A stretch of 63,926 nt of DNA, filler included, from an uncultured Methanosarcinales archaeon (lineage in GTDB: Archaea; Nanobdellota; Nanobdellia; Woesearchaeales; CAZKBD01): assembly GCA_964550945.1 (NCBI GenBank). It is 3 parts of 3 records of this genome, joined end to end, with 100 filler letters (N's around TTAATTAATTAA, not from the genome) between each part and the next. Parts side by side here need not be neighbours in the genome. Positions count along the whole stretch, not along the records: positions 25,896 to 51,280 come from CAZKBD010000019.1; 2 more parts are not named here. One strand, given 5' to 3'. This document shows, piece by piece, positions 1 through 63,926 of the stretch (the stretch's first letter is position 1; the number at the start of each line of letters is the position of its first letter). Position numbers and translations under genes: made by a program. The notes below the pieces were generated by a model. That model had not been told where the DNA came from, did no database searches, and was given only the letters and a program-made list of their open reading frames with translations.

Positions 1-569
1 GCTGAGAAGAAGAGTAGGTTATATAGGTAAAATGTCTTAATCCTTCTGTGTATGGTAACTCGAAACTTCTCATCGGCAAAGAAAGTCCGATATTCCTGCT
101 CAGAGCGAATGTATTTGCCCTCGTCTAACAACTTCATAGCTAAATTGTTAAGCTTGGATTTTGGAAATATAAAAGCTTCAAAGGCTATTATTTTACCATC
201 TGGTTTTAATAACCTATAGAATTCCTTTATACATCTCAGCACGGTTCTATCAGGCATATGGTGCAGAACTCCGCAGACAAAAATAATGTCAAATGAACTA
301 TCCTTAAAGGGCATTTTCTCATTCTCAATAACAGAAAAACAGTAATTTGGATATGCTTTTGTAGCATAGTTAATCCTTTCTTCATCTATATCAACGCCCA
401 GATAGTTTGAAGGACTAAAATAAGGAGAACAGCCACCAAGCCCGCAGCCAAAGTCAAGAACTTTTTTATCTTTGATGTTGAACTGAGAGAACATAGGATT
501 AAAGAAATATCGGTTTAGAACAATCTTGGAATTGACTAAATTTTGATAAAAGTAAAGTGGTAATTTCAT
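1..569 (-). CDS. Class I SAM-dependent methyltransferase (3' end runs off the window)
   Basis: Not in the ORF track; translated by hand from ATG at 569: MKLPLYFYQN...KKVLDFGCGLG (motif I)...GVDID...FDIIFVCGVLHH...LLKPDG; no stop before base 1. Confidence 0.85.
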   Translation of the reverse strand, partial: MKLPLYFYQNLVNSKIVLNRYFFNPMFSQFNIKDKKVLDFGCGLGGCSPYFSPSNYLGVDIDEERINYATKAYPNYCFSVIENEKMPFKDSSFDIIFVCGVLHHMPDRTVLRCIKEFYRLLKPDGKIIAFEAFIFPKSKLNNLAMKLLDEGKYIRSEQEYRTFFADEKFRVTIHRRIKTFYLYNLLFFS

Positions 570-871
570 TATAAATTCCCCAGCCTCAGTGATACCTTTG
601 CTTGTCTTTTTTCATATTGGTGTTGCACATGAAATGCCAACATAGTTTGGTTGGGAATTGAAAGGTTAGTTTATTCTTTAAAAATCTTTCTCCAAAAAAG
701 GGTATAGTGCAGTGACATATGCCCTGCAGAGCACAAGAAAGATGAAATCGGAGGTTTAACAAACGGGAAATCGAATTATTTCATCGAAGGGAAATAATAA
801 ACGGACAACGCAGAGAACTAAACATTCATAAAGTTTAAAAATAGCTCGGCATTATTATAAGTAAATTAAAA

Positions 872-1927
872 ATGGAAAATGAAGTATTAGCTCAGTTTAG
901 CGGATTGAAGATTTTTAAGCATTTAGATAGGCTAGAAAAATTAAAGAAAAATGAAAAATTCTACCCTATATCTGTAGATTTAAGCCCAACTAATATCTGT
1001 AATCATAGTTGTATATGGTGCTGTTATGGCAGTGCTTTAGAAGGCCATAAAGAAAGTTTGAGCAGAGATGAGATGCTAAGGATAGTAAACGAATTAGCTT
1101 CCTTGGGCATTAAAGGGATCAATTTCACAGGAGGCGGAGAGCCTTTGTTGAATAAACATACTGTCGAGGCAATGGAAAAAGCCAGCTCTCTTGGCATTGA
1201 CATTGGTTTAATAACAAATGGAGATTTGCTTAATGAAGATGCAATCAACAGACTAATCAAAATCTGTTTATACATAAGAGTTAGCCTGGATGCAGGTACT
1301 AAAAGTGTATATTCAAAGATACATAACGTCAAAGAGGACATTTTTGAAAAAATAATCGCAAATATAAGAAATTTAGTAAACGCTAAAAGAAAGTCAGGAA
1401 GCAGATGTTCTATCGGTGTCCAGTTTCTTGTTCACAAGGAAAACAAAGGCGAGATTTATTCTGTTGCAAAGAAGCTGAAAGATATTGGAATTGATTTCTT
1501 CCAGATAAGGCCTGCAGTACAGGCAGTTGGAGCAAAAAAAGAAAGCCGCATATTAAAAGAAGCCAATATTCCCGGCAAGGTTAAGGAATTAAGCGATGAT
1601 AAATTCAAAGTTATAGTGATAGAGCATAAATTTAAGGAGGAAACAGATCCTAGAAAAAAGGACTATGCTAAATGTTTATTCCACTATTTTTCAACTACTA
1701 TAGGGGCAGACGGAGAGGTCTACCTTTGCTGCCATTTTATTGGAAACAAAAAATACAGTTTTGGCAATATCAGGGACAAAAGCTTTAAGGATATCTGGGA
1801 TTCTGATAAAAGAAAAGAGATTATCAACAAGCTAAACTTTGCAGAATGCGAGGCAAGTTGCAAGGGGGACAGGATTAATAGGCTGTTGTATCAGATTGAA
1901 AAAATCCCCCATTCAAATATTTTGTAA
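872..1927 (+). CDS. Radical SAM/SPASM-type enzyme
   Basis: CNHSCIWC (CxxxCxxC), GGGEP, C-terminal C...GEVYLCC...C..C..C auxiliary cluster motif. Confidence 0.9.
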   Translation: MENEVLAQFSGLKIFKHLDRLEKLKKNEKFYPISVDLSPTNICNHSCIWCCYGSALEGHKESLSRDEMLRIVNELASLGIKGINFTGGGEPLLNKHTVEAMEKASSLGIDIGLITNGDLLNEDAINRLIKICLYIRVSLDAGTKSVYSKIHNVKEDIFEKIIANIRNLVNAKRKSGSRCSIGVQFLVHKENKGEIYSVAKKLKDIGIDFFQIRPAVQAVGAKKESRILKEANIPGKVKELSDDKFKVIVIEHKFKEETDPRKKDYAKCLFHYFSTTIGADGEVYLCCHFIGNKKYSFGNIRDKSFKDIWDSDKRKEIINKLNFAECEASCKGDRINRLLYQIEKIPHSNIL

Positions 1928-1928
1928 A

Positions 1929-2900
1929 ATGAAAGGCAAAAATGTTCTTATCACTGGCGGTTTAGGTTTTATTGGCAGTAATCTGGCAATCAAACTGGTT
2001 GAATCAGGAGCAGTTGTCACAATATTGGATAATTTAGGCCCGGAGATGGGAGGCAATAATTTTAATATCCAGCCAATTAACACCCAGGTTAAGGTTGTTA
2101 TAGGAGATATATTGGATCAAAAGCTGGTTTCTTCGCTTGTTAAGGGTAAAGACATTATTTTTCACTTGGCTGGCCAGGTTAGCCATGTCGCCAGCTTTGT
2201 AAACCCTTTTTTGGATATTGATTTGAACATCAAAGGAACAGCTATACTGCTCGAGGAATGCAAAAACTTCAATAAAAATGCCAAAATAATCTATGCAGGA
2301 ACTCGCGGCCATTATGGCAAATCAACTAAATTGCCGGTAGACGAAGAATCTCCAACAAGGCCATTAGGCATTTACGAGGTAACAAGCTTGTCAGCAGAGC
2401 AGATGGTTAAAGTGTACAATGACACTCATCATGTAAAAGGAGTCATGCTTCGCTTGTCTAACATTTATGGTCCTCGTGCACAGATGAAAAGCAACAAATA
2501 TTGCGTTATAAATTGGTTTGTAAGGCAAGCACTGAGCAATGAGGAGATTTCGCTTTTTGGGGATGGCAGGATGATTAGGGATCCATTGTATGTTGAAGAT
2601 TGTGTGGACGCTATGATAAAAGTTTCCTTGAACGATAGCTGTAATGGAGAAATATTCAATATTGGTCATAATAATCCAATAAGTTTTTTGGAGATAGTAA
2701 CCACAATCACAAAAACAGCTGGAGGCTCGTTTAAGTTTACGCCTTTTTCAGCAGAAAGGAAAGCCCAGGAGCCAGGCGATTATTACTCAGATGTCAGCAA
2801 GGTAAAAAAATTTACTGGTTGGGAGCCAAAAACCAGCTTCAAAGAAGGTATTAAAAAGACAGTTGAATATTATAAGGCATATAAACAACATTATTGGTGA
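1929..2900 (+). CDS. NAD-dependent NDP-sugar epimerase/dehydratase (extended SDR)
   Basis: GGLGFIG Rossmann motif, NIYGPR; likely start ATG 1929 (MKGKNVL); the YxxxK motif reads YEVTS, which is atypical. Confidence 0.85.
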   Translation: MKGKNVLITGGLGFIGSNLAIKLVESGAVVTILDNLGPEMGGNNFNIQPINTQVKVVIGDILDQKLVSSLVKGKDIIFHLAGQVSHVASFVNPFLDIDLNIKGTAILLEECKNFNKNAKIIYAGTRGHYGKSTKLPVDEESPTRPLGIYEVTSLSAEQMVKVYNDTHHVKGVMLRLSNIYGPRAQMKSNKYCVINWFVRQALSNEEISLFGDGRMIRDPLYVEDCVDAMIKVSLNDSCNGEIFNIGHNNPISFLEIVTTITKTAGGSFKFTPFSAERKAQEPGDYYSDVSKVKKFTGWEPKTSFKEGIKKTVEYYKAYKQHYW

Positions 2901-2903
2901 AAA

Positions 2904-3584
2904 ATGAAAAAAATAGGCAAAAACGTAAAAATTGACAAGACTGCTATTGTCTATGACAATGTTGAGATAGGCGATAACTGCCATATCGGCCCTTATTGTA
3001 TCATTGGCGAGAGATTGGCAGATTATTACTCTGCAAAAAATTACAGGAATCCTAAAACATTGATAGGGAAAAACGCTATAATAAGAAGTGGTACAGTGAT
3101 ATATGCTGGAAGCATTTTTGGGGATAATCTGCAGACAGGCAATAATGCTGTTATTCGCGAATATTCTGAATTTGGCAAAGATTGCTGCTTTGGAGTCCTA
3201 AGCCAGACTGATGGCTATGTAAAAATAGGCGATGATTGCAGATTCCACAATAATGTTTTTTTGAGCCAATACACTAAAATTGGCAATCATGTCAGGATTT
3301 ACCCTGGTGTTAAGACCTTAGAAAGCTTGCATCCTCCTTGTAAGCTCCACAATAAAGAAAGTGGGGTTATAATAGAAGATTGCGCTGTTATTGGAGCAAA
3401 TGTTACAATATTGCCAAGAGTGAAAATTGGCGAAAATTCTGTGGTAGGAGCCCATTCTTTTGTTGTGGAGAATGTTCCTGCCAATAAGGTGGTTATTGGT
3501 AATCCTGCCAAAATAAAATGCGATATTGCCCAAGTTAGGTGCAGAACAGGAAAAAATAATCAGCCATACCCCTGGAAAAAATGA
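2904..3584 (+). CDS. Hexapeptide-repeat (left-handed beta-helix) sugar N-acyltransferase
   Basis: Repeated IGxNxxI hexapeptides, C-terminal VIGNPAK; next to a DegT aminotransferase. Confidence 0.85.
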   Translation: MKKIGKNVKIDKTAIVYDNVEIGDNCHIGPYCIIGERLADYYSAKNYRNPKTLIGKNAIIRSGTVIYAGSIFGDNLQTGNNAVIREYSEFGKDCCFGVLSQTDGYVKIGDDCRFHNNVFLSQYTKIGNHVRIYPGVKTLESLHPPCKLHNKESGVIIEDCAVIGANVTILPRVKIGENSVVGAHSFVVENVPANKVVIGNPAKIKCDIAQVRCRTGKNNQPYPWKK

Positions 3585-4654
3585 TACCTTTTGTTGATCT
3601 TAAAAGGCAGTATTCTCAGATAAAAGGAGAGATTGATGAGGGAGTTAAAGAAGTTCTTGAATCAGGGAAGTATATTCTTGGAAAGAATGTAGACAGCTTT
3701 GAAGCAGAGTTTTCTGGATATTTAGGTAAAAGATATTCAGTAGGTGTTGGAAACGGCACAGAAGCGCTGCAAATGGCTTTAATGGCCTCTGGTGTTGGAA
3801 AGGGCGATGAGGTTATCACAGTAGCAAATACTGCTGTCCCGACTATTATTGCAATATTATCAGTTGGCGCTAAGCCTGTTTTTGCTGACATTGATGACCA
3901 TTTCAATATTGATTTTAGTAAAATACACGTTACCAAAAAAACAAAAGCAATCATACCTGTTCATCTGTTTGGACAGAGCTGCGATATCAAGCCCATAATA
4001 GAGATGTGTTCTTCAAAAGATTTAGTTTTAATAGAAGATTGCTGCCAGGCGCATGGAGCAGAGTATAAAGGAAGAAAAGTGCCTGTATCTTCAATAGGTT
4101 GTTTTAGCTTTTATCCTACTAAAAATCTTGGTTGCTATGGTGATGGCGGCTTAATCGCTTTGGATGATGAAGAACTTGCAGAAAAGATAAAATTGATTAG
4201 GAACTGCGGGCATAGCAATGACTATTTGCACCCAGTTAAAGGCATAAACAGCAGGCTGGATGAAGTTCAGGCAGCAATCTTAAGGGTTAAATTAAAATAT
4301 CTGGATGAGTGGAATGAAAGAAGAAGGAAGATTGCTAAGCTGTATGACAGAAATCTGGCCAAGGTTATCACACCAAAAGAATCTTCATTTGCAAAGCATG
4401 TTTATCATTTATATGCCGTTAGGTCAAAAAAGAGGGATGGATTAAGAGAGTTTTTGAAGAAAAATGATATCTTTACACAAGTGCATTATCCAATGCCCGT
4501 TTATTCGCAAGAGGGGTATAAAGAATTGGAACATGATAAACTGGCTAATACAGAGAGTATAATGAAAGAAATTTTATCTCTGCCCATGTTTCCTGAATTA
4601 ACAAAAGAAGAGGTTGATAAAGTTATAGGAAAGGTAAATGAATATGAAGGTTAG
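3581..4654 (+). CDS. DegT/DnrJ/EryC1/StrS PLP-dependent sugar aminotransferase
   Basis: MIPFVDLKRQY, EDCCQAHGA, SFYPTKNLG (PLP lysine), NSRLDEVQAA. Confidence 0.95.
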   Translation: MIPFVDLKRQYSQIKGEIDEGVKEVLESGKYILGKNVDSFEAEFSGYLGKRYSVGVGNGTEALQMALMASGVGKGDEVITVANTAVPTIIAILSVGAKPVFADIDDHFNIDFSKIHVTKKTKAIIPVHLFGQSCDIKPIIEMCSSKDLVLIEDCCQAHGAEYKGRKVPVSSIGCFSFYPTKNLGCYGDGGLIALDDEELAEKIKLIRNCGHSNDYLHPVKGINSRLDEVQAAILRVKLKYLDEWNERRRKIAKLYDRNLAKVITPKESSFAKHVYHLYAVRSKKRDGLREFLKKNDIFTQVHYPMPVYSQEGYKELEHDKLANTESIMKEILSLPMFPELTKEEVDKVIGKVNEYEG

Positions 4655-5585
4655 TGTTATCATTCTCAATTATAATGGAGAGAAATTTATCAATAATTGT
4701 ATAAGATCATTGCTTAACCAGACTTATTCAGATTTTGAGATTATTGTAGTAGATAATGTATCGCAAGATGGATCATTAAAGCTAGTTAATAATAATTTTA
4801 AAAAAGAAATAATTAATAGTAAAATAAAAATAATAAAAAATGATAAAAATTATGGGATTCCTGGGCTTAATTTTGGAATTAAAAAAGCAAAAGGAGCTTA
4901 TATAATTACGGTTGGCAATGATACAAAATTTGATAAAAATTTTGTATCAGAGCTTGTTAAAGCAGCAGATTCTGACCAAAAAGTTGGGATGGTCAGCCCT
5001 AAAATCCTGTACTTTGATAGTAAGATTGATTCTTATGGCCTTAGAGTCTTAAGATCAGGAATGACTAAAGATATAAAAGATGTTTCTGAGCTTGGTTTTT
5101 TATTTTGCCCTTCAGGTTGCGCTCAATTGCACAGGAGAGAGATGCTAGAAGACATCAAGCTGGGAGAAGATGAGTATTTTGACTGGGATTTTTTCGCTTA
5201 TGCTGATGATTATGATCTTGGATTCAGGGCAAGGTTGAGAGGATGGAAATGCCTCTGCGCAATCAAATCCGTTTGTTACCATATGCACGGGGCTTCTGCA
5301 GGCGTTATGTCAGATTTTGCCGTTTATCACGGAGATCGTAACCGTATCTGGACAGTATTCAAAGATTGGCCTTTTGGTCTGATTATAAGGAATATAATTT
5401 GGATTGCATTACTGCAGTTAGCGACTGTTATTAAGTACGCATTTAGAGGAAAGTTTTTATTGATAATTAAATCAAAGATAGATGCAATCAGAGGCTGCTC
5501 TGGGATGTGCAGGAAGAGGAAGGCTATCCAGAAAAACAGAAAGATTCCCCATAGAGAACTAAACAAACTAATCACTTTTTCTTAG
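4638..5585 (+). CDS. Glycosyltransferase family 2
   Basis: VIILNYNG, IIVVDN.S.DGS, FFAYADDYDLGFR. Confidence 0.9.
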   Translation: MNMKVSVIILNYNGEKFINNCIRSLLNQTYSDFEIIVVDNVSQDGSLKLVNNNFKKEIINSKIKIIKNDKNYGIPGLNFGIKKAKGAYIITVGNDTKFDKNFVSELVKAADSDQKVGMVSPKILYFDSKIDSYGLRVLRSGMTKDIKDVSELGFLFCPSGCAQLHRREMLEDIKLGEDEYFDWDFFAYADDYDLGFRARLRGWKCLCAIKSVCYHMHGASAGVMSDFAVYHGDRNRIWTVFKDWPFGLIIRNIIWIALLQLATVIKYAFRGKFLLIIKSKIDAIRGCSGMCRKRKAIQKNRKIPHRELNKLITFS

Positions 5586-6291
5586 CAAAATAAGAACTAG
5601 CCTCAAACAACCCTTCAAAAGTGCCTGCATCTATCCAGAATCCGTCTAGTGTAGAAAACTCCAAATCATCATTATTTAAGTAGTGATTGATGACATCCAC
5701 AATCTCTAATTCGCCTCTTTTAGATGGCTTTAGTGTCGAGATAATATCAAACGCTTTTTTATCAAACATATAACAGCCAATGACTATCAAATCTGATTTC
5801 GGTTTAATTGGCTTCTCTTCTATCGAAACGATTTTATTGTTTTTAAGCTCAACAACACCATACCTTTGGGGATCATGGACATTTTTTAGCATAACTTTTG
5901 CTCCTTTTTTGCTTACCCTAAACTCGTCAATAGCAGATCTTACCTTTCCATTATCTTCAACAATGTTATCCCCTAACATCACTATGCATTTGCCATTATC
6001 GACAAATTCCTTTGCTAAAGATAAAGCAACAGGGATGCCTCCAGAGCCATCCTGGCAACGATAAGTTAATCTAACGCCAAAATCATGGCCAGAGCCAAGA
6101 AGTCTCACAAAATCGCCTGTATTCCCTCCACCAGTCACAATCATTATATCCTTTATTCCAGCATCTATCAATGTTTGCAGAGGATAGTATATCATCGGTT
6201 TATTGTAGACAGGCAGTAAATGTTTATTTGTTACTTTAGTTAAAGGTAAAAGCCTGCTTCCGGTTCCGCCAGCAAGAATCACCCCTTTCAT
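5572..6291 (-). CDS. rmlA: Glucose-1-phosphate thymidylyltransferase
   Basis: GVILAGGTGSRLLPLT...NKHLLPVYNKPMIYYPL, EEKP, PSKRGELEI, WIDAGT; start at 6291 overlaps the rmlB stop (ATGA). Confidence 0.9.
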   Translation of the reverse strand: MKGVILAGGTGSRLLPLTKVTNKHLLPVYNKPMIYYPLQTLIDAGIKDIMIVTGGGNTGDFVRLLGSGHDFGVRLTYRCQDGSGGIPVALSLAKEFVDNGKCIVMLGDNIVEDNGKVRSAIDEFRVSKKGAKVMLKNVHDPQRYGVVELKNNKIVSIEEKPIKPKSDLIVIGCYMFDKKAFDIISTLKPSKRGELEIVDVINHYLNNDDLEFSTLDGFWIDAGTFEGLFEASSYFAKKK

Positions 6292-7238
6292 TTCAGCTTT
6301 TTCCACCATTTTCCATTATCTTTATACCAATTTATAGTTTCGTTTATTGCTTTCTCAAACTTGAACCTTGGTTTCCATCCAAGCTTATTGATCTTTTCGC
6401 AGTTTAATGAGTATCTAAAGTCGTGGCCTAGCCTGTCTTTGACATAATCAATATCCCCCTCATCTTTTCCAAGCTCTTTTAAGATTATTTTTGTAATTTC
6501 AATATTTGTTTTCTCATTACCGCCGCCAATATTGTAGGCCTCTCCAATCTTGCCATTATGCATAACAAAGTCAATTGCTTCGCAATTGTCAATCACATAA
6601 ATCCAATCGCGAACATTAATCCCTTTGCCATAGACAGGAACTTTCTTGCCTTCAAGAAGATTGGTAACAAACAATGGAATCAGCTTTTCAGGATATTGAT
6701 AAGGCCCGAAATTATTAGAGCTTCTTGTAATGATTGCAGGGATATTGTGTGTTTTGATGTAAGACCCGACAAGTAAATCAGCACTAGCCTTGCTGGCTGA
6801 ATAAGGTGAGTTTGGCTTTAGATTATCAGTTTCCTTAAAAGCGCCTCTTTCTATTGAGCCATAAACTTCATCTGTGGATATCTGAACAAATTTTTTTAAT
6901 TTAAGCTTTTTAACGGCTTCTAACAAGTTGTATGTTCCTAGAATGTCTGTTTTTACAAATTCATCTGCATTTTCTATTGACCTGTCAACATGGCTTTCTG
7001 CTGCAAAATTGACTATCACATCTGTTTCTTGAGCCAATTCAAAAACAATATTCTTATCGCAGATATCTCCTTTGACGAAGCGATAGTTCTTGTTATTTTC
7101 TATGTCTTTTAAATTTTCTAAATTGCCGCAATATGTAAGCTTGTCTAGGTTGGTAACCCCATAGTTATATTTATTAAGGATATGCCTAATAAAATTAGAG
7201 CCAATAAATCCAGCGCCCCCAGTTATTAATAAGTTCAT
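6288..7238 (-). CDS. rmlB: dTDP-glucose 4,6-dehydratase
   Basis: TGGAGFIGSNF, FAAESHVDRSI, STDEVYG, YSASK, DRLGHDFRY. Confidence 0.95.
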   Translation of the reverse strand: MNLLITGGAGFIGSNFIRHILNKYNYGVTNLDKLTYCGNLENLKDIENNKNYRFVKGDICDKNIVFELAQETDVIVNFAAESHVDRSIENADEFVKTDILGTYNLLEAVKKLKLKKFVQISTDEVYGSIERGAFKETDNLKPNSPYSASKASADLLVGSYIKTHNIPAIITRSSNNFGPYQYPEKLIPLFVTNLLEGKKVPVYGKGINVRDWIYVIDNCEAIDFVMHNGKIGEAYNIGGGNEKTNIEITKIILKELGKDEGDIDYVKDRLGHDFRYSLNCEKINKLGWKPRFKFEKAINETINWYKDNGKWWKKLK

Positions 7239-7252
7239 CTTCGATATCCTTT

Positions 7253-8275
7253 TTATGAGCCTTTTAAAACTTTGTGAATTACAGATTCGACCTCTTCAAC
7301 ATCAATAGACTCCATGCATTTGGCTGTTTCGCATTTTTTGTAATTCCCATAAATGTCATAACAAGGAGCGCAATTTAAATGGCTTTTAATAACAACGCTA
7401 TCCTTAGGAGCAAATCTTGCTGCGCTTGTTGGTCCAAATAAGGCTATGACCGGAGTTTTAACAGCCGCAGCAAGGTGCATAAGGCCTGAGTCGTGCGTTA
7501 TAAACAAACGGCATTTTTTTATCAATGCGGCTGTTCTTGGTATTGACAGCTTACCCGCAAAATTGATCACTTTGGCATCTTTTTCTATCTCTTTAGCTGT
7601 AGTTGCATCATCTTTTCCACCAAACAATATTACTTGGTATCTCAATTTTTTATTTAATTTTTTAATTAGTGCAACATAATTCTCTATTGGCCATCTTTTT
7701 AATGCAAAGGATTGGCCAGGATTCTGCGCCCCCCCAGGAGCAATTCCTATGGCAAAGTTGATGTTCTTGAAAACATCTGCAGCAAATTTTTCATCTTCTT
7801 TTGGTATGCTAATTTTCATATCCTTGTCTGGTTCGATGTCCAGCAATCTAACCACATCAAGATAGTAATCTAATTCATATTTTGAGCCATTAAAATCAAC
7901 ATTCTTAGTATTTAGAAAACCCTCCCATTTTCGGTTGAATCCAATCCTAACCTTGGATCTGGTCAAGAAAGCGAAAAGGTTCCAGAGATAGGATTTATCT
8001 AATATCAGACAGAGATCAAATCTCTCTTTTCTTAATCTCTTTATCAACTCTATGACCTTAAAGAGTTTTCTCTCAAAGATTATTGAATCGTCAAAGACTA
8101 TGAGCTTGTAGATGTCCTTATTTCCTTGCAGTGCACTCTTTGACCAGTCTCCAACCAGATAATAAATCTTTGATTGGGGGTATTTCTTCCTTACAGAACT
8201 AATCAAAGGAGTGGTCATCAACACATCTCCAAGCATACCTGCCCTGATAACCAATATCTTTTTTGGCTCTTTCAT
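7253..8275 (-). CDS. Glycosyltransferase family 9 (heptosyltransferase-like)
   Basis: GMLGDVLMTTP, KRWP, DSGLMHLAAA, ALFGPT, C.PC motif. Confidence 0.9.
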   Translation of the reverse strand: MKEPKKILVIRAGMLGDVLMTTPLISSVRKKYPQSKIYYLVGDWSKSALQGNKDIYKLIVFDDSIIFERKLFKVIELIKRLRKERFDLCLILDKSYLWNLFAFLTRSKVRIGFNRKWEGFLNTKNVDFNGSKYELDYYLDVVRLLDIEPDKDMKISIPKEDEKFAADVFKNINFAIGIAPGGAQNPGQSFALKRWPIENYVALIKKLNKKLRYQVILFGGKDDATTAKEIEKDAKVINFAGKLSIPRTAALIKKCRLFITHDSGLMHLAAAVKTPVIALFGPTSAARFAPKDSVVIKSHLNCAPCYDIYGNYKKCETAKCMESIDVEEVESVIHKVLKGS

Positions 8276-8988
8276 AGTCTATTAAACATATTGGCTAATC
8301 TTAACTTCATTATAACCCAGTAGCCAACTGCCAGCTCTTTCATTGTAAGCTTTGATATCCCCTCTGTCCTGTTTTCAAAAGTTATCGGTATTTCCTTTAT
8401 CGTGAAGCCTTTAAGATGGATCTTATAAAGGACTTCCTGCACTATTGCAGGGCCCCTTGAGAATAATCTATCCACATTTATGGCCTCTAAAACTTTTCTG
8501 TTGAATCCCCTGTATCCGGAATTACAGTCTTTTGCTTTTATACCCAGCATAATCCTTATGTAACCATTAGCCAGCCTTGTTAAGGTCCTTCGCCCTAAAC
8601 TTCTTCCAATATCTTTACCTCCTTTTATCAATCTTGAGCCAATAACTATATCATGCTCCTTTAGGTTTTTGATTATCTCAGGAACATATTTTGGGTCATG
8701 GCTAAAATCACCATCCATCTCAATGATATAATCAGCATTATGCTCCAGGCAGAATTTATAGCCCGCTTTTCCTGCAAAGCCCCTGCCTCTATCTTCTTTT
8801 CTGAGAAGCAGATGGACATTTTTATGTTTTTTTGACAATTCTTTTACAATATTTGCAGTCCCGTCAGGACTATTGTCATCAACAACAAGAATGTCAATTA
8901 GATATCTAAGCAGCTCCTGGATTAGTCTTGCAATATTCTCTTTTTCGTTATATGTAGGAATGAATACAATTGTTTTAGGCATTCTCAA
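8272..8988 (-). CDS. Polyprenol-phosphate hexose synthase (DPM1-like GT2)
   Basis: IPTYNEKENI, VVDDNSPDGT, MDGDFSHDP, IGSR. Confidence 0.9.
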   Translation of the reverse strand: MRMPKTIVFIPTYNEKENIARLIQELLRYLIDILVVDDNSPDGTANIVKELSKKHKNVHLLLRKEDRGRGFAGKAGYKFCLEHNADYIIEMDGDFSHDPKYVPEIIKNLKEHDIVIGSRLIKGGKDIGRSLGRRTLTRLANGYIRIMLGIKAKDCNSGYRGFNRKVLEAINVDRLFSRGPAIVQEVLYKIHLKGFTIKEIPITFENRTEGISKLTMKELAVGYWVIMKLRLANMFNRL

Positions 8989-9976
8989 CTATCTCCTTTG
9001 TTGCTTTGAATACTCCATCTACATTGATAAGATCCATGCAATCATTTGAAATATCACATCTCTTTTTATAACAACAATAACATTCAATCGGAGCAATTAA
9101 TTTTTTGCCTCTGCCATAGATATCTATCTCTGCAGCAGAAGTTGGCCCGAATAAAGCAATAACCTGTTTTTTCAAAGCAATAGCAATATGCATTGCCAGG
9201 CTGTCAGAGGTTATTAATATCTTGCACAGATTAATAAGAGCTGCAAATTCCATCAGGCTGTTATCACAGCCAGCATCAATAACCTTAGTTTTTATTTTTT
9301 CCTTTATTTCCTTGTTCCTTTCAACCTCTTCTGGGCCACCAAACAAAATCACTTTAGCATTAAGTTCCTTAGCAATTTTGTCTATTAGCCGGACCGTATA
9401 CTCTATCGGCCATCTCTTTTTCTCCCATCTTTTTCCTGCGCCGGTGTTTATGCCAATAACCTGGCTATCATCTCCCATATTATTCTTTTTTCTGAATCCC
9501 TCTGCAAACCCCCTATCAGATTCAGAAAGGTTCAATATTGGCTCGCTAAATGGCACGCCCAACATCTTTGAAATTATTTCCTGATAAGATTTTTTGTTTA
9601 GGGCTTTTAACTCATCCGCTTTTTTCTTTCCTAATTTTGATGCTAGGCCCATATCAAACCATTCTGAGCTGTTTTCTGTGTAGGTTATTCTATCATTCTC
9701 CAGGTAAGCCCCAATTATCTTTGTTTTTAATTCAGAAGCGATTTTACAAGCATCAATATCATCATCCAGATTGATCACTAAACCATATTTTGTGCCTTTT
9801 AAGTTATTTAACAAAAAAAGGTTATTAATCAATTTATTATTCTTTAAAATATCAAATGACTCCTTTTTTGTTGCCCAGTCAATTTCTGCTTTGTATTTCT
9901 CTTTTATGCCTTTTAAAAAAGAGGTTGTCCTAAGAACATCGCCTATTGCTCCCAGCTTTATTATCAGTATTTTCAT
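8975..9976 (-). CDS. Glycosyltransferase family 9 (heptosyltransferase-like)
   Basis: KLGAIGDVLRT, KRWP, DSLAMHIA, ALFGPT. Confidence 0.9.
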   Translation of the reverse strand: MKILIIKLGAIGDVLRTTSFLKGIKEKYKAEIDWATKKESFDILKNNKLINNLFLLNNLKGTKYGLVINLDDDIDACKIASELKTKIIGAYLENDRITYTENSSEWFDMGLASKLGKKKADELKALNKKSYQEIISKMLGVPFSEPILNLSESDRGFAEGFRKKNNMGDDSQVIGINTGAGKRWEKKRWPIEYTVRLIDKIAKELNAKVILFGGPEEVERNKEIKEKIKTKVIDAGCDNSLMEFAALINLCKILITSDSLAMHIAIALKKQVIALFGPTSAAEIDIYGRGKKLIAPIECYCCYKKRCDISNDCMDLINVDGVFKATKEIVENA

Positions 9977-10037
9977 TACTGATTTAGAATATATGTATCA
10001 TTATAAAGTTTTCTGAATTATACAGAAATGTTTTTAA

Positions 10038-11030
10038 ATGTGCTCAGAACAGCAGATGTTCATGGAACCAAGAGTAGCGATAATGATCCCGTTCAAGGAA
10101 GTAGATTCTCATGTCAGGGAGTGCATCCAGCAATGCTTAGGCCTGGATTATAAAAATTTTGATATAATACTTTTACCTGACCATAAGATAACAGAAACGT
10201 TTCCTAGGTCCAAAGTGATCCCTACTGGGGCTATTGTTCCTGCTTTGAAGAGGAATAAAGCGATATTTTCTTTGGATTATGATCTTTTTGCTTCAATAGA
10301 TTCAGATGCATTTCCAGACAAGGAGTGGCTTAGAAACGCGATTCCTTTATTTAAAGATGAAAAAGTGGGGGCAGTAGGTGGGCCTAACCTTCCACCCCCA
10401 AGCGCTTCTTTATTAGAGAAGGCGGCTATCGATATTATCTATTCTGGGCTTGGCCTTAACACGGGCTATTACATAAAAAAATATGGGAACAACTATACTG
10501 AATGCAAGGAATTGGCTTCTAGCAACCTAGTTATGAGGAGGTCTGTTTTGTTGGAGATTAAAGGCTATCACACAGAGCTTCCAACTGGAGAAGACACCAT
10601 CATCTGTTTTGACATCAGGAAAGCGGGAAAAAAGATAATTTACGCACCTAATGTAGTTGTATACCATCATAGAAGAAGGCTCTTTTTACCGCATTTGAAG
10701 AGAATATTTGTGCAAGCAAGCGACAAGGTATTGATTTTGCTGAAGTATAGGTCATTTAAAAACATTATTTATTTTATCCCCACCTTATTTGTCCTGTTTG
10801 TGTTTTTTGGTTTGGTGGCTTCTTTGTTTAATATCTATCTTAGGATGGCCTATCTATCTGTAATTGTCATTTATTCTGCTCTTGTTTTTATCAATGCATT
10901 AAAAATAAAGAATCTATCACAGGGATTTTTGTTCTTGATAGGATTGCCTTTGACGCATTTAACCTATGGTCTAGGTTTTTTGGATGGATTATTATTCAAG
11001 AGGTTTAAATTAAAGAAGATATTTGGATAG
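10038..11030 (+). CDS. Glycosyltransferase family 2 with C-terminal transmembrane helices
   Basis: IDSDA (DxD), VGGP, GED, VYHHRR, hydrophobic C-terminus. Confidence 0.85.
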   Translation: MCSEQQMFMEPRVAIMIPFKEVDSHVRECIQQCLGLDYKNFDIILLPDHKITETFPRSKVIPTGAIVPALKRNKAIFSLDYDLFASIDSDAFPDKEWLRNAIPLFKDEKVGAVGGPNLPPPSASLLEKAAIDIIYSGLGLNTGYYIKKYGNNYTECKELASSNLVMRRSVLLEIKGYHTELPTGEDTIICFDIRKAGKKIIYAPNVVVYHHRRRLFLPHLKRIFVQASDKVLILLKYRSFKNIIYFIPTLFVLFVFFGLVASLFNIYLRMAYLSVIVIYSALVFINALKIKNLSQGFLFLIGLPLTHLTYGLGFLDGLLFKRFKLKKIFG

Positions 11031-12065
11031 CTTAATGTAAAGTTTTGGATTGAATAATATATTAACAAACTGAAAGCATGAATGTGTGCAGTAACAGGCT
11101 TTATTTTTGATTTCTTTTCTTATCTCATTTGCATTTTTCGAGAACCAAAGTTTCTTGAAATCAAAATTATAGTCGCTTAAGTTTCCAAATTTTTTGTATA
11201 GTTCGCAAGGGTAAACATTGCCTTCTACATCTATAACTGCGCTCAGATTTCCAGCATAGCAAGGAATCAGCTGTTTTTCGTTTTTTAGTGTATTATAAGC
11301 TAAGTCGTGGTAATAAAGCTTTGCAGCCCTTAGAAATACACTTAATGGATTGAATTTATAGTATGGATAACTTTTCATTATTTTTTTGAATAATTCTTTA
11401 TTTTTCTCATAAAATTCGATAGAAGGCGCTTTTACTTTGCTGTCACGTGAACAACCCCTTATAATCTCAAAGGTGTGGGATTCAACGTTTAAATTATTTT
11501 TAACGTAAGAGAATATCTCACCAATATTGTTTTGGTTTAGGTTCATAATCACAGTATTTACACCTATATGCAGGTTGGGATATTTTTTCTTTAAATTGGA
11601 TAATCTTCTATATGTCTCTAGAAACTTATCAAAATTTCCATTTACCCCCCTTATTTTATCATGAAGCTCTCCTATCCCATCTAGCGAGAGAGTAACAACA
11701 AAATTTTTTTTATGGATTTTTAGAATCTGTTCGCATGCATCAGCAATTCTATTTGGAAGCAGGCAATTTGTTGGGATTGTGATGTGTTCGGGATTATTAT
11801 TTTTTATGAATATTTTTATTATGTCAGTAAGGTCTTCCCTTAAGAAGGGCTCTCCTCCAGTAAGGCTAAACCATAACAGGTTATCCAATGATAATGAGAT
11901 TTTTTCAAGCTGTTCTAAGCTAAGCCTTTTCTCTGTTTTATAATCAGTTTTCTGCCAGTTGAAACAAGTAACACAGCGAGCGTTGCATGCTGATGTGGCC
12001 TCTAGTATAAGGTGGATTGGCAAAACATTTCTTTTTTTGAATAAGTATTTTGAATAGGCTATCAT
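11010..12065 (-). CDS. Radical SAM/SPASM-type enzyme
   Basis: CNARCVTC, TGGEPF, CYAG...GNVYPCE...CYCTHSC. Confidence 0.9.
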   Translation of the reverse strand: MIAYSKYLFKKRNVLPIHLILEATSACNARCVTCFNWQKTDYKTEKRLSLEQLEKISLSLDNLLWFSLTGGEPFLREDLTDIIKIFIKNNNPEHITIPTNCLLPNRIADACEQILKIHKKNFVVTLSLDGIGELHDKIRGVNGNFDKFLETYRRLSNLKKKYPNLHIGVNTVIMNLNQNNIGEIFSYVKNNLNVESHTFEIIRGCSRDSKVKAPSIEFYEKNKELFKKIMKSYPYYKFNPLSVFLRAAKLYYHDLAYNTLKNEKQLIPCYAGNLSAVIDVEGNVYPCELYKKFGNLSDYNFDFKKLWFSKNANEIRKEIKNKACYCTHSCFQFVNILFNPKLYIKLSKYLL

Positions 12066-12119
12066 TCTACCAGGGATTTATCCAAATATTTAAAAACTTT
12101 GTTTAATTGTCTATGCAAA

Positions 12120-13691
12120 ATGAAGCTGAAGAGAAACCATATTGAAATAGGTGTCGTTCTTTTTCTGTTCTTGACAGCGCTATGGCTATGGACATTGCCT
12201 ATACAAAAAAATCCAATGCCTTTTGGAGAAGGCGATGCTGCATGGATGTTTGGCGTTGGCGATTATATATCCCAAAGCGATAAAACTATAACTCAACTGC
12301 CAGAATACATCCATTTGTGGTATTATTATTTTTTTGAGGGCAGGCCTAATCAATTGCATTCCCCGCCGCCATACCACATAGATTACGCAATAATGCAGTT
12401 TTTGACTAATGACAGGATTGTTTCTGTTTATATTTTTATAGCAATAACCTGCTTTTTAGGTGTTTTTTCCACTTATTTTCTGATCAGAAAGCTTTACGGC
12501 TTGATTCCCGGGTTTATGGTGGGCTTTGCTTTGATATTCTCCATGAGGGATATTTTAACCTATCTCTGGGGCCAGAGGCCTACTTTAAGCGCTTTTGTTT
12601 ACACCCCTATGATAATCTATTGTTATTACACTTACTTAAACTCGCTAAAGGATAACCCTAAGCCAATTTATCTTTATGTTATGATGTTTCTGATTGCCGC
12701 TCAATTTTACTTCCATATACAGGGAACAATGCTCACAGTTCTTGCTTTGTTGATTTACACTCTCTTTTGGTCTATTAAAGAGAAGAGGTTGCCAATTAAC
12801 AAATCTGAGGTTAAGATAGCTCTAATCTCAATATTGTTGTTAGCAATTTTGGTTTGCCCTTTTTTATATATCTACGCAACTAGCAGCGATGTAGGGTCTT
12901 CTGATGGATTTAAGCTAGACAGGTTATTTAGCTGGTTTAAGTTTCCAGAAAACCCAGGGGGTTATCCCACTGAATGGTTTCAATATTCTAATGTTTACAA
13001 CATTTTCATAATCCCTTTTTTATTTCTAGGCATAGTCTTCTTGTTGATTAGAAGGAAACAAAGAGATATGCTGTTATTAAGTTGGTTGATAGCAGTATTT
13101 ATTATGTTACATTTAGATGTTATTGGATTAGTAGATTTTCCCAGGGTAGCTAGAATGTTGTTAGGAGAGGCGCCGATATTTTATTCTATAATCGTTGTTG
13201 GGATAATGAGCATAACAGATTTTATTAAAATGCCCCACAAGAAATTTGTGGATTATGGTTTAGCTTTCTTGTTTATTTTGGTGGTTGTTTTGACAAATGG
13301 AAAACAAGCATATGGGTTACTAAATGGCGCTTATGATGGTGTTGCCAGGATTACCCCTGCGCAATATGAGCTTACAGAATGGATAAATGAAAATCTGCCA
13401 GATGATGCTTTATTGTATGATATTGGCACATTGGCCTATCCTAAGAAACGGTTTATTCATGTTTTATCACATAGGTATCTAATCAATAATTTAGAAACCG
13501 AAAAGGAATCAAAGGCTAAGTATGGATTAATTGATTTTAAGCCCAGCTATGTGATTGTTGATTATTCTGATTTAATCTTGATTGGCCAGGATGATCAGAT
13601 AGCCCAGATCAATGAATTAGAAAAGGCCAATTTCGGGAATATGACTCCGATATATAACAAAAATAGTATCAAGGTGTATGAAGTTGGATAA
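12120..13691 (+). CDS. Polytopic membrane protein, GT-C-fold glycosyltransferase-like
   Basis: Acidic loop (GEGD) after TM1, about 11-13 hydrophobic segments, soluble C-terminus starting LTEWINENLP; located in a glycan cluster. Confidence 0.55.
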   Translation: MKLKRNHIEIGVVLFLFLTALWLWTLPIQKNPMPFGEGDAAWMFGVGDYISQSDKTITQLPEYIHLWYYYFFEGRPNQLHSPPPYHIDYAIMQFLTNDRIVSVYIFIAITCFLGVFSTYFLIRKLYGLIPGFMVGFALIFSMRDILTYLWGQRPTLSAFVYTPMIIYCYYTYLNSLKDNPKPIYLYVMMFLIAAQFYFHIQGTMLTVLALLIYTLFWSIKEKRLPINKSEVKIALISILLLAILVCPFLYIYATSSDVGSSDGFKLDRLFSWFKFPENPGGYPTEWFQYSNVYNIFIIPFLFLGIVFLLIRRKQRDMLLLSWLIAVFIMLHLDVIGLVDFPRVARMLLGEAPIFYSIIVVGIMSITDFIKMPHKKFVDYGLAFLFILVVVLTNGKQAYGLLNGAYDGVARITPAQYELTEWINENLPDDALLYDIGTLAYPKKRFIHVLSHRYLINNLETEKESKAKYGLIDFKPSYVIVDYSDLILIGQDDQIAQINELEKANFGNMTPIYNKNSIKVYEVG

Positions 13692-14034
13692 CAAGCTAAT
13701 TAGCTTATTAGTAATAGCCCCTATAGTGTTATCATTCTCATATATGCTGTTAGGTGTAACAGGAGTTAAAACAATAATGGCAATTTTTTTAGTATTTTTA
13801 CTTCCTTTTTACCTTATTTTAGGCAAGTTTGGTTTAGAAACAGATGAGAGATTAATCTTTTCTTTTTTTATAGGTCTAGGGATATTTTCGTTGGTTGTGT
13901 TTTATGTGAACAGGGTGGTTCCTTCTTTTAGGAGTTCTACTATAATCACTTTTAGTCTGCTGATGGCAGCTGGGATTTATTTTTCTTTAATGCATAAAAA
14001 GCGGCCAGAGCCAATAAAACAACAGGCAAGATAA
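13678..14034 (+). CDS. Small membrane protein (DUF1616 N-terminal-like)
   Basis: Four hydrophobic segments with FLLPF...ERLIFSF motif; overlaps the upstream gene. Confidence 0.55.
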   Translation: MKLDNKLISLLVIAPIVLSFSYMLLGVTGVKTIMAIFLVFLLPFYLILGKFGLETDERLIFSFFIGLGIFSLVVFYVNRVVPSFRSSTIITFSLLMAAGIYFSLMHKKRPEPIKQQAR

Positions 14035-14335
14035 CTCCATGGTATTTTACATGTACACCGACCAATCCAAGATAATAGCTTAGGATGCCTACTAAGCCAG
14101 CGCTTATTGCGAAACCTATCACTAACCTTTCTAAGAAATCGATCTTTTCATGCCAGTAATAAGCTAATGAAAAACCCGGCAGGATAAGAACCCAAAAAAA
14201 TACAAAAGCCAGCGTTAAGATCATTACAAACTGCTCTTTAAAGAATACTATTTTTAGAACTATTAATGCTATTACAAATAGAATTCCTATATAGCCAGAT
14301 TCCTTCTTTATCTTATCTAACAATGATTTATCCAA
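13952..14335 (-). CDS. Small membrane protein (DUF1616 N-terminal-like), paralog of 13678-14034
   Basis: LILPGF...LERLVIGFAIS motif; overlaps the upstream gene. Confidence 0.6.
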   Translation of the reverse strand: MDKSLLDKIKKESGYIGILFVIALIVLKIVFFKEQFVMILTLAFVFFWVLILPGFSLAYYWHEKIDFLERLVIGFAISAGLVGILSYYLGLVGVHVKYHGVILPVVLLALAAFYALKKNKSQLPSAD

Positions 14336-15977
14336 TGCAATCAGCTCCTGGATTGTTGTTTTTTAATATGCTTGTGACTTGATTATTGAACACCTCTTGC
14401 AGAAACTCATTTTTTAATAATTGTTCTCTAATTGCTTGGTTGTATTGAATCAGAGCAGGCTGCCTTGATGCTTGTGGGATGATATCAATTACATAATAGT
14501 CAAAAGTGCAGATATCCCTGTTGTCAGATTTTTTATATTCTGGTTCTAAAGCATGATGGCCAAATTGGGTGAATGAGATTCTGTATGGATAGCTGCCGCT
14601 TGAATGGCTGGCTGTATAAGCCCTATAAAAGCGATTTATTGTTTGGTTATTTAATGCTTCTGCATAAGAGTTAGGTTCAACAATATAAGAAACCCTTTCA
14701 GAGTTATATAATAAAGCACTCTGATAGAACATATCTCCATAAACATAGAAGATTTTTGCATCTTTGTCTGCATTGTCTTTGATCCACATCAATTGCTGCC
14801 AATGGTACGGATCCATTATGCCTTGTGTCGAGATTTTATCTATGTAGGCTGTTGCAAAATATGCAAGAAACAATAAAGCAACTATAAATGAAACAATTGG
14901 CCTGTATTTTTTAATTAAGCTCGTAACATAAAACACAGTAATTCCAAAAAATAACGCCAAGAATATTGGCCAATTGAACCTTAATTGTAACGCCTTATCA
15001 AATCCTATATATACTAGAAAGCCGGCTATTAAAAAATAAACAGAAGAAATCAATACAGTTTGCTTTTTTTCCAATCTATTAAACAGTTTTACCAATAAGA
15101 GGATAGAGATTGCAACACCCATCAAAATAACATACAGAATTATTCCAAATTCAGTTAAAGAAACTACAGGATAGCCGGGATTAGGCAGGCCCAATGAGAT
15201 TTTGAATAGTTCTGTTTTTCTTTCTGGATACCAAACAAATAGGAATATCACAAAGAAATAAAATGAGATTATAACTGAGCCAATTGTTGCTAAACCTATT
15301 TTAACTGCTTCTTTTAAGTCAAATCTCCTTAAAACTAATCTTATTAACAAATAAAAACCTATAAAACCAATTGCCCAAATAAAATCTGGGGGATGCACCA
15401 TTAATGCAGCCGCTAACAAACCAGAAAGTAGGAAAAAAGAATTCTTAAGATCGCTATTTGTTATAACCCACACAGTTCCTAACAAGAACAATGTTCCTGG
15501 ATAAAAATCCCACTGGCCCCAGGTAATCCCGGAGTAAAATTTTTTTGATAATATGAGCAGTGTTAACGGAATAGCAAGAAGTGCTATGTTTTTGTTATAT
15601 TTTCTTATAATCAAATACAAAACAAGTATTGCAAATAAAGCAAAAATATAAACCAGGAAGTAGATTACATCATAGACTTCTATACCTGTAAGATAAGAGA
15701 GGACAGCAGCCAAATGATTCAGCAAAGGAGGATTCATTCCAATAACATCTTTTGCACCACCAACTGCATAAGAAGGATGGAGTTTGTAATCGCCCTGCTC
15801 TTTTATAGCCTGAGCAGTTGTTTGGTGAAGGAACGCATCAGAAGCCAGGTAACCATAAGGAAAGTCATGGCTTATTTTATGGTCAAATAAGGTCCCTATG
15901 CCGAACCATAAGAATACAGCAACAAAAATTATTAAAAAGACAGCTTCTAGGTTTAAATTTAATTTACTCACCTTCAT
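14328..15977 (-). CDS. Polytopic membrane protein, GT-C-like; apparent paralog of 12120-13691
   Basis: FPYGYLASDAF after TM1, PP motif, WGQ, LMWIKDN soluble C-terminal domain. Confidence 0.55.
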   Translation of the reverse strand: MKVSKLNLNLEAVFLIIFVAVFLWFGIGTLFDHKISHDFPYGYLASDAFLHQTTAQAIKEQGDYKLHPSYAVGGAKDVIGMNPPLLNHLAAVLSYLTGIEVYDVIYFLVYIFALFAILVLYLIIRKYNKNIALLAIPLTLLILSKKFYSGITWGQWDFYPGTLFLLGTVWVITNSDLKNSFFLLSGLLAAALMVHPPDFIWAIGFIGFYLLIRLVLRRFDLKEAVKIGLATIGSVIISFYFFVIFLFVWYPERKTELFKISLGLPNPGYPVVSLTEFGIILYVILMGVAISILLLVKLFNRLEKKQTVLISSVYFLIAGFLVYIGFDKALQLRFNWPIFLALFFGITVFYVTSLIKKYRPIVSFIVALLFLAYFATAYIDKISTQGIMDPYHWQQLMWIKDNADKDAKIFYVYGDMFYQSALLYNSERVSYIVEPNSYAEALNNQTINRFYRAYTASHSSGSYPYRISFTQFGHHALEPEYKKSDNRDICTFDYYVIDIIPQASRQPALIQYNQAIREQLLKNEFLQEVFNNQVTSILKNNNPGADCIG

Positions 15978-16058
15978 TCCACTTTTTGTAGATTAATTGA
16001 TTGGTTATTTAATCTTTTCGTCAAAACCTTTATATAGGGATATTTTTTCCCGTGGGTT

Positions 16059-17000
16059 ATGGCAATTTTGGTTACAGGGGGTGCTGGATTTATTGGTTCG
16101 CATCTTTGCGAGGCTTTGCTTGATAAAGGAATCCCCGTAGTTTGTGTTGATGATTTCAATGACTATTACAGCCCCTCAATAAAAGAAAAAAATATCAAAG
16201 AGCTTTCAGATAACAACAGTTTCAAGCTTTACAGGATAGACATTATTGATTTTGAAAAGTTAGAAGAATTGTTCAAAAAAAACAAGATAGACAAAATAGT
16301 TCATTTGGCTGCAAGAGCAGGCGTGAGAGCTTCTTTGAGTGATCCTTTACTTTACGAAGAAGTGAACATTAGAGGAACCATGAACCTATTAGAGCTATCA
16401 AGGGCATATAAGGTAAAAACATTCATTTTCGGATCTTCTAGCTCTGTTTATGGTACTAACAAAAAAACCCCTTCTTCCGAGGAGGACTCATTGAATAATA
16501 TGATCAGCCCTTATGCTATCACTAAAAGATCAGCTGAACTTTTATGCAAGCTCTATCATGATTTATACAGCCTTGATGTGGTCTGTTTGAGATTCTTCAC
16601 TGTTTATGGGCCTAAAGGCAGGCCGGATATGGCTGTTTACAAGTTCACCAAGCTGATTGATGAAGGAAAAGAGATTCCAGTTTATGATACAGATTCAAAA
16701 AGGGATTACACCTATATAGCTGACATAATTGATGGCATTTTAGCAGCTTTGGATAATGAGTTTGGATTTGAAATAATGAATTTAGGAGATTCAAATTCAG
16801 TCGAGTTAAAATATCTGATAACATTGATAGAAAAGAATTTAGGAAAAAAAGCAAAGATAAAACATATAGGCCCGCAGAAGGGAGATGTGCCTATAACCTT
16901 TGCAGACATATCAAAAGCAAAAAAATTGTTGAACTACCAGCCAAAGATACAAATAGAAGAAGGCATAAAGAGATTTGTGGAGTGGTACAAAAATGATTAG
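16059..17000 (+). CDS. NAD-dependent epimerase (UDP-glucuronate 4-epimerase-like)
   Basis: TGGAGFIG, HLAARAGVR, SSSSVYG, YAITK, LRFFTVYGP.GRPDMA. Confidence 0.9.
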   Translation: MAILVTGGAGFIGSHLCEALLDKGIPVVCVDDFNDYYSPSIKEKNIKELSDNNSFKLYRIDIIDFEKLEELFKKNKIDKIVHLAARAGVRASLSDPLLYEEVNIRGTMNLLELSRAYKVKTFIFGSSSSVYGTNKKTPSSEEDSLNNMISPYAITKRSAELLCKLYHDLYSLDVVCLRFFTVYGPKGRPDMAVYKFTKLIDEGKEIPVYDTDSKRDYTYIADIIDGILAALDNEFGFEIMNLGDSNSVELKYLITLIEKNLGKKAKIKHIGPQKGDVPITFADISKAKKLLNYQPKIQIEEGIKRFVEWYKND

Positions 17001-17838
17001 CGTAATTTTGCCAGTATTCAATGAAGAAGAAGGTATCAAAGAGGCAGTGAATGAAATAAAAAAAGTTATGGCTGGCCATAAGCACGAAATAATCGCTGTA
17101 GACGATGGCTCCAAAGATAAGAGCTGTACAATCCTTGATGAAATTGGCGGAATAAATGTTATACATCACCCTTATAATCTTGGTTATGGAGCAGCAATCA
17201 AAACAGGCATCAAGGCCGCAAAAGGAGATTGGATACTGATAACCGACTCAGACGGCACATACCCAGTTGATGAAATCCCCAAGCTGATATCTTACACCAA
17301 GAGTTATGACATGGTTGTTGGAGCCAGAACAAGGAAAAATGTTAAGGTCCCTCTGCTGAGAAGGCCAGCAAAATTATTCCTTAATGTTCTTGCAAGCTTC
17401 TTGACAAACAAAAAAATACCTGATCTTAATTCAGGCCTCAGGATATTTAAAAAAGAGATTGCACATGAGTTTTTTCATTTATTCCCAAGCGGATTCTCAT
17501 TTACAACAACGATCACTCTAGCCTGTTTGACCAATGATTATACTGTTAAGTATGTCCCTATTGATTATTATAAACGGAAAGGCAAGTCCACAATAAACCC
17601 TATAAATGACTTTATCGGTTTTACAGCGCTGATATTCAGAATAACTACTTATTTCAGGCCATTTAGGATGTTCTCTTCTATTGCTGGCCTGATTTTCTTG
17701 ATTGCTTTGTCTGTCTTTTTTTATAGTCTTTTTGTTTTAGGCAGGGTTATGGATATAACCACCATTGTCATAGCTTTATCTTCATTGCAAATATTCCTTT
17801 TTGGGCTGTTAGCTGAACTAATTGTAAAAAGAAAATGA
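16993..17838 (+). CDS. Glycosyltransferase family 2 with two C-terminal TM helices
   Basis: VILPVFNEE, VDDGSKD, GYGAA, TDSDGTY. Confidence 0.9.
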   Translation: MISVILPVFNEEEGIKEAVNEIKKVMAGHKHEIIAVDDGSKDKSCTILDEIGGINVIHHPYNLGYGAAIKTGIKAAKGDWILITDSDGTYPVDEIPKLISYTKSYDMVVGARTRKNVKVPLLRRPAKLFLNVLASFLTNKKIPDLNSGLRIFKKEIAHEFFHLFPSGFSFTTTITLACLTNDYTVKYVPIDYYKRKGKSTINPINDFIGFTALIFRITTYFRPFRMFSSIAGLIFLIALSVFFYSLFVLGRVMDITTIVIALSSLQIFLFGLLAELIVKRK

Positions 17839-17898
17839 GAACATACACACTATGTTCGTAGCTTTCATTTTTTATGAACATCAACAAATGAGAAAAAA

Positions 17899-19311
17899 AT
17901 GAAAATTCTTCTAATAAACCCCCCATCCGAAAACACAATTGAGGCAGAAGTTCCTTCTGTTGTTTCTGAGGAGAGGGGCCATAATCCTTTTCTGGGCCTG
18001 ATGTATATCGCCTCAGTTCTTTTAAAAGAGGCTGATTGTAAAGTTGAGATTCTTGATTGCCAGGTTGAAGAGCTTAATTACGAAAATGTCAGAAAAGAGA
18101 TTGTGAGAAGAAAGCCAGACCTTGTAGGAATGACTGCGATGAGTTTTACTTTAGTTGACAATTTAAAGGTTGCACAGATTGCTAAAGAAACTGACAATAA
18201 CATCAAAGTTATTCTTGGAGGTCCTCATCCGCACATATTCCCTGAAGAGACTATCAACCTGCCAAACATAGATTTTCTTGTCTTAGGAGAAGGAGAAGAA
18301 ACAGTAGTTGAGTTAATGAAACATATAGGCAATATAAAAAAACTAAAAGAAACTAAAGGCATAGTCTTTAAAGACCATGGCAGAGTGATAAACACTGGTT
18401 TAAGGCCTTTGATAATGGATTTGGACAAAGTGCCGTTTCCTGCTCGCGCATTAACTCATTATAAAAAATATTCTTCATTGTTGGCAAAAAGAACACCTAT
18501 AACAACAATGGAAACAAGTCGAGGATGTCCTTACAAATGCATATTCTGTGACAGGCCTCATCTAGGCAAGGTTTTTAGAGCTAGATCGCCAAAAAATGTG
18601 GTTGATGAGATTGAAGAATGTGTAAACATGGGGATTAAAGAGATTTTGATTTATGATGACACATTTACAATCAACAGGCAGCGCGTTATTGATATCTGCA
18701 AAATGATAATAGAGCAAAAATTGGACATTGGGTGGGATATAAGAGCTAGAGTGAATACTGTTGATCGCGAGCTCCTGCATTTGATGAGAAAAGCAGGCTG
18801 CCAGAGAATACATTATGGTGTAGAAGCAGGAAATTCTAGTATACTTGAGGTTTTGAAAAAAGGGATCACCAAAGAACAGGTGATAAAAGCATTTAATGAG
18901 ACAAGAAAATCTAAAATTGATACGCTTGCTTATTTTATGATTGGGTCACCAAGAGAGACAAGGCAGACAATAATGGACTCTATCAATTTTGCAAAGAAGA
19001 TAAAGCCAGACTATGTTCATTTTTCTGTTACAACCCCCTTCCCTGCTACAGAAATGTATAGCCTTGGTCTGAGAGAAGGGATTATAGAAAATGATGTTTG
19101 GAAGAACTTTGCAAAAAATCCAACAACTCATTTCAAACCGCCATTATGGGAAGAAAACTTAAAACGAGAAGAGTTGATTGAGCTGCTTTATCTGGCTTAC
19201 AGGAAATTTTATACAAGACCGGGTTATATAATTAAAAAGATGCTAAAGATAAGGTCAGCGGATGAATTTAAGAGAAAATTCAAGGCAGGATTAAAGATAT
19301 TTAAGCTATAG
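17899..19311 (+). CDS. Cobalamin-binding radical SAM enzyme (class B methyltransferase-like)
   Basis: N-terminal B12-binding domain (LGLMYIA, GGPHP, GEGE), SRGCPYKCIFC, YDDTF. Confidence 0.9.
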   Translation: MKILLINPPSENTIEAEVPSVVSEERGHNPFLGLMYIASVLLKEADCKVEILDCQVEELNYENVRKEIVRRKPDLVGMTAMSFTLVDNLKVAQIAKETDNNIKVILGGPHPHIFPEETINLPNIDFLVLGEGEETVVELMKHIGNIKKLKETKGIVFKDHGRVINTGLRPLIMDLDKVPFPARALTHYKKYSSLLAKRTPITTMETSRGCPYKCIFCDRPHLGKVFRARSPKNVVDEIEECVNMGIKEILIYDDTFTINRQRVIDICKMIIEQKLDIGWDIRARVNTVDRELLHLMRKAGCQRIHYGVEAGNSSILEVLKKGITKEQVIKAFNETRKSKIDTLAYFMIGSPRETRQTIMDSINFAKKIKPDYVHFSVTTPFPATEMYSLGLREGIIENDVWKNFAKNPTTHFKPPLWEENLKREELIELLYLAYRKFYTRPGYIIKKMLKIRSADEFKRKFKAGLKIFKL

Positions 19312-19319
19312 GCTCTAGG

Positions 19320-21602
19320 TCATTTATTTTTGGATTTATTTCTGGCATAATAAAAGATAAAATAAAAAATAATGATTAATGCTGCAATAGAACTAATAAC
19401 TGCACCTGTTTTGAATCCTTCCGAAGTGTACCTGAAAACCAGCTTGCCTGTTTCTCCGTTAAGATATACTGTACTTACAACCCCATTCGCATTGAAAATA
19501 TCCTTTTCTTTGCCATTGATCTCTGCTTTCCACCCGGGGAACATGTTATATCTCTCTGAAAGAACCAAAAATCCTTCTTCTCCATTTAGGTCTATTACCA
19601 TTTTATTTGGTGAGTAATAACTGATGTTAACCTCTTTTGCTTTGGCAGAATTTTTGTTTAAAGAATCCAATAAACCATTCATTTCATCCGGTGTTATCCC
19701 ATTTTTTTTATCGAATATGTTAGGTAATATTGCTCCACCATTTTTAACAAATATCTGCAATTTAGAGACAATTTCCTGGTCTAGATCTCCTTGGAGCAGG
19801 AGTATTCCATCAAACTTGTTTATGATGTTTTGGTCAAGGCTAGTGAACAGATCTTTATTGATATGTATTAATGTAGCATTAGCAGGATCAAACTTCTCGT
19901 TCAATAACAAATCATAAACCGCTTTTTTTGTAACATCTTCTTCACCCAGGATCATAATGCTGTTATCTACAAAATAAGCCCTGGGAAGATAAAGTTCATT
20001 TTTGTAAAGATAGGGGCCGTCACTAAGAGGGTGATCGCAGGTCTTGCATTTCTCAAATTCTTTTACAAATGTTAAATCAGCCAAACTTTGGTTATTTGCT
20101 GAAATTATATACCTTGTATTCAATATCCCCCAAAGCTTCAAAGGATTGTAATTTAATGCAATATAATTGAATGTAACATAATCATTAAACCATATCCCGC
20201 CAGTTGTTATTACATGTTGCAATCCTAAAAATGCCCCGTAATGTATTGATCCTGATCGTATAAGCTCTTTGCTGTCTATTGACTCTATCCTAAAAATACC
20301 TTTATCCTTGCTTATGTAATTTAGAATTTGGTTGTCATCAACGCTTTTTTGGAAATCCTCTTTCATAATATCCCCGTTATAAGTATATATCCTATTGCCA
20401 ATAAAAAATAATTCAAATAAGATCAACATTAGGATTATACTAAAAACCGTCTTTTGGTAGCTCTTGATTCTGGAGGTTAAAAATTCAAGGCCAGCAGCCA
20501 CAAGAATTGGAGAAAAGAATACAAAAATGAACAACAATCTTGAGATATGCCTTGTTGTATTAAATCCCGGGATATAACTGAATAAAAATGAAGCAAAAGG
20601 GCTGTCTGTTGCTAAAATCACTGACAAAACAGCCATTGAAAATGAGAATATCACATGTTTTTTTCTTATAAACGCTAAGCTAAGCAAAACCAATATGGAC
20701 GCTGATATGCCAATATCAGCTTTATGGCTTTTGCTAGGCATGCCTTCTATCAAGAATACAGGGGCAAACTCGCTTAATCTCAAATATTCAGGGCCAATAA
20801 ACTCTTCATAAGAAACCCCTTGTGCTCTGTTGGATTTTTCATTGAACTTGAGGCTGGGAATCAATTTTACAGAGGATACTCCAATTGTCACCAAGCTTAT
20901 TATTAAACCGATTAAAACAAATTTGAACAGCCTTTTTTTAAAGCCTTTTCCGATAAGGTTAAACAATAAAAAAAACCCTAAAATCAAAAAAGAATATAGT
21001 AAAATTATCATCCCTCCAGAGAATACCATATACGAAAGCGCAAGCCCAGCCAATATCGAATAAGGAGTATATTTCTCTTCTCTTGTTGCTTTTATCACAA
21101 AAAGCAGCACAAGGGGAGCTGCTGCGTACGGGCTCATTATTGGAGGACTGGCAAGATACTCTCTTAACCAGCCATTGTACATGTAAACTAGCGCAGATAC
21201 GAATGCTATTGATGGCCTGTATCTTAAGGTTATCACTAAAAAATACATTGCCAAACCAGCTATAAAGAAATGGAGAATTATTGTCAGGTTAATCGCAGTT
21301 ATGACAGGAAAAAACAAAACAAGGAAGAAAGTCAAATCTAAAAAAGGAGTTTGGGGATTTGCCAATAGAGGAATACCGCTGTCATAATAATATGTCCAGA
21401 ACGGCAGAGCATGAAAGTGCCAAACAGATTCTTTTATTGCATGATATGTGAAAGTCAGATAAGTGAGTATATCGTTTTTTCCTACAAGATACCTTGTGCT
21501 TATGAAATCATGAAGAAAGAACAAGCTTAATATCAGCAAAATAACCAAATAGATAATATGCTGTTTTAGGTATTTATTATACAACAAGCCCATCTTTGCC
21601 AT
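19320..21602 (-). CDS. YfhO-family (GT-C-like) membrane glycosyltransferase
   Basis: PFW...SGIPLLANPQ, multiple TMs, LPRAY, LVLSE..FPGWKA.ING, C-terminal TM. Confidence 0.75.
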   Translation of the reverse strand: MAKMGLLYNKYLKQHIIYLVILLILSLFFLHDFISTRYLVGKNDILTYLTFTYHAIKESVWHFHALPFWTYYYDSGIPLLANPQTPFLDLTFFLVLFFPVITAINLTIILHFFIAGLAMYFLVITLRYRPSIAFVSALVYMYNGWLREYLASPPIMSPYAAAPLVLLFVIKATREEKYTPYSILAGLALSYMVFSGGMIILLYSFLILGFFLLFNLIGKGFKKRLFKFVLIGLIISLVTIGVSSVKLIPSLKFNEKSNRAQGVSYEEFIGPEYLRLSEFAPVFLIEGMPSKSHKADIGISASILVLLSLAFIRKKHVIFSFSMAVLSVILATDSPFASFLFSYIPGFNTTRHISRLLFIFVFFSPILVAAGLEFLTSRIKSYQKTVFSIILMLILFELFFIGNRIYTYNGDIMKEDFQKSVDDNQILNYISKDKGIFRIESIDSKELIRSGSIHYGAFLGLQHVITTGGIWFNDYVTFNYIALNYNPLKLWGILNTRYIISANNQSLADLTFVKEFEKCKTCDHPLSDGPYLYKNELYLPRAYFVDNSIMILGEEDVTKKAVYDLLLNEKFDPANATLIHINKDLFTSLDQNIINKFDGILLLQGDLDQEIVSKLQIFVKNGGAILPNIFDKKNGITPDEMNGLLDSLNKNSAKAKEVNISYYSPNKMVIDLNGEEGFLVLSERYNMFPGWKAEINGKEKDIFNANGVVSTVYLNGETGKLVFRYTSEGFKTGAVISSIAALIIIFYFIFYYARNKSKNK

Positions 21603-23056
21603 TATAAATATTCTATGCCTTTATCTTTCTCTCTCCACAATCCAAGAGCTTCATGAGCCCATTTGAAAGGCCTTTCCTTATTTTTAATTAGCTGCAATAC
21701 AACCTTTATGAATTTTTCACCTACATTTTCACCATACAGGTCTTTTGAATTTGCCATCTGCTGTTTTAATGGCTCGTTTTTATAGACATAATCAACCATT
21801 TTTACAATAAAACTGTCGCTTATCGGAGGAACCAGAAGATTGCATTTCGCATCATTGACAGTTTCAGGCCTATCGGTATTGAATCTGCAAGTCAAGCACG
21901 GCTTTTTTAATAGGTTCATCTCTTCCTGCACTCCACCAGAATCAGTTAAAGCAGCAAAACAATTATTTGAGTTGTAAAATTCAATTACATTTGCATATTC
22001 TGGCCATACATTTGTAAACAAAAAATTCTTGTTCTTTTTTAATTTTTCAAGCACATTCCTTAATTTATAGTGGTCTAATGCAGTTCTTGTTGCACTCATT
22101 TCTACAAAATTTACTTTATAGCCTTTTTTGACTAGTTTTTTTATTGATCCTACAATCGCCTTGAACCTTACAGGAGTTAAGTTATCCCTTCTGTGGATGT
22201 CCATTCTTATCCATTCGCCATTTTCCAGCTGAGGATAAATATTGAAAATGCTTTTCTCTGGCTTCTCTTTTCTTTTTAGCTCTAAAGCATCAACAACAAC
22301 ACCGCCAACAACCCAGATATTCTTCTCAGGATAACCCTCTCTGATGAGATGTTGCTTGTTCAGCTCTACAGGCGCAAACAAAAATTCAGAGCCAGCTGCT
22401 GACACATAAGTATCCCATTGCTCTGGGAATGGCTCATTCCTTAACAATTGCCATTCACCGTTAAATTGCTTGTCAATGAATGTTTCTATTGTCACTTTAT
22501 TTATTTGTTTGATTATCTCTGGAGCCATTGACCTTAAGCCAGCTTCATATTGGATAGCTTTTTCATTTCTTGAGAACATCCAGGCAGCAGGAACAATTGG
22601 CGTTAAAATAGTATCACCTAATACCACGGGTATTACAGTAACATTAGGCCATTTCTTTTTTAGATATCTAGCAAGCCAGCTGACTTTTATCATCAACTCA
22701 GCAGATTTTTGAGCCAGATCACCTCTTATAGAAAGATTAGCTGCCACTTGGTCCTTTATGTTAAACTCTGTCAATCCCCTTGTCAGTATATCATCATAAT
22801 GCTGATTGGAATTGATCACTAAGTTGGGTATATCTGCCTTATTTGCAGCTTCGATTGCCCCATAAAACTTATAGAAGCAAGGCTTTGTTCCGATAACAAA
22901 AGCCAGCACCCATTTATCCTCTTTTTTCGCTTTTTCCATCACATAACTTATTAATTTTTCATTTAAGCTTAATGGCAGTATAGTGGGCATTAGATAATCT
23001 ACTTCTTTGGTTGTTTCAGCTCCAAACATTGATTCATAACTATCTTGAGCTCTCAT
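21602..23056 (-). CDS. UDP-N-acetylglucosamine 2-epimerase family protein (divergent, 484 aa)
   Basis: GTKP, QHYD, VLGDT, EAGLRS, HRRDN, LTDSGGVQEE, TDRPE. Confidence 0.8.
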   Translation of the reverse strand: MRAQDSYESMFGAETTKEVDYLMPTILPLSLNEKLISYVMEKAKKEDKWVLAFVIGTKPCFYKFYGAIEAANKADIPNLVINSNQHYDDILTRGLTEFNIKDQVAANLSIRGDLAQKSAELMIKVSWLARYLKKKWPNVTVIPVVLGDTILTPIVPAAWMFSRNEKAIQYEAGLRSMAPEIIKQINKVTIETFIDKQFNGEWQLLRNEPFPEQWDTYVSAAGSEFLFAPVELNKQHLIREGYPEKNIWVVGGVVVDALELKRKEKPEKSIFNIYPQLENGEWIRMDIHRRDNLTPVRFKAIVGSIKKLVKKGYKVNFVEMSATRTALDHYKLRNVLEKLKKNKNFLFTNVWPEYANVIEFYNSNNCFAALTDSGGVQEEMNLLKKPCLTCRFNTDRPETVNDAKCNLLVPPISDSFIVKMVDYVYKNEPLKQQMANSKDLYGENVGEKFIKVVLQLIKNKERPFKWAHEALGLWREKDKGIEYL

Positions 23057-23598
23057 TTTTGTAATACGAACATAGTATGCCTAACAAATGGATAAAACCA
23101 TTGTTTTTCAACATTGTCTCTTTTTTCTACAACTCTTAAGTTAAGTTGTTTGAACAGTTGTAACCATTCATGTTCTGTTTTAAGGTTAAAAGGCGTTTTA
23201 ACGCCGTGAAGAGCGTTATAGACGTAATCAAGCATATTTGCAAAAATACCCGGTTTATCTTCAAATATAACTATTTTCCCATTGCACACCCTTTTGCATT
23301 CTTTAAGAATATCTAATGGGTCATCACAATGATGGAGCACATAAGCCAATAATACTGTTGTGAATCTGCTGTCATTGAATGGGATTTTATCTCCGTTATA
23401 CACAACTAAGTTTAATTCTGTTTCATTCAGATCCTTCACATCTATGCAAGTTACTTCTGTACTATTTCTCTCCTTGAGCTCTTTTGCAATGTAGCATCTT
23501 CCAGCTCCAACATCCAACAAATCTTTCCCTATATGTTTAGAGCATGTATCACTAACTTTTTTTGCTTTTATTTTACAAAGTCTTTTGTACAGAGTCAC
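23053..23598 (-). CDS. Class I SAM-dependent methyltransferase
   Basis: LLDVGAG, IPF.D..F, VLHH; GTG start. Confidence 0.85.
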   Translation of the reverse strand: MTLYKRLCKIKAKKVSDTCSKHIGKDLLDVGAGRCYIAKELKERNSTEVTCIDVKDLNETELNLVVYNGDKIPFNDSRFTTVLLAYVLHHCDDPLDILKECKRVCNGKIVIFEDKPGIFANMLDYVYNALHGVKTPFNLKTEHEWLQLFKQLNLRVVEKRDNVEKQWFYPFVRHTMFVLQK

Positions 23599-23768
23599 TT
23601 ATTCCAGCCCCATTTGCAATCTTTATTGCTGCATTTTGCTTCCTGAACAAAATCACTTGGGTAATCTCGTTCTATTATCCTGCTTTTGCATACCGGGCAT
23701 TTATGTTGGATATGGACATACCACAATAGCTTGAAAAAATTAGCTGCATGCCAAAAAAACTTCTTCAT
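23595..23768 (-). CDS. 57-aa zinc-ribbon-like small protein (absent from ORF track)
   Basis: MKKFFWHAANFFKLLWYVHIQHKCPVCKSRIIERDYPSDFVQEAKCSNKDCKWGWNK; ATGA overlap with the upstream stop and GTGA overlap with the downstream start. Confidence 0.7.
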   Translation of the reverse strand: MKKFFWHAANFFKLLWYVHIQHKCPVCKSRIIERDYPSDFVQEAKCSNKDCKWGWNK

Positions 23769-24496
23769 TTTGCCCTCCTAAAATTCATATCATAAAACAA
23801 TATTGCCATTTCTTTTAATAGATCTAACACCACCTTAGGTTTCGGCAGGTTAAGGCCAACCTCTAACTCAAAAACAGGCTTTCCTAAAGTTCTAGGATAA
23901 TGGTTTACACCAACTTCTTTTATTTTGTATCCTTTTCTTCTGGCTTTCGCCAACATTTCGGTTGTTGACAGGCCTGTTTTGCACATTAGCTGGATTTTAT
24001 CAAAAATCTTCTTCTTGACCAACCTGAAAGCGCAATCCATATCTCTCTCTTTTGTTCTGAAAATAGTCCTGACAATAGCATTGTATATTTTTGCAGTGAT
24101 TATCCTTGAGCCAGGGTCCCGCCTCTTTATCCTATAGCCTGCAATTATATCATAATCATCGATGTAAGGAATGAATTTATTGAATTCCTCAAGATCAAAC
24201 TGGTTATCAGAGTCTGCATAAAATATTAAAGGATATTTTGCAGCTTCAAACCCCATCTTCAATGCAGTTCCCATGCCCTTTTTGCCATTTGGCTGTATCA
24301 CAAGCCTGACATTTTTGTTTGTTTTTTCATAATCCATCACAACCTTAATTGAATTATCAGTAGATCCTTCATATACTACAATGACTATCTCATATTTATC
24401 AGCTGTCTTATTTAGTACTTTATCTGCACTTTCAATGAGCTTAGGTATATTTTCCTCTTCATTGTAGGCAGGAAAAAACATTGATATTTCTCTCAT
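23765..24496 (-). CDS. Glycosyltransferase family 2 (DPM-like)
   Basis: FPAYNEEENI, GSTD, ADSDNQFD, DMDCAF. Confidence 0.9.
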   Translation of the reverse strand: MREISMFFPAYNEEENIPKLIESADKVLNKTADKYEIVIVVYEGSTDNSIKVVMDYEKTNKNVRLVIQPNGKKGMGTALKMGFEAAKYPLIFYADSDNQFDLEEFNKFIPYIDDYDIIAGYRIKRRDPGSRIITAKIYNAIVRTIFRTKERDMDCAFRLVKKKIFDKIQLMCKTGLSTTEMLAKARRKGYKIKEVGVNHYPRTLGKPVFELEVGLNLPKPKVVLDLLKEMAILFYDMNFRRAK

Positions 24497-24554
24497 AAAC
24501 TCCCCCGTTAGAATAAGAAAATAAAGTGGTATATAAGGTTTATGGGTTTTTACC

Positions 24555-25073
24555 TCAGCTTTTTTTAATTATTTCCTTTCCTTTATTCACAAAAAGAAGA
24601 GTCTTTAGCCTTAATTCCTGAACAAGCTTTTTATCAAAAGCTATTTGGCTTGAATAAGATGCTTTCTCTCTTTCTTGCTTGGATTGCACATAAAACAAGA
24701 CATCATTGTTGTCAAGGTAGGTTTTGTTTATTAGCTGAATGTCTTCTTTAGTCAACTCATCATCGTAATAATACTTTATCAGGATGCATAGTGTGGCATC
24801 ATGATTCTTTGAAGCAAACCCTTTTCTCAAGAGCAATGCTATGGCAATGTGATAGCTTGCATAATAGCAGCCGACAACAGCCCAGTCCGTATAATCCTGT
24901 TTTAAGGTGTCTTGTATGAAAGCGGCATTATGCTCTGCCTTCTGCACATGCCCTTTGACTTCTGCTTCATCATACTCTTGCTTCACTAGAATCTTATTTT
25001 TTATGTAAAGATCAATCTTTTCATCAACCAGCTTGGGGTTTTCCAATAAACTTTTTAATTGTTTTTCATTCAT
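24555..25073 (-). CDS. HEPN-domain protein (partner of MNT)
   Basis: WAVVGCYYASYH..IALL..KG..SKNH and R...SY signature of archaeal HEPN proteins; overlaps the MNT gene. Confidence 0.8.
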   Translation of the reverse strand: MNEKQLKSLLENPKLVDEKIDLYIKNKILVKQEYDEAEVKGHVQKAEHNAAFIQDTLKQDYTDWAVVGCYYASYHIAIALLLRKGFASKNHDATLCILIKYYYDDELTKEDIQLINKTYLDNNDVLFYVQSKQEREKASYSSQIAFDKKLVQELRLKTLLFVNKGKEIIKKS

Positions 25074-25653
25074 GGCAGATCACCTCATAATAGTATTTTT
25101 GATTAAAAACCGGAAAACCAGTATTCAAAGCAGACTGGACAACTTTATCTCTTCTAGCAGAAACTTCTAAGGTAAACTGCTTTTCGCTGATTTTGAATAT
25201 TTGTATATGCATTCCTGTCTGCGCCTCAACATATTTTGCAGTATTATCCTTATTTTTGTTGCCTATCACTAACATATCAAGGTCAGACTCTTCCTTAAAT
25301 GTCCCCTTTGCGGTCGAACCAAAAACAACAACAATAACCGGTTTTTTTTCTAATCTTTCAATATACATCTTGATTGCGTTTTTACGGAGAAGCGGGAGAT
25401 TTTCCAGTTTTTCATAATCAAAAATAGGGAATATCTCAGGCACATATCCTGCAGTTATATTAAATTTCTTTAAATTTCCGTCAAACTCTGCCCTCAAAAT
25501 ACTACTTTTGACAAGCAAATTAAGATGCAAAGATGCAGTACTCTCGTTCATTCTTGAAATTCTGGCAATCTCCCTGAGGTGAACAGGCTTATTTTTATTA
25601 TTATAAAATATCTTCAGTATCTTCCAGATTCCGGGCTTGATTATTGTTTGCAT
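25066..25653 (-). CDS. wHTH plus minimal nucleotidyltransferase (MNT)
   Basis: HLREIAR HTH; VFGSTAKG...ESDLDM (GS-x10-DxD pol-beta motif). Confidence 0.85.
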   Translation of the reverse strand: MQTIIKPGIWKILKIFYNNKNKPVHLREIARISRMNESTASLHLNLLVKSSILRAEFDGNLKKFNITAGYVPEIFPIFDYEKLENLPLLRKNAIKMYIERLEKKPVIVVVFGSTAKGTFKEESDLDMLVIGNKNKDNTAKYVEAQTGMHIQIFKISEKQFTLEVSARRDKVVQSALNTGFPVFNQKYYYEVICHE

Positions 25654-25795
25654 TTCTCAAACAATTGTTTGAAATATCCCAACATTTATAAATCTTGCTG
25701 TTTTTGAGTAAACTTTTGCGTTTCTCCTCTGTAAGCACCACCTGATTTTTGATGTATATTCTGTAGCACCGAAAAACATATAAACTTAAGTTATC

Positions 25796-25895
25796 NNNNN
25801 NNNNNNNNNNNNNNNNNNNNNNNNNNNNNNNNNNNNNNNTTAATTAATTAANNNNNNNNNNNNNNNNNNNNNNNNNNNNNNNNNNNNNNNNNNNN
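25796..25895. other. Artificial contig linker (N44-TTAATTAATTAA-N44)
   Basis: 100 bp of Ns around a six-frame stop linker; identical copy at 51281-51380. Confidence 0.97.
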
Positions 25896-26112
25896 TTTCA
25901 GTCAGCATTTCTACATGGGGACAATTTGTCCCTAGGTAACTTCCAAGCTCCGAATCACGTTTTCTAAGCTTTTTTAGATAATCTGTAGGATTAACACTAT
26001 CAGTTAGAGCCTGAACTATATCAACTAAAGAATAATGCCACTCATCTTTAAACCAGCTTCTTCGTATTTTCTTGCTTTGAAATACAACCAAAGCTTTATC
26101 TGAGGGATTCAT
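25896..26112 (-). CDS. Bro-N domain / phage antirepressor-like protein, truncated by contig end
   Basis: VFQSKKIRRSW..DEWHYSLVDIVQALTDS.NP.DY..KL.KR is typical of Bro-N proteins. Confidence 0.75.
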
Positions 26113-26627
26113 TTTGAACCATCTCTTATCATTTGTGTTAATACAATAATAAGCAAATGTCCTTTTGCAATGGGATGAATTGCTTGATTAAAACTCGTTT
26201 CCATTACACCATTAAAATTATGTGCTACAAGATTTCTAAAATGTTTTAGCTCCATCATTTGAATCAAATAATCATTGGGTATTTTATACTTTGCCACACA
26301 AAACATGATAAGATAATGTAAATCAAAATTGCTCACTTTATTAATAATTGTTTGATCTGATTCTTTTATTTGTATTAAACGGATTAACAAATCATGTAAA
26401 TGTGATGTTAAAATCATTATACTTCCTGCAATTTTTGGGATTGTCCATTGTTGATTGTTATTAATTAAATCTGAATAAAAGTCTAATATTTCTTGCTCTG
26501 ACTTACTGATGAGATAATCTGAAAAATTGATAATAGTTTCCTGTTTTATTCTATCTGGGATTAGATTATATAACTTATCGTATTCACTTTGACAAATTAA
26601 TCTAATTAAATTTTCTTTGTGTCCCAT
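26109..26627 (-). CDS. Hypothetical helical protein with a HEPN RNase-like RxxxxH motif
   Basis: HFRNLVAHN near the C-terminus; AT-rich; coupled to the Bro-N gene by an ATGA overlap. Confidence 0.55.
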   Translation of the reverse strand: MGHKENLIRLICQSEYDKLYNLIPDRIKQETIINFSDYLISKSEQEILDFYSDLINNNQQWTIPKIAGSIMILTSHLHDLLIRLIQIKESDQTIINKVSNFDLHYLIMFCVAKYKIPNDYLIQMMELKHFRNLVAHNFNGVMETSFNQAIHPIAKGHLLIIVLTQMIRDGSK

Positions 26628-26628
26628 A

Positions 26629-28143
26629 TTATCTGCACATCCCTTGCGATTTTAGCATTTCGTAAGTATCACATTCACCATACATATTACATTGTTCTTT
26701 TACATCATCACATAAACTTGCAGGAGTTCCTTCTATCATAGGAAATCCACCAGATGGCACATTTTGCCATTGTTTTGATTTATCTTCTAAATCTTTTAAA
26801 TCTTTATAGATTGAATCTCCATAAAAAGCAACATTAGCAATATTATTTAATTTACTGGATTCAAACCCCCCCCAGTTTATTTTGGTGTATGTTGCACGAT
26901 TCATGGATGTACGGGCTAAATACCTTTCTTGAGTATTCCCATAATCATCCTTATATTTTTCTTTTACTGTTGTCTGAACTTGATATATCTTTGAATTAAC
27001 TAGAAAAACTGACTTAAAAATATCTGACGCATCTGACATAACCTGTAGATAATTATCTGCTAACCAAACATCTTTAAAATAATAAGTTATAGAAATAACA
27101 TATTTATCAGTTTGGTTATTATAGTTACCCAAGTCTATACTAATAATTCTCTCACTTGGAATAACACCATTTATTGCAGTAGAAAGCTGACTTTTGAATT
27201 GATTTAATTGTTGTTGCTCTTTTATAGCATTATCAACCATCTCCTTAATTTTTTGGTATAATTCTCGCTCCTCTTGAATTGCTTTGTCATCCTCGCTTCT
27301 TCCTTTTTCTAATTCCTCAGTCTCAGAATAAAGTTTTCCTGATTCATCTAATAAATCATTAACTTTCCAGTATCCATCTTGTTTTTTCAAAATATATATT
27401 GTTTCTCCTAAGGTTTCATTGACTTGAAAAGTATTATCGAATATCGTCTTATGTTTTACTTTAATTTTTACAATATCGCCAGTTTCTTCAATTACTTCTT
27501 TAGATAATATTTCAAACTTCCTCTCAATACTATTCCATCTATTGAGGTTTTGAGTCATATTTCCACAGACATCTTGTTTAAAAATATTAGTTGCTTGACT
27601 ACACGTATTTAACCAATCTGAATTTAAAGACTTTCTTTTGCTTAGATAAGATTCATCAGTCTCTAACATTTCTAGAATTACGCTGCTGGCTAATTGCTTT
27701 TCAAAGCTAATCTTATTTAATCTATCGCTTATTCCTTTGTAATTAAAATATGATGTATATTTATCTAAAACCTGTTCAGCAGTCATTTCTCCAAGATTTA
27801 ATTTTTCTGGTTCATTAGCTGAAGAAGGGATTTTACTATCTTTCTCAGAATTATCTATTAGCGAGATTGCAACGAAAAACATTACAATTAAAGCAATTGC
27901 CTTAATCCACGTAGGAACACGATAATTAAATTTTGAGGATGTGAATTTATTAAAATAGGGTAATGCAATAAATATAGCAATAGATGAGATTACTATAGAA
28001 AAAAAATTCAAAGTGGAAAAAGAGAACAAACCAATAAGTATTATTATACTAAAGAATAAAATAACAATGACCCTTAAGATACTTTTTAAAATAGAAACTG
28101 TCTTTGTTTTCAAATCAATTTTAGGTGTGTGGCTCATTCTCAA
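26629..28143 (-). CDS. Hypothetical membrane-anchored protein (3 N-terminal TMs, large extracytoplasmic region)
   Basis: 504-aa ORF; hydrophobic N-terminus, LKKQDGYWKV (NTF2-like strand), Cys-rich C-terminus. Confidence 0.65.
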   Translation of the reverse strand: MRMSHTPKIDLKTKTVSILKSILRVIVILFFSIIILIGLFSFSTLNFFSIVISSIAIFIALPYFNKFTSSKFNYRVPTWIKAIALIVMFFVAISLIDNSEKDSKIPSSANEPEKLNLGEMTAEQVLDKYTSYFNYKGISDRLNKISFEKQLASSVILEMLETDESYLSKRKSLNSDWLNTCSQATNIFKQDVCGNMTQNLNRWNSIERKFEILSKEVIEETGDIVKIKVKHKTIFDNTFQVNETLGETIYILKKQDGYWKVNDLLDESGKLYSETEELEKGRSEDDKAIQEERELYQKIKEMVDNAIKEQQQLNQFKSQLSTAINGVIPSERIISIDLGNYNNQTDKYVISITYYFKDVWLADNYLQVMSDASDIFKSVFLVNSKIYQVQTTVKEKYKDDYGNTQERYLARTSMNRATYTKINWGGFESSKLNNIANVAFYGDSIYKDLKDLEDKSKQWQNVPSGGFPMIEGTPASLCDDVKEQCNMYGECDTYEMLKSQGMCR

Positions 28144-28599
28144 TTACTCCTCTAAACGCTTCTTTTTCTTTTCTTCAAACTCTTTTTTAGTTAAAACACC
28201 CTTTTCCATTAGTGAATGCGATTTTTCAATCTCGTCTGCAACAGAAGATGAACCTGAATTCTTAGATTTTATTTTCTTCTCAATATATTCTTTAATTTTC
28301 AATGCTTGCTCATATTTCTCTTGACCGTCAAAAGAGATTGTATTTTCATCATAACTCGCAGCAAAAGCCCCCTTTTTGGATTCATTACCTCCAGGAATTG
28401 AGAATTGGAGATAGCCTAATGCAAACCCCGGTTTTTTAATTTGTATAGATGTTATGTTATGGAAGTAGATATCCTTTTTGCCTTTCAAGCCCTGCATAAA
28501 AAATCCCATAAATGTCCCCCTATCCAGTCTTACACAATCTTTGTATAATTCTATAATGCCATTTCTGCCTTTGAATTCAATGATTGGATTTTCTTCCAT
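28144..28599 (-). CDS. DUF4429/PH-like domain plus SHOCT domain protein
   Basis: KG.NG.IELY, I.SIQIKKPG...GYLQF.IPGG, DEN.I.F; C-terminal ADEIEK...L.EKGVLT.KEFE.KK (SHOCT). Confidence 0.75.
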   Translation of the reverse strand: MEENPIIEFKGRNGIIELYKDCVRLDRGTFMGFFMQGLKGKKDIYFHNITSIQIKKPGFALGYLQFSIPGGNESKKGAFAASYDENTISFDGQEKYEQALKIKEYIEKKIKSKNSGSSSVADEIEKSHSLMEKGVLTKKEFEEKKKKRLEE

Positions 28600-28822
28600 G
28601 ATTTTCTCCCCCTTTAAAGTATTTTTCATATCCTTTGACTAGCCAGAATTGATTCTGCCTTCCAACTTTTTTATACTTTACAATACCTTCATGAAGTAAT
28701 TTTAGAAGATGAACCTGCGCAGTATTCCAAGAAACTTTTACATCAGCAGCTATGTCCTCAGTAGTTGATGGCCAGTCTGCTTTTTTCAGATAATCTATAA
28801 TCCTCTGTCTTGTATTAACCAT
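28577..28822 (-). CDS. Winged helix-turn-helix DNA-binding protein
   Basis: STTEDIAADVKVSWNTAQVHLLKL..EG.V..KKVGR. Confidence 0.8.
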   Translation of the reverse strand: MVNTRQRIIDYLKKADWPSTTEDIAADVKVSWNTAQVHLLKLLHEGIVKYKKVGRQNQFWLVKGYEKYFKGGENHGRKSNH

Positions 28823-28824
28823 AT

Positions 28825-29020
28825 ACGGAACTCCCCCTTAATTGTGATATATCATAAGACCAGGCACAACTTCTATATAAAGATTCCGATGAAAAACGAT
28901 GACGAACGGAACTCCCCGTGATGTAATAATAAAAAGAGGCTTCGTCTTAGATGTCTTAAAATTGTCCCATAGATGTACGTTCTTGAAGGCTCTTACGAGC
29001 TAGATAGAACTGAACTCCCC
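28825..29020. repeat. Three dispersed 12-bp direct repeats AC(G/T)GAACTCCCC
   Basis: Copies at 28825-28836 and 28906-28917 (identical) and 29009-29020 (one mismatch). Confidence 0.8.
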
Positions 29021-29255
29021 TGTCCTAGGGATATATAGTCTGCTACGCAGGATTTATTGGAAATGGAAATTTTACTTTTCGGTCGAAATTTTCCAGAACT
29101 TCGTCCCCACGCTGCGCTCTCGCTTGGATATCCAACTACCCTATTAGCCGGCTTTGCAGAAACCATCTGCCTATTAGACAAAAATAATCGAAAACTTTTA
29201 ATATACTTATCCAATTCTAGATGTATACAAAAGGGGTTCTTAATGATGTATTAGC

Positions 29256-30791
29256 ATGAAGGCATACTTAAAGAAGTTCCGTGAATTAAGGAAAGAGATC
29301 GAGCCAGATAAAGCTCTAGTAAAGATACAGCACCAAAAAGGCAAATTGACTGCGAAAGAAAGAATTGAGATGCTTTTAGACCCTGGCTCTTTCATTGAGC
29401 TAAATGAGTTTGCTGAGTTAAGCAGCAATAACTTCAATTTACAAGATAAAAAAAAGGCCCGTGATGGCGTTATAACAGGCTATGGCACAGTAAACAAAAG
29501 GCCGGTTTGCGTTTATGCTCAGGATTTTACTTTTATGGGCGGGTCTATGGGCGAGATGCATAACAGAAAGATAAGCGGATTAATGAAGCTTGCTTTGAAA
29601 ACAGGCTGCCCAATTATTGGATTATTGGATTCTGGCGGTGCAAGGATACAAGAGGGGATTACTGGCCTTGATGGAGGAGGCAATATTTTCTATAACAATA
29701 CAATTGCTTCTGGAGTTATCCCCCAGATATCTGCTATTCTTGGGCCTTGCGCAGGCATTGCTGTTTATTCGCCTGCACTTACAGACTTTGTGTTTATGAT
29801 AAATAAGCTTAGCCATATGTTCATAACAGGCCCGGATGTTGTAAAGGTAGTTACAGGCGAGATAACCGATTTTGAAAAATTAGGGGGGGCTGCAGTACAC
29901 AGCCAGAGAAGCGGAAATGTGCATTTTGTTACTGAAACAGAAAAAGAATGTTTTTCCATGATAAAGAAACTATTAAGCTATTTGCCTCAAAATAACCTTG
30001 AAAGCGGCCCTATCTTGAATACAGGAGATGACCCTAACAGGCTTAATAATTCGTTAGAGAATATTGTTCCTATAGACCAAAAAAGCTCTTATGACATGAA
30101 AGATGTCATTAATGAGGTTGTGGATAAAAATTCCTTTTTCGAGACGCATTCTGAGTATGCGAAAAACGCTATTGTTGGTTTGGGAAGGCTTAATAATATG
30201 GTTATTGGCATTGTTGCAAACCAGCCAAAAATATTGGCTGGATGCCTTGACATCAATTCTTCTGATAAGATATCAAGATTTGTGAGATTCTGCGACTGTT
30301 TTAACATACCCTTAGTAAATTTTGTCGATGTAACCGGCTATTTGCCTGGCAAGGAACAGGAGCATAATGGAGTTATAAGGCATGGCGCAAAGATATTGTA
30401 TGCTTATTCGGAAGCGACTGTTCCCAAAATAAGCTTAGTGCTAAGAAAAGCGTATGGAGGCGCCTATATTGCGCTGGTCTCGAAAGATATGGGTTTTGAT
30501 AAGGTTTTAGCATGGCCAACTGCAGAGATTGCTGTTATGGGTGCTGAGCAAGCTGTCAATATAATCTACCGCAAAGAACTTGAAAGCAAAAAGGGTGAAA
30601 AAATAAAAAAGAATAAAATTGATGAATTCTCCAAGAAGTTCTTAAATCCTTATTTGGCTGCAAAAGAAGGAAGAGTTGATATGATCATTGAGCCAAAAGA
30701 GACAAGAAAAACGCTAATCAAAGTTCTTGAAATGTTGGCTAACAAGCGTGAGAGAAGGCCTTCAAAAAAACACGGCAATATCCCATTATAA
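29256..30791 (+). CDS. Acyl-CoA carboxylase carboxyltransferase subunit (PccB/MmdA-like)
   Basis: GKLTAKERI, QDFTFMGGS, DSGGARIQEG, GPCAG, RHGAK, RKAYGGAY, KKHGNIPL. Confidence 0.95.
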   Translation: MKAYLKKFRELRKEIEPDKALVKIQHQKGKLTAKERIEMLLDPGSFIELNEFAELSSNNFNLQDKKKARDGVITGYGTVNKRPVCVYAQDFTFMGGSMGEMHNRKISGLMKLALKTGCPIIGLLDSGGARIQEGITGLDGGGNIFYNNTIASGVIPQISAILGPCAGIAVYSPALTDFVFMINKLSHMFITGPDVVKVVTGEITDFEKLGGAAVHSQRSGNVHFVTETEKECFSMIKKLLSYLPQNNLESGPILNTGDDPNRLNNSLENIVPIDQKSSYDMKDVINEVVDKNSFFETHSEYAKNAIVGLGRLNNMVIGIVANQPKILAGCLDINSSDKISRFVRFCDCFNIPLVNFVDVTGYLPGKEQEHNGVIRHGAKILYAYSEATVPKISLVLRKAYGGAYIALVSKDMGFDKVLAWPTAEIAVMGAEQAVNIIYRKELESKKGEKIKKNKIDEFSKKFLNPYLAAKEGRVDMIIEPKETRKTLIKVLEMLANKRERRPSKKHGNIPL

Positions 30792-30792
30792 G

Positions 30793-31179
30793 ATGGAAAA
30801 TTTAATTGTAACTATAGATGGAAAAGAATATACTGTAAAGCTAGAAGAGCTTGATGATAAAAAACTAAGGGTGCATTTTTCTGGAGAGGTTTTCACTGTT
30901 GAGACAAAAGAGGACATCCAAGAAGAAATTGAGGACCAAATAGAGAAAAAAGAGAATGGTGGAGGAAAAAGGATAGTCAGGGCACCTTTGCCAGGCATAA
31001 TATTTTCTGTGGTTGCTAAAAAAGGGCAAAAGATAAAGAAAGGCAAAACCATCTTAAAATTAATCGCCATGAAGATTGAGAATGACATAACTGCCACAAA
31101 GGATGGGATAATAAAAGAGATAAGAGTCAAGAAAAATGACAGCGTAAATAAAGGAGATATTTTGGCTATTATAGAATGA
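30793..31179 (+). CDS. Biotin carboxyl carrier protein
   Basis: VRAPLPG, biotinyl motif variant IAMKIEN, V.KGD.L; likely start MENLIV. Confidence 0.9.
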   Translation: MENLIVTIDGKEYTVKLEELDDKKLRVHFSGEVFTVETKEDIQEEIEDQIEKKENGGGKRIVRAPLPGIIFSVVAKKGQKIKKGKTILKLIAMKIENDITATKDGIIKEIRVKKNDSVNKGDILAIIE

Positions 31180-31180
31180 T

Positions 31181-31420
31181 CTATTTCTTGCCGTTAGAAG
31201 TTCTGCTAAATAAGATAGCGGTCAATATATTCAATGCCCAAGCCTGAAATACGTTCATATGCATATTTGGCCAGAATTTACCTAAGGTGAAATTCCAAAG
31301 CCACATCACTGGCAAGGCTAGAATAAGGCCTACAATGACACTCAACAGAACAACAATCAATGTAGTGTAGCCTATCTCTATTGCTCTTCTTAACAAAGGG
31401 ATCCTAGTCAAAATACCCAT
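31181..31420 (-). CDS. Small hypothetical membrane protein
   Basis: 79 aa, hydrophobic, PVMWLWN...QAWAL. Confidence 0.6.
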   Translation of the reverse strand: MGILTRIPLLRRAIEIGYTTLIVVLLSVIVGLILALPVMWLWNFTLGKFWPNMHMNVFQAWALNILTAILFSRTSNGKK

Positions 31421-31476
31421 GAGTATATCTATTAAGCTAGGGATATTTAAAGGTTATCATTTTTTAGAGTCAGAAT

Positions 31477-32226
31477 TCAGCAGGATCCATCAGCAGCATT
31501 AGCTATCCTAAACTTGAAGATAAATGGCTTTTGGAAGTAAAATTGTTCAGTGTATTTGTCTGCAATGGTTATTAAACCGCCAGCGATAGTCACTTGGATA
31601 TAATTTGAACCGCTGCTGTCTTGGCCACCAAGGGTATGGATATAATCACATTCTTCGGCTTTTAAAACATATGGAACTGGAGCAGTGCCTTCAGTATTAA
31701 TTTTGTTAGCTAAGTACTCACTTATACTATAAACTAAACCAAGCCGAATAAATAACATGGTCTTAAAGTCAGATAGGGTGGTTTTTACATTGCCTGATTT
31801 TATTGCCCACGGATAATCCACTATAATTGCAACATCATTAGGGTTTATGCTTATATCCACCTTATTTATGCTCTGCTTGGATATTTCCATTGATTCAAAT
31901 TCAGACAACTGCAAGCTTGCATCCATGTTGCTTGTAATATAGCCTGCAATTATGGCTTTTATCTCATCTGTAGTCAGTAGATGGTCATTCTCAACAGCCC
32001 CAACTCCATTAAATATCGCTTCTTCACTTAAAGTGTACAATGAGTTCTCAACATAGGTCATTAAAGGAGCTATTTGGCTTGGTGATAAAGCCAGATTCTC
32101 TAACTCGCTATCTGTGCTTTTTTCTGTTATTCTTGAATTTGTATAGATAACAATTCCTGCTATGGCTATGGTAAGACAACCCAAAATTAAGAAAATGTTT
32201 ATCTGGCTTTTCTTCATTTTATGCAT
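31477..32226 (-). CDS. Hypothetical secreted/membrane-anchored protein with a class III signal-like leader
   Basis: MKKSQ followed by a hydrophobic stretch. Confidence 0.6.
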   Translation of the reverse strand: MHKMKKSQINIFLILGCLTIAIAGIVIYTNSRITEKSTDSELENLALSPSQIAPLMTYVENSLYTLSEEAIFNGVGAVENDHLLTTDEIKAIIAGYITSNMDASLQLSEFESMEISKQSINKVDISINPNDVAIIVDYPWAIKSGNVKTTLSDFKTMLFIRLGLVYSISEYLANKINTEGTAPVPYVLKAEECDYIHTLGGQDSSGSNYIQVTIAGGLITIADKYTEQFYFQKPFIFKFRIANAADGSC

Positions 32227-32273
32227 AATTGTGCTTTGTATTTAAATAAATTATTGTTTTATAGATATTTAGT

Positions 32274-32978
32274 TCATTCGCTATAGTAAACAACATCCCC
32301 TTCTGCTATTTTTTTTATCTTATTGCCTTTAGCTTTTAAAATCAGCCTTAAATCACTATCAATACCAATTATCCTGCCTTTGATTGTTTTACCTCTAGTG
32401 ATAATTTTAACTTCTCTGCCAATCGTGTCTGATGATGATTTCCATTTTTTTAATATCTGTTTGTATTGCTTATCATTGAAGTTTTGGTAGAGTGATTCAA
32501 ATTCATCTAGTATGTATTCTGCAAGCTTTCTATTGTCCACCTTTTTATTTAACATCATCCTCAAGGATACGGCTTTTTCCTGCAGATTTTTAGGTATTTG
32601 GTTGTTAGTATTCATGCCAATGCCAACAACCGCAAATTTAGTATTCCCGAAACTGCTTTCAGTAAGTATGCCGCATAATTTTTTGTTTCTAACAACTAAA
32701 TCGTTTGGCCATTTAACCTTGCTTTTTAGTTTAGTCATTTTTGCAACTGCTTTTTGGCATGCGATTGCTGCACAAAATGTCAAATACCCTAATTTACCCA
32801 TATGCATTGGTTTTAGAAGAATAGAAAGCCATAATCCTCCTTTGGAAGAAACCCATTTCCTCTTAAATCTGCCTCTGCCTTTAGTTTGGATTTCAGCAAT
32901 TACCACAGAATTCTCATTAAATCCCTTAACTTTGTCATTAGTTGATGTTAAGCTTTTGAAGTAGTGGATTTTGTACAT
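32274..32978 (-). CDS. birA: Biotin-protein ligase (no N-terminal HTH)
   Basis: STND, QTKGRGR..RKW.S, KWPND, KLCGIL.E, GIGMN. Confidence 0.95.
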   Translation of the reverse strand: MYKIHYFKSLTSTNDKVKGFNENSVVIAEIQTKGRGRFKRKWVSSKGGLWLSILLKPMHMGKLGYLTFCAAIACQKAVAKMTKLKSKVKWPNDLVVRNKKLCGILTESSFGNTKFAVVGIGMNTNNQIPKNLQEKAVSLRMMLNKKVDNRKLAEYILDEFESLYQNFNDKQYKQILKKWKSSSDTIGREVKIITRGKTIKGRIIGIDSDLRLILKAKGNKIKKIAEGDVVYYSE

Positions 32979-32984
32979 TCTTGA

Positions 32985-34868
32985 TCAGAAAATTTCATTC
33001 TCCTGATTCATTTGCTCTTGCCTTCCAGCACTAACCCATGGATTTAGTTTTGGGGCAAGAGGCCTATGCTCCAGATATTTAGCAACTGCTGTTGATACTA
33101 CTAATATCTTCTCTTTTTTTGAAAGGTTTTTTTTGGTTGATTTTTTCTGCTTCTGCAATTTTTCTATTATCTTGTTATCTTCAATAAAAGAGGTGTGTAT
33201 ATTGCCCCTAGCGAAATTTTCATTGCTTAGAACAAGCTGGTGAAATGGAATTGTTGTTTCAATGCCTTCTATTATGTACTCATTTAATGCTCTTCTTGTC
33301 CTTGCAATTGCCTCTTGCATTGTTTTGCCGTGGCACATCAACTTAGATATTAATGAATCATAAAATGGATTGACTACATGGCCTACATGGCAGCTTGAGC
33401 AAACTCTGATCTCTGGGCCTCCTGGGACTATATAATTTGAAATTGTGCCAATAGACGGCTTAAATTCCTCTGATGGATCTTCTGAGTTTATCCTGCATTC
33501 TATTGCAAAACCAGTGATTTCAACATCTCCCTGGGTGTAAGCTAATTTAGCGCCTGCAGCCAATTTAATTTGTTCTTTGACCAGGTCAACTCCAGTTACC
33601 ATTTCAGTAATACCGTGCTCAACCTGGATTCTTGCATTCATCTCCATGAAAAAGAAATTCCCATTTTTATCAACCAAGAATTCAACTGTTCCTGCTCCTT
33701 CATAGCCAACTGCTTTGGCTGCCTTTATCGCAACCTCACCAAGCTCTTCTCTTAATTCTTTTGTGATTGCTGGTGAAGGGGCTATCTCAATAAGTTTTTG
33801 GTGCCTTCTTTGGATAGAGCACTCTCTTTCCCCTAAATGGAGGGTATTGCCATATTTATCAGACAATATCTGGAATTCTATATGCCTTGGCTTCTCAAGA
33901 TATTTTTCTATGTAAATAGAATCATCATTAAAGGCTGCCTTTGCTTCGGTTTTTACTGCTTCATAAGCTTTTTCTAGTTCGCTCTTTTTTGCTACTAACC
34001 TCATGCCTTTACCGCCACCTCCTGCAACGGCTTTTAGGATTACAGGATAACCAATCTCTCCAGCCATTTTTATGGCTTCTGAGATATTTTGCAAAGGTTT
34101 TACTGCACCAGCTATAACAGGAATTCTTTCTTTTATCATTAATTCCCTGGCTTTAGCTTTATTACCCATTGATTTCAAAGATTCAACGCTTGGGCCTATA
34201 AATACAATTTTCTTTTTTTTACAAAGCTCTGCAAATTCAGCGTTTTCTGCTAGAAAGCCATAACCTGGATGGATAGCATCTGACTTTGATTTTTTGGCTA
34301 TTTTAAGTATCTTTTTTATGTTTAGATAACCATCATTAGAACCTATATTATATGCTTTATTTGCAAACTTAACTGCCAGGCTGTCCTTATCAACTTTTGA
34401 ATATATTACTACAGATTCTATGTTCAGCTCCATACAAGCTCTTATTATCCTAAGAGCAATCTCCCCCCTATTAGCAATCAATATTCTCTTAAAAAGGGGC
34501 TTATCACCCAGGATGCTGTATTCTTTATCTGAGCTATCAGAACCTAAGCCACGAGTTAATAAATCCAGGAATGATTTTGAGGATTTATTCTTAATAACCT
34601 CGTTAAGGCGCCTTTCGTCCAGATGAGGCAATCCTCCTATAACTTTCTTGGTGATTATATCTGCTATGCCTTCCATATCAGGATTATGGAGAAGCTGCTT
34701 ATTTCGCTCTAAGGAAACAATATGGGATCTAACTAAGGATTCTACTTGACTATAGATAAAGGGTATAGATTTCTTTGTTTTTTTAGCTAAATTTTTTACA
34801 AACATGTAGCTAGACTCTAGAGGGGCCAGTAGCTTAGTGACTACCTTGTCAAGTACAGCGCTGCTCAT
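32985..34868 (-). CDS. accC: Biotin carboxylase with a ~120-aa N-terminal extension
   Basis: ILIANRGEIA, IHPGYGFLAEN, GGGGKGMR, RECSIQRRHQK, EMNARIQVEH; C-terminal AVAKYL...NPWVSAGR tail. Confidence 0.93.
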   Translation of the reverse strand: MSSAVLDKVVTKLLAPLESSYMFVKNLAKKTKKSIPFIYSQVESLVRSHIVSLERNKQLLHNPDMEGIADIITKKVIGGLPHLDERRLNEVIKNKSSKSFLDLLTRGLGSDSSDKEYSILGDKPLFKRILIANRGEIALRIIRACMELNIESVVIYSKVDKDSLAVKFANKAYNIGSNDGYLNIKKILKIAKKSKSDAIHPGYGFLAENAEFAELCKKKKIVFIGPSVESLKSMGNKAKARELMIKERIPVIAGAVKPLQNISEAIKMAGEIGYPVILKAVAGGGGKGMRLVAKKSELEKAYEAVKTEAKAAFNDDSIYIEKYLEKPRHIEFQILSDKYGNTLHLGERECSIQRRHQKLIEIAPSPAITKELREELGEVAIKAAKAVGYEGAGTVEFLVDKNGNFFFMEMNARIQVEHGITEMVTGVDLVKEQIKLAAGAKLAYTQGDVEITGFAIECRINSEDPSEEFKPSIGTISNYIVPGGPEIRVCSSCHVGHVVNPFYDSLISKLMCHGKTMQEAIARTRRALNEYIIEGIETTIPFHQLVLSNENFARGNIHTSFIEDNKIIEKLQKQKKSTKKNLSKKEKILVVSTAVAKYLEHRPLAPKLNPWVSAGRQEQMNQENEIF

Positions 34869-34924
34869 CAGTATAGAGAGTTATTTTTGGCTTTTTAAAC
34901 GTTTTGATTAAGCCTAGTTATTTA

Positions 34925-34974
34925 CGAAAATTATATAAATAAAGGTGGTTTTTAGGCTATAGGGGGTTGATATT
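34925..34974 (+). promoter_or_regulatory. BRE/TATA-like promoter and GGGGTTGA ribosome-binding leader of the fabZ-thiolase operon
   Basis: CGAAAATTATATAAAT at 34925-34940; AGGGGGTTGA at 34961-34970 before ATG 34975. Confidence 0.5.
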
Positions 34975-35475
34975 ATGAAAAAGATAGATGATTTGAAGGA
35001 TGAAAAAGGAATGCTCGATTCCAACGCAATTAAGCAGATAATCCCATACGAGTACCCTTTCTTGATGATAGATAGAGTAATAAGCCTTGATAAGAACAAG
35101 ATTGTGGCAATAAAGAACATAAGTTCTGATGAATGGTTCTTAAGAGGCCATTTTTCTGGGTTTCCAATAATGCCCGGGGCTTTAATAATAGAAGGCGTAG
35201 GACAAGCATCTACTTTACTGGTCAGATACAACCTAGAAGACCACTACACTAAGGATGTTCTTGCTTTTAGGATAAAAGAAGCTAAGTTTTCAGCTCCAGC
35301 ATTCCCAGGAGATCAACTAAAATATGAGGCAGCTTTAATGGGCCAAGATGAGAGAGGAGCTTTATTGCAGGCAAAGGTAATCAAAGAAGAGAAAGTGATT
35401 GCTGAGGCAACATTAATGCTGGCTGTTGTTGACAGGAAGCAGTTTAGGGCCCAACATAGCGCAGCCTACAAATAG
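34975..35475 (+). CDS. fabZ: 3-hydroxyacyl dehydratase, FabZ family
   Basis: PYEYPFLMIDRV, FLRGHF.G.PIMPGALIIEG..Q (catalytic His and Glu), F..P..PGD. Confidence 0.9.
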   Translation: MKKIDDLKDEKGMLDSNAIKQIIPYEYPFLMIDRVISLDKNKIVAIKNISSDEWFLRGHFSGFPIMPGALIIEGVGQASTLLVRYNLEDHYTKDVLAFRIKEAKFSAPAFPGDQLKYEAALMGQDERGALLQAKVIKEEKVIAEATLMLAVVDRKQFRAQHSAAYK

Positions 35476-35483
35476 GTGTTCTT

Positions 35484-36608
35484 ATGTATGTAAAAGGCGT
35501 AGGCATGACTAAGTTTTCAGTAGAGGACAGGGCTAATTACGAGATGGTATACGAGGCAACAGAAGAAGCTCTGGCTGATGCAGATACCTCCATAAAGGAT
35601 ATCAAAGCAATTGTTATCTCCACAGTTGACAGCACAGTTAATGATGAAAAGCAACGCCATTACAGCTCTTTGGTTAGCTCGCTTCTTAAGAAAAAAGTCC
35701 CTATAATAAGAGTGCCTGCTGTATGTGGGGGAGGAGGAGCAGCTTTCTGGACTGCCTTGAGATTGAATTATGACCCCATACTTGTGGTTGGAACAGATAA
35801 GATTGCGTGCAATAAAACTGAAATAATAACAAAAGAGATACTTAGTGCAGCTGACAAGGTATACAGCCAGGAAGAAGGCCTGGTGTTTCCTGGTGAGAAT
35901 GCGCTTCTTGCACAGCAGCATATGCTCCAGTTTGATACAACTGCAGATGATCTGGCATTAATCGCATTCAAGAATCATGAAAATGCTTATCTAAACCCCA
36001 AAGCACATTTTTATAAAAAGAAAGTCACATTAGAAACAATAAAGAATTCTCCTATAGTTGCTTCTCCATTTAGGTTGTTTGATTGCAGCATTAGCGTGAA
36101 TGGCGCTGCTGCTGCTGTTTTGACAAATGAGAAAACAGATGTTGAAGTTATTGGCTCAGGAATGGCAACTGATTATATAATGACTTTTGAAAGGGAAAGC
36201 TTAACTGAGTTAAAGGCAACCAAGCTGGCTGCAAAACAAGCTTATGAGCAGGCAAAGATTGCGCCTAGTGACATTGATGTGGTTGAGGTGCATGATGCTT
36301 TTACAATAATGGAGTTGATGGCGTATGAGGATCTTGGTTTTGTTGAGAAAGGCTATGGCTCTAAATTAGTCAGGGATGGAACAACAAAGCTAGATGGCAG
36401 GCTTCCAGTAAATACTGCCGGTGGTTTAAAGGCAAGAGGCCATCCAATAAGCCCTACTGGAATGGCTCAGATTTATGAGATAGTGAAGCAATTAAGGGGC
36501 GAATGTAAAGAGAGGCAGGTAAAAAATCATAAATATGGGCTTACTCAAAATATTGGCGGAGTTGGAGCTTCAATAACAGTCCATATATTCAAGAAGGCAG
36601 GTGGTTAA
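35484..36608 (+). CDS. Thiolase, archaeal/SCP2-like type, copy 1
   Basis: PAVCGGG (active Cys), N...NPKAH, EVHDAF, GGLKARGHP..PTG, NIGG. Confidence 0.9.
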   Translation: MYVKGVGMTKFSVEDRANYEMVYEATEEALADADTSIKDIKAIVISTVDSTVNDEKQRHYSSLVSSLLKKKVPIIRVPAVCGGGGAAFWTALRLNYDPILVVGTDKIACNKTEIITKEILSAADKVYSQEEGLVFPGENALLAQQHMLQFDTTADDLALIAFKNHENAYLNPKAHFYKKKVTLETIKNSPIVASPFRLFDCSISVNGAAAAVLTNEKTDVEVIGSGMATDYIMTFERESLTELKATKLAAKQAYEQAKIAPSDIDVVEVHDAFTIMELMAYEDLGFVEKGYGSKLVRDGTTKLDGRLPVNTAGGLKARGHPISPTGMAQIYEIVKQLRGECKERQVKNHKYGLTQNIGGVGASITVHIFKKAGG

Positions 36609-37734
36609 ATTGATAGTGAGATGGATATGTAAAAAATGCAACAAAAAATGGATATACCCTATTGAAAGATGCATCTATTGTAAGGATGCGGTTGAAAAGC
36701 AGATAGGCAAAAAAGTGAAAGTTGTTGGGGTAACAAAAATTCTTATACCCTCTCCAGAACACCCTATAATCCCCTATTACGCTTTGATCCTAGAAGATGA
36801 GCACGGCAATAGAATGCCTAAAAAAACAATGAAGGAATATAAACTAGGAGAGAGCTATAGATGGGAAAAAAGTGATGATGAAAGCGCTGTTTCTATCATT
36901 AAAATAAAATATGATTTTTATGAAGCAATAAAACATGCTTTGCAATTAATCGGGGATATTGATGTTAACCCAAGCTCTAAAGTGCTAATCAAGCCAAACA
37001 TCATGGCAGATGCTTATTCATACCAGGCAATAACCACTAACCCTAAAGTTGTAAAGGTGTTGATTGAATACCTTTTTGAGAAAGGAGTTAAAAAAGAGAA
37101 TGTCACGATAGCTGAGCAAACCCAATTTGGCGAATTTGAAAAAGCAGCCAATAAATCAGGATTTAGCAGCTTAGCCAATGAATTAGGGGTTAAGCTAGTT
37201 GATTTAGGAAAAACGGAATTTATTGAAAAAGAGTCTGGAGGCTTTAAATTCAAGATTTCAAAAGAATTGTTTGATAAAGATTTAGTGATCAATGTTCCTG
37301 TTATGAAAACCCATCTTCTTTTGGGCATTTCAGGAGCTTTAGAGAATATGATCAGGGTTGTTTCTACAGAGACATACAAGGCATTGGAAAAAAACCCTAA
37401 AGTTTTGGAGGCAATTGCCTATCTTCATAAACTATTGCCAAAATACCTTGCAATAGGAGATGCTTCTATCGGTATGCAGGGAAACGGGCCTTTAATGTAT
37501 GGCGAGCCTGCTTTCCTTAACATGATACTATCTTCAAGGGATCCAGTTGCTTTAGATACTGTGTTTAAGGAAATAGGCTTGTTAGGAAAAGCCCCTTTAT
37601 TGGAGATAGCTGAAAGAATTGGAATTGGAACTTCTGATTTAAGGGAAATAATAAATGTTGGAGATGAATTAGATGCCTGCAGGCGTGAGTTAAAGCCTGC
37701 GATTGGTTCAAAGCTAATCAAACAAAATGGTTAA
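36601..37734 (+). CDS. DUF35-like (Zn ribbon plus OB-fold) domain fused to a DUF362 domain
   Basis: N-terminal CKKC...YP...CIYC and PYYALILEDEHG; C-terminal VLIKPN, INVPVMKTH..GISGALEN, SRDPVALD. Confidence 0.75.
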   Translation: MVKLIVRWICKKCNKKWIYPIERCIYCKDAVEKQIGKKVKVVGVTKILIPSPEHPIIPYYALILEDEHGNRMPKKTMKEYKLGESYRWEKSDDESAVSIIKIKYDFYEAIKHALQLIGDIDVNPSSKVLIKPNIMADAYSYQAITTNPKVVKVLIEYLFEKGVKKENVTIAEQTQFGEFEKAANKSGFSSLANELGVKLVDLGKTEFIEKESGGFKFKISKELFDKDLVINVPVMKTHLLLGISGALENMIRVVSTETYKALEKNPKVLEAIAYLHKLLPKYLAIGDASIGMQGNGPLMYGEPAFLNMILSSRDPVALDTVFKEIGLLGKAPLLEIAERIGIGTSDLREIINVGDELDACRRELKPAIGSKLIKQNG

Positions 37735-37930
37735 TATAAGATTTGATATTGAAAGATGTAAAGATTGCAAGCTTTGTGTAGGTGTCTGCCCTCAAAAAAA
37801 TATAATGATCTCAAAAAAATTGAACAAAAATGGTTATCATTATGCTGAAATAATTGATAAAGAAAAATGCACTGGCTGCGGCTTTTGCTTCCAGATGTGC
37901 CCTGATCTGGTTATTGAGGTTGAGAAATGA
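37727..37930 (+). CDS. 2[4Fe-4S] ferredoxin / delta subunit of 2-oxoacid:ferredoxin oxidoreductase
   Basis: CKDCKLCVGVCP and CTGCGFCFQMCP. Confidence 0.92.
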   Translation: MVNIRFDIERCKDCKLCVGVCPQKNIMISKKLNKNGYHYAEIIDKEKCTGCGFCFQMCPDLVIEVEK

Positions 37931-38982
37931 GCAAAATCCTATTAAAAGGAAATGAAGCAATGGCTGAAGCTGCTATTCAGGCTGGCTGCAGATTTTATGC
38001 AGGTTATCCTATAACTCCTCAAAATGAGGTTCCAGAATATATGTCAAAAAGAATGCCTGAAGTTAAAGGGATTTTTATCCAGGCAGAATCTGAATTATCT
38101 GCAATTAATATGGTGTTCGGAGCATCTGCGGTTGGCACTAGATGCATGACCTCTTCTTCTTCTCCTGGAATAAGCTTGAAGCAAGAAGGGATCAGCTATA
38201 TTGCTGCTGCAGAACTTCCTTGTATTATAGCCAATGTACAAAGAGGAGGCCCGGGATTAGGCAATATAAGGGCTTCTCAGGGAGATTATTTCCAAGCTGT
38301 TAAAGGAGGAGGCCATGGCGATTATAAATTGATAGTTCTGGCGCCTTCTACTGTACAGGAGACTTATGATCTAACAATGAATGCTTTTGATTATGCTGAC
38401 TATTACAGAAATCCTGTTATGATCTTGAGCGATGGAATTTTGGGGCAGATGGCTGAGCCAGTAGAGATAAAACAATACGAGCCAATACTAAAGATGCCAA
38501 AAAAAGAGTTTATTCTTGATGGCTGCAAGGGAAGGAAAGCAAGGGTCATCAAAACATTGTTATTAAGCCCTCCTGACTTGCTGATAAAACATAATATCCA
38601 TTTGAAAGAAAAGTATGGCAAGATAGAAAATGAGCTCAACTTAGCAGAAGAATACGAAACAGAAGATGCTGATTTGGTAATAGCTGCATATGGCATTACA
38701 GGAAGAATAGCAAAAGGTGCGGTTGATTTGGCTAGAGATAATGGGATGAAGGTTGGCTTGATAAGGCCGATAACATTGTGGCCATTTCCAAAAAAAGCGT
38801 TCATAAGGTTAGCAGACAAGGCAAAAAGGTTCCTTGTTGTTGAGATGTCAAACGGCCAATTTATCGAGGATGTTAAACTAGCGATTGAGTGCAAAAAACC
38901 AGTTGAATTTTTAGGCATAGGCGGCGGATGGTATCCTAGCATTGAAAATATATTTGAAAAGATCAAAGAGGTTTACAAATGA
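37927..38982 (+). CDS. 2-oxoacid:ferredoxin oxidoreductase alpha-type subunit (2-ketoisovalerate/VorB-like)
   Basis: [52 protein letters not shown]. Confidence 0.9.
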
Positions 38983-39701
38983 AAAGACCCCTAAGCCTTT
39001 ATGATATCCCTATGAGTTATTGCGCTGGCTGCGGCCATGGCATTGCTCACAGATTAGTTGCAGAAGTGATTGATGAATTAGGCATTAGAGAGAAAACAAT
39101 TGGAACTGCTCCTGTTGGCTGCGCTGTCTTGCTTTATAATTATTTTAATTGCGATATCATTGAATGCGCTCATGGCAGGATCCCTGCTGTTGCAACAGCT
39201 ATGAAGAGGATATTGCCAGACAGGATTATTTTTACTTATCAGGGAGATGGTGATTTGGCTGCGATTGGCACTAATGAAACAATACATGCTGCAAATCGTG
39301 GAGAAAATATAACTATAATCTTTATTAATAATGCGGTTTATGGAATGACTGGCGGCCAGATGGCTCCTACCACATTGATAGGCCAAAAAACAACCACAAC
39401 TCCTAATGGCAGAGGCAAAAATCAAGAAGGCCCTCCTCTTAAAGTTTGCGAGCTTTTATCTGCATTAGATGGTGTTGCTTATCTTGAAAGGGTTGCTGTA
39501 AGCACGCCGGCAGATGTTATCAAGGCAAAAAAAGCAATAAAAAAAGCTTTTGAAACTCAGTTAGCTGGAAAAGGGTTTTCTTTAGTTGAAGTGCTATCAA
39601 TGTGCCCAACAGACTGGAAACTAAGCCCTGAAAAGGCAGTTGATTTTGTCAATAAAGAGATGAAAAAGGTTTTTCCGCTTGGTGTGTTTAAGGACAAATA
39701 A
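38979..39701 (+). CDS. 2-oxoacid:ferredoxin oxidoreductase TPP-binding beta subunit
   Basis: [20 protein letters not shown]...NN..YGMTGGQ, CPT.W. Confidence 0.92.
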
Positions 39702-39702
39702 A

Positions 39703-40239
39703 ATGCAAAGAAAAATAATAATTGCCGGTTTTGGAGGCCAAGGAGTTGTATTAGCTGGAAATATATTGGCAAGAGCCTGTATTTATGAGAACAAACATGT
39801 AACGGCAATGGTGTCTTATGGAGTTGAGATGAGGGGAGGAACAGCTAATACGTCTATAGTAATCTCAGATAAGGCTATCGCAAGCCCGGTTGTTGAGAAT
39901 CCGGATATCGCCATAATACTGAATCAAAACTCACTAGACAAATTTGAAGAAACAATAGCAAAAAACGGCCTTTTGGTATTGAACTCTTCATTAATAATCA
40001 GAAACCCAAAAAGAGCTGATTTGGATATTGTGAGCATTAATGCAACTGAAGCTGCAGATGAGCTTGGAAATACTAAAATTGCGAATATAATAGCCCTTGG
40101 AGCATTTATCAGAAAAACAAACCTGCTAAGAATGGAAAACATTGAAAAAGCCATTGAAGAGATATTTTCAGAGAAAAAACAAGAGCTTATTGAATTAAAT
40201 AAAAAAGCATTGCAAAAAGGTGCTGAGCTATGTTCATAA
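39703..40239 (+). CDS. 2-oxoacid:ferredoxin oxidoreductase gamma subunit
   Basis: AGFGGQG, SYGVEMRGGTA, NIIALGA. Confidence 0.92.
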   Translation: MQRKIIIAGFGGQGVVLAGNILARACIYENKHVTAMVSYGVEMRGGTANTSIVISDKAIASPVVENPDIAIILNQNSLDKFEETIAKNGLLVLNSSLIIRNPKRADLDIVSINATEAADELGNTKIANIIALGAFIRKTNLLRMENIEKAIEEIFSEKKQELIELNKKALQKGAELCS

Positions 40240-41363
40240 AAGGGGTTGGCTGCATACCATATAGGATCCACAGCAGGAATTCTCAGCTTTTAGCATATAG
40301 CGCTATTTCAGATGCCTTAAGCGATGCAGACATTTCAATAAGCAAGATAGATGCAATAGTTTGCTCAACTCTGGAATGGTTTTACACAGGCGAGTTTCAA
40401 AGGCATTTTGCATCTGTGCTCTCAGGCATATTGAAAACAAATATCCCTATAATAACTGTTCCTGCTGCATGCGCTGGCGGTGGAACAGCTTTGTGGACTG
40501 CAAACAGGCTTGGTTTTGATAATGTGCTGGTTGTTGGTGTTGAGAAATTGCATGGCCATACTGCAAACAGCCAGAAGATAACCCAGGAATTTGGAATGGC
40601 AGCAGAATCAAAATGGGAGCAGCCTGAAGGCATTAATTTTCCTGGGGAAAACGCTTTAGTGGCGCAGGCATATCTGGAAAAATTTCCAGAAACAACAATG
40701 GATGACTTAGCATTAATCGCATTCAAGAATCATGAAAATGCTTATCTTAATCCTCATGCTTATTTCTATCAAAAAAAAGTTAGCTTAGAAGAGATAAAGA
40801 CTTCGCCCGTGGTCACCTCTCCTTTGAGAGTATTTGACTGCAGTATCAGTGTTGATGGCGCAACTGCTGTAGTCATAACAAAAGATAAGACCGACGTTGA
40901 GATTGCTGCTTCTTCAAGCTGCGCAGATTATCTGCCTCCATTTGAAAGAGATGATTTAACTGCATGGGATGGAACGATTATAACATCCACTGAGGTTTTT
41001 GAACAAGCTGGCCTTGAAAGAAGCGATATAGATTTTGCAGAGGTGCATGATGCTTTTACAATTGTTGAGCTGATGGCATATGAAGATATTGGCTTTTGCA
41101 GAAAAGGAGAAGCATATAAGGCGGTTAGAGATGGCGTTTTCAATATTGATGGAAAGCTGCCTATTAATGTGTCTGGCGGACTTAAGGCAAAGGGCCATCC
41201 TGTTTCAGCGACTGGACTGGGCATGGTCTATGAGATTGTAAAGCAGATGAGAAAAGAAGCAGGCGATAGGCAGCTTACAAAAACAAGAAATGCGCTAGTG
41301 CATAATATTGGCGGCGCTGGCGGCACAACAACAATGAATATACTTAGAAAAGTTAACTACTGA
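40230..41363 (+). CDS. Thiolase, archaeal/SCP2-like type, copy 2
   Basis: PAACAGG, GVEK, EVHDAF, SGGLKAKGHPVSATG, HNIGG. Confidence 0.9.
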   Translation: MFIKGVGCIPYRIHSRNSQLLAYSAISDALSDADISISKIDAIVCSTLEWFYTGEFQRHFASVLSGILKTNIPIITVPAACAGGGTALWTANRLGFDNVLVVGVEKLHGHTANSQKITQEFGMAAESKWEQPEGINFPGENALVAQAYLEKFPETTMDDLALIAFKNHENAYLNPHAYFYQKKVSLEEIKTSPVVTSPLRVFDCSISVDGATAVVITKDKTDVEIAASSSCADYLPPFERDDLTAWDGTIITSTEVFEQAGLERSDIDFAEVHDAFTIVELMAYEDIGFCRKGEAYKAVRDGVFNIDGKLPINVSGGLKAKGHPVSATGLGMVYEIVKQMRKEAGDRQLTKTRNALVHNIGGAGGTTTMNILRKVNY

Positions 41364-43075
41364 TTTGTTCTTTGTTTCTTAAAAAAATGTTCTAACCTTG
41401 ACTTATAATCGCTCTGGTTGTATAGCTTATACCATCTACTGGCTATCCTTCCGCCCCCTGTCTTAATCGCAAGATTTCTCCACTTTCTTTTTATATCCCT
41501 CCATGCGCTTAATAATGGCGTATAAAATAGGTTCCTTATCTCGTCTGATGGCACATCCATAAAACTTTGATTCCTGAGCCTGCTAAATGTATTTTTAACA
41601 AACATTTTTGAATAAAAAATACTAAATTGTAATGGAAAGCCTAAGGTGCCATTCCATAACCAGTTGATCCAGTTACCGTAGTTTATACTGCTCTCAATGA
41701 AATTTCCTAAGTAAACCCTTTTCATAAGAAGGGTTGGAAGTTTTTGAAGCTCGTAAGGGTCTATGTCCTCTGGCTTGGGGTTGTAACAAAGCCACAATCC
41801 ATCATATTTATCCCAATTAACCATCTCTAATGGAAGCAATCGATTTTCTTTTTCCAGCTTCTCTCTTAACACAGAGCCTGGCAAAGGCAGCGTTTTCATT
41901 ATCTGGAAGCTGTCAATTTTCGCTCTTTTGATAAATCGCATATATGTTTTTGCCTTTTGTTTAAGTGTAAGAGCTGATTTGTATTTGGAATCGCTAAATG
42001 AGGGGTATCCAAATATAAACATGCCGTGGATATAGAATAGCTTTGATAATTTTCTTGATCTCCTTTCTAATAACTCTGCTGTCACTCCTTTTCTCATTGA
42101 TTTAAGCTCTTCATTTATTGGGCTTTCATAGCCTATGCAAAGAGATTTTACTCCTGCATATTTCATAGCTTCCAATAGCTCGTCGTTTTCAGCTATCTCT
42201 GTCCTTACTTGCACATTTAAGCGGATTTTCTTCTTAAACTGCCGTTTATGGTCTCCAATCATTCTACAAAGGTTTATTGTGTCCTGGATGTCCTGGGCAA
42301 AATTATCATCTGTAAAAAAGAATTCTTTGTATCCAAGGTCGCTGTATTTTATGATGTTTTCTACAACCTTATAAGGGGACATGGATTTATAGCTGCCATA
42401 TAAGTCATGCACTACACAGAACTCGCAGTTAAAATTGCAGCCTCTTCCTCTACTGATTGGAATATGCGTGAATTTCTTGTTTAGATGCCGGACTATTGTT
42501 AAATCAGGCGATTCAAACAAATTTAGGTTATTTATGGGCTCTCTTCTGCCTGTGAAAACATATTCGCCTTTCTCATTAATGAAGCTTATCCCTGGTATAT
42601 TATCAAGAGGGTTTCCTTCTAGCATAGCCTCTACAACTTCTTTCGCGGTTTCTTCTCCCTCTCCATGAACAACTATGTCAACTCCTTTACTTAGCGCTTC
42701 TTTTGGCAGGGCATCTACATGGCTGCCTCCTGCTACAACTATGCTGCCAAATTTCTTGTAGGTTTGCGCTATTGAATACATCCTAAGTATTGAACTTGAC
42801 ATGCCCCCATATAAGAACGCAAATTTTGCCGGCTTTTGCCTTTGCAAAAATTCATGGTCAGGCATTCCAATAAAATCTAATGGCCCCCGGTAGTTGTTTT
42901 CATCTATGCAATAGCTATCATATTTCTTATCTATCTTAAGGTTTGTAAGAACAGACAATATTCCAACTGGAGGCATTACAACCCAAGAAAATATGTTATT
43001 TTTGGTATGCTGGGGATATTGAGGAATCACGCCAATAATAGTTGTGCTTGGTATTCCAGAATCCTTAAAGCTCAT
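41357..43075 (-). CDS. Cobalamin-binding radical SAM enzyme with extended C-terminus
   Basis: AGGSH, VHGEGE, RGCNFNCEFC, FTDDNF, PLPGS, W..YDG; likely start MSFKDSG at 43075. Confidence 0.88.
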   Translation of the reverse strand: MSFKDSGIPSTTIIGVIPQYPQHTKNNIFSWVVMPPVGILSVLTNLKIDKKYDSYCIDENNYRGPLDFIGMPDHEFLQRQKPAKFAFLYGGMSSSILRMYSIAQTYKKFGSIVVAGGSHVDALPKEALSKGVDIVVHGEGEETAKEVVEAMLEGNPLDNIPGISFINEKGEYVFTGRREPINNLNLFESPDLTIVRHLNKKFTHIPISRGRGCNFNCEFCVVHDLYGSYKSMSPYKVVENIIKYSDLGYKEFFFTDDNFAQDIQDTINLCRMIGDHKRQFKKKIRLNVQVRTEIAENDELLEAMKYAGVKSLCIGYESPINEELKSMRKGVTAELLERRSRKLSKLFYIHGMFIFGYPSFSDSKYKSALTLKQKAKTYMRFIKRAKIDSFQIMKTLPLPGSVLREKLEKENRLLPLEMVNWDKYDGLWLCYNPKPEDIDPYELQKLPTLLMKRVYLGNFIESSINYGNWINWLWNGTLGFPLQFSIFYSKMFVKNTFSRLRNQSFMDVPSDEIRNLFYTPLLSAWRDIKRKWRNLAIKTGGGRIASRWYKLYNQSDYKSRLEHFFKKQRTNQ

Positions 43076-43214
43076 TATTGCTAATATAATACTGTTAGTT
43101 ATATAAGCTTTATGATTCATTTGCCTTAATCTAACTATCAAAAGAAGGGCCAATTTTGTAGAAAGTTTTAAAAAAAGCCAGTGTTTCTTGCTTATAATAA
43201 GGGGGTTGAATATT

Positions 43215-43967
43215 ATGAATAACACGAAAGATATGGGTGGGAAAGTTGCATTAATAACAGGCGCTTCTCAAGGCATTGGGAAGGCTATTGCCATTGCATT
43301 GGCAAAAGAAGGAGCCAGCATAATCATTAATGACATAGCGCCAGCAAAAGAGCAGGCAGAGAAATTTGCTGAGGAAATAAAATCAATGGGTGTTGGGTCA
43401 ATTGTTATTCTTGGAGATGTCTCAAAATTCGAAGACTGCAAAAAGATGGCTGAAGAAGCGCAGGCAAAATTCCAAAAAGTTGACATTTTGGTCAATAATG
43501 CAGGAATCACAAAAGACCGGACATTAAAAAAGATGACTCCAGAGGAATGGAACGCTGTGATAAACATAAATCTTACAGGAGTTTATAATGTAACTCATAG
43601 CATTCTGCCATTGATTCCAGAAGGCGGAAGGATTATAAGCCTATCCTCTATTGTAGGGATTGGTGGAAATTTCGGCCAGTGCAATTATTCAGCAACAAAA
43701 GCAGGGATCATTGGCCTGACAAAATCCTTGGCAAGAGAAGTTGGAAAAAACAAGATAACAGTTAATGCAATAGCTCCTGGATTCATTAAAAGCAAAATGA
43801 CAGACCAGATACCTTTAATCATGTTAGACAAAATACTGGAAGCAATACCTATGCAGGAAATGGGAACCCCAGAAGATATTGCTAATCTGGCTGTTTTCCT
43901 TGCTTCAGACAAAGCAAAGTACATATCAGGTCAGGTTATAAGGGTTGATGGGGGGATTATTATATAA
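43215..43967 (+). CDS. fabG: 3-oxoacyl reductase (FabG/PhaB-type SDR)
   Basis: TGASQGIG, NNAGITKD, GNFGQ.NYSATKAG, VNAIAPGFI, VDGG. Confidence 0.92.
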   Translation: MNNTKDMGGKVALITGASQGIGKAIAIALAKEGASIIINDIAPAKEQAEKFAEEIKSMGVGSIVILGDVSKFEDCKKMAEEAQAKFQKVDILVNNAGITKDRTLKKMTPEEWNAVININLTGVYNVTHSILPLIPEGGRIISLSSIVGIGGNFGQCNYSATKAGIIGLTKSLAREVGKNKITVNAIAPGFIKSKMTDQIPLIMLDKILEAIPMQEMGTPEDIANLAVFLASDKAKYISGQVIRVDGGIII

Positions 43968-44043
43968 TGTTATTTGCGTTATATAACGGTATTTTACAAT
44001 AAATCTTATAAATGGCTATAAGATTCTAAAATAGGGGGGCATT

Positions 44044-45201
44044 ATGGATTTTAACTTCACACCAAAGCAATTGATGATAAAGAGAATGATTACTGAATTT
44101 GCTAATAAAGAGATAGTTCCATTTGCCGCAGATATAGATCATGAGGAGATATTTCCAGAAACACAGATAAAAAAGCTCGCAAAACTAGGCGTTATGGGTA
44201 TGTCTATTCCCCAAAAATATGGTGGAGCTGAGCTTGATAATATTTCTCAGACAATAATAATGGAAGAGGTAAGCAGGGCATGCGCTTCAACATCTGTAAC
44301 AATGGGAGCCCATACTTCTCTTTGCTGTTATCCTATTGTAAATAATGGCACTGACGAGCAAAAAGAAAGGTTTTTGCCAAAACTAGCTTCAGGCGAATAT
44401 TTAGGAGCGTTTGCATTAACAGAGCCAGCTGCTGGCTCAGATGCAGTCAATGTCCAGACAACTGCAATGAGAGACGGAGATGAATACATAATAAATGGGA
44501 ATAAGATCTTTATCACAAATGGCGGAAAGGCTGACCTCATCAATATTGTGGCAACAACTGATAAGAGCGCAAAGCATAACGGCCTTAGCGTATTTGCAAT
44601 CGAAACAAAAAAAGCCCGGGGATTCAGCCTGGGAAAGAAAGAAGACAAGCTTGGTCTAAGGGGTTCCAACACCCAAGAGCTTGTTTTCCAGGATATGAGA
44701 GTTCCAAAAGAGAATCTGATAGGTGGTGAAGAAGGTGAAGGGTTTAAGATTGCAATGGGCGTATTCAATTCTGGAAGAATAGGAATAGGCGTTCAAGGAG
44801 TTGGAATTGCGCAGGCAGCATTGGACGAATGCATAAAATATGTTAAAGAACGCGAACAGTTTGGAAGAAAGCTGTTCAAGTTCCAGGCAATAAGCTTTAT
44901 GCTTGCAGAGATGGCAACAAAGATAGATGCAGCGCGTTTGCTTTGCTTAAAAGCTGCTCATGTAAAAGACCAGAAAAAGAATTATATAAAAGCTGCTGCA
45001 ATGGCAAAGCTTTATGGCTCAGACGTTGCAATGGAAGTTACAAGAAAAGCAATACAGATACATGGCGGCTATGGATTTATCAAAGACTATCCCCTAGAAA
45101 GATTCTATCGTGATGCCAAGATAACTGAAATATATGAGGGAACATCTGAGATACAAAAGCTGATTATAGGAAATGAGCTTTTGGGAAAAGGAATAGAATG
45201 A
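44044..45201 (+). CDS. Acyl-CoA dehydrogenase (butyryl-CoA dehydrogenase-like)
   Basis: FALTEP.AGSD, NG.KIFITNG, KLG.RGS.T, REQFG, QIHGGYG, IYEGTSEIQ. Confidence 0.95.
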   Translation: MDFNFTPKQLMIKRMITEFANKEIVPFAADIDHEEIFPETQIKKLAKLGVMGMSIPQKYGGAELDNISQTIIMEEVSRACASTSVTMGAHTSLCCYPIVNNGTDEQKERFLPKLASGEYLGAFALTEPAAGSDAVNVQTTAMRDGDEYIINGNKIFITNGGKADLINIVATTDKSAKHNGLSVFAIETKKARGFSLGKKEDKLGLRGSNTQELVFQDMRVPKENLIGGEEGEGFKIAMGVFNSGRIGIGVQGVGIAQAALDECIKYVKEREQFGRKLFKFQAISFMLAEMATKIDAARLLCLKAAHVKDQKKNYIKAAAMAKLYGSDVAMEVTRKAIQIHGGYGFIKDYPLERFYRDAKITEIYEGTSEIQKLIIGNELLGKGIE

Positions 45202-45998
45202 ACATTGTCGTTTGCATCAAGCAGGTGCCAGACACAACAGAAGTGAAGATAGACCAGAAAACAGGCCGCTTAATAAGAGAGGGTGTTCCATCTATAATAA
45301 ATCCTGAAGACAAAAATGCATTGGAAGAAGCATTACGAATAAAAGAAAAGATTAATTCTCAGGTTACTGTGGTCACAATGGGCCCTCCACAAGCAGAAGA
45401 TGCTTTAAGAGAAGCACTTGCAATGGGAGCTGATGAAGGCATTCTACTTTGCGATTTCAAGTTTGCAGGCTCTGATACCTGGGCAACTGCAAATGCGCTA
45501 AAAGCAGGCATTAAACAGATCGGAAAATATGATTTGATACTTTGCGGAAGGCAGGCAATTGATGGTGATACTGCTCAAGTTGGCCCGCAATTGGCTGAAG
45601 CGCTGCAAATACCCCAGATAACTTATGCTCAAAAGATAGAGATAGACAAGATCAACAATAAAAAAGTAAAGGTAGAAAGGGAGATGGAAGATGGCTATGA
45701 AATAATCGAGTCTAGTCTTCCTGTGCTTGTAACATGCACCCATAGCATAAATCATCCCAGGTATCCTTCTCTAAACGGGATTGATAATTCATTTAAGGCA
45801 GAGATAAAAAAGTGGACAGCAGCAGACATAAATGCAGTTGACTCTGAGATAGGCATTAACTCCAGCCCAACAAAGGTAAAGAAAACATTTAGCCCGCAGG
45901 CAAAAGGCCAGGGAGTTATTTTAAATGGCAGCATAAAAGAGATGGCACATGAGCTGATTGAAAAGCTGAAAGAAAAGGAAATAATCCAAAAATTCTAA
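45198..45998 (+). CDS. etfB: Electron transfer flavoprotein beta subunit
   Basis: VCIKQVPDT, REGVPSIINP.D, GSDTWAT, GRQAIDGDTAQVGP. Confidence 0.95.
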   Translation: MNIVVCIKQVPDTTEVKIDQKTGRLIREGVPSIINPEDKNALEEALRIKEKINSQVTVVTMGPPQAEDALREALAMGADEGILLCDFKFAGSDTWATANALKAGIKQIGKYDLILCGRQAIDGDTAQVGPQLAEALQIPQITYAQKIEIDKINNKKVKVEREMEDGYEIIESSLPVLVTCTHSINHPRYPSLNGIDNSFKAEIKKWTAADINAVDSEIGINSSPTKVKKTFSPQAKGQGVILNGSIKEMAHELIEKLKEKEIIQKF

Positions 45999-45999
45999 A

Positions 46000-47165
46000 A
46001 TGGCCAAGATCAAGCTAAAAGACAATTATCCTGGATTTTCAATGATAATAGATGGAATCACATTAAACAAAGGAGACGATTTTGCAGAAGTCAATGAAAG
46101 CTTGGAACTTCAAAATGCGATTGACAGCGATTATGTTGAAGCCTATGAAGAAAAAAAAGAGATTAAAGAGGAGAAGGTTAAAGATGGTGAAGAAGTCTGG
46201 ATTTTTGCAGAGCAGCGAAATAATAACCTATCAAGAGTTGTATTTGAATTATTGGGAAAAGCGCAAGAGCTTGCAAACAAATTGAATGTAAAGGTTGCTG
46301 CTATATTGGCTTGCGAATCAGACAGCGGCCTTTCAAAATCTCTAGCAGAGTATGGCGCTGATAAAGTATACTTAATTGAGAGCAGGCTCCTTAAGGATTA
46401 TACTACGGGATTATATGCTAAGGTAATATCTGAACTGATAAATAAAGAGGAGCCCCAGATAATGGTCTATGGCGCTACAAATATTGGGAGGGATTTGGCC
46501 CAAGAGTTGCCCAAAGGATAACAACCGGCCTTACTGCTGATTGCACTGGCCTGGACATAGATGAAGACGGCTTGCTTTTGCAGACAAGGCCTGCTTTTGG
46601 GGGTAATATAATGGCTCAGATAAAATGTCCGAACCATAAGCCTCAGATGTCAACTGCCAGGCCGGGAGTTTTCAAGATAGCTAAGCCGAACACAAAAAGG
46701 GAAGCAGAGATAATCCGGATAAAGCCGAACTTAACTGAAAATGACTCTCTAACAACGATAATTGAGATAATAAAATCCAAAAAGAAAAAAGTAAATCTTG
46801 AGGAAGCTAAAATAATTATCTCCGGCGGAAGAGGGTTGTGCAATAAGGAAAATTTTAATCTTATAGAGGAGCTTGCATCACTGATAGGGGCAGAAGTAGG
46901 TGCTTCAAGGGCAGTTGTTGATGCAGGATGGATTGCAAAAGACCACCAGGTTGGCCAGACAGGGAAAACAGTAAGGCCAAAGCTCTACATTGCATGCGGG
47001 ATATCTGGAGCAATACAACATAGGGCAGGAATGCAAAACTCGGATATGATAATCGCCATAAACAAAGATCCAAATGCAATGATATTTAGTGCAGCTGATT
47101 ACGGGATTGTTGCTGATGTAAATCAATTCCTGCCAGCGCTGATAAAAGAGCTAAAAGGTGAATAA
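46000..47165 (+). pseudogene. etfA: Electron transfer flavoprotein alpha subunit, split by a 1-nt frameshift near 46500 (real lesion or sequencing error)
   Basis: ORF1 ends ...[11 protein letters not shown]; adding one C to the run GGCCCAAGA restores [21 protein letters not shown], joining QTRPAFGG...SGGRG...GASR...QVGQTG...GISGAIQH. Confidence 0.85.
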
Positions 47166-47815
47166 TGATATACCTAGGTATTAGACTGACATTAGCTCCA
47201 TTTGTTAATCTGTGGGTAAGAAATATTTCTGGATTAGAAAACCTAAAAAAAGAAGATTCTTTCATATTTGCCTGCAATCATGGGAGTTTTGCAGAAGACT
47301 TGATATTGCCATGCAATATCATCCCTTATATCAATAAATCTGTACATATCTACTGCAATGATAGGTTCTATAAGCATTATCCCATAAGAAAATTTTTAGA
47401 GTATGGAAGATGCATTCCAATAAGGGTGGGAGAGAAAAGTGAAGAGGCAAAAAGAGTTAATGAAGGGGCATTTAATCTGGCGCTAGGTTATTTAAAAAAT
47501 AAAGAGCCCATAGGCATTTTTCCAGAAGGCCACAGAAGCCATGACGGCAGCATTATAGAAGCTAGAACCGGCATTGCAAAATTGGCTTTGACTGCCAAAG
47601 TTCCTGTCATTCCAATAGGAGCAATAGGCACTTATGAGATTTTGCCGAAAGGCTCAAAATTTCCTAAATTTAAAAGATGCGATATAAATATTGGAGGCCC
47701 CATCTACCTAGACAAGTACTTCGGAAAGGAGAATGACAAAAAGATTTTAAAAGACGTAACTGTTATTATCATGAAAGAGATAGCAAAATTAGCTAAGAAA
47801 GAGTATAACTATTAA
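47165..47815 (+). CDS. PlsC-family (lyso)phospholipid/glycerol-phosphate acyltransferase, copy 1
   Basis: NHGSFAED (variant of HxxxxD), IFPEGHRS, TG.A.LA...KVPVIP. Confidence 0.85.
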   Translation: MIYLGIRLTLAPFVNLWVRNISGLENLKKEDSFIFACNHGSFAEDLILPCNIIPYINKSVHIYCNDRFYKHYPIRKFLEYGRCIPIRVGEKSEEAKRVNEGAFNLALGYLKNKEPIGIFPEGHRSHDGSIIEARTGIAKLALTAKVPVIPIGAIGTYEILPKGSKFPKFKRCDINIGGPIYLDKYFGKENDKKILKDVTVIIMKEIAKLAKKEYNY

Positions 47816-47816
47816 A

Positions 47817-48446
47817 ATGGTCCACCCAATAGGCAAGCGGATTTTTAAGGCCATAATACGGCCTTATATAAAAAAAATAAACGGATTAGAGAATATACCC
47901 AAAGACCTCAATTTCATAATTGCTGCTAACCACTCCAGTTATATAGATCATCTGATATTAGCCACAATATTTGTTAACCGCCTTAATAAGCGGATGCATT
48001 TTTTGGCAAAAAAAGAGCATTTTGATGGCTGGTTCCAAAGAAGGTTTCATAAATGGGCAGATGCTATTCCAATTGACAGAGAAAGTGGCGGTAAAGAGGC
48101 GTTGGCGTGGGCAATAACTGCCCTCAATAGTGGAAAGATAGTCTCAATTTATCCAGAAGGGACAAGAACATTAAATGGAAGGATACAAAAAGGAAAAACT
48201 GGTGTTGCGAGGCTTGCTCTGGCTGCAAAAGTGCCTGTATTGCCTATTGGGCTTGTTGGAACATTTGATATCATGCCTAAAGGAAAATTTTTTCCAAGAT
48301 TCAAAAGATGCACTGTAAATATAGGAAAGTTAATGTACTTTAAAGAATATTATGGAAAATGTGACGATTATGACATATCAAGAAAGGTTACTGACAGGAT
48401 AATGAAAGAGATAGCAAGACTATCAAACCAAGAACAAGGTTATTAA
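47817..48446 (+). CDS. plsC: 1-acyl-sn-glycerol-3-phosphate acyltransferase family, copy 2
   Basis: NHSSYID (HxxxxD), FLAKKE, PIDR, YPEGTR, KTGVARLAL..KVPVLP. Confidence 0.9.
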   Translation: MVHPIGKRIFKAIIRPYIKKINGLENIPKDLNFIIAANHSSYIDHLILATIFVNRLNKRMHFLAKKEHFDGWFQRRFHKWADAIPIDRESGGKEALAWAITALNSGKIVSIYPEGTRTLNGRIQKGKTGVARLALAAKVPVLPIGLVGTFDIMPKGKFFPRFKRCTVNIGKLMYFKEYYGKCDDYDISRKVTDRIMKEIARLSNQEQGY

Positions 48447-48447
48447 A

Positions 48448-49422
48448 ATGGGAAAGATATCAGTCATTGGAGCTGGAGGATGGGGTACTGCATTATCAGT
48501 TGTGCTCTCAGAGAATAATAAGGTAAACCTATGGGTTCGTGAGCCGGAATTGTTTAAGGTTATGAAGAGTGAGAATGAAAATAAATTGTTTCTTCCAGGA
48601 GTAAAAATTTCGGGCTCAGTTGTATTGAGCAATGATCTGGCTGAGGTTGTAACTGGATCCGATATTATTTTTATGGCTGTTCCTACCCAATTTGTCAGGG
48701 GTGTTGCAAAACAAATATCGAAATATGTTAAAAAGGAAGCTGTTCTTGTCAGTGTTGCCAAAGGCCTTGAAGAGAATAGCTATAAAAGAATGTCTGAAGT
48801 GATTGAGGAAGAAACGAATGGAAAGATGGTTGCGTTGTCTGGCCCAAATCACAGCGAAGAGGTAGGCAGAAAAATACCAACTGCGACAGTAATTGCCTCA
48901 AAAAATGATAGCGCATTGCTTGATGTTAAGAAAGCCTTATCTACCCCTTATTTTAAAGTATACCCTCATAATGATATTGTTGGTGTAGAGATATGCGGCG
49001 CAATAAAGAATATAACTGCAATAGCAGCAGGCATATGTGACGGGCTGGGCTTCGGGGATAATTCAAGAGCCAGCATAATAACTCTTGGCTTGACTGAGAT
49101 GAATAGGTTTGGAAGATATTTTGGCGCTGAGCAAAAAACAGTTTATGGCCTTGCTGGTGTTGGTGATTTAGTCGCTACATGCACAAGCGTTCATTCAAGA
49201 AATAGGTTTGTGGGCCAAAAGATAGCTGAAGGAAAATCTTTTGAGGAAATACAGAAAGAGATGCATGGAATGGTGGCTGAGGGGATAAGAACCACTAAAG
49301 CGGTCTATGAATTCAGCCAAAAGAATGGCGTAGATATGCCTTTGACAACTCAGGTCTACAAAGTATTGTATGAACGAAAAGAGCTAAAAAAAGCAATTAA
49401 GGACCTGATAATGTTGATTTGA
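48448..49422 (+). CDS. gpsA: NAD(P)H-dependent glycerol-3-phosphate dehydrogenase
   Basis: GAGGWGTAL, KGLE, LSGPNH..EV, GAIKN..AIA.G, GLAGVGDL.ATC.S.HSRN, AEG. Confidence 0.95.
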   Translation: MGKISVIGAGGWGTALSVVLSENNKVNLWVREPELFKVMKSENENKLFLPGVKISGSVVLSNDLAEVVTGSDIIFMAVPTQFVRGVAKQISKYVKKEAVLVSVAKGLEENSYKRMSEVIEEETNGKMVALSGPNHSEEVGRKIPTATVIASKNDSALLDVKKALSTPYFKVYPHNDIVGVEICGAIKNITAIAAGICDGLGFGDNSRASIITLGLTEMNRFGRYFGAEQKTVYGLAGVGDLVATCTSVHSRNRFVGQKIAEGKSFEEIQKEMHGMVAEGIRTTKAVYEFSQKNGVDMPLTTQVYKVLYERKELKKAIKDLIMLI

Positions 49423-50025
49423 TTACTCGTCAGAGAAATCTTCTAATTTCTCTGGCATTTCTTCGTCCTTTTTTATTATGCCCCGCTTCTTCAGGTATTC
49501 TCTTGCCAGTATCCAGAAAAATAATCCGAGGCTTTTCTTTCCTTTGTTATTGCATGGTATCACTAAGTCGATATTATTGGATTGGTTATTTGTGTCGCAT
49601 AAGGCTATTACAGGAACGCCAACTTTGACTGCATCGTTTATAGTGTTCCTATCTGGCCACGAATCCACTGCAAGCAATAATCTTACTTCCCTGTAAATCT
49701 CCAGATTTGGATTGGTAAGCATTCCAGGAGGGTATCTGCCAGCAAAAACTAAAGCACCAGTGGATTTGCCAAACATCTTAACCGCTTTCCAGCCGTTTTC
49801 CCTTCTGCTGACAATAATAATATCTTCTGGTGAGTATTGAGACATTAAGTTAGCTGCTAGCTTTATTCTTTCGTCAATCTTTTGAAGGTTTAGGACACTC
49901 AATCCATCTGGCCTGGTCTTATAGATAAACTGCTCCATATATTTTGTCCTGAATTTTGTTCCTATGTGTATTCCAGACTTTAGGTAAACATCTGTAGGCA
50001 CTAAAAATTGCTGTTCTTCTGTCAT
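49423..50025 (-). CDS. rps2: 30S ribosomal protein uS2, archaeal type
   Basis: YLKSGIHIGTK, YKTRPDGL.V, GRY.PG.LTNP, IALCDTNN, IPCNNKG.KSL. Confidence 0.97.
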   Translation of the reverse strand: MTEEQQFLVPTDVYLKSGIHIGTKFRTKYMEQFIYKTRPDGLSVLNLQKIDERIKLAANLMSQYSPEDIIIVSRRENGWKAVKMFGKSTGALVFAGRYPPGMLTNPNLEIYREVRLLLAVDSWPDRNTINDAVKVGVPVIALCDTNNQSNNIDLVIPCNNKGKKSLGLFFWILAREYLKKRGIIKKDEEMPEKLEDFSDE

Positions 50026-50124
50026 TTTGAAAACTCCGCTTGCTTTTTTATAACCTCACAAGCATGTATACAAGCCATAGCCAGCCTGTATCTTTGGTAT
50101 TAAGCCATAGAAATTAAGCCTTAT

Positions 50125-50670
50125 TTATAAATGTGGCGGTTTATATTCTTCAACTACTTCATAAACAGGGCCTTGCTTTGTCAATGTGCTTTTATACAGC
50201 TTGAAAGAGCCTATATTGAACTCTTTTTGCTCAATCTTTATTGAGCTTAGTTTTTCTATGAATTGTTTTTTATCTTTGACAAACTTAACTCTTGCAAGGG
50301 TTATATGGCCTAAGAATTGCTTTTCCATGTCAAACATCCTGCTTAAACTGATGTCTATTGATTTATGGAGCTCAAATAAAATGTCTTCTCCTTTGAATCC
50401 GATCCATACTACCCTAATGTAACTTTCATCTGGAAATATTCCTATTTTCTCTGTCACTAAAGAAAAAGGCCTGAATTTTATATTTCCCAGGATTTCTTTT
50501 ATTTTCTTAATATTCTCCTCTTTAACTTCTCCAAGAAATTTTAGAGTGATGTGGAGGTTTTCTTTTTGAACATAGCTTAGCTGAGCTGAATCCTCTCCAA
50601 TCTGATTCTGTACCTGAGAAAAATATTCCTTAAGCTCTTCTGGCAGATCAATTGCTACAAAAAGCCTCAT
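50125..50670 (-). CDS. thpR: RNA 2',3'-cyclic phosphodiesterase (2H family)
   Basis: MRLFVAID, LHITLKFLG and GHITLAR (two HxT motifs), STLT..GPVY. Confidence 0.92.
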   Translation of the reverse strand: MRLFVAIDLPEELKEYFSQVQNQIGEDSAQLSYVQKENLHITLKFLGEVKEENIKKIKEILGNIKFRPFSLVTEKIGIFPDESYIRVVWIGFKGEDILFELHKSIDISLSRMFDMEKQFLGHITLARVKFVKDKKQFIEKLSSIKIEQKEFNIGSFKLYKSTLTKQGPVYEVVEEYKPPHL

Positions 50671-50738
50671 AAAAAAAGAGTACAGCAACAGCTATATAAA
50701 GCTAATTAAAAAATAAGAAAAAAATAGAACTAAGCTAT

Positions 50739-51101
50739 TTATTCTGTATTTTCTTCTATGTCTTCGCCAAAATCTTCTGTGTCTTTCTGTTCAGTTTCTT
50801 CAGATTCCTCTTGTTGAGGTTTCTCTTCATCTGATTCAGAAGATTCTTCCTTTGGTTCGCTGGATTCAGAAGCTTCTCCTTTTCCAACAACCTCGGCAAA
50901 GCCAACTCGCCTTAATACCTTGGTTACTCTGACTTTTACTTCGTCTCCTTCATTGGTGTTAGGTATAAACAAAACGAAACCATCTTTCTTTGCAATGCCA
51001 TCGCCTTTTTCACCAACTGCTTCTATCTTCACATCTAACTCATCGCCAACTTTAACTGGCGCTGTAAATCCTCTTGGCTTAAAGCCACCTTCATTTCTCA
51101 T
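50739..51101 (-). CDS. Single TRAM-domain RNA-binding protein with an acidic tail
   Basis: APVKVGDELDVKIEAVGEKGDGIAK.DGFV.F.P....GD.VKV.V.KV; GGTGA SD upstream of ATG 51101. Confidence 0.9.
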   Translation of the reverse strand: MRNEGGFKPRGFTAPVKVGDELDVKIEAVGEKGDGIAKKDGFVLFIPNTNEGDEVKVRVTKVLRRVGFAEVVGKGEASESSEPKEESSESDEEKPQQEESEETEQKDTEDFGEDIEENTE

Positions 51102-51280
51102 GTTCAATTTCACCTATCTATCTAATTTATGTGCAATTTACTACACACTAATCTTGCATTAAATCACTAATGCAATAGTAGTTAGAATTCACTTTGAGTA
51201 TTTAAAGGTAATGTTTTTTAAATGGTTTGTGTTATCCCAAAACTATTTCCCTACGGTGAGTTTCTTTCGTATATGAAACT

Positions 51281-51380
51281 NNNNNNNNNNNNNNNNNNNN
51301 NNNNNNNNNNNNNNNNNNNNNNNNTTAATTAATTAANNNNNNNNNNNNNNNNNNNNNNNNNNNNNNNNNNNNNNNNNNNN
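51281..51380. other. Artificial contig linker (N44-TTAATTAATTAA-N44)
   Basis: Same structure as 25796-25895. Confidence 0.97.
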
Positions 51381-51421
51381 ACGCCATTCATCCCCAAACA
51401 CAAGTGTTGGGGATTTCTGGC
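51381..51421. mobile_element. Putative IS200/IS605-family terminal hairpin remnant at contig start
   Basis: CCATTCATCCCCAAACACAAGTGTTGGGGATTTCTGG: imperfect palindrome flanked by ATTCATCCC and GGG.TTTCT, the pattern of IS200/IS605 subterminal hairpins. Confidence 0.5.
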
Positions 51422-51430
51422 TAAGCGAAT

Positions 51431-52396
51431 TTAATAACCTTCATTCCAAACCCTCCAGAATTCCTGCAGGTATTCTTTAGCAATCCTTGGATCATTGATT
51501 ATTACAATATTCTCATCATTCTTATGGTCTCCAGCAGAAGTTGGATTATATGAGCCGGTTATTACGGTTTTGTAATCAATGATAAACACCTTATGGTGCA
51601 TGAATGCCGGGTTTTTATCTGATCTAACATCAAGTCCAAAGCCTTTTAATCTTTTATACTGCGAATACTGGCCAGCTGCTTGTGTTTTGTCAAATACCCC
51701 CTTGACGTCCGTTAGGTTATTAAGCAGTATTGCATCAGCTACTTCCTCGTCAGTAAAAGAAAAAATCATAAAATAAACTGATTTTTTGGCCTTAAGCAGC
51801 TCTTCTATAACCTGGTCATTGCAGCCATCGTCAGGGCAGAAATAATTTTCAATTTTTTTATTGTTGATATAAACAACAGGAAAATCTACTGCTTCACCTT
51901 CTCCAAACCGCCTGTTCCAGAGCTCATTAAACTCATTCTTATAATTCTGGGCAAGATATTTTGAATAGAAAACAATTACATTATCATCATTTTTATTTTT
52001 CTTTTCTGTCGGGTTAAAAGAGCCAGTCCATATTTTGCTATCATCAACAACACAAAATTTGTTATGGCTAAGCTGATTATTATCATCAAAGATTACCCAA
52101 CTTTTATTTATCTGGTTTTTATTGTTCTGGTTGTCTATCACAACCTTAACATCTATTGTCTTGCTTTTATTGATTAGCGCATTTATAACGCCTTTTGACC
52201 TTAAATCAAAAAATGCACAATAGATATAGTTATTGGCAGAGCTTATAAACGCTGCAAGATAACCCAAACAATCCTCATCTTCACAAAAATAAACCTCTGT
52301 TTCTTTTGCAGTTTCCTTAGGGATCTCTTTTGCCACATTTCCTGTAATGCTGCAACCAACCAAGAAAAGAATTAAAAAAAACCCGAATTTCCTCAT
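51431..52396 (-). CDS. Phospholipase D-superfamily protein, two HKD motifs, lipoprotein-like signal
   Basis: HNKFCVVD...TGSFN and HHKVFIID...TGSYN; LVGC lipobox-like. Confidence 0.9.
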   Translation of the reverse strand: MRKFGFFLILFLVGCSITGNVAKEIPKETAKETEVYFCEDEDCLGYLAAFISSANNYIYCAFFDLRSKGVINALINKSKTIDVKVVIDNQNNKNQINKSWVIFDDNNQLSHNKFCVVDDSKIWTGSFNPTEKKNKNDDNVIVFYSKYLAQNYKNEFNELWNRRFGEGEAVDFPVVYINNKKIENYFCPDDGCNDQVIEELLKAKKSVYFMIFSFTDEEVADAILLNNLTDVKGVFDKTQAAGQYSQYKRLKGFGLDVRSDKNPAFMHHKVFIIDYKTVITGSYNPTSAGDHKNDENIVIINDPRIAKEYLQEFWRVWNEGY

Positions 52397-52956
52397 AACA
52401 GCTCACTTATTCTAGAGCTTTTCAATAGCTTGAATTTTGTTCCAGCATATCTTTTATCTGTTTTATCAATAAAATCAATTATATCTTTATTCTTCTTATT
52501 TTTTATATATTTTAAATTATTGAATTTGCAGAAATGCTCAAGCTCTTCTTCAGTAATGCATTTAAACAGTTTGGTATAGCTAACTTTATTTTTCTTATTT
52601 AAGAATATCCTTTCCAAAAAACAATTGATCTCATCATCCAAAGTCCATGGAACAACTACATTACTTATTTTATTTCTTTGGGTATACCTCACTATTGATG
52701 GATCATTCAATTGGTTGATATCACCATACTTTTTATAAAAGAACAATTTTTTTGGCAAATCCTTAACAATTTTGTTCACAATGTAAAAAGAAAGCGAATC
52801 AAAAACAATAATCCTGTCATTTTTTCTGAATAGCTTGTTTATCCTCGCATTCTTTCTTATCCTTTTTTCTATCACCCTCAAAAAGCAATCTCTGCAAAGA
52901 TTGCCAAGGTGCTCTAAGCTTACTTCTGCCTTCCTGCTGCATGTAGAACATTTCAT
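52393..52956 (-). CDS. Degenerate TtuA/Ncs6/TtcA-like protein lacking the PP-loop
   Basis: CSTC...LCRDCF...EKRIRK, TLDDE; no SGGKDS motif. Confidence 0.6.
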   Translation of the reverse strand: MKCSTCSRKAEVSLEHLGNLCRDCFLRVIEKRIRKNARINKLFRKNDRIIVFDSLSFYIVNKIVKDLPKKLFFYKKYGDINQLNDPSIVRYTQRNKISNVVVPWTLDDEINCFLERIFLNKKNKVSYTKLFKCITEEELEHFCKFNNLKYIKNKKNKDIIDFIDKTDKRYAGTKFKLLKSSRISELL

Positions 52957-53105
52957 AAATTTCAAGATTTTCACTCTATTTAAATAGTTTATTGCTCCTT
53001 TTGTTGTCTCCACTTTGTTACTACTTTAAAATACTATCTTAACGAAAAATTTATATAGTTGTATTTGTTGAAGAAAGATGGGTGGAAGGTTAGATTCATA
53101 ATCTA

Positions 53106-54962
53106 TCACCTCTTTTTTCCCGGCAGGACACTCGTGTAGTGTTCTGCGGGTTTATGCTTCTTTTTATGCTTCTTAATCTTGATTCCAATCAGTAAGCCTA
53201 TTAAAATTCCTAATACAAATGTATAAATCGCAAGTAAAATATCTTTTCTTAAGACAACAATTTTTTTCTTTTCCTTAAAATACATCTCTAAATTGCTCAA
53301 TTCCAGAGAATACTCTGAATATATCAAAGGCGAAGAATAATCCTCAGAATCAATCAGGGTATTTGCATATTCATAATAACTATAACCCAGTATGGGAAAT
53401 ATGCCTCTTTGCTGCTGTTTCACAAGGTTCCTCTTTACAATGCCAAGCTTCTGCTCAATGAAAGATTTTATTTTTTCTTCTTTTACTCCCATCATGCTTA
53501 ATGCTGCATCAATCTCTGCCTTTGCTTTGCTTGCCTGGAACAAGCACAGCTCAAAATTTCCTTCAGCTGAGTATGAATAAGCATAATCAAGGCTGTTCTT
53601 TGTATCCTCAAACTCCCTCCCGAAGATTGACTTGATGTACTGATAGCGCTCGTCTGCTTCCGCTAGCTTATCTTTGCACGCTTTTTCTAATATCACCTTA
53701 TTCAGGTTAAACTCCTTTCCTCGGTTATCAAAGAATTTAGACCAAGAAAAAGCAGAATACACCCTTTCTTTCGCATAAGCTAGATTGGTTATCTTCTTTC
53801 TATAATCCTCTTCTTTATTCAGCTTATCAAAATACTCGTCTGCTTCTATAAGCCTCTCTTTGACAACCATAAAGCTTTCCAGATCACTTATCGTTTTTTT
53901 CTCCCTTGAGATCTGCTTATCCAATATCCTGGACTGCTCCTTGAGCTTGCTAACCTCAATCGAGATATTATCCAAGCTTAAATTTTTCAAAAGAAAGATC
54001 ATATTGCTGTATTTCACATTTGCGCCAAAGCAAAAGCTTGCTGACGAGTAATACAATTTTTTATCAAATGCCGTTTTTCCTTTCTCAGTCAGGTTTGATG
54101 CCTCTTTTTCGATCTCAATAAAGCTGTTATTATCAATCAATTCCTGCTTCAAAGCATTGCTCCTGTCGCATAAGTTTATCGCAAGCTCCTTCATTGTCTT
54201 TTCGTAAGACGGATCTATTGTCAGATCAGCTTCAATCTGTTTTGTTGCATATTTCCCAGATAGTATATAAGAAGCTTCATTTAGGTCTGCAGCTTCGATA
54301 ACCTCTACACCAAGCTTTTGTCCATATTCTATTAGATCAATAGTCACATTTTTCTTTGCTCGGGTTATATTTGTTTGGAATGTCCTGTTTATTGTTTCAT
54401 TAAAAATTCCTATTATCGGAACAACTGTCAGTATTGTTTCCTTTTCTTCTGGCGACTCTGTCACAAACCTTTCGCCTTTGGGGATTATGACCTTCTTTAA
54501 GCCATTGTTAGCAGCTGCTTCTATCTTTTCTTTTAAGCCACCAACAGGCCCGATAAGGCCGCCAGAATTGATTGTGCCTGTTATTGATATTGTCTCGTCA
54601 ACATCCATATTCAACAAAGATAATACCGTTAGGGCAGATATCGCAGTCCCTGCTGAAGGCCCGCCGACTATCGCAGAATCTGCCTGGATAGTGTAGATAA
54701 AATCATAGTTATCGCAGCTTACATCAAGAAAATCGCATGCGACCTCTTTTGCAAACCTTGTAGACATCTGTGTATCTAATTTTGTCAAAGGATAGGTATC
54801 CAAGAAAACACGGCCAGTTCCTGGCTTTAATTCAAGATACAAATCAGCGGTGCTTCCTTCATAGCCATCATTTGTCTCTTTAACAGCCAATAGCTTCATA
54901 TGGCTTGCGCTAACTAAAGGTAAAACCAACAATAACACGATGACCAACAAAACTTTTTTCAT
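53106..54962 (-). CDS. Archaeal Lon-like (S16) serine protease, membrane-anchored
   Basis: Signal peptide, VGGPSAG (Ser), TGTIN..G.IGPVGG..EK (Lys), C-terminal TM. Confidence 0.88.
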   Translation of the reverse strand: MKKVLLVIVLLLVLPLVSASHMKLLAVKETNDGYEGSTADLYLELKPGTGRVFLDTYPLTKLDTQMSTRFAKEVACDFLDVSCDNYDFIYTIQADSAIVGGPSAGTAISALTVLSLLNMDVDETISITGTINSGGLIGPVGGLKEKIEAAANNGLKKVIIPKGERFVTESPEEKETILTVVPIIGIFNETINRTFQTNITRAKKNVTIDLIEYGQKLGVEVIEAADLNEASYILSGKYATKQIEADLTIDPSYEKTMKELAINLCDRSNALKQELIDNNSFIEIEKEASNLTEKGKTAFDKKLYYSSASFCFGANVKYSNMIFLLKNLSLDNISIEVSKLKEQSRILDKQISREKKTISDLESFMVVKERLIEADEYFDKLNKEEDYRKKITNLAYAKERVYSAFSWSKFFDNRGKEFNLNKVILEKACKDKLAEADERYQYIKSIFGREFEDTKNSLDYAYSYSAEGNFELCLFQASKAKAEIDAALSMMGVKEEKIKSFIEQKLGIVKRNLVKQQQRGIFPILGYSYYEYANTLIDSEDYSSPLIYSEYSLELSNLEMYFKEKKKIVVLRKDILLAIYTFVLGILIGLLIGIKIKKHKKKHKPAEHYTSVLPGKKR

Positions 54963-55009
54963 ATGTTTCCAGAAAAATAACTAGTATTTAATATTTGTGA
55001 AAAGTCCAT

Positions 55010-57220
55010 CTATTTCTCTTTTTTGTCATTCTCTAATTTCTCTATATGCTTGCATTTAGGATAGTTGGAGCACCCGAAAAATTTGCCATAAATAGAGCTT
55101 CTGAGAACCATATTATTGCCGCATTTTGGGCACTTCTTCTCTATTTCTCCTTTTGCAACTGCTTTTGCTTGTTTTCCTGCTTCGCCTTCCACATGTTTGG
55201 ATGTGCATTTAGGATTTAAGCAGAACTCGCGGGCAGATTTCTTTTTCAAAGCCAATACCATGGGATAGCCGCAAACAGAGCACTTATTTTTACTGGCTTT
55301 TATTAATGCATTACCCGGCAAAGAAAAGGTTGTCTTGCATGCAGGATATTCATTGCATGCAGCAAAACTTCCAAATTTGCCTGTCCGCATCATCAAAGTT
55401 CCTTTCTTGCATACAGGGCACTCTCCCAAAGTATTTAATTCGTCTTTTGCCTGAAACACCGCTTCTTTTAGATTAGTCCCAATTTCTTTCTCATGTTTTT
55501 TAAATTCTTTGATGATTTTTGTCAAAGCTTCTTTTGCTTCCTCAAGGACTTCTTTGCTTTCTTTCTTGCCCTCCCTTATATCATCCATCTCCTGCTCAAA
55601 ATGCCTTGTAAGCTCTTCATCAACAATCTTCGGGCAATATTTCTCCAATGTCTCTATGGTCTTTATCCCTAGCTGTGTAGCTTCAATTGCTTTGCCATGC
55701 ACATAATTCCTCCCAAACAAGGTATCTACTATCTGTGCTCTTGTTGATTTTGTCCCTAACCCCCTTTTTTCAAGCTCTTTGATGATAGAAGCAGGTGTAT
55801 ATCTCTTTGGAGGCATTGTTTCCTTTTCATGCAGATTAATCTTCTCAACTTTCACAACATCATTTTTTTCAACCGCAGGTAATTCAATCTCCTCTAACTT
55901 AACATAAGGCATATAGAAATTATGCCATCCTTTTTCTATGGTTCTAGTGCCTTTTGCGATAAATATCTCATTCTTGCAATTGATATCAATCTGCATAGTC
56001 TCTCTTACAGCAGGGTCAGCAAAAGTCGCAAAGAATCTCTTTGTTATAAGGTCATATATTTTATGATTCCTGTCGTCTAGATCCGGCATAATCCCTGTGG
56101 GATATATTGCAGGATGCGCTGGGTCTGTCTTTGGGCCATTATTCGGCTTTAGAATTTTCCTGGCTAAAAGTTTTTTTACAAGCTCCCCATATGATTCCTG
56201 CTTAGATAATTGATTTAAGATGTTCTTATAGCTTATTTTGTCAGGCAATTGCTGGGAAGAGGTTCTTGGATAAGAGATATAACCCGAAGTATAAAGGTCT
56301 TGGGCAACTGATAAGGTATCTTTCGGCTGTATCCTATGGCATCTGTAAGCCTCAATCTGCAATGTTGTTAGGTCAAAAGGAAACGGAGGAGCTTGCTTGA
56401 ATTGTTTTTTTTCTGTTTTCTCCACTATCGCCTGTATTTCATTTTTTATTTTTTCAAATATTTTTGCTGCTTTTTCTTTTTCCCAGAATTTATCTTCTTT
56501 ATGCCACGCTTCAATCTTTCCTTTCTTGATTTCCCCTAAAAGCTCTATCTGCCAGAAAGGGACTGATTTGAATGCCCTTATCTCTTTTTCCCTGTCCACA
56601 ATTATCTTCAATGAAGGGCCCTGCACTCTTCCAGTTGACATAATCTTGAAAGAGCCTGCTGATTTTATTGAAGATGTTAATGCTCTTGAAAAGTTTATTC
56701 CATTATACCAATCCAGATAATGCCTTGTCTCGCCTGCTTTTGCCTGCCCCCAATCCAGATGTAAGCTTTTGTGCTCATAAGCCTCTATAATGTCCGGCTT
56801 GGTTAATGTCGAGAACTTCATCCTTGCTGCATCTTTCTTATTGCATGCATACCTTATAACATTTAATCCAATAACCTCTCCTTCAACATCATAATCGCAT
56901 GCAACAGTGAAGCTGGAAGCTTCTTTGGATAATTTTTTTATCAAGTTAAGGTAATTTTTTGAGAATTCTGCTCCTTTTTTAGTCTCATACGCAGGCTTCC
57001 ATTCAATATCAAATATCGGAAAATCCCATTTTTTCCCTTCTTTCTGGTCTAATCCATACAGATGGCCTACTGCGCAAGCAACAACTATATCCTTATTACC
57101 TCGAGTGATCTTATAGTAAGGGACTTGCTTGACATTCTCTTTTATCGCCTTTCCTTCTGCTAAAGATTCAGCAATTCTCTTCGCAGCCTGAGGCTTTTCA
57201 GTTATTATCAACTCGTACAT
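55010..57220 (-). CDS. topA: DNA topoisomerase IA with C-terminal zinc ribbons
   Basis: ITEKP, VGHL, CDYDVEGE, STGRVQGP, ISYPRT (catalytic Tyr), LGT.STRA, CPVC/CPKC. Confidence 0.97.
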   Translation of the reverse strand: MYELIITEKPQAAKRIAESLAEGKAIKENVKQVPYYKITRGNKDIVVACAVGHLYGLDQKEGKKWDFPIFDIEWKPAYETKKGAEFSKNYLNLIKKLSKEASSFTVACDYDVEGEVIGLNVIRYACNKKDAARMKFSTLTKPDIIEAYEHKSLHLDWGQAKAGETRHYLDWYNGINFSRALTSSIKSAGSFKIMSTGRVQGPSLKIIVDREKEIRAFKSVPFWQIELLGEIKKGKIEAWHKEDKFWEKEKAAKIFEKIKNEIQAIVEKTEKKQFKQAPPFPFDLTTLQIEAYRCHRIQPKDTLSVAQDLYTSGYISYPRTSSQQLPDKISYKNILNQLSKQESYGELVKKLLARKILKPNNGPKTDPAHPAIYPTGIMPDLDDRNHKIYDLITKRFFATFADPAVRETMQIDINCKNEIFIAKGTRTIEKGWHNFYMPYVKLEEIELPAVEKNDVVKVEKINLHEKETMPPKRYTPASIIKELEKRGLGTKSTRAQIVDTLFGRNYVHGKAIEATQLGIKTIETLEKYCPKIVDEELTRHFEQEMDDIREGKKESKEVLEEAKEALTKIIKEFKKHEKEIGTNLKEAVFQAKDELNTLGECPVCKKGTLMMRTGKFGSFAACNEYPACKTTFSLPGNALIKASKNKCSVCGYPMVLALKKKSAREFCLNPKCTSKHVEGEAGKQAKAVAKGEIEKKCPKCGNNMVLRSSIYGKFFGCSNYPKCKHIEKLENDKKEK

Positions 57221-57260
57221 ATATTTCACAGAATAATATTTTATTTAAAAAGTTTTGTAT

Positions 57261-58169
57261 TTAGGCCTTGATAAAGGCAGAAAGTCTAGCTCCGCAGTCG
57301 CCGCAAACAACATCTAGAGGGCCAGGCTTGCTGAATATGGTTTTTGTTACACTGTTGCACTTCGGGCATTTAATCTGGACAATGTTACCTTCAATATTTA
57401 TTATCTTCGCCCTAAGCTCTTTTTTCGGTTCTTCTTTTTTTTCTAATATTGATATCTCAGGCACCCTTTTCCTTCTTATCTCATCTTTTATCTCGATAGG
57501 CTTGATCTCGATAAATTGCCTTACAAAAAAGAATGCAACAACCCCAACCACTACTATAATACCAACAATCCACCACACTTTTGATATCTTTTCATCATGC
57601 TCCAAAACAATAGGATTTTCTGATTCGTTTTCTAAGGTAGCGGTTGATTGATTCTCCTCTTCTGGTGTTTCTGGAGGTTGTTCATCTAAGGTTATTGTGC
57701 CGCTAGTTGTATTGATGGTTGTATTAACAGTTGTCTCGTTAGTTGTTACGCCAGACTGATTGTTAGTCACATTGGCTGTTTGATTATTAATCGTCTGGTT
57801 GACTGTTTCATTAACAGTCTGATTGAATATTTCTTCAACATAATCCTCTTCTGAAACTACGATTATATTGCCCACCATTTTGCTTGGCTTTGCCGCATCC
57901 CTAAACTCAAATGTGCCCAATTCATTGAAAGTAACATTATACTCATCATTAGGCCATAATACTGGAGACCTTGGAAAATTATTATAGGTCTCGTAAACTT
58001 GATGTGTTTTACCTGTATCCTTGTTTACCCAGACAACAGTCATCCCCTTTTTTATTGTAAGCTCGCTTGGATCATATTTCAAGCTCTTTATCCCAATTGT
58101 TTTTGTTTGCGCTCCTACTGCTAAAGAAATCACCAAGATCATTAAAATAAGCAAAATTATTTTTTTCAT
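57261..58169 (-). CDS. Surface protein: cupredoxin-like domain, sequon-rich linker, TM helix, C-terminal Zn ribbon
   Basis: YDPSELTIKKG.TV.W.N, TF...G.F, M.G.I.V; many NxT/S; CPKC...CGDC. Confidence 0.7.
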   Translation of the reverse strand: MKKIILLILMILVISLAVGAQTKTIGIKSLKYDPSELTIKKGMTVVWVNKDTGKTHQVYETYNNFPRSPVLWPNDEYNVTFNELGTFEFRDAAKPSKMVGNIIVVSEEDYVEEIFNQTVNETVNQTINNQTANVTNNQSGVTTNETTVNTTINTTSGTITLDEQPPETPEEENQSTATLENESENPIVLEHDEKISKVWWIVGIIVVVGVVAFFFVRQFIEIKPIEIKDEIRRKRVPEISILEKKEEPKKELRAKIINIEGNIVQIKCPKCNSVTKTIFSKPGPLDVVCGDCGARLSAFIKA

Positions 58170-58170
58170 C

Positions 58171-58962
58171 TTATGTTCCAATCTTCAAATGCCCTGTCAA
58201 TCTTTTCAATGTAGCGCAGGCGCTTAAAACAGCTAAATGTGATGTTTTTGGGTTAAGAGGGCTTACAACATTCTCTGTTTTTGTCATTAGCCTTCCAAAA
58301 GAGCCTATGACCTCAATTTCATGTATATTTGTTTTTATTTTCGGGTCAACCACAACTTTAACTGTGGTTTTATCAGGGCCAACCCCTGCTAAGCTTAAAA
58401 CAGCTGAAACATTCACGTTTTTTGGGAATCCCTCAATCGCTTCCAAAGCAGAGCCTTCAAAGATTGTTGTTTTATTTTTTATGCTGTTAAGGTTTATTTT
58501 ATTTTTTATGATATAAGGAGCCCCCTCTAATCCTTTCGGATTTTTTGTAGATGTAATGGTTGCAGATGTTATTTCTCCAATACCGGCAGCTTTCACACCA
58601 TCAATGCCGCATATTGCTCCAGAAGGTATGAACAAGCGGGCAGTTAATTTATCCAGTAGATCCATATTTTGTATTAAGCTGCCTACACTCATGACCATAA
58701 GATGTTTCTTTGCTTTTATACATTTTTCTAACAACGATCTTACTATCGATACGCCAACTGCCTCAACAATTATCTCTGATTTTGTTATTAAAGTGTCAAT
58801 GTCAGTTACAATTGGCTTGCTTTTTAGAGAATTTGATAAGTTTTCAGCTTTGTTCTTGTCTATATCGCATATTGCAGCTAGTTTAGATTCTTTTAATTCT
58901 TCATCAATGAATTTGCATAAGACCGATCCTATTGCTCCGCAGCCAATAATTCCAATCTTGAT
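58171..58962 (-). CDS. nadX: L-aspartate dehydrogenase (apparent non-ATG start)
   Basis: Reading frame extends upstream of the track ORF to IKIGIIGCGAIG at 58962; PSGAI.G.DG, FP.NVNV, N.HEI, NPKTS.LA. Confidence 0.9.
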   Translation of the reverse strand: MKIGIIGCGAIGSVLCKFIDEELKESKLAAICDIDKNKAENLSNSLKSKPIVTDIDTLITKSEIIVEAVGVSIVRSLLEKCIKAKKHLMVMSVGSLIQNMDLLDKLTARLFIPSGAICGIDGVKAAGIGEITSATITSTKNPKGLEGAPYIIKNKINLNSIKNKTTIFEGSALEAIEGFPKNVNVSAVLSLAGVGPDKTTVKVVVDPKIKTNIHEIEVIGSFGRLMTKTENVVSPLNPKTSHLAVLSACATLKRLTGHLKIGT

Positions 58963-59910
58963 TCAGATCACCTTCAGTTTTATATTCAAAGTTTGTGAAA
59001 CAGCAGTCAAGTAGCCTAATGACAAAACATCCACCCCACTATTTGCATAGCTGGATATATTTTCTGGATTTATGCCGCCTGAAGCTTCTATCAGTATATG
59101 GCTATATAAGTTTTTGTTTTTCAGCTTTTTCATTATTCTTTTAATCTGCTCTGGTTTCATGTCATCAAACATTACCAGGCAAGGTGTGGTTTCTGATTTC
59201 CCCTGTAATTCTTTAAATTTTTGAGCTGCCCTTATTGCCTGTTTTTCATTGAAAGTCTCTATCTCCAGGAAAATTCCTTCTTTTCTCTTTTTCCATGCTC
59301 TTTCTAGGGCAGTTCCAATCACGTCCTTTATTTTTTCTTTTTTTATAGCGTCTAAGTGATTATCCTTAATCAATATAGAATCCCATAAAGCTAACCTATG
59401 TGTCAAACCTCCTCCAATATAGACTGCTTTTTTGTCCAGATATCTCCATTGTGTTTTTCTTGTTGGCGCAATCTCCACTTTTCCTTTAACTTTTTTCTTC
59501 AAGATGGCAGTCAAAGTTGCAATTCCAGACATTCTCGAAAGCAGATCAAGGACAGACCTTTCTAATTTGAGTATATCCTTTTCGTTTCCTTCCAGCAAAA
59601 GCAGCTTAGATCCTTTTTTTACTCTGTCACCATCTTTCCTTAATGGGGTTATTTTGATTTTATATCCTCTTAATAATAAAGAAACCTCTTCCATGCCTGC
59701 AATTATGCCGTTAGATCTTGAGAATATAACCGCTTTTATCTTTTTTCCATGCCTAAGGACAGACTCAGAGGTTATATCACCTTTTGTGCCAATATCGCCT
59801 TTTGTCTCGTCAACTATGAATTTCTTAATCCATTCCCTGTAGAGCTTATTATTCACATTAAGCAAGTGGCCCCTCTGGAATGCCTTGTGCAACAATCTTT
59901 TTCTGTTCAT
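58963..59910 (-). CDS. nadC: Quinolinate phosphoribosyltransferase
   Basis: GDITS, ER...SGIAT.T, TRKT, HR..L.D.ILIKDNH, EASGGI. Confidence 0.95.
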   Translation of the reverse strand: MNRKRLLHKAFQRGHLLNVNNKLYREWIKKFIVDETKGDIGTKGDITSESVLRHGKKIKAVIFSRSNGIIAGMEEVSLLLRGYKIKITPLRKDGDRVKKGSKLLLLEGNEKDILKLERSVLDLLSRMSGIATLTAILKKKVKGKVEIAPTRKTQWRYLDKKAVYIGGGLTHRLALWDSILIKDNHLDAIKKEKIKDVIGTALERAWKKRKEGIFLEIETFNEKQAIRAAQKFKELQGKSETTPCLVMFDDMKPEQIKRIMKKLKNKNLYSHILIEASGGINPENISSYANSGVDVLSLGYLTAVSQTLNIKLKVI

Positions 59911-60043
59911 ACAAAAAAAAGAGAATTCAAGTGTATTTAAAGTTTTAGTTATTTTTAAGTTTCTTAATCTATTAATCTAATCCACAATTTATACTACTAC
60001 AAGATAGATAAATTTAAATATTACGCTAAGATTTATTGTCAAA

Positions 60044-61531
60044 ATGGTATCAACCAACCAGCTTGAATGGTTAATAAATGAGGATGGATTCTATACTCCT
60101 ATATGGGGTGATGATAGCTTATTAATCGAAAGAAAAAAACAGATTCTTAGAAGTGTTCTAGACGCATTTAGAAGAGAGTATGGCAATAAAGATAGTATAG
60201 TGGTGTATCATGTTCCTGGGCGTTTGGAATTTACAGCAGGAAAACATACAGATTATGTTGGGTTGCCTGTTCCAAACTTTGCTGTTGACAGGGGATTTAT
60301 AGTGATATCCGCTCCAAGCCAAGAGCCAATAGTAAGGATAGCAGAAAACAACCCAAAATGGTCTGCAATTTCTTTTAGGTTGGAGGATTTAATAACAGAT
60401 AAAGACGCATTAAGTGTGCCATTTCAATCTAACCGTACAGGAGACGACCAATGGAGGAATTATCCAATTACTAATCTCCAAAGAGTTTTTACAAACTTTC
60501 ATGATGAAGTTAATTTAGGCGGAGCATCTATGGCTTTTGGAAGTGATTTACCTCCTGCATCTGGAATGAGTTCTTCATCAGCTTTAATGATTATGACTTT
60601 TTTAGGATATGCCTCTGTTAATGGTCTTATAGACAATCTTTCCTTTGCGCATGCTATGCGAGGTGCAGAACCAAGAAATATTATTGAAAATATCGCACTT
60701 TATTTGGCTTGCTGTGAAAATGGCTCTGCATTTACTAATGATCATACTCATATTAATTTACCTGGCAAACCAGGAGTAGGAACGTTTGGCGGATCTCAGG
60801 ATCATTTAGCAATACTTTTAGGAAGATTGGGGTATTTAGCCATAAATGATTTCTGCCCAATAAGACACATGGAAGATATTGGATGGCCAGACGACTTGGC
60901 AGTTGTTGTTTGTTACACAAGCCCTGCTTCAAAAACACAAGAAGCTAGAGATGGATTTAATGCTTTAAGGAGAAAATCAGATTCAATTGCCCAAGCATAT
61001 AGTGAATCTATAGGCCAACCAGATAGGTTCAAACTGATAGGAGAGATATTAAGAGTTAATCCTGGTATCGACCATGAAGGAATGTTGGAGTTGCTAAGAA
61101 GCAAACAAGAATATAGAGATGAAAGACTAGCTGAAAGATGGGAAATGGCTTACACTCAAGCGACACAACATCTTCCTCTTGTAAGAGAATATTTAAAAAC
61201 ATGACAATATGCAAGGTTGGGAGATCTAACATTTAAGGAGCACAATATGTCTCGTGACTTATTAGGCAATATAACCCCTTTAGTCCATCAAACCGTAGCT
61301 TGCGCCCAAGAAGCAGGATTTTATGGTGCTAGTGGTTTTGGAGGAGGTTTTGGCGGTTCAGTATTTGCACTTGCACCCAAAGATACAGTAGAAGGATTAA
61401 TGACAAAATGGCAAGAATCAATCATGTCTAGTCTTTTAGCGTATAAAAGAGAGAGTAAGTTAGATCATGAACCACAAATCTTTGAAGTAAGGCCAGTCAG
61501 CGGATTTTGCAGAATGTTTAGTGGTTCTTAA
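60044..61531 (+). pseudogene. Galactokinase-like GHMP kinase interrupted by one in-frame TGA (61202-61204)
   Basis: PGR...GKHTDY, LPPASGMSSSSAL; the second track ORF with GGGFGGS is in the same frame, 12 nt after the stop. Confidence 0.8.
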
Positions 61532-62430
61532 TTGGACAATTCCAGCATCCTTTCCAGAGCTTTCCTTGCTTTATCCATTATCTCCTTTTTCAATTCGACC
61601 TTATTTTTTTCATTCAGCAAGCAATCATAAACATTTTCTAAAGTAATCTTTTTCATCTGCAGGCAAGTGCCGCCTAAAGCATAGAATGTTTTTTCAGGCA
61701 TATCTCTTTTTAACCTGTTCACCATGCCGCATTCTGTCACAACAATAAATTCTTTTGCATCGCTTTGTTTTGCATAGCTTATCATCTGGCTGGTTGAGCA
61801 GACAGCATCCCCTAGATTGATAACATCCATCCTGCATTCAGGATGAACCATCGCTTTTGCATTCGGATAGTTTTCTTTTGCTTTTTTTAAGGACTCAGCT
61901 GTAATATTACCATGCACATAGCAATGCCCTTCAGTAGGGATTATCTTTTTTGAGCTTTTTGTCTGTGTATAGATTGCCAGATTCTTATCAGGCGTAAAGA
62001 TAACCTCATCTTCTTTAAGAGAATTAACCACCTTGACAGAATTTGCTGAAGTGCAGCAAACATCAGATATAGCCTTGACTTCTGCAGTCGTGTTTATATA
62101 GCTTGCAACAGCAGCGTTAGGATATTTCCTTTTAAGCTCCAAAACCTTTTCTGGAGTTATCATCCTGGCCATAGGGCATATAGATATCTTAGAAGGATGC
62201 AAAACCATCTTGTCAGGATTTAATATTTTAGCTGATTCAGCCATAAAGTCAACGCCGCAAAAAACAATTATCTTTGCATTAGTCTGAACAGCATTTCTTG
62301 CCAGCTCTAAAGAATCGCCAAGAAAATCCGCTATTTCATAAATCTCAGGCCTTTGGTAGTTATGGACTAAGATAACAGCATTCTTCTCTTTCTTTAATTT
62401 GTTTATCTTCTTGACTAAGGCTTCTTTCAT
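61528..62430 (-). CDS. nadA: Quinolinate synthase A
   Basis: ILVHNYQ, GDSL.L, FCGV.FMAE, CPMA, YIN, CYVH, HPEC, C.QMK.ITL. Confidence 0.96.
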   Translation of the reverse strand: MKEALVKKINKLKKEKNAVILVHNYQRPEIYEIADFLGDSLELARNAVQTNAKIIVFCGVDFMAESAKILNPDKMVLHPSKISICPMARMITPEKVLELKRKYPNAAVASYINTTAEVKAISDVCCTSANSVKVVNSLKEDEVIFTPDKNLAIYTQTKSSKKIIPTEGHCYVHGNITAESLKKAKENYPNAKAMVHPECRMDVINLGDAVCSTSQMISYAKQSDAKEFIVVTECGMVNRLKRDMPEKTFYALGGTCLQMKKITLENVYDCLLNEKNKVELKKEIMDKARKALERMLELSN

Positions 62431-62502
62431 AAATTGCAGTAAAACCGCTTTATTTAAAAATATTTGGTAAAATATTTAATGTAGATTGAATTACTGCCCT
62501 TA

Positions 62503-63522
62503 ATGGACGAGAACCTGATAAACAGGCTATTAAGCAGGATAAACAATAGATCTAATCTCATAGATGAGTATATCTCTTTTTCTGACAAAAGCTATAAGCC
62601 AATAAGGCTAGACAAGAATAATTTTCATAAGATCAACAAAACAGAAAAAAACAAGAAAATCGCTTTTATTGATGGTGGTAATGCTGAATTATTGAATTTA
62701 GCGAATCTAAGTCTGCAGTTAGTCAGAGTTTATTATAACATTTTCAACAAAAATAAAAAAATCGATTCAAAAAGATTTGACTTCTATGTATTGGTTGAGG
62801 CTGTTGATAAAAACGGTGAAATAAATTATTCTGTTGATATTGCGCCAGATACTTTTTTGGACAAGCTGTTGTTTGATTCTTTTGATGAGACAATAAGGGA
62901 AGGCAATCATAGGATTAACATTTCAAAGGTTGGTGAAGTTGTCAGAAGATTTTTGGAGCTTCATTTTGCATCTGTTATAACAGATAATTTAGGCAATGGA
63001 GACATAATAGTTTTAGACGGTTCTTTGAAAGCTTCAATCACAAATGAAAACAAATTTTTCAGCGCTTTATTTGAAAAGGCGCTTAAAAAAGGCATCATCA
63101 TAACAGCGCTCTCCAAGACTTGCACATATTTAACAAATAATGGAAATTCTGCAATATCTGCAATAAACTCAATTTCTCCTTCTGGCTGCTGGTATTATCA
63201 TCCTGTAGCTGAGATCAGCAGCGAGGAGCACCAGGCTGATATGTTTTTTGTTAAGTTAAATGAAAAATCAAAATATACCTTCAGATTTGAAGTTTTCAAG
63301 AAGAATAAATATGAAATAGACAGCATCCTTGATTTATTAGTTAACAATTCAAAAGACCCTGTATTTCTTGGCTATCCCTATGGCCTAATTGACGCAGACA
63401 AATTCGCCAGAGTCAGCAATAATGAAAAAGGTTACTTAAAGACAATGTTGATGGTCAAACTGAAGAGAGAGGATTTAGAAAAGCAGTCAGATGCTCATAA
63501 AATTCTTGATAGTATTGGCTGA
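62503..63522 (+). CDS. nurA: NurA-family 5'-3' nuclease
   Basis: AFIDGG, LDGSL, LSKT, GYPYGLIDAD..ARV. Confidence 0.85.
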   Translation: MDENLINRLLSRINNRSNLIDEYISFSDKSYKPIRLDKNNFHKINKTEKNKKIAFIDGGNAELLNLANLSLQLVRVYYNIFNKNKKIDSKRFDFYVLVEAVDKNGEINYSVDIAPDTFLDKLLFDSFDETIREGNHRINISKVGEVVRRFLELHFASVITDNLGNGDIIVLDGSLKASITNENKFFSALFEKALKKGIIITALSKTCTYLTNNGNSAISAINSISPSGCWYYHPVAEISSEEHQADMFFVKLNEKSKYTFRFEVFKKNKYEIDSILDLLVNNSKDPVFLGYPYGLIDADKFARVSNNEKGYLKTMLMVKLKREDLEKQSDAHKILDSIG

Positions 63523-63563
63523 AAATAATAAGCTTTAAATATACACTTACCATAGGAATTCTT

Positions 63564-63926
63564 ATGTACGACATAATCACAGTTGGCTCTTCTACAGTGG
63601 ATGTTTTTGCCAGAACCGAATTTATAGAAGAGATCAAGATAAGGAGCAAGAAAGAGGTTACAAATTTATTAGCTTATCCTATTGGCTCTAAAATATTAGT
63701 CAAAGAGCTGAATTTTACAACAGGAGGAGGCGGCACAAATACAGCAGTTTCTTTTGCAAGGCTTGGCGATAAGGTTGCCTGGCTAGGTGTTTTAGGAAAT
63801 GATGAAAATGCTAAATTCATCATAAGAGACCTAAAAAAAGAAAATGTAGATGTGCTGGCATACAAAGAAAAAGGAATGAGCGGTTATTCTGTAATCTTGG
63901 ATTCTTTAGAGCATGACAGGACAATA
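63564..63926 (+). CDS. PfkB/ribokinase-family carbohydrate kinase (truncated by window end)
   Basis: Translated by hand: MYDIITVGSSTVDVF...TGGGGTNTAVSFARLG......GVLGND. Confidence 0.88.
   Translation, partial: MYDIITVGSSTVDVFARTEFIEEIKIRSKKEVTNLLAYPIGSKILVKELNFTTGGGGTNTAVSFARLGDKVAWLGVLGNDENAKFIIRDLKKENVDVLAYKEKGMSGYSVILDSLEHDRTI

Follow-up and report, generated by a model that had tools for sequence, protein, structure and literature searches.

The gene cluster described here is best explained as the Woesearchaeal version of a CoA-based chain-building module, chromosomally joined to the first bacterial-type glycerolipid steps, in which ACP-independent acyl-chain synthesis on CoA probably feeds the synthesis of glycerol-3-phosphate (G3P) acyl-ester lipids. 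The source genome (G000) is a Woesearchaeota MAG of 1.97 Mb in 177 contigs, 92.5% complete. The window, that is, the whole 64-kb stretch of DNA analysed, consists of three contigs of this MAG with runs of N between them (1-25795, 25896-51280, and 51381-63926), and the cluster lies wholly inside the 25.4-kb middle contig. Every gene listed in the first-pass annotation was recovered in place by ORF calls and by Pfam and NCBIfam searches; the features of the region are as follows.

29256..30791, + strand: acyl-CoA carboxylase carboxyltransferase subunit, PccB/MmdA type, 511 aa (PF01039, 618.5 bits)
30727..31179, + strand: biotin carboxyl carrier protein, 150 aa (PF00364, 56.6 bits)
31477..32226, - strand: hypothetical protein of 249 aa, no family, between the carrier and BirA genes
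32274..32978, - strand: biotin-protein ligase BirA (TIGR00121, 183.9 bits vs cut-off 83.1; PF03099 and PF02237)
32985..34868, - strand: biotin carboxylase, 627 aa (TIGR00514, 633.7 bits vs cut-off 626.5; NF006367, 643.9 vs 597)
34975..35475, + strand: FabZ-type hot-dog 3-hydroxyacyl dehydratase (NF000582, 117.8 bits vs cut-off 113; PF07977)
35484..36608, + strand: thiolase 1, SCP-x / archaeal type (PF22691, 170 bits)
36601..37734, + strand: DUF35-DUF362 fusion (PF04015, 139 bits; predicted structure)
37727..37930, + strand: 2-oxoacid:ferredoxin oxidoreductase (OFOR) delta subunit, ferredoxin, 67 aa (ORF and sequence, two CxxCxxCxxxCP motifs)
37927..38982, + strand: OFOR alpha subunit, VorB-like (NF005507 VorB, 531 bits vs cut-off 399; PF01855, PF17147)
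38979..39701, + strand: OFOR beta subunit, TPP-binding (PF02775; NF008820, 123 bits, below cut-off)
39679..40239, + strand: OFOR gamma subunit (PF01558, 143 bits; TIGR02175, 100 bits vs cut-off 81.1)
40230..41363, + strand: thiolase 2, paralog of thiolase 1 (PF22691, 146.9 bits)
41357..43225, - strand: B12-binding radical SAM protein, 622 aa (PF04055, PF02310)
43188..43967, + strand: FabG-type 3-ketoacyl reductase, SDR (NF009466 FabG, 261.7 bits vs cut-off 222; TIGR01830, 296.6 vs cut-off 297.75)
44044..45201, + strand: acyl-CoA dehydrogenase (ACAD), Bcd / acryloyl-CoA reductase type (solved relative 5OL2_C; NF042972 AcrC)
45198..45998, + strand: EtfB, the small Etf subunit, nearest to Etfs of bifurcating complexes
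46000..47165, + strand: EtfA (PF01012, PF00766)
47165..47815, + strand: PlsC-type acyltransferase 1, 216 aa (PF01553, 67.9 bits)
47817..48446, + strand: PlsC-type acyltransferase 2, 209 aa (PF01553, 105.6 bits; TIGR00530, 92.6 bits, below cut-off 102.95)
48448..49422, + strand: GpsA, NAD(P)H-dependent glycerol-3-phosphate dehydrogenase (NF000942, 396.6 bits vs cut-off 257; PF07479, PF01210, PF20618)
49423..50025, - strand: ribosomal protein uS2, archaeal/eukaryotic type (TIGR01012, 246.2 bits vs cut-off 211.5)
50125..50688, - strand: LigT-type RNA 2',3'-cyclic phosphodiesterase (TIGR02258, 161 bits vs cut-off 65.7)
50739..51113, - strand: TRAM-domain protein (NF053605 TRAM, 74.9 bits, below cut-off 85)

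At the upstream end, the carboxyltransferase subunit scores 750.7 bits against the subfamily model TIGR01117, below its cut-off of 998.8, and the NCBIfam matches of the biotin carrier are BCCP-type, every one below cut-off. BirA is a ligase only, lacking the repressor domain. The biotin carboxylase, encoded divergently from fabZ, carries an N-terminal extension of 125 aa that belongs to no known family and has no Pfam match at E 0.1; searches of Pfam and NCBIfam likewise gave no family for the 249-aa hypothetical protein.

The best solved relatives of thiolase 1 are 7YVY, 4YZO, and 6ESQ/6ET9, the last being the thiolase component of the archaeal complex with HMG-CoA synthase and DUF35; thiolase 2 scores 324 bits against NF004720, below cut-off. 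The DUF35 part of the fusion protein is not detected by Pfam, even at E 0.1, and the earlier reading of a DUF35 fusion is borne out by the predicted structure (pLDDT 89), in which residues 1-100 adopt the DUF35 fold and residues 101-365 form the DUF362 domain. The former superpose on the DUF35 chains of 6OK1, 7PXP, 5M3K, 6ESQ_E, and 3IRB with Z scores of 5.5-6.5 (Foldseek probability 1.0), and this N-terminal part, a zinc ribbon with an OB fold, is of the thiolase-scaffold type. The C-terminal domain is similar to the one at the N-terminus of LarA, matching the N-domains of LarA and malate racemase with Z scores of 16-19 (rmsd 2.7-3.0, approximately 210 residues). The fusion family comprises 406 clusters, and those that are named all come from Woesearchaeota or Nanoarchaeota. 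In S. acidocaldarius, a DUF35 protein is described in a preprint as bringing a ketothiolase, a reductase, and a dehydratase together as a fatty acid synthase (10.1101/2024.07.05.601840).

The ACAD, whose top solved relative is 5OL2_C (435 bits) and which reaches 500.8 bits against NF042972 (AcrC; cut-off 640), is nearest to short-chain butyryl-CoA dehydrogenases. EtfB scores 302 bits against 6FAH_B, 283 against 5OL2_B, 225 against 7KOE, 217 against 4KPU, and 200 against 7QH2, compared with 105 for human 1EFV. For both proteins, the highest scores are with subunits of two complexes, Bcd-EtfAB and caffeyl-CoA reductase-Etf, which bifurcate and run reductively. The etfA gene is split in the assembly by a 1-nt frameshift into two ORFs (46000-46521 and 46572-47165); one extra C behind position 46498 in a contig from run X1 (single contig, depth 4.5) restores the frame, and etfA is an unbroken single ORF in two related genomes, G009 and G023. 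From the ACAD to GpsA, the intergenic gaps are between -4 and +1 nt, and these genes are translationally coupled.

The two acyltransferases differ in their motifs: the first has HX4E here (HX4D in most orthologs) and PEGHRS, whereas the second is canonical (NHxxxxD, IDR, PEGTRT) and has the T. maritima PlsC 5KYM as its single solved relative (E 9e-18). Motifs I and III of both paralogs are retained in most loci. G000 encodes four PF01553 proteins, each of about 210 aa, and all four align with T. maritima PlsC only from residue 51 onward, lacking its N-terminal membrane-anchoring part. The gpsA gene is convergent with rps2, with zero nucleotides between them.

The neighbourhood was compared across 46 GpsA loci, 41 of which, Woesearchaeota-type and from other species, were used for counts. 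Two PlsC-type genes lie directly upstream of GpsA in 36 of these 41 loci, and archaeal uS2 adjoins GpsA in 39, within 200 nt and convergent in 28; an arrangement shared by 36-39 of the 41 loci is far beyond chance. LigT (25/41) and TRAM (27/41) form a conserved archaeal context. On the acyl-CoA side, FabG is present in 29 of the 41 loci, a thiolase in 27, the DUF362 fusion in 21, ACAD and Etf in 13-15 (ACAD in 13), and OFOR in five; the biotin carboxylase gene adjoins FabZ in six, and also does so in G009. Gene order also matches in G009, G023, and G015, members of three further families within this order. In Woesearchaeota-type loci, PlsC-PlsC-GpsA and the acyl-CoA genes form a conserved neighbourhood, with a core of FabZ, thiolase, DUF35-DUF362 fusion, thiolase, and FabG together with PlsC-PlsC-GpsA; the Bcd/EtfAB-type enoyl-CoA reductase, the OFOR, and the carboxylase are accessory to it. 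In the route from 2-oxoacids through acyl-CoA to phosphatidic acid proposed in the first-pass annotation, the OFOR (5/41) and ACAD-Etf (13/41) parts are thus accessory, and in most relatives the core module would have no assigned enoyl reductase, because ACAD/Etf occur in only 13-15 of 41 loci. It should be noted that the cluster is split by the B12-binding radical SAM gene, which is not conserved in relatives: its product has HpnJ as top NCBIfam match (109 bits vs cut-off 577), and tblastn gave no match to it in the clusters of G009, G023, and G015.

In the pathway that we infer, including its direction, chain length, acyl donor, and the G3P or lysophosphatidic acid (LPA) specificity of the two acyltransferases, acyl-CoA and acetyl-CoA would be condensed by the two SCP-x-type thiolases, held by the DUF35-type zinc-ribbon/OB scaffold that is fused here to a DUF362 domain. 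The 3-ketoacyl-CoA would be converted to enoyl-CoA by the FabG-type reductase and the FabZ-type dehydratase, and, in this subclade, the enoyl-CoA would be reduced by the Bcd/EtfAB-type flavoprotein complex, probably using NADH and co-reducing ferredoxin. Starter or extender CoA esters may come from the VorB-like OFOR and from the acyl-CoA carboxylase, a biotin enzyme accompanied by its own BirA. GpsA would supply sn-glycerol-3-phosphate from DHAP, and the two adjacent short PlsC-type enzymes may serve as G3P acyltransferase and LPA acyltransferase to give phosphatidic acid, from which polar lipids would be finished by a CarS-like cytidylyltransferase, PgsA-/PssA-like transferases, and a PS decarboxylase, the genes for which lie in other parts of the genome. 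No ACP or KAS was found in G000 (92.5% complete), so the route is not that of bacterial FAS II.

A less probable, though serious, reading is that the acyl-CoA genes form a module for fermentation, either by reverse beta-oxidation or of amino acids, in which the VorB-like OFOR turns 2-oxoacids into acyl-CoA, acetyl-CoA undergoes condensation, Bcd-EtfAB carries out the reduction to butyryl- or caproyl-CoA while acting as a redox sink that gives reduced ferredoxin, and a short acid is released, PlsC-PlsC-GpsA being merely adjacent and re-acylating lysolipids or host-scavenged fatty acids. The VorB score of the OFOR alpha subunit and the affinity of the Etf to those of bifurcating fermentative complexes are consistent with it, and, because the ACAD is nearest to short-chain Bcd, the cycle could stop at C4-C6, as in fermentation. 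G000 also has one AMP-forming acyl/acetyl-CoA synthetase and, on contig C20, an acetyl-CoA hydrolase/transferase-family protein found in none of the other genomes (41 of the order compared), by which short acyl-CoAs could be discharged as acids; DPANN archaea are, moreover, usually portrayed as lipid-scavenging fermenters (PMC8204110, PMC7242380). However, PlsC-PlsC-GpsA is conserved together with FabZ, the thiolase, the DUF35-DUF362 fusion, and FabG rather than with ACAD-Etf or OFOR, and the genes from the ACAD to GpsA are translationally coupled. Enzymes of the FabG and FabZ types, moreover, act on the R-3-hydroxy isomer, which is used in synthesis, and a search for crotonase (ECH_1) was negative in G000, G009, G015, and G023, with just one of 41 genomes giving a match over cut-off. 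Neither a phosphotransacylase (Pta/Ptb) nor an ADP-forming acyl-CoA synthetase was found over cut-off in G000.

The other lipid genes of G000 speak partly for and partly against the best explanation. G1P dehydrogenase, GGGPS, and UbiA (DGGGPS) were sought and none was detectable, an absence that rests, like the others in G000, on a 92.5% complete genome in 177 contigs and is not proof; no real GGGPS was found in 41 genomes of the order. Weak matches to archaeal lipid genes proved to be HisA in G000 and AroB in relatives. Head-group enzymes are present elsewhere in G000, namely, CarS-like, PgsA-like, and PgsA/PssA-like fusion proteins and a PS decarboxylase. To call the pathway complete, as had been done earlier, was nevertheless an overstatement: no PlsB- or PlsY-type G3P acyltransferase was found in G000, and a CarS-like enzyme (CarS 104 bits vs CdsA 40 bits) is all that stands in the place of CdsA. 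G000 also has GGPP synthesis and a geranylgeranyl reductase, which makes it probable that isoprenoid lipids are in use as well.

It is conceivable, albeit improbable, that the acylated molecules made or remodelled by the cluster are not bulk membrane lipid but, for example, glycolipids, storage lipids, or a donor of diacylglyceryl groups for anchoring lipoproteins in the Lgt manner, and that the membrane consists of host-derived archaeal lipids. Bacterial Lgt draws its diacylglyceryl group from phosphatidylglycerol, and 38 of the 41 genomes compared within the order encode a bacterial-type Lgt, as against 14 for GpsA (E <= 1e-25); the retained CarS-like enzyme and isoprenoid genes point the same way, as does a second G000 cluster with a diacylglycerol glycosyltransferase-like gene between two further PlsC-type genes. 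The Lgt and this second cluster count equally in favour of the best explanation. The second cluster is, however, not conserved (one other match among 40 relatives, at 30% identity), and the proposal still needs G3P acyl-ester synthesis, so that what sets it apart from the best explanation is only how much is made and for what purpose.

That bacterial DNA became attached to an archaeal contig through mis-assembly or mis-binning is highly improbable: the enzymes do belong to bacterial types, coverage by reads is low (depth about 4-6), and a related 5-kb record, LBZW01000033.1, is titled CPR bacterium, but this record itself has archaeal uS2 (77% identity), uS2 recurs beside GpsA in other species, and contigs from two samples (runs X1 and X3) bridge the gpsA-rps2 junction with 0 or 4 letters different. 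A chimeric join is thereby refuted for practical purposes; the junction is real, and the contig, which carries archaeal uS2 and has relatives titled Woesearchaeota or Nanoarchaeota, is archaeal, as first supposed.

Pieces of this trait are already in print, and archaeal PlsC/PlsY homologs have been judged unlikely to act in membrane synthesis, as stated by Coleman et al. 2019 (PMC6431249). Judged by its genes, the neighbourhood of this DPANN archaeon looks able to build fatty-acyl chains free of a carrier protein and to place them onto bacterial-type glycerol-3-phosphate.

All genes that the first-pass annotation had named between 29256 and 49422 were recovered, as open reading frames and by Pfam and NCBIfam profiles, and are listed here together with a radical SAM gene lying among them.

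Features of the cluster and of its border with the ribosomal protein gene; scores are set against model cut-offs
Acyl-CoA carboxylase: carboxyltransferase, carrier protein and biotin carboxylase, with the ligase BirA
FabZ (NF000582, 117.8 bits, cut-off 113)
Two SCP-x-type thiolases, thiolase 1 at 35484-36608
36601-37734, DUF35-DUF362 fusion gene, overlapping the thiolase gene at 35484-36608
2-oxoacid:ferredoxin oxidoreductase (OFOR) of four subunits, alpha above the VorB cut-off, delta (37727-37930) of 67 aa with two ferredoxin motifs
41357-43225, minus strand, B12-binding radical SAM gene, inside the cluster on the opposite strand
FabG (NF009466, 261.7 bits, cut-off 222)
After FabG, in order: acyl-CoA dehydrogenase (ACAD), etfB, etfA, two PF01553 acyltransferases (47165-47815, paralog 1; 47817-48446, paralog 2) and GpsA
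GpsA, ending at 49422 (NF000942, 396.6 bits, cut-off 257; PF07479, PF01210, PF20618)
uS2 of archaeal/eukaryotic type (rps2), ending at 49423 on the strand opposite to gpsA (TIGR01012, 246 bits, cut-off 211.5)

From ACAD through GpsA, the genes overlap or lie 1 nt apart. The B12-binding radical SAM gene was rejected as a pathway member, as it is not conserved in three cluster-bearing relatives from other families of the order (G009, G023 and G015). A second B12-binding radical SAM protein is encoded at 17899-19311 on the plus strand, and the best matches of both proteins, to HpnJ, BchE or models of lipid type, fall far under the cut-offs. Homologs of Mss (membrane-spanning lipid synthase) and of Ger have been reported in Woesearchaeia, with bacterial-like lipids suggested, in the available text of Sahonero-Canavesi 2022 (PMC13159169) and Ding 2025 (PMC11868695).

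The cluster belongs to a metagenome-assembled genome (G000) of 1.97 Mb and 36.6% GC, which consists of 177 contigs and has a completeness of 92.5% and a contamination of 2.3%. Joins made of two 44-N runs flanking 12 bases, at 25796-25895 and 51281-51380, delimit the contigs C18 (1-25795), C19 (25896-51280) and C54 (51381-63926), and since these are separate, gene adjacency across the joins is meaningless. The whole of 29256-49422 lies within C19, for which the earlier description as one contig stands; it fails for the neighboring glycosylation, topoisomerase, NurA and PLD-type genes, which are located on other contigs. In the assembly, a 1-nt frameshift at 46498, in a run of C, breaks etfA in two. 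A contig from the sequencing run X1 (depth ~4.5) has one extra C behind this position, bringing the two halves into one frame, and etfA is a single open reading frame in relatives; the frameshift is thus probably an assembly error, the support of a single contig being thin. On C54, a GHMP kinase is apparently split as well, into a frame at 60044-61204, bearing the GalK signature and GHMP N, and another of 104 aa at 61217-61531, bearing GHMP C; this may be a further assembly frameshift.

The junction between gpsA and rps2, by which the cluster had been tied to an archaeal chromosome, proves to be real. G009, G023 and G015 have these genes in identical order, next to uS2 and a TRAM gene. When an alignment of four GpsA sequences was scanned against one genome per species, a search biased to the clade, 46 loci were obtained, 41 of which have uS2 or PlsC-type genes next to GpsA (three of them being the three relatives themselves). 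The remaining five have GpsA alone, at 40-52% identity, and come from one Asgard, one further archaeon and three Acidobacteria. uS2 stands beside GpsA in 39 of the 41 loci, convergent and within 200 nt in 28, and the two loci lacking it end at GpsA; two PlsC-type genes are found directly upstream of GpsA in 36. Contigs made by another assembler also bridge the junction, one from X1 (47486-49496) with zero differences and one from the run X3 (48833-49986) with 4 other letters. Given that these samples may be the MAG's own source, the comparative evidence from other species weighs more. A third run (X5; soil, another study, share 0.21) covers the stretch in parts, mostly at 90-99% likeness, and is not counted as evidence; parts uncovered in X3 and X5 carry no information. 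A chimeric or mis-binned contig is effectively ruled out by the uS2 synteny in relatives together with the bridging contigs.

Two labeling matters surfaced among the related records. LBZW01000033.1, a 5-kb contig deposited as a CPR bacterium of the Nomurabacteria, carries EtfBA-PlsC-PlsC-GpsA together with an archaeal uS2 and, given that this uS2 is 77% identical to that of the window, is probably mis-binned. Many other records are titled "uncultured Methanosarcinales archaeon" though their uS2 is 67-79% identical to that of the Woesearchaeon studied here.

Neighborhoods were counted within at most 10 kb on each side of GpsA in the 41 loci, and because many of these loci are short, the counts are lower bounds. 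FabG is present in at least 29 loci, thiolase in at least 27 and the DUF35-DUF362 fusion in at least 21, followed by FabZ (at least 14), ACAD (at least 13), EtfB (at least 14) and EtfA (at least 15); OFOR (at least 5), biotin carboxylase (at least 6) and carboxyltransferase (at least 1) are encountered less often. Judged by these gene neighborhoods, the conserved core is best described as FabZ, thiolase, DUF35-DUF362, thiolase and FabG joined to PlsC, PlsC and GpsA, around uS2, LigT and TRAM, and the Bcd/Etf set, OFOR and the carboxylase as accessory components of a subclade including G000.

The DUF35 part of the fusion protein has no Pfam match at E 0.1 and no PDB sequence match at E 1, and is shown by fold comparison only (model pLDDT 89): in the predicted model, residues 1-100 match DUF35 chains (Z 5.5-6.5, Foldseek probability 1.0), and residues 101-365, the DUF362 part, match the N-terminal domain of LarA-type racemases. 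The likeness to LarA, the nickel-pincer lactate racemase, is confined to the fold of this N-domain (Z 16-19, chain residues ~34-300 of ~420), and the DUF362 part has no invariant histidine among 19 aligned sequences. Some orthologs reach ~490 aa, with an additional C-terminal part. The family comprises 406 clusters at E <=1e-10; among the best 120 of these, each source name is Woesearchaeota or Nanoarchaeota and the annotation reads just "DUF362".

For the enoyl reductase place, occupied by the ACAD-EtfBA set in 13-15 of the 41 loci, the closest solved relatives are the clostridial bifurcating Bcd-EtfAB (5OL2) and caffeyl-CoA reductase-Etf (6FAH). ACAD matches 5OL2_C best, at 435 bits, and EtfB scores 302 bits with 6FAH_B, 283 with 5OL2_B and 217 with 4KPU_B, versus 105 with 1EFV_B. 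Bcd-EtfAB and caffeyl-CoA reductase-Etf perform electron bifurcation and, in anaerobes, work reductively. In the order ACAD-etfB-etfA, the present set agrees with Bcd-EtfAB-type systems; it differs from them in a 65-aa N-terminal extension of EtfA that belongs to no known family, and in its context, which consists of lipid genes rather than butyrate fermentation genes.

With bacterial fatty acid synthesis of type II, the module shares the FabG ketoreductase and the FabZ dehydratase; neither ACP (PF00550) nor KAS (PF00109) was hit in a profile search of the 92.5% complete G000, and ACP was not found in G009 or G023 either. In G015, an 84-aa frame ~10 kb from the lipid cluster (C11:96513-96701) gives a weak ACP-like match of 24 bits. 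The gene set most likely parallels, at every step, the CoA-based fatty acid synthase of Sulfolobus acidocaldarius, which is likewise CoA-based and ACP-independent and condenses by thiolase. In both, a DUF35-type scaffold is encoded beside a thiolase, the ketoreductase is an SDR enzyme and the dehydratase has the hot-dog fold; unlike in S. acidocaldarius, the dehydratase here is of FabZ type, the DUF35 domain is fused to DUF362, and the genes are strung together with those for GpsA and a pair of PlsC-type acyltransferases. In the available text of the preprint on that synthase (10.1101/2024.07.05.601840), the terms DPANN, PlsC and glycerol-3-phosphate have 0 occurrences.

The PlsC-type pair scores 67.9 (paralog 1) and 105.6 bits (paralog 2) with PF01553, and NHxxxxD/E and PEGxR motifs are present in both paralogs and in most related loci. 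Paralog 2 retains all canonical PlsC motifs, and motif III varies more in paralog 1. The only solved relative of these acyltransferases is the Thermotoga maritima PlsC (5KYM), whose N-terminal membrane part is missing from the PlsC-type proteins here. All four PF01553 proteins of G000 have 205-216 aa, so none is PlsB-sized. Compared with the bacterial route to phosphatidic acid (GpsA, PlsB or PlsX/PlsY, PlsC, CdsA), common features are a GpsA above its cut-off, the HX4D and PEGTR motifs of the PlsC family and, downstream, PgsA/PssA-like transferases and a PS decarboxylase. In contrast to that route, there is no long PlsB-type protein, PlsY (PF02660), like ACP and KAS, has no match in the 92.5% complete genome, and a CarS-like enzyme takes CdsA's place. 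Presumably, the two short tandem paralogs carry out both acylations with acyl-CoA.

As for the archaeal lipid pathway, G1P dehydrogenase (PF13685) and UbiA/DGGGPS (PF01040) have no match in G000, at 92.5% completeness. The sole match to GGGPS there, 24 bits with PF01884 (PcrB), is HisA (TIGR00007, 186 bits), and none of the 41 genomes of the order (G000 and 40 relatives) yielded a real GGGPS. Similarly, the Fe-ADH_2 (PF13685) matches in G009 and G023 turn out to be AroB, 14 further genomes also having matches. With respect to UbiA, which was not found in G000 or G009, the protein of G015 is MenA-like and that of G023 is a weak DGGGPS-like prenyltransferase (82 bits, cut-off 269). The CarS-like protein of G000 (189 aa) is its sole match of CDP-diacylglycerol synthase type, with 104 bits to PF01864, 40 bits to PF01148 and 126 to NF003114 (cut-off 148); it is present in 20 of the 41 genomes. 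A polyprenyl synthase is also encoded in G000, and CarS, GGPP synthase and geranylgeranyl reductase point to isoprenoid lipids still being in use. Three CDP-alcohol transferase domains are present, in one PgsA-like protein and one PgsA/PssA-like fusion, and the latter adjoins a PS decarboxylase scoring above its cut-off. A two-domain PLD-type gene on the minus strand of C54 (51431-52396) was considered as a cardiolipin synthase and rejected, since it scores just as a NucT-like nuclease or DISARM DrmC-like protein and lies on another contig.

A second lipid cluster (G000:C21:1095-7763) comprises genes for the CarS-like protein, a DUF362 protein with 2x[4Fe-4S], a PHP phosphoesterase, a PlsC-type protein, a glycosyltransferase, another PlsC-type protein, a PgsA-like protein and a radical SAM protein (490 aa), whose gene adjoins ftsZ. 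DUF362 thus occurs in both lipid clusters, fused to DUF35 in one and to a ferredoxin domain in the other (G000:C21:1649-2722). The glycosyltransferase, located between the two PlsC-type genes, resembles diglucosyl-diacylglycerol synthase, and the PHP protein could, as a guess, be a phosphatidate phosphatase. This cluster was rejected as a conserved partner: bar one match of 30% identity, the glycosyltransferase occurs in none of the 40 relatives, and the cluster is peculiar to G000.

A bacterial-type Lgt (PF01790) is present in 38 of the 41 genomes, nearly always with a score of 150-275 bits, and the profile has matches in bacteria only within the control set. The Lgt genes of G000 lie at C3:18596-19315 and C1:14692-15417; in G009, Lgt shares a contig with the lipid cluster, ~5.8 kb from gpsA. 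According to the available text of a 2025 paper (PMC12462473), no archaeal Lgt homologs had been identified so far. On C18, a large cluster of glycosylation genes that also holds SPASM radical SAM genes includes two genes of the GT9 heptosyltransferase family (7253-8275 and 8975-9976), which is of LPS-core type in bacteria.

These components can be assembled into a most likely pathway. A carboxylase that, as a guess, would supply malonyl- or methylmalonyl-CoA, and a VorB-like OFOR that might likewise supply branched starter CoA esters, would feed a chain-building cycle in which the ketoreductase and dehydratase steps are carried out by FabG- and FabZ-type enzymes and enoyl reduction by a Bcd-EtfAB-like ACAD/EtfAB. 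The acyl-CoA products would then be taken by the two short PlsC paralogs onto G3P from GpsA, one paralog acting as the putative G3P acyltransferase. Several points tell against such lipid synthesis: no dedicated G3P acyltransferase of PlsB or PlsY type was found in G000, the N-terminal membrane part is missing from the PlsC-type proteins, ACAD is closest to short-chain enzymes, ACAD-Etf and OFOR are accessory, the isoprenoid lipid genes noted above persist, and the genome is incomplete. On these grounds, a fermentative or lipid-salvage role, though unlikely, keeps an appreciable share of the probability. An acetyl-CoA hydrolase/transferase-family protein (589-aa frame, G000:C20:2332-2736), which G000 alone among the 41 genomes possesses, would give such a metabolism a possible outlet for short acyl-CoA. 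However, neither phosphotransacylase nor ADP-forming acyl-CoA synthetase is found above cut-off in G000, crotonase has no match there, and PlsC-PlsC-GpsA is most faithfully accompanied by FabG, thiolase and the DUF35 fusion rather than by the fermentation-like parts. The observation on the genes is confirmed, and its interpretation as an ester-lipid pathway is partly supported, as genomic potential. A more radical version, which we consider improbable, is that a clade of Woesearchaeota dispenses with G1P isoprenoid ether lipids altogether: its membrane and Lgt lipoprotein anchors would be fatty-acyl G3P esters, with chains from an ACP-free synthase in which DUF35-DUF362 organizes two thiolases, FabG and FabZ and a bifurcating Bcd-EtfAB reduces enoyl-CoA, and with two short PlsC proteins replacing PlsB/PlsY.

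The system is of known kinds: CoA-based synthesis of fatty acids is known from archaea, and lipid genes of bacterial type have been reported in archaeal MAGs. In the available text of Yokobori 2016 (PMC5059525) and Coleman 2019 (PMC6431249), GpsA is reported from Woesearchaeota and PlsC/PlsY from MGII, DPANN and Asgard archaea; the latter lists PlsC in DPANN and judges a role in membrane synthesis unlikely. FabG, FabI and FabZ have been noted in DPANN (Zhang 2024, PMC10936187, available text). Some MEP-bearing Woesearchaeota were described as having genes for bacterial fatty acid synthesis, among them one for a "bacterial G3P dehydrogenase" (Castelle 2021, PMC8204110, available text). In the available supplement of that paper, fam00008, the family labeled "G3P", comprises flavoproteins of DAO type rather than GpsA, and "acyltransferase" has no occurrence in two of its supplementary files. 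Earlier reports on archaeal MAGs, as far as their available text goes, likewise concern archaeal genomes with bacterial-type lipid genes, but list single genes. The literature available yielded no account of the conserved neighborhood or of the Bcd-Etf link, nor of the fused DUF35-DUF362 protein or the two PlsC genes in tandem, though more may be found in subscription papers and bioRxiv supplements.

Archaea have G1P ether lipids and bacteria G3P ester lipids, a divide that poses a central puzzle for early cell evolution and for the origin of eukaryotes. Here, a natural archaeal lineage has the bacterial route as its only encoded glycerolipid backbone route, the absences being those of a 92.5% complete genome, and this G3P route is joined to a predicted ACP-free acyl-chain synthase in one conserved gene string. 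The two acyltransferases, GpsA, thiolase/DUF35-DUF362, FabG and FabZ constitute a compact, directly expressible set for testing whether archaea are able to synthesize ester lipids and to remain viable with them. The finding bears on the source of DPANN cell membranes, on the near-universal bacterial-type Lgt in the order, and on the producers of fatty-acid lipids in groundwater small-cell fractions.

Follow-up and report, generated by a model that had tools for sequence, protein, structure and literature searches.

A Woesearchaeales operon predicted to encode an ACP-free, CoA-based fatty acid synthase linked to lipid genes

Background

The closest described relative of the system studied here is the ACP-independent synthase of Sulfolobus acidocaldarius, which the main text of a preprint assigns to Saci_1121/1120 (KT/DUF35), Saci_1104, Saci_1085 and Saci_1115 (10.1101/2024.07.05.601840). 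According to the same text, its products are limited to traces of C4-C10 chains, and the thiolase that was tested did not use malonyl-CoA; Woesearchaeota, DPANN, FabZ and PlsC are unmentioned there. An ACP-free thiolase/DUF35 synthase is already known, and the Woesearchaeales operon that we describe would encode a variant of it. Judged against that main text, both systems combine an archaeal-type thiolase and a DUF35 partner with a FabG-like reductase of the (R)-type and a hot-dog dehydratase, both lack ACP and KAS, and ours, like that of Sulfolobus, would act on CoA thioesters. However, the operon has two thiolases, a DUF35 domain fused to DUF362, and linked carboxylase/BirA and VOR genes; it has a true FabZ instead of MaoC, and at the enoyl step Bcd-EtfAB or FabI where Sulfolobus has an MDR reductase. 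Also unlike in Sulfolobus, these genes form one operon with plsC-plsC-gpsA, in a host without GGGPS.

Other known systems share some of these parts. The mevalonate thiolase/DUF35/HMG-CoA synthase complex (6ESQ) has the same thiolase class and the DUF35 fold. However, HMG-CoA synthase (PF01154) was found in none of five genomes searched, including this one, and where relatives have it (G187 and G351) the mevalonate-type trio forms separate canonical HMGS-thiolase-DUF35 operons, whose thiolases are just 35% like the operon's. Bacterial type II FAS with PlsB/PlsXY-PlsC-GpsA shares FabZ, FabG, in some cases FabI, an acyl-CoA carboxylase, GpsA, the PlsC family, PgsA, PssA and Psd, but here no KAS, FabD, linked ACP, PlsX, PlsY or PlsB was found, and a CarS-like enzyme takes the place of CdsA. 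Clostridial butyrate/caproate elongation (Thl, Hbd, Crt, Bcd-EtfAB; 5OL2) likewise condenses CoA esters with a thiolase and has a closely related Bcd-EtfAB, whereas here (R)-type FabG and FabZ replace Hbd and Crt, Bcd-EtfAB is exchangeable with FabI, and the genes are tied to lipid genes.

Papers on Woesearchaeota subgroup J note Bcd-EtfAB, MEP genes, GpsA and FabG/FabI/FabZ; in the portions of their text available to us, Bcd-EtfAB is assigned to redox balance and the Fab genes to an ACP pathway, and the operon and its thiolase core are not described (PMC8421398; PMC8204110; PMC10936187). In the available text of one of them, membrane lipid synthesis in Woesearchaeota is judged probably impossible, and bifurcation is doubted in its four MAGs (PMC8421398). 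FAS-II homologues without ACP machinery are reported for Nealsonbacteria (CPR), and an ACP-independent route is raised as possible; unlike the operon, however, these bacteria have PlsY as well as PlsC, and the text available to us puts forward no condensing enzyme (PMC7242380).

Results and discussion

Organization of the operon

The window, i.e., the whole stretch of DNA analyzed (63,926 nucleotides), consists of three contigs joined end to end. The entire cluster lies on the middle one (positions 25896-51280, CAZKBD010000019.1), and genes are on the plus strand unless otherwise stated. The genome, that of a Woesearchaeales (DPANN) archaeon, is 92.5% complete. The operon was found in 35 of 401 genomes sampled, in part of the Woesearchaeales. 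For genome comparisons we used 30 genomes with the cluster-type FabZ (FabZ+) and 50 without it (FabZ-), which are related to each other and 81-100% complete.

The initial annotation had placed an elongation cycle at 34975-47165, with its four steps drawn from different systems. The thiolases, FabG, FabZ, Bcd, EtfB and EtfA are indeed present where they had been placed, and all four steps are represented. However, the interval is too narrow, as the unit extends to the carboxylase and BirA genes (29256-34868) on one side and to plsC-plsC-gpsA (47165-49422) on the other. The elongation genes are thus the middle of a larger operon comprising carboxylase/BirA, FabZ, two thiolases, a DUF35-fold/DUF362 fusion, VOR, FabG, Bcd-EtfAB, two PlsC genes and GpsA. 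Spacing is tight (-38 to +76 bp) and gene order is conserved among relatives. Because a thiolase directly follows fabZ in all 29 related genomes, and fabZ is followed by the fusion gene in all 26 that are testable, the cluster does not reflect chance. At its 3' end the operon meets, convergently, the gene for archaeal ribosomal protein uS2 (49423-50025, minus strand; TIGR01012 above cut-off), which is at most 2.6 kb from gpsA in 22 of 25 relatives; the contig is therefore archaeal.

Thiolases and the fusion protein

Thiolase A (35484-36608) is of the archaeal/SCP2 type by profile and motif, with Cys81, His270 in HDAF and His320 in GHP. Thiolase B (40230-41363; Cys81, His273, His323) occurs in 25 of 25 testable relatives. 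The Cys, HDAF and GHP elements are kept in all 59 thiolase rows aligned, which bears out the assignment of both proteins as archaeal-type thiolases.

The gene between them (36601-37734) encodes what had been called DUF35. Fold and profile evidence indicates a divergent DUF35-fold domain (residues 1-90, CxxC...CxxC) joined to a DUF362/LarA-fold domain. In an AF2 model of the protein (pLDDT 91.5), Foldseek and VIA relate the N-terminal Zn-ribbon/OB domain to BbsA, ChsH2, 6ESQ_F and PhlB (Z 5.6-6.8), and the C-terminal domain to LarA (Z 16.6-19, 13% identity). Alignment to canonical DUF35 by hhalign gives E 2e-4, versus 0.19 or worse for four controls. The DUF35 fold is therefore upheld by three methods, but the domain is below the PF01796 model threshold, and the fusion had been missed. 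In the comparison with the LarA nickel-pincer racemase, Lys236 is nearly invariant and His238 is found in only 30 of 75 sequences. We presume that the fusion is a scaffold that holds the thiolases. In one genome (G101) the fusion and FabG form one ORF, an arrangement found in none of 80 metagenome loci. HMGS occurs in 3 of those 80 loci. In one metagenome locus (L217), the thiolase-fusion-thiolase block leads into an HMG-CoA synthase gene, and fabZ is lacking.

FabZ, FabG and VOR

FabZ (34975-35475; PRK00006 above cut-off), an (R)-3-hydroxyacyl dehydratase by type, keeps His59 and Glu73, which are invariant in all 35 relatives aligned; the catalytic pair had been correctly reported as intact. 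Its closest solved structures are ACP-dependent, and FabZ would here act on CoA esters. The FabG-type ketoacyl reductase (43188-43967, probable start 43215) has Ser154 and Tyr167 and an Asp after strand 2, scores 296.6 against a TIGR01830 cut-off of 297.75, and is the sole SDR of its type in the genome; it too would use CoA esters.

Crotonase was found in none of five genomes searched, including this one. This genome has no real (S)-3-hydroxyacyl-CoA dehydrogenase either; only G115 gave a strong match, other genomes giving weak Rossmann matches. The absence of both enzymes, first noted for the window, thus extends to the genome at its 92.5% completeness. Because only (R)-type enzymes are present, we favor an anabolic direction.

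A four-subunit 2-oxoacid:ferredoxin oxidoreductase of the VOR type (37727-40239; PRK07119 VorB above cut-off) is encoded by genes for delta (37727-37930), alpha (37927-38982), beta (38979-39701) and gamma (39679-40239). Of 25 testable relatives, 9 have it, each of which also has Bcd; VOR likely supplies branched acyl-CoA as primer.

Bcd-EtfAB and FabI

In clostridia, Bcd-EtfAB reduces enoyl-CoA with electron bifurcation. The Bcd-type acyl-CoA dehydrogenase of the operon (44044-45201), here a predicted enoyl-CoA reductase, keeps Glu365 and has its best solved match in C. difficile 5OL2 chain C (435 bits); its best solved matches are short-chain enzymes. EtfB (45198-45998) is of the clostridial type (302 bits to 6FAH CarD and 283 to 5OL2, versus 105 to the human protein), and EtfA (46000-47165; PF01012 and PF00766) best matches 5OL2 chain A. 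The closest solved matches are thus clostridial bifurcating complexes, as had been proposed, and both ETF subunits have an FAD domain. The etfA reading frame is split near 46498, where one base is missing; a contig from a public run carries this base. Of 20 related loci, 19 have a full-length etfA, and in the remaining one the gene runs off the edge of the locus. The split probably arose during assembly.

Bcd and FabI exclude each other: among the 30 FabZ+ genomes, 14 have only Bcd, 14 only FabI, and 2 neither, so that FabI is found in 14 of 16 genomes without Bcd and 0 of 14 with it. The operon tree requires at least three changes between the two. From this exclusion we infer that Bcd-EtfAB serves as the enoyl reductase in an anabolic cycle. 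The role originally assigned to Bcd-EtfAB is strengthened by this pattern, but it is one of two alternative reductases and not a fixed part of the cycle.

Search for ACP and other type II FAS components

Searches of the genome (92.5% complete) found neither ACP nor KAS, and E. coli queries found no FabD, FabH, PlsX, FabI, PlsB or PlsY. The absence of ACP, FabD, FabH/F and FabI from the window therefore holds for the genome, except that a genome-wide check reveals one AcpS. KAS is found in 0 of 30 FabZ+ versus 1 of 50 FabZ- genomes, and a full ACP/FabD/FabF set, named beforehand as evidence against the proposal, was found neither in this genome nor in 29 relatives. In 80 metagenome loci, no ORF had acpP, fabD, fabF or fabH as its best match.

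The AcpS gene is on another contig, before a truncated FkbH-like gene at the contig end. In a related genome (G015), the AcpS-FkbH island extends further and includes a small ACP, and an ACP may therefore have escaped assembly in the genome studied here; a local ACP profile gave nothing credible in the latter. Six more of the 30 FabZ+ genomes have AcpS, as do 6 of 50 without the operon, and 22 of 30 have neither AcpS nor a PP-binding match. Those matches that we examined are located in islands of the FkbH or AMP-ligase kind.

Carboxylase and the proposed extender unit

The gene set first proposed for the cycle overlooked an acyl-CoA carboxylase. The carboxyltransferase (29256-30791; PF01039, 618 bits) is a single chain whose best solved matches are of the PccB/AccB type. 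It is followed by a biotin carboxyl carrier protein (30727-31179; PF00364, AMK biotinyl motif) and, on the minus strand, by biotin-protein ligase BirA (32274-32978; PF03099 and PF02237) and a biotin carboxylase with an N-terminal extension (32985-34868; TIGR00514 accC above cut-off). The biotin carboxylase gene diverges from fabZ across 106 bp; of 27 testable relatives, 22 have the two genes divergent and no more than 2.5 kb apart. The carboxyltransferase is present in 29 of 30 FabZ+ versus 0 of 50 FabZ- genomes.

Ile405 aligns with position 422 of Streptomyces PccB, and all 24 related sequences seen have Ile there. Ile instead of Asp at this position is presumably a mark of acetyl-CoA carboxylases. 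Mutase and HMG-CoA synthase, which could provide another outlet for the carboxylase, were each found in none of five genomes searched. The carboxylase would thus most likely supply malonyl-CoA. Its tight linkage to and co-occurrence with the cluster suggest that at least one thiolase uses malonyl-CoA as extender in a decarboxylating condensation, a proposal for and against which we find the case about equal. The HDAF and QNIGG motifs are the same as in 7YVY, an ordinary acetyl-CoA acetyltransferase, so the thiolase sequences carry no sign of decarboxylation.

Lipid genes

The operon ends with two PlsC-family acyltransferase genes (47165-47815, PF01553, with HX4E here and HX4D in relatives, a candidate sn-1 acyltransferase; and 47817-48446, PF01553 and TIGR00530 at 92.6 bits, with HX4D) and GpsA, an NAD(P)H-dependent sn-glycerol-3-phosphate dehydrogenase (48448-49422; PRK00094 above cut-off). 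GpsA is found in 30 of 30 FabZ+ versus 15 of 50 FabZ- genomes. As plsC adjoins gpsA in all 25 loci, lipids are probably the end use of the cluster. Elsewhere the genome encodes CarS-like, PgsA, PssA, Psd and UgtP-like proteins, and it has four PlsC-family genes. No true CdsA was found in the genome; given this and the absence of PlsB, PlsX and PlsY, a PlsC paralogue would have to acylate the sn-1 position, and the CarS-like enzyme would have to make CDP-DAG.

The only AMP-binding enzyme in the genome is Acs, and there is no long-chain acyl-CoA ligase. True GGGPS was found in none of the 80 genomes, PF01884 giving partial matches of at most 28 bits in 22 of them; we read the one in this genome as a HisA-like ORF. 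Since GGGPS is also missing from genomes without the operon, its absence is not specific. This genome also has no match to the G1PDH family (PF13685) or, with the E. coli protein as query, to UbiA (DGGGPS). It has a full MEP gene set for isoprenoids.

Proposed pathway and alternatives

We consider it likely, from the genes described, that the operon encodes an ACP-free, CoA-based fatty acid synthase feeding G3P ester lipids. The primer would be acetyl-CoA, made by Acs or by pyruvate oxidoreductase, or else a VOR-derived branched acyl-CoA. The two thiolases, held by the fusion protein, would join a two-carbon unit to it; FabG would form the (R)-3-hydroxyacyl-CoA, FabZ would dehydrate it, and the enoyl-CoA would be reduced by Bcd-EtfAB with NADH, probably with reduction of ferredoxin, or by FabI in other members. 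Acyl-CoAs would pass straight to the PlsC-family enzymes, with sn-glycerol-3-phosphate from GpsA as the acceptor, and the CarS-like enzyme, PgsA, PssA/Psd and the UgtP-like glycosyltransferase would yield bacterial-type lipids. The proposal of a CoA-based synthase, made initially from the elongation genes, is supported by the missing ACP/FabD/FabF set, the exclusion of Bcd by FabI, and the coupling to plsC-plsC-gpsA.

Alternatively, the cycle might make only short or special chains, or extend host chains, that serve to acylate proteins or glycans or to form minor lipids, with most of the membrane obtained by scavenging. Traces of C8-C10 products in Sulfolobus, the short-chain character of Bcd, the short branched acyl-CoAs expected from VOR, a YbgC-type thioesterase in many related loci, and the general view that DPANN obtain lipids from hosts all fit this explanation, which is nevertheless unlikely given the direct plsC-plsC-gpsA coupling, the complete headgroup set, a desaturase gene adjoining gpsA in G015, and the lack of a long-chain acyl-CoA ligase with which to use imported chains. 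The clostridial character of Bcd-EtfAB, and the presence of VOR only together with Bcd, would suit a fermentation or redox module (a route for butyrate or branched-chain amino acids) with lipid genes as mere neighbors, in line with how Huang et al. 2021 read Bcd-EtfAB in these archaea; the available text of PMC8421398 places Bcd-EtfAB in redox balance. However, half of the genomes have FabI instead, which conserves no energy, an ATP-consuming carboxylase tracks the cluster, and crotonase and (S)-dehydrogenase are missing, which makes such a module very improbable.

It is more improbable still that synthesis is ordinary and ACP-dependent, with thiolases replacing KAS on an ACP that was missed, along with its loading enzymes, as unassembled or divergent. 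AcpS in seven genomes, and the fact that bacterial FabZ, FabG and FabI are ACP enzymes, speak for it; against it are the 22 genomes without AcpS and ACP, the similar frequency of AcpS without the operon, the island context of the matches, the absent FabD and the empty ACP profile search. Thiolase, acyl-CoA dehydrogenase and ETF are also parts of beta-oxidation, and an (R)-specific degradation of host fatty acids, a route reported for DPANN, could use them; substitution by FabI, the carboxylase, GpsA/PlsC and the missing acyl-CoA ligase leave this explanation next to no probability.

Several observations count against the synthase reading that we prefer: the short, trace-level Sulfolobus chains, the 7YVY-like thiolase motifs, the short-chain-like Bcd, the failure of the tested Sulfolobus thiolase to use malonyl-CoA, the occurrence of HMGS in L217, AcpS at the contig end, the relatedness and incompleteness of the genomes, and the two genomes with neither reductase.

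If the preferred reading is correct, the operon plausibly equips part of the Woesearchaeales with a complete pathway to bacterial-type lipids, no archaeal backbone enzymes having been found. It is then possibly an example from nature of the change from archaeal to bacterial membranes on which the origin of eukaryotes depends. A stronger version, that the clade has crossed the lipid divide, predicts both chain length and membrane content: G3P fatty-acyl esters as the only membrane lipids made, ACP-free synthesis with mevalonate-type archaeal thiolases as decarboxylating elongases dependent on malonyl-CoA, bifurcating Bcd-EtfAB as a long-chain enoyl reductase, and CarS as CDP-diacylglycerol synthase. 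We regard this version as doubtful. A malonyl-CoA-using thiolase or a biosynthetic bifurcating enoyl reductase would each be new enzymology, and useful for engineering CoA-based chain elongation.

Additional genes of the locus

A B12-binding radical SAM gene (41357-43225, minus strand; PF04055 and PF02310) is an insertion and not a conserved part, being present at this position in 0 of 29 relatives. A membrane protein of 79 amino acids (31181-31420, minus strand), without a Pfam match, has a counterpart with 40-66% identity at the corresponding position of most related loci.

Extent and conservation of the operon

The operon is real and conserved, and we consider it likely that it encodes an ACP-free fatty-acid synthase that feeds bacterial-type lipids. 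It comprises carboxylase genes with birA, fabZ, a first thiolase gene, a gene for a DUF35/DUF362 fusion protein, VOR, a second thiolase gene, fabG, Bcd-EtfAB and plsC-plsC-gpsA. Of the three contigs that N spacers link in the window, the middle one (25896-51280) contains the whole cluster, and an archaeal uS2 gene closes it. The source genome is 1.97 Mb long and 92.5% complete. The initial annotation had proposed a hybrid, CoA-based elongation cycle at 34975..47165. All of its genes are present at the locus and its gene core stands, but the operon reaches further: upstream are genes for carboxyltransferase, biotin carrier, BirA and biotin carboxylase, and downstream are plsC, plsC and gpsA. 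Intergenic gaps along the operon range from -38 to +76 bp.

Of the 401 genomes of the order that were searched, 36 encode operon-type FabZ, with one weak match set aside; this tally includes five unpublished genomes that are counted nowhere else. A FabZ match in genome G033 (30% identity, on a 2.7-kb contig and adjoining an ORF resembling ketoacyl-ACP synthase, KAS) was excluded from the positives. Among taxon-labelled genomes with this FabZ, 8/10 are recorded as Nanoarchaeota or Woesearchaeota and 2/10 carry the label Methanosarcinales. All named homologues of the fusion belong to Woesearchaeota or Nanoarchaeota.

A thiolase gene is directly 3' of fabZ in 29/29 other genomes. Testable relatives retain the fusion (26/26), the second thiolase (25/25) and the adjacency of plsC and gpsA (25/25), with biotin carboxylase divergent from fabZ in 22/27 and VOR present in 9/25. 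We also examined 80 metagenome loci, the best of 121: a thiolase is 5' of the fusion in 43/43, as is fabZ in 28/29 testable cases. In one metagenome locus (L217:8838-13069), HMG-CoA synthase follows a thiolase-fusion-thiolase block that lacks an upstream fabZ. An Atlas search returned DUF362 clusters only, a plasmid search gave only weak DUF362 matches, and a search of RNA data listed no holder of the cluster. We found no description of the operon in the literature searched, which included further DPANN papers and mostly excluded subscription journals.

An antisense B12/radical SAM gene (41357-43225) is located inside the operon; about ten related radical SAM genes occur in the genome, and 0/29 relatives have this insert. 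A conserved small membrane protein of no family (31181-31420) keeps its place in most relatives, with the biotin carrier gene on one side and birA on the other. On a different contig is a large surface-glycan locus (872-24496) with glycosyltransferases of families 2 and 9, epimerases and radical SAM/SPASM genes.

Dehydratase, thiolases and the fusion protein

The FabZ His/Glu dyad was reported initially as intact; these residues, His59 and Glu73, are kept in all 35 aligned relatives. Loss of ACP-binding basic residues was not counted as a sign of CoA use. We dropped this argument because 6/35 relatives retain a Lys/Arg preceding the FxxP proline, ACP-dependent FabZs also vary at this position, and our literature search found no published source for FabZ-ACP contact residues.

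Both thiolases are indeed of the archaeal/SCP2 type, and their Cys, HDAF and GHP motifs occur in 59/59 aligned rows. As a check on whether CPR share the module, a cluster look-up of 10 distant thiolases returned Njordarchaeia/Korarchaeota only, or no name. Two genomes, G187 and G351, also encode an HMGS-thiolase-DUF35 trio apart from the operon; its thiolases are only 35% like those of the operon, which therefore form a set of their own.

The claim that DUF35 accompanies the thiolases is upheld at the level of fold, by structure and profile comparison, but there is no match to Pfam PF01796. A profile search of the fusion against solved sequences also gave no match, and it was therefore assigned only by fold and profile comparison. 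In the predicted model (pLDDT 91.5), residues 1-88 match BbsA, ChsH2, 6ESQ chain F and PhlB with Foldseek E of 5e-5 to 9e-3 and a middling VIA Z of 5.6-6.8, and residues 101-371 match LarA-type folds (Z 16.6-19). The fusion profile matches canonical DUF35 with E of 2e-4, whereas none of four controls did better than 0.19. Folding the N-terminal domain from a single sequence gave a poor model (pLDDT 51), which was left unused. All four cysteines are kept in 56/75 homologues. In a single case, G101 (L044:7478-9709), the DUF35/DUF362 protein and FabG form one 743-aa ORF. Our literature search found no function for DUF362.

Carrier protein and rival CoA routes

We compared 30 genomes with operon-type FabZ (FabZ+, source included) with 50 lacking it (FabZ-, the negatives among G001-G060 minus G033 and four that are <80% complete). 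Because the panel genomes are kin, counts are given without a test statistic. KAS genes occur in 0/30 FabZ+ and 1/50 FabZ- genomes, the latter being G026 (L070, L071). PP-binding matches are found in 5/30 versus 8/50 and AcpS in 7/30 versus 6/50; 22/30 operon genomes lack both AcpS and ACP. In the source genome, E. coli FabD, FabH, FabF and AcpP queries found no match, a FabI query found FabG only, and we found no enzyme loading malonate on ACP. Among the best 80 of 121 metagenome loci, no ORF best matches acpP, fabD, fabF or fabH.

A genome-wide check for ACP, AcpS and KAS, as proposed initially, thus agrees with a carrier-free cycle as to KAS and AcpP, but it does find an AcpS. This gene is followed by a truncated FkbH-like gene, with which a 2.4-kb contig ends (C152, L139:1234-2418), in a glycosyltransferase context. 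In genome G015 the same AcpS-FkbH island runs on into a small ACP, so the source genome may hold an unassembled ACP; such islands are as common in genomes without the operon. As for other CoA routes, crotonase, initially noted as missing, is absent from all five genomes searched (source included), as are mutase and HMG-CoA synthase. For 3-hydroxyacyl-CoA dehydrogenase, whose (S)-specific type was also initially noted as missing, the five genomes gave one strong match, in G115. The sole AMP-binding enzyme in the source genome is acetyl-CoA synthetase. An ACP-free KT (thiolase)/DUF35 synthase has been reconstituted by Schmerling et al. (10.1101/2024.07.05.601840).

Extender unit

The carboxyltransferase, which is of the PccB/AccB type, occurs in 29/30 FabZ+ and 0/50 FabZ- genomes. 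At the residue aligned with position 422 of Streptomyces PccB, all 24 sequences compared have Ile, which presumably admits acetyl-CoA, and we take the Cys-His-His set of the thiolases to resemble that of KAS II. Since we found no KAS, mutase or other outlet, malonyl-CoA would have to reach the thiolases. Against a malonyl-using thiolase, 7YVY carries the same motifs, which were thus ruled out as a mark of decarboxylation. Archaeal thiolases have been described as non-decarboxylative (PMC3533463), and a stand-alone Sulfolobus thiolase did not use malonyl-CoA, according to 10.1101/2024.07.05.601840. We judge the chances to be about even that malonyl-CoA goes to the operon thiolases.

Enoyl reduction

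EtfAB is clostridial-like, as first described. Bcd, EtfB and EtfA all have their nearest counterparts in the 5OL2 complex of C. difficile and in Car complexes of the Acetobacterium type, which we take to be electron-bifurcating. The source assembly splits etfA near 46498. This is probably an assembly error, because the missing base is present in one public-run contig (depth 4.5, possibly the source sample) and etfA is full length in 19/20 related loci, some from one genome. In G101, the EtfA N-terminus is a ferredoxin domain, in contrast to the cysteine-free domain of other EtfA proteins.

Strong Bcd matches occur in 14/30 FabZ+ genomes. A distinct high-scoring SDR group is found in 14/16 Bcd-less genomes and 0/14 Bcd genomes; the 5/14 members scanned all best match FabI, below curated cut-offs, and the remainder share FabI-type sequence features. 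On the operon-protein tree (29 genomes, several nodes weakly supported), the Bcd/FabI state changes at least three times. Since Bcd-EtfAB is energy-conserving yet exchangeable with FabI, its best interpretation is that it catalyses enoyl reduction during synthesis. VOR is found only alongside Bcd (9/25 testable relatives). An Asp following strand 2 of FabG, which marks NADH use, occurs in 13/13 Bcd genomes versus 4/13 others. These sequence patterns suggest that the Bcd form would be an NADH/ferredoxin version for anoxic members.

FabK was rejected as an alternative reductase, with weak partial matches only, in 30/30 genomes. The long and short forms of DUF362 do not track Bcd, and the discovery of FabI led us to abandon the idea of DUF362 as the missing reductase. 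Frequent additional genes in FabI-type loci encode a family III CoA-transferase and a SAM methyltransferase, the latter in some cases as a fusion with another FabG (L014:16540-18252, L048:2677-4797, L050, L125, and 16 of the best 80 of 121 metagenome loci). The methyltransferase, which had no useful match among solved structures, could possibly methyl-branch the chains. Elsewhere in the genome (C86:3620-5656, L142), the pyruvate:ferredoxin oxidoreductase beta subunit holds an intein with a LAGLIDADG-like domain.

Lipid genes

GpsA is present in 30/30 FabZ+ versus 15/50 FabZ- genomes, and a CarS-like protein in 27/30 versus 21/50. A second lipid cluster (C21:1095-6195, L119) encodes the CarS-like protein, DUF362-ferredoxin, PHP phosphatase, PlsC, a UgtP-like glycosyltransferase, PlsC and PgsA; both lipid clusters therefore hold a DUF362 gene. 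PssA and Psd are encoded on contig C147. E. coli PlsX, PlsY, PlsB and UbiA queries found no match in the source genome. CDP-DAG would be made by the CarS-like enzyme, and a PlsC paralogue would acylate sn-1.

We found neither GGGPS nor a G1PDH-family gene in the source genome, which encodes the complete MEP pathway in one cluster together with a prenyl diphosphate synthase, next to a GGR-like gene (C1, L118:5267-16139). GGGPS matches in 22/80 panel genomes are partial, at no more than 28 bits; a PcrB match was likewise partial and rejected as GGGPS. From its gene content, G3P esters are plausibly the only glycerolipids that this gene set makes. It is rather unlikely, in our estimation, that this archaeon makes bacterial-type lipids only and has a malonyl-using thiolase. 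In G015, a desaturase adjoins gpsA.
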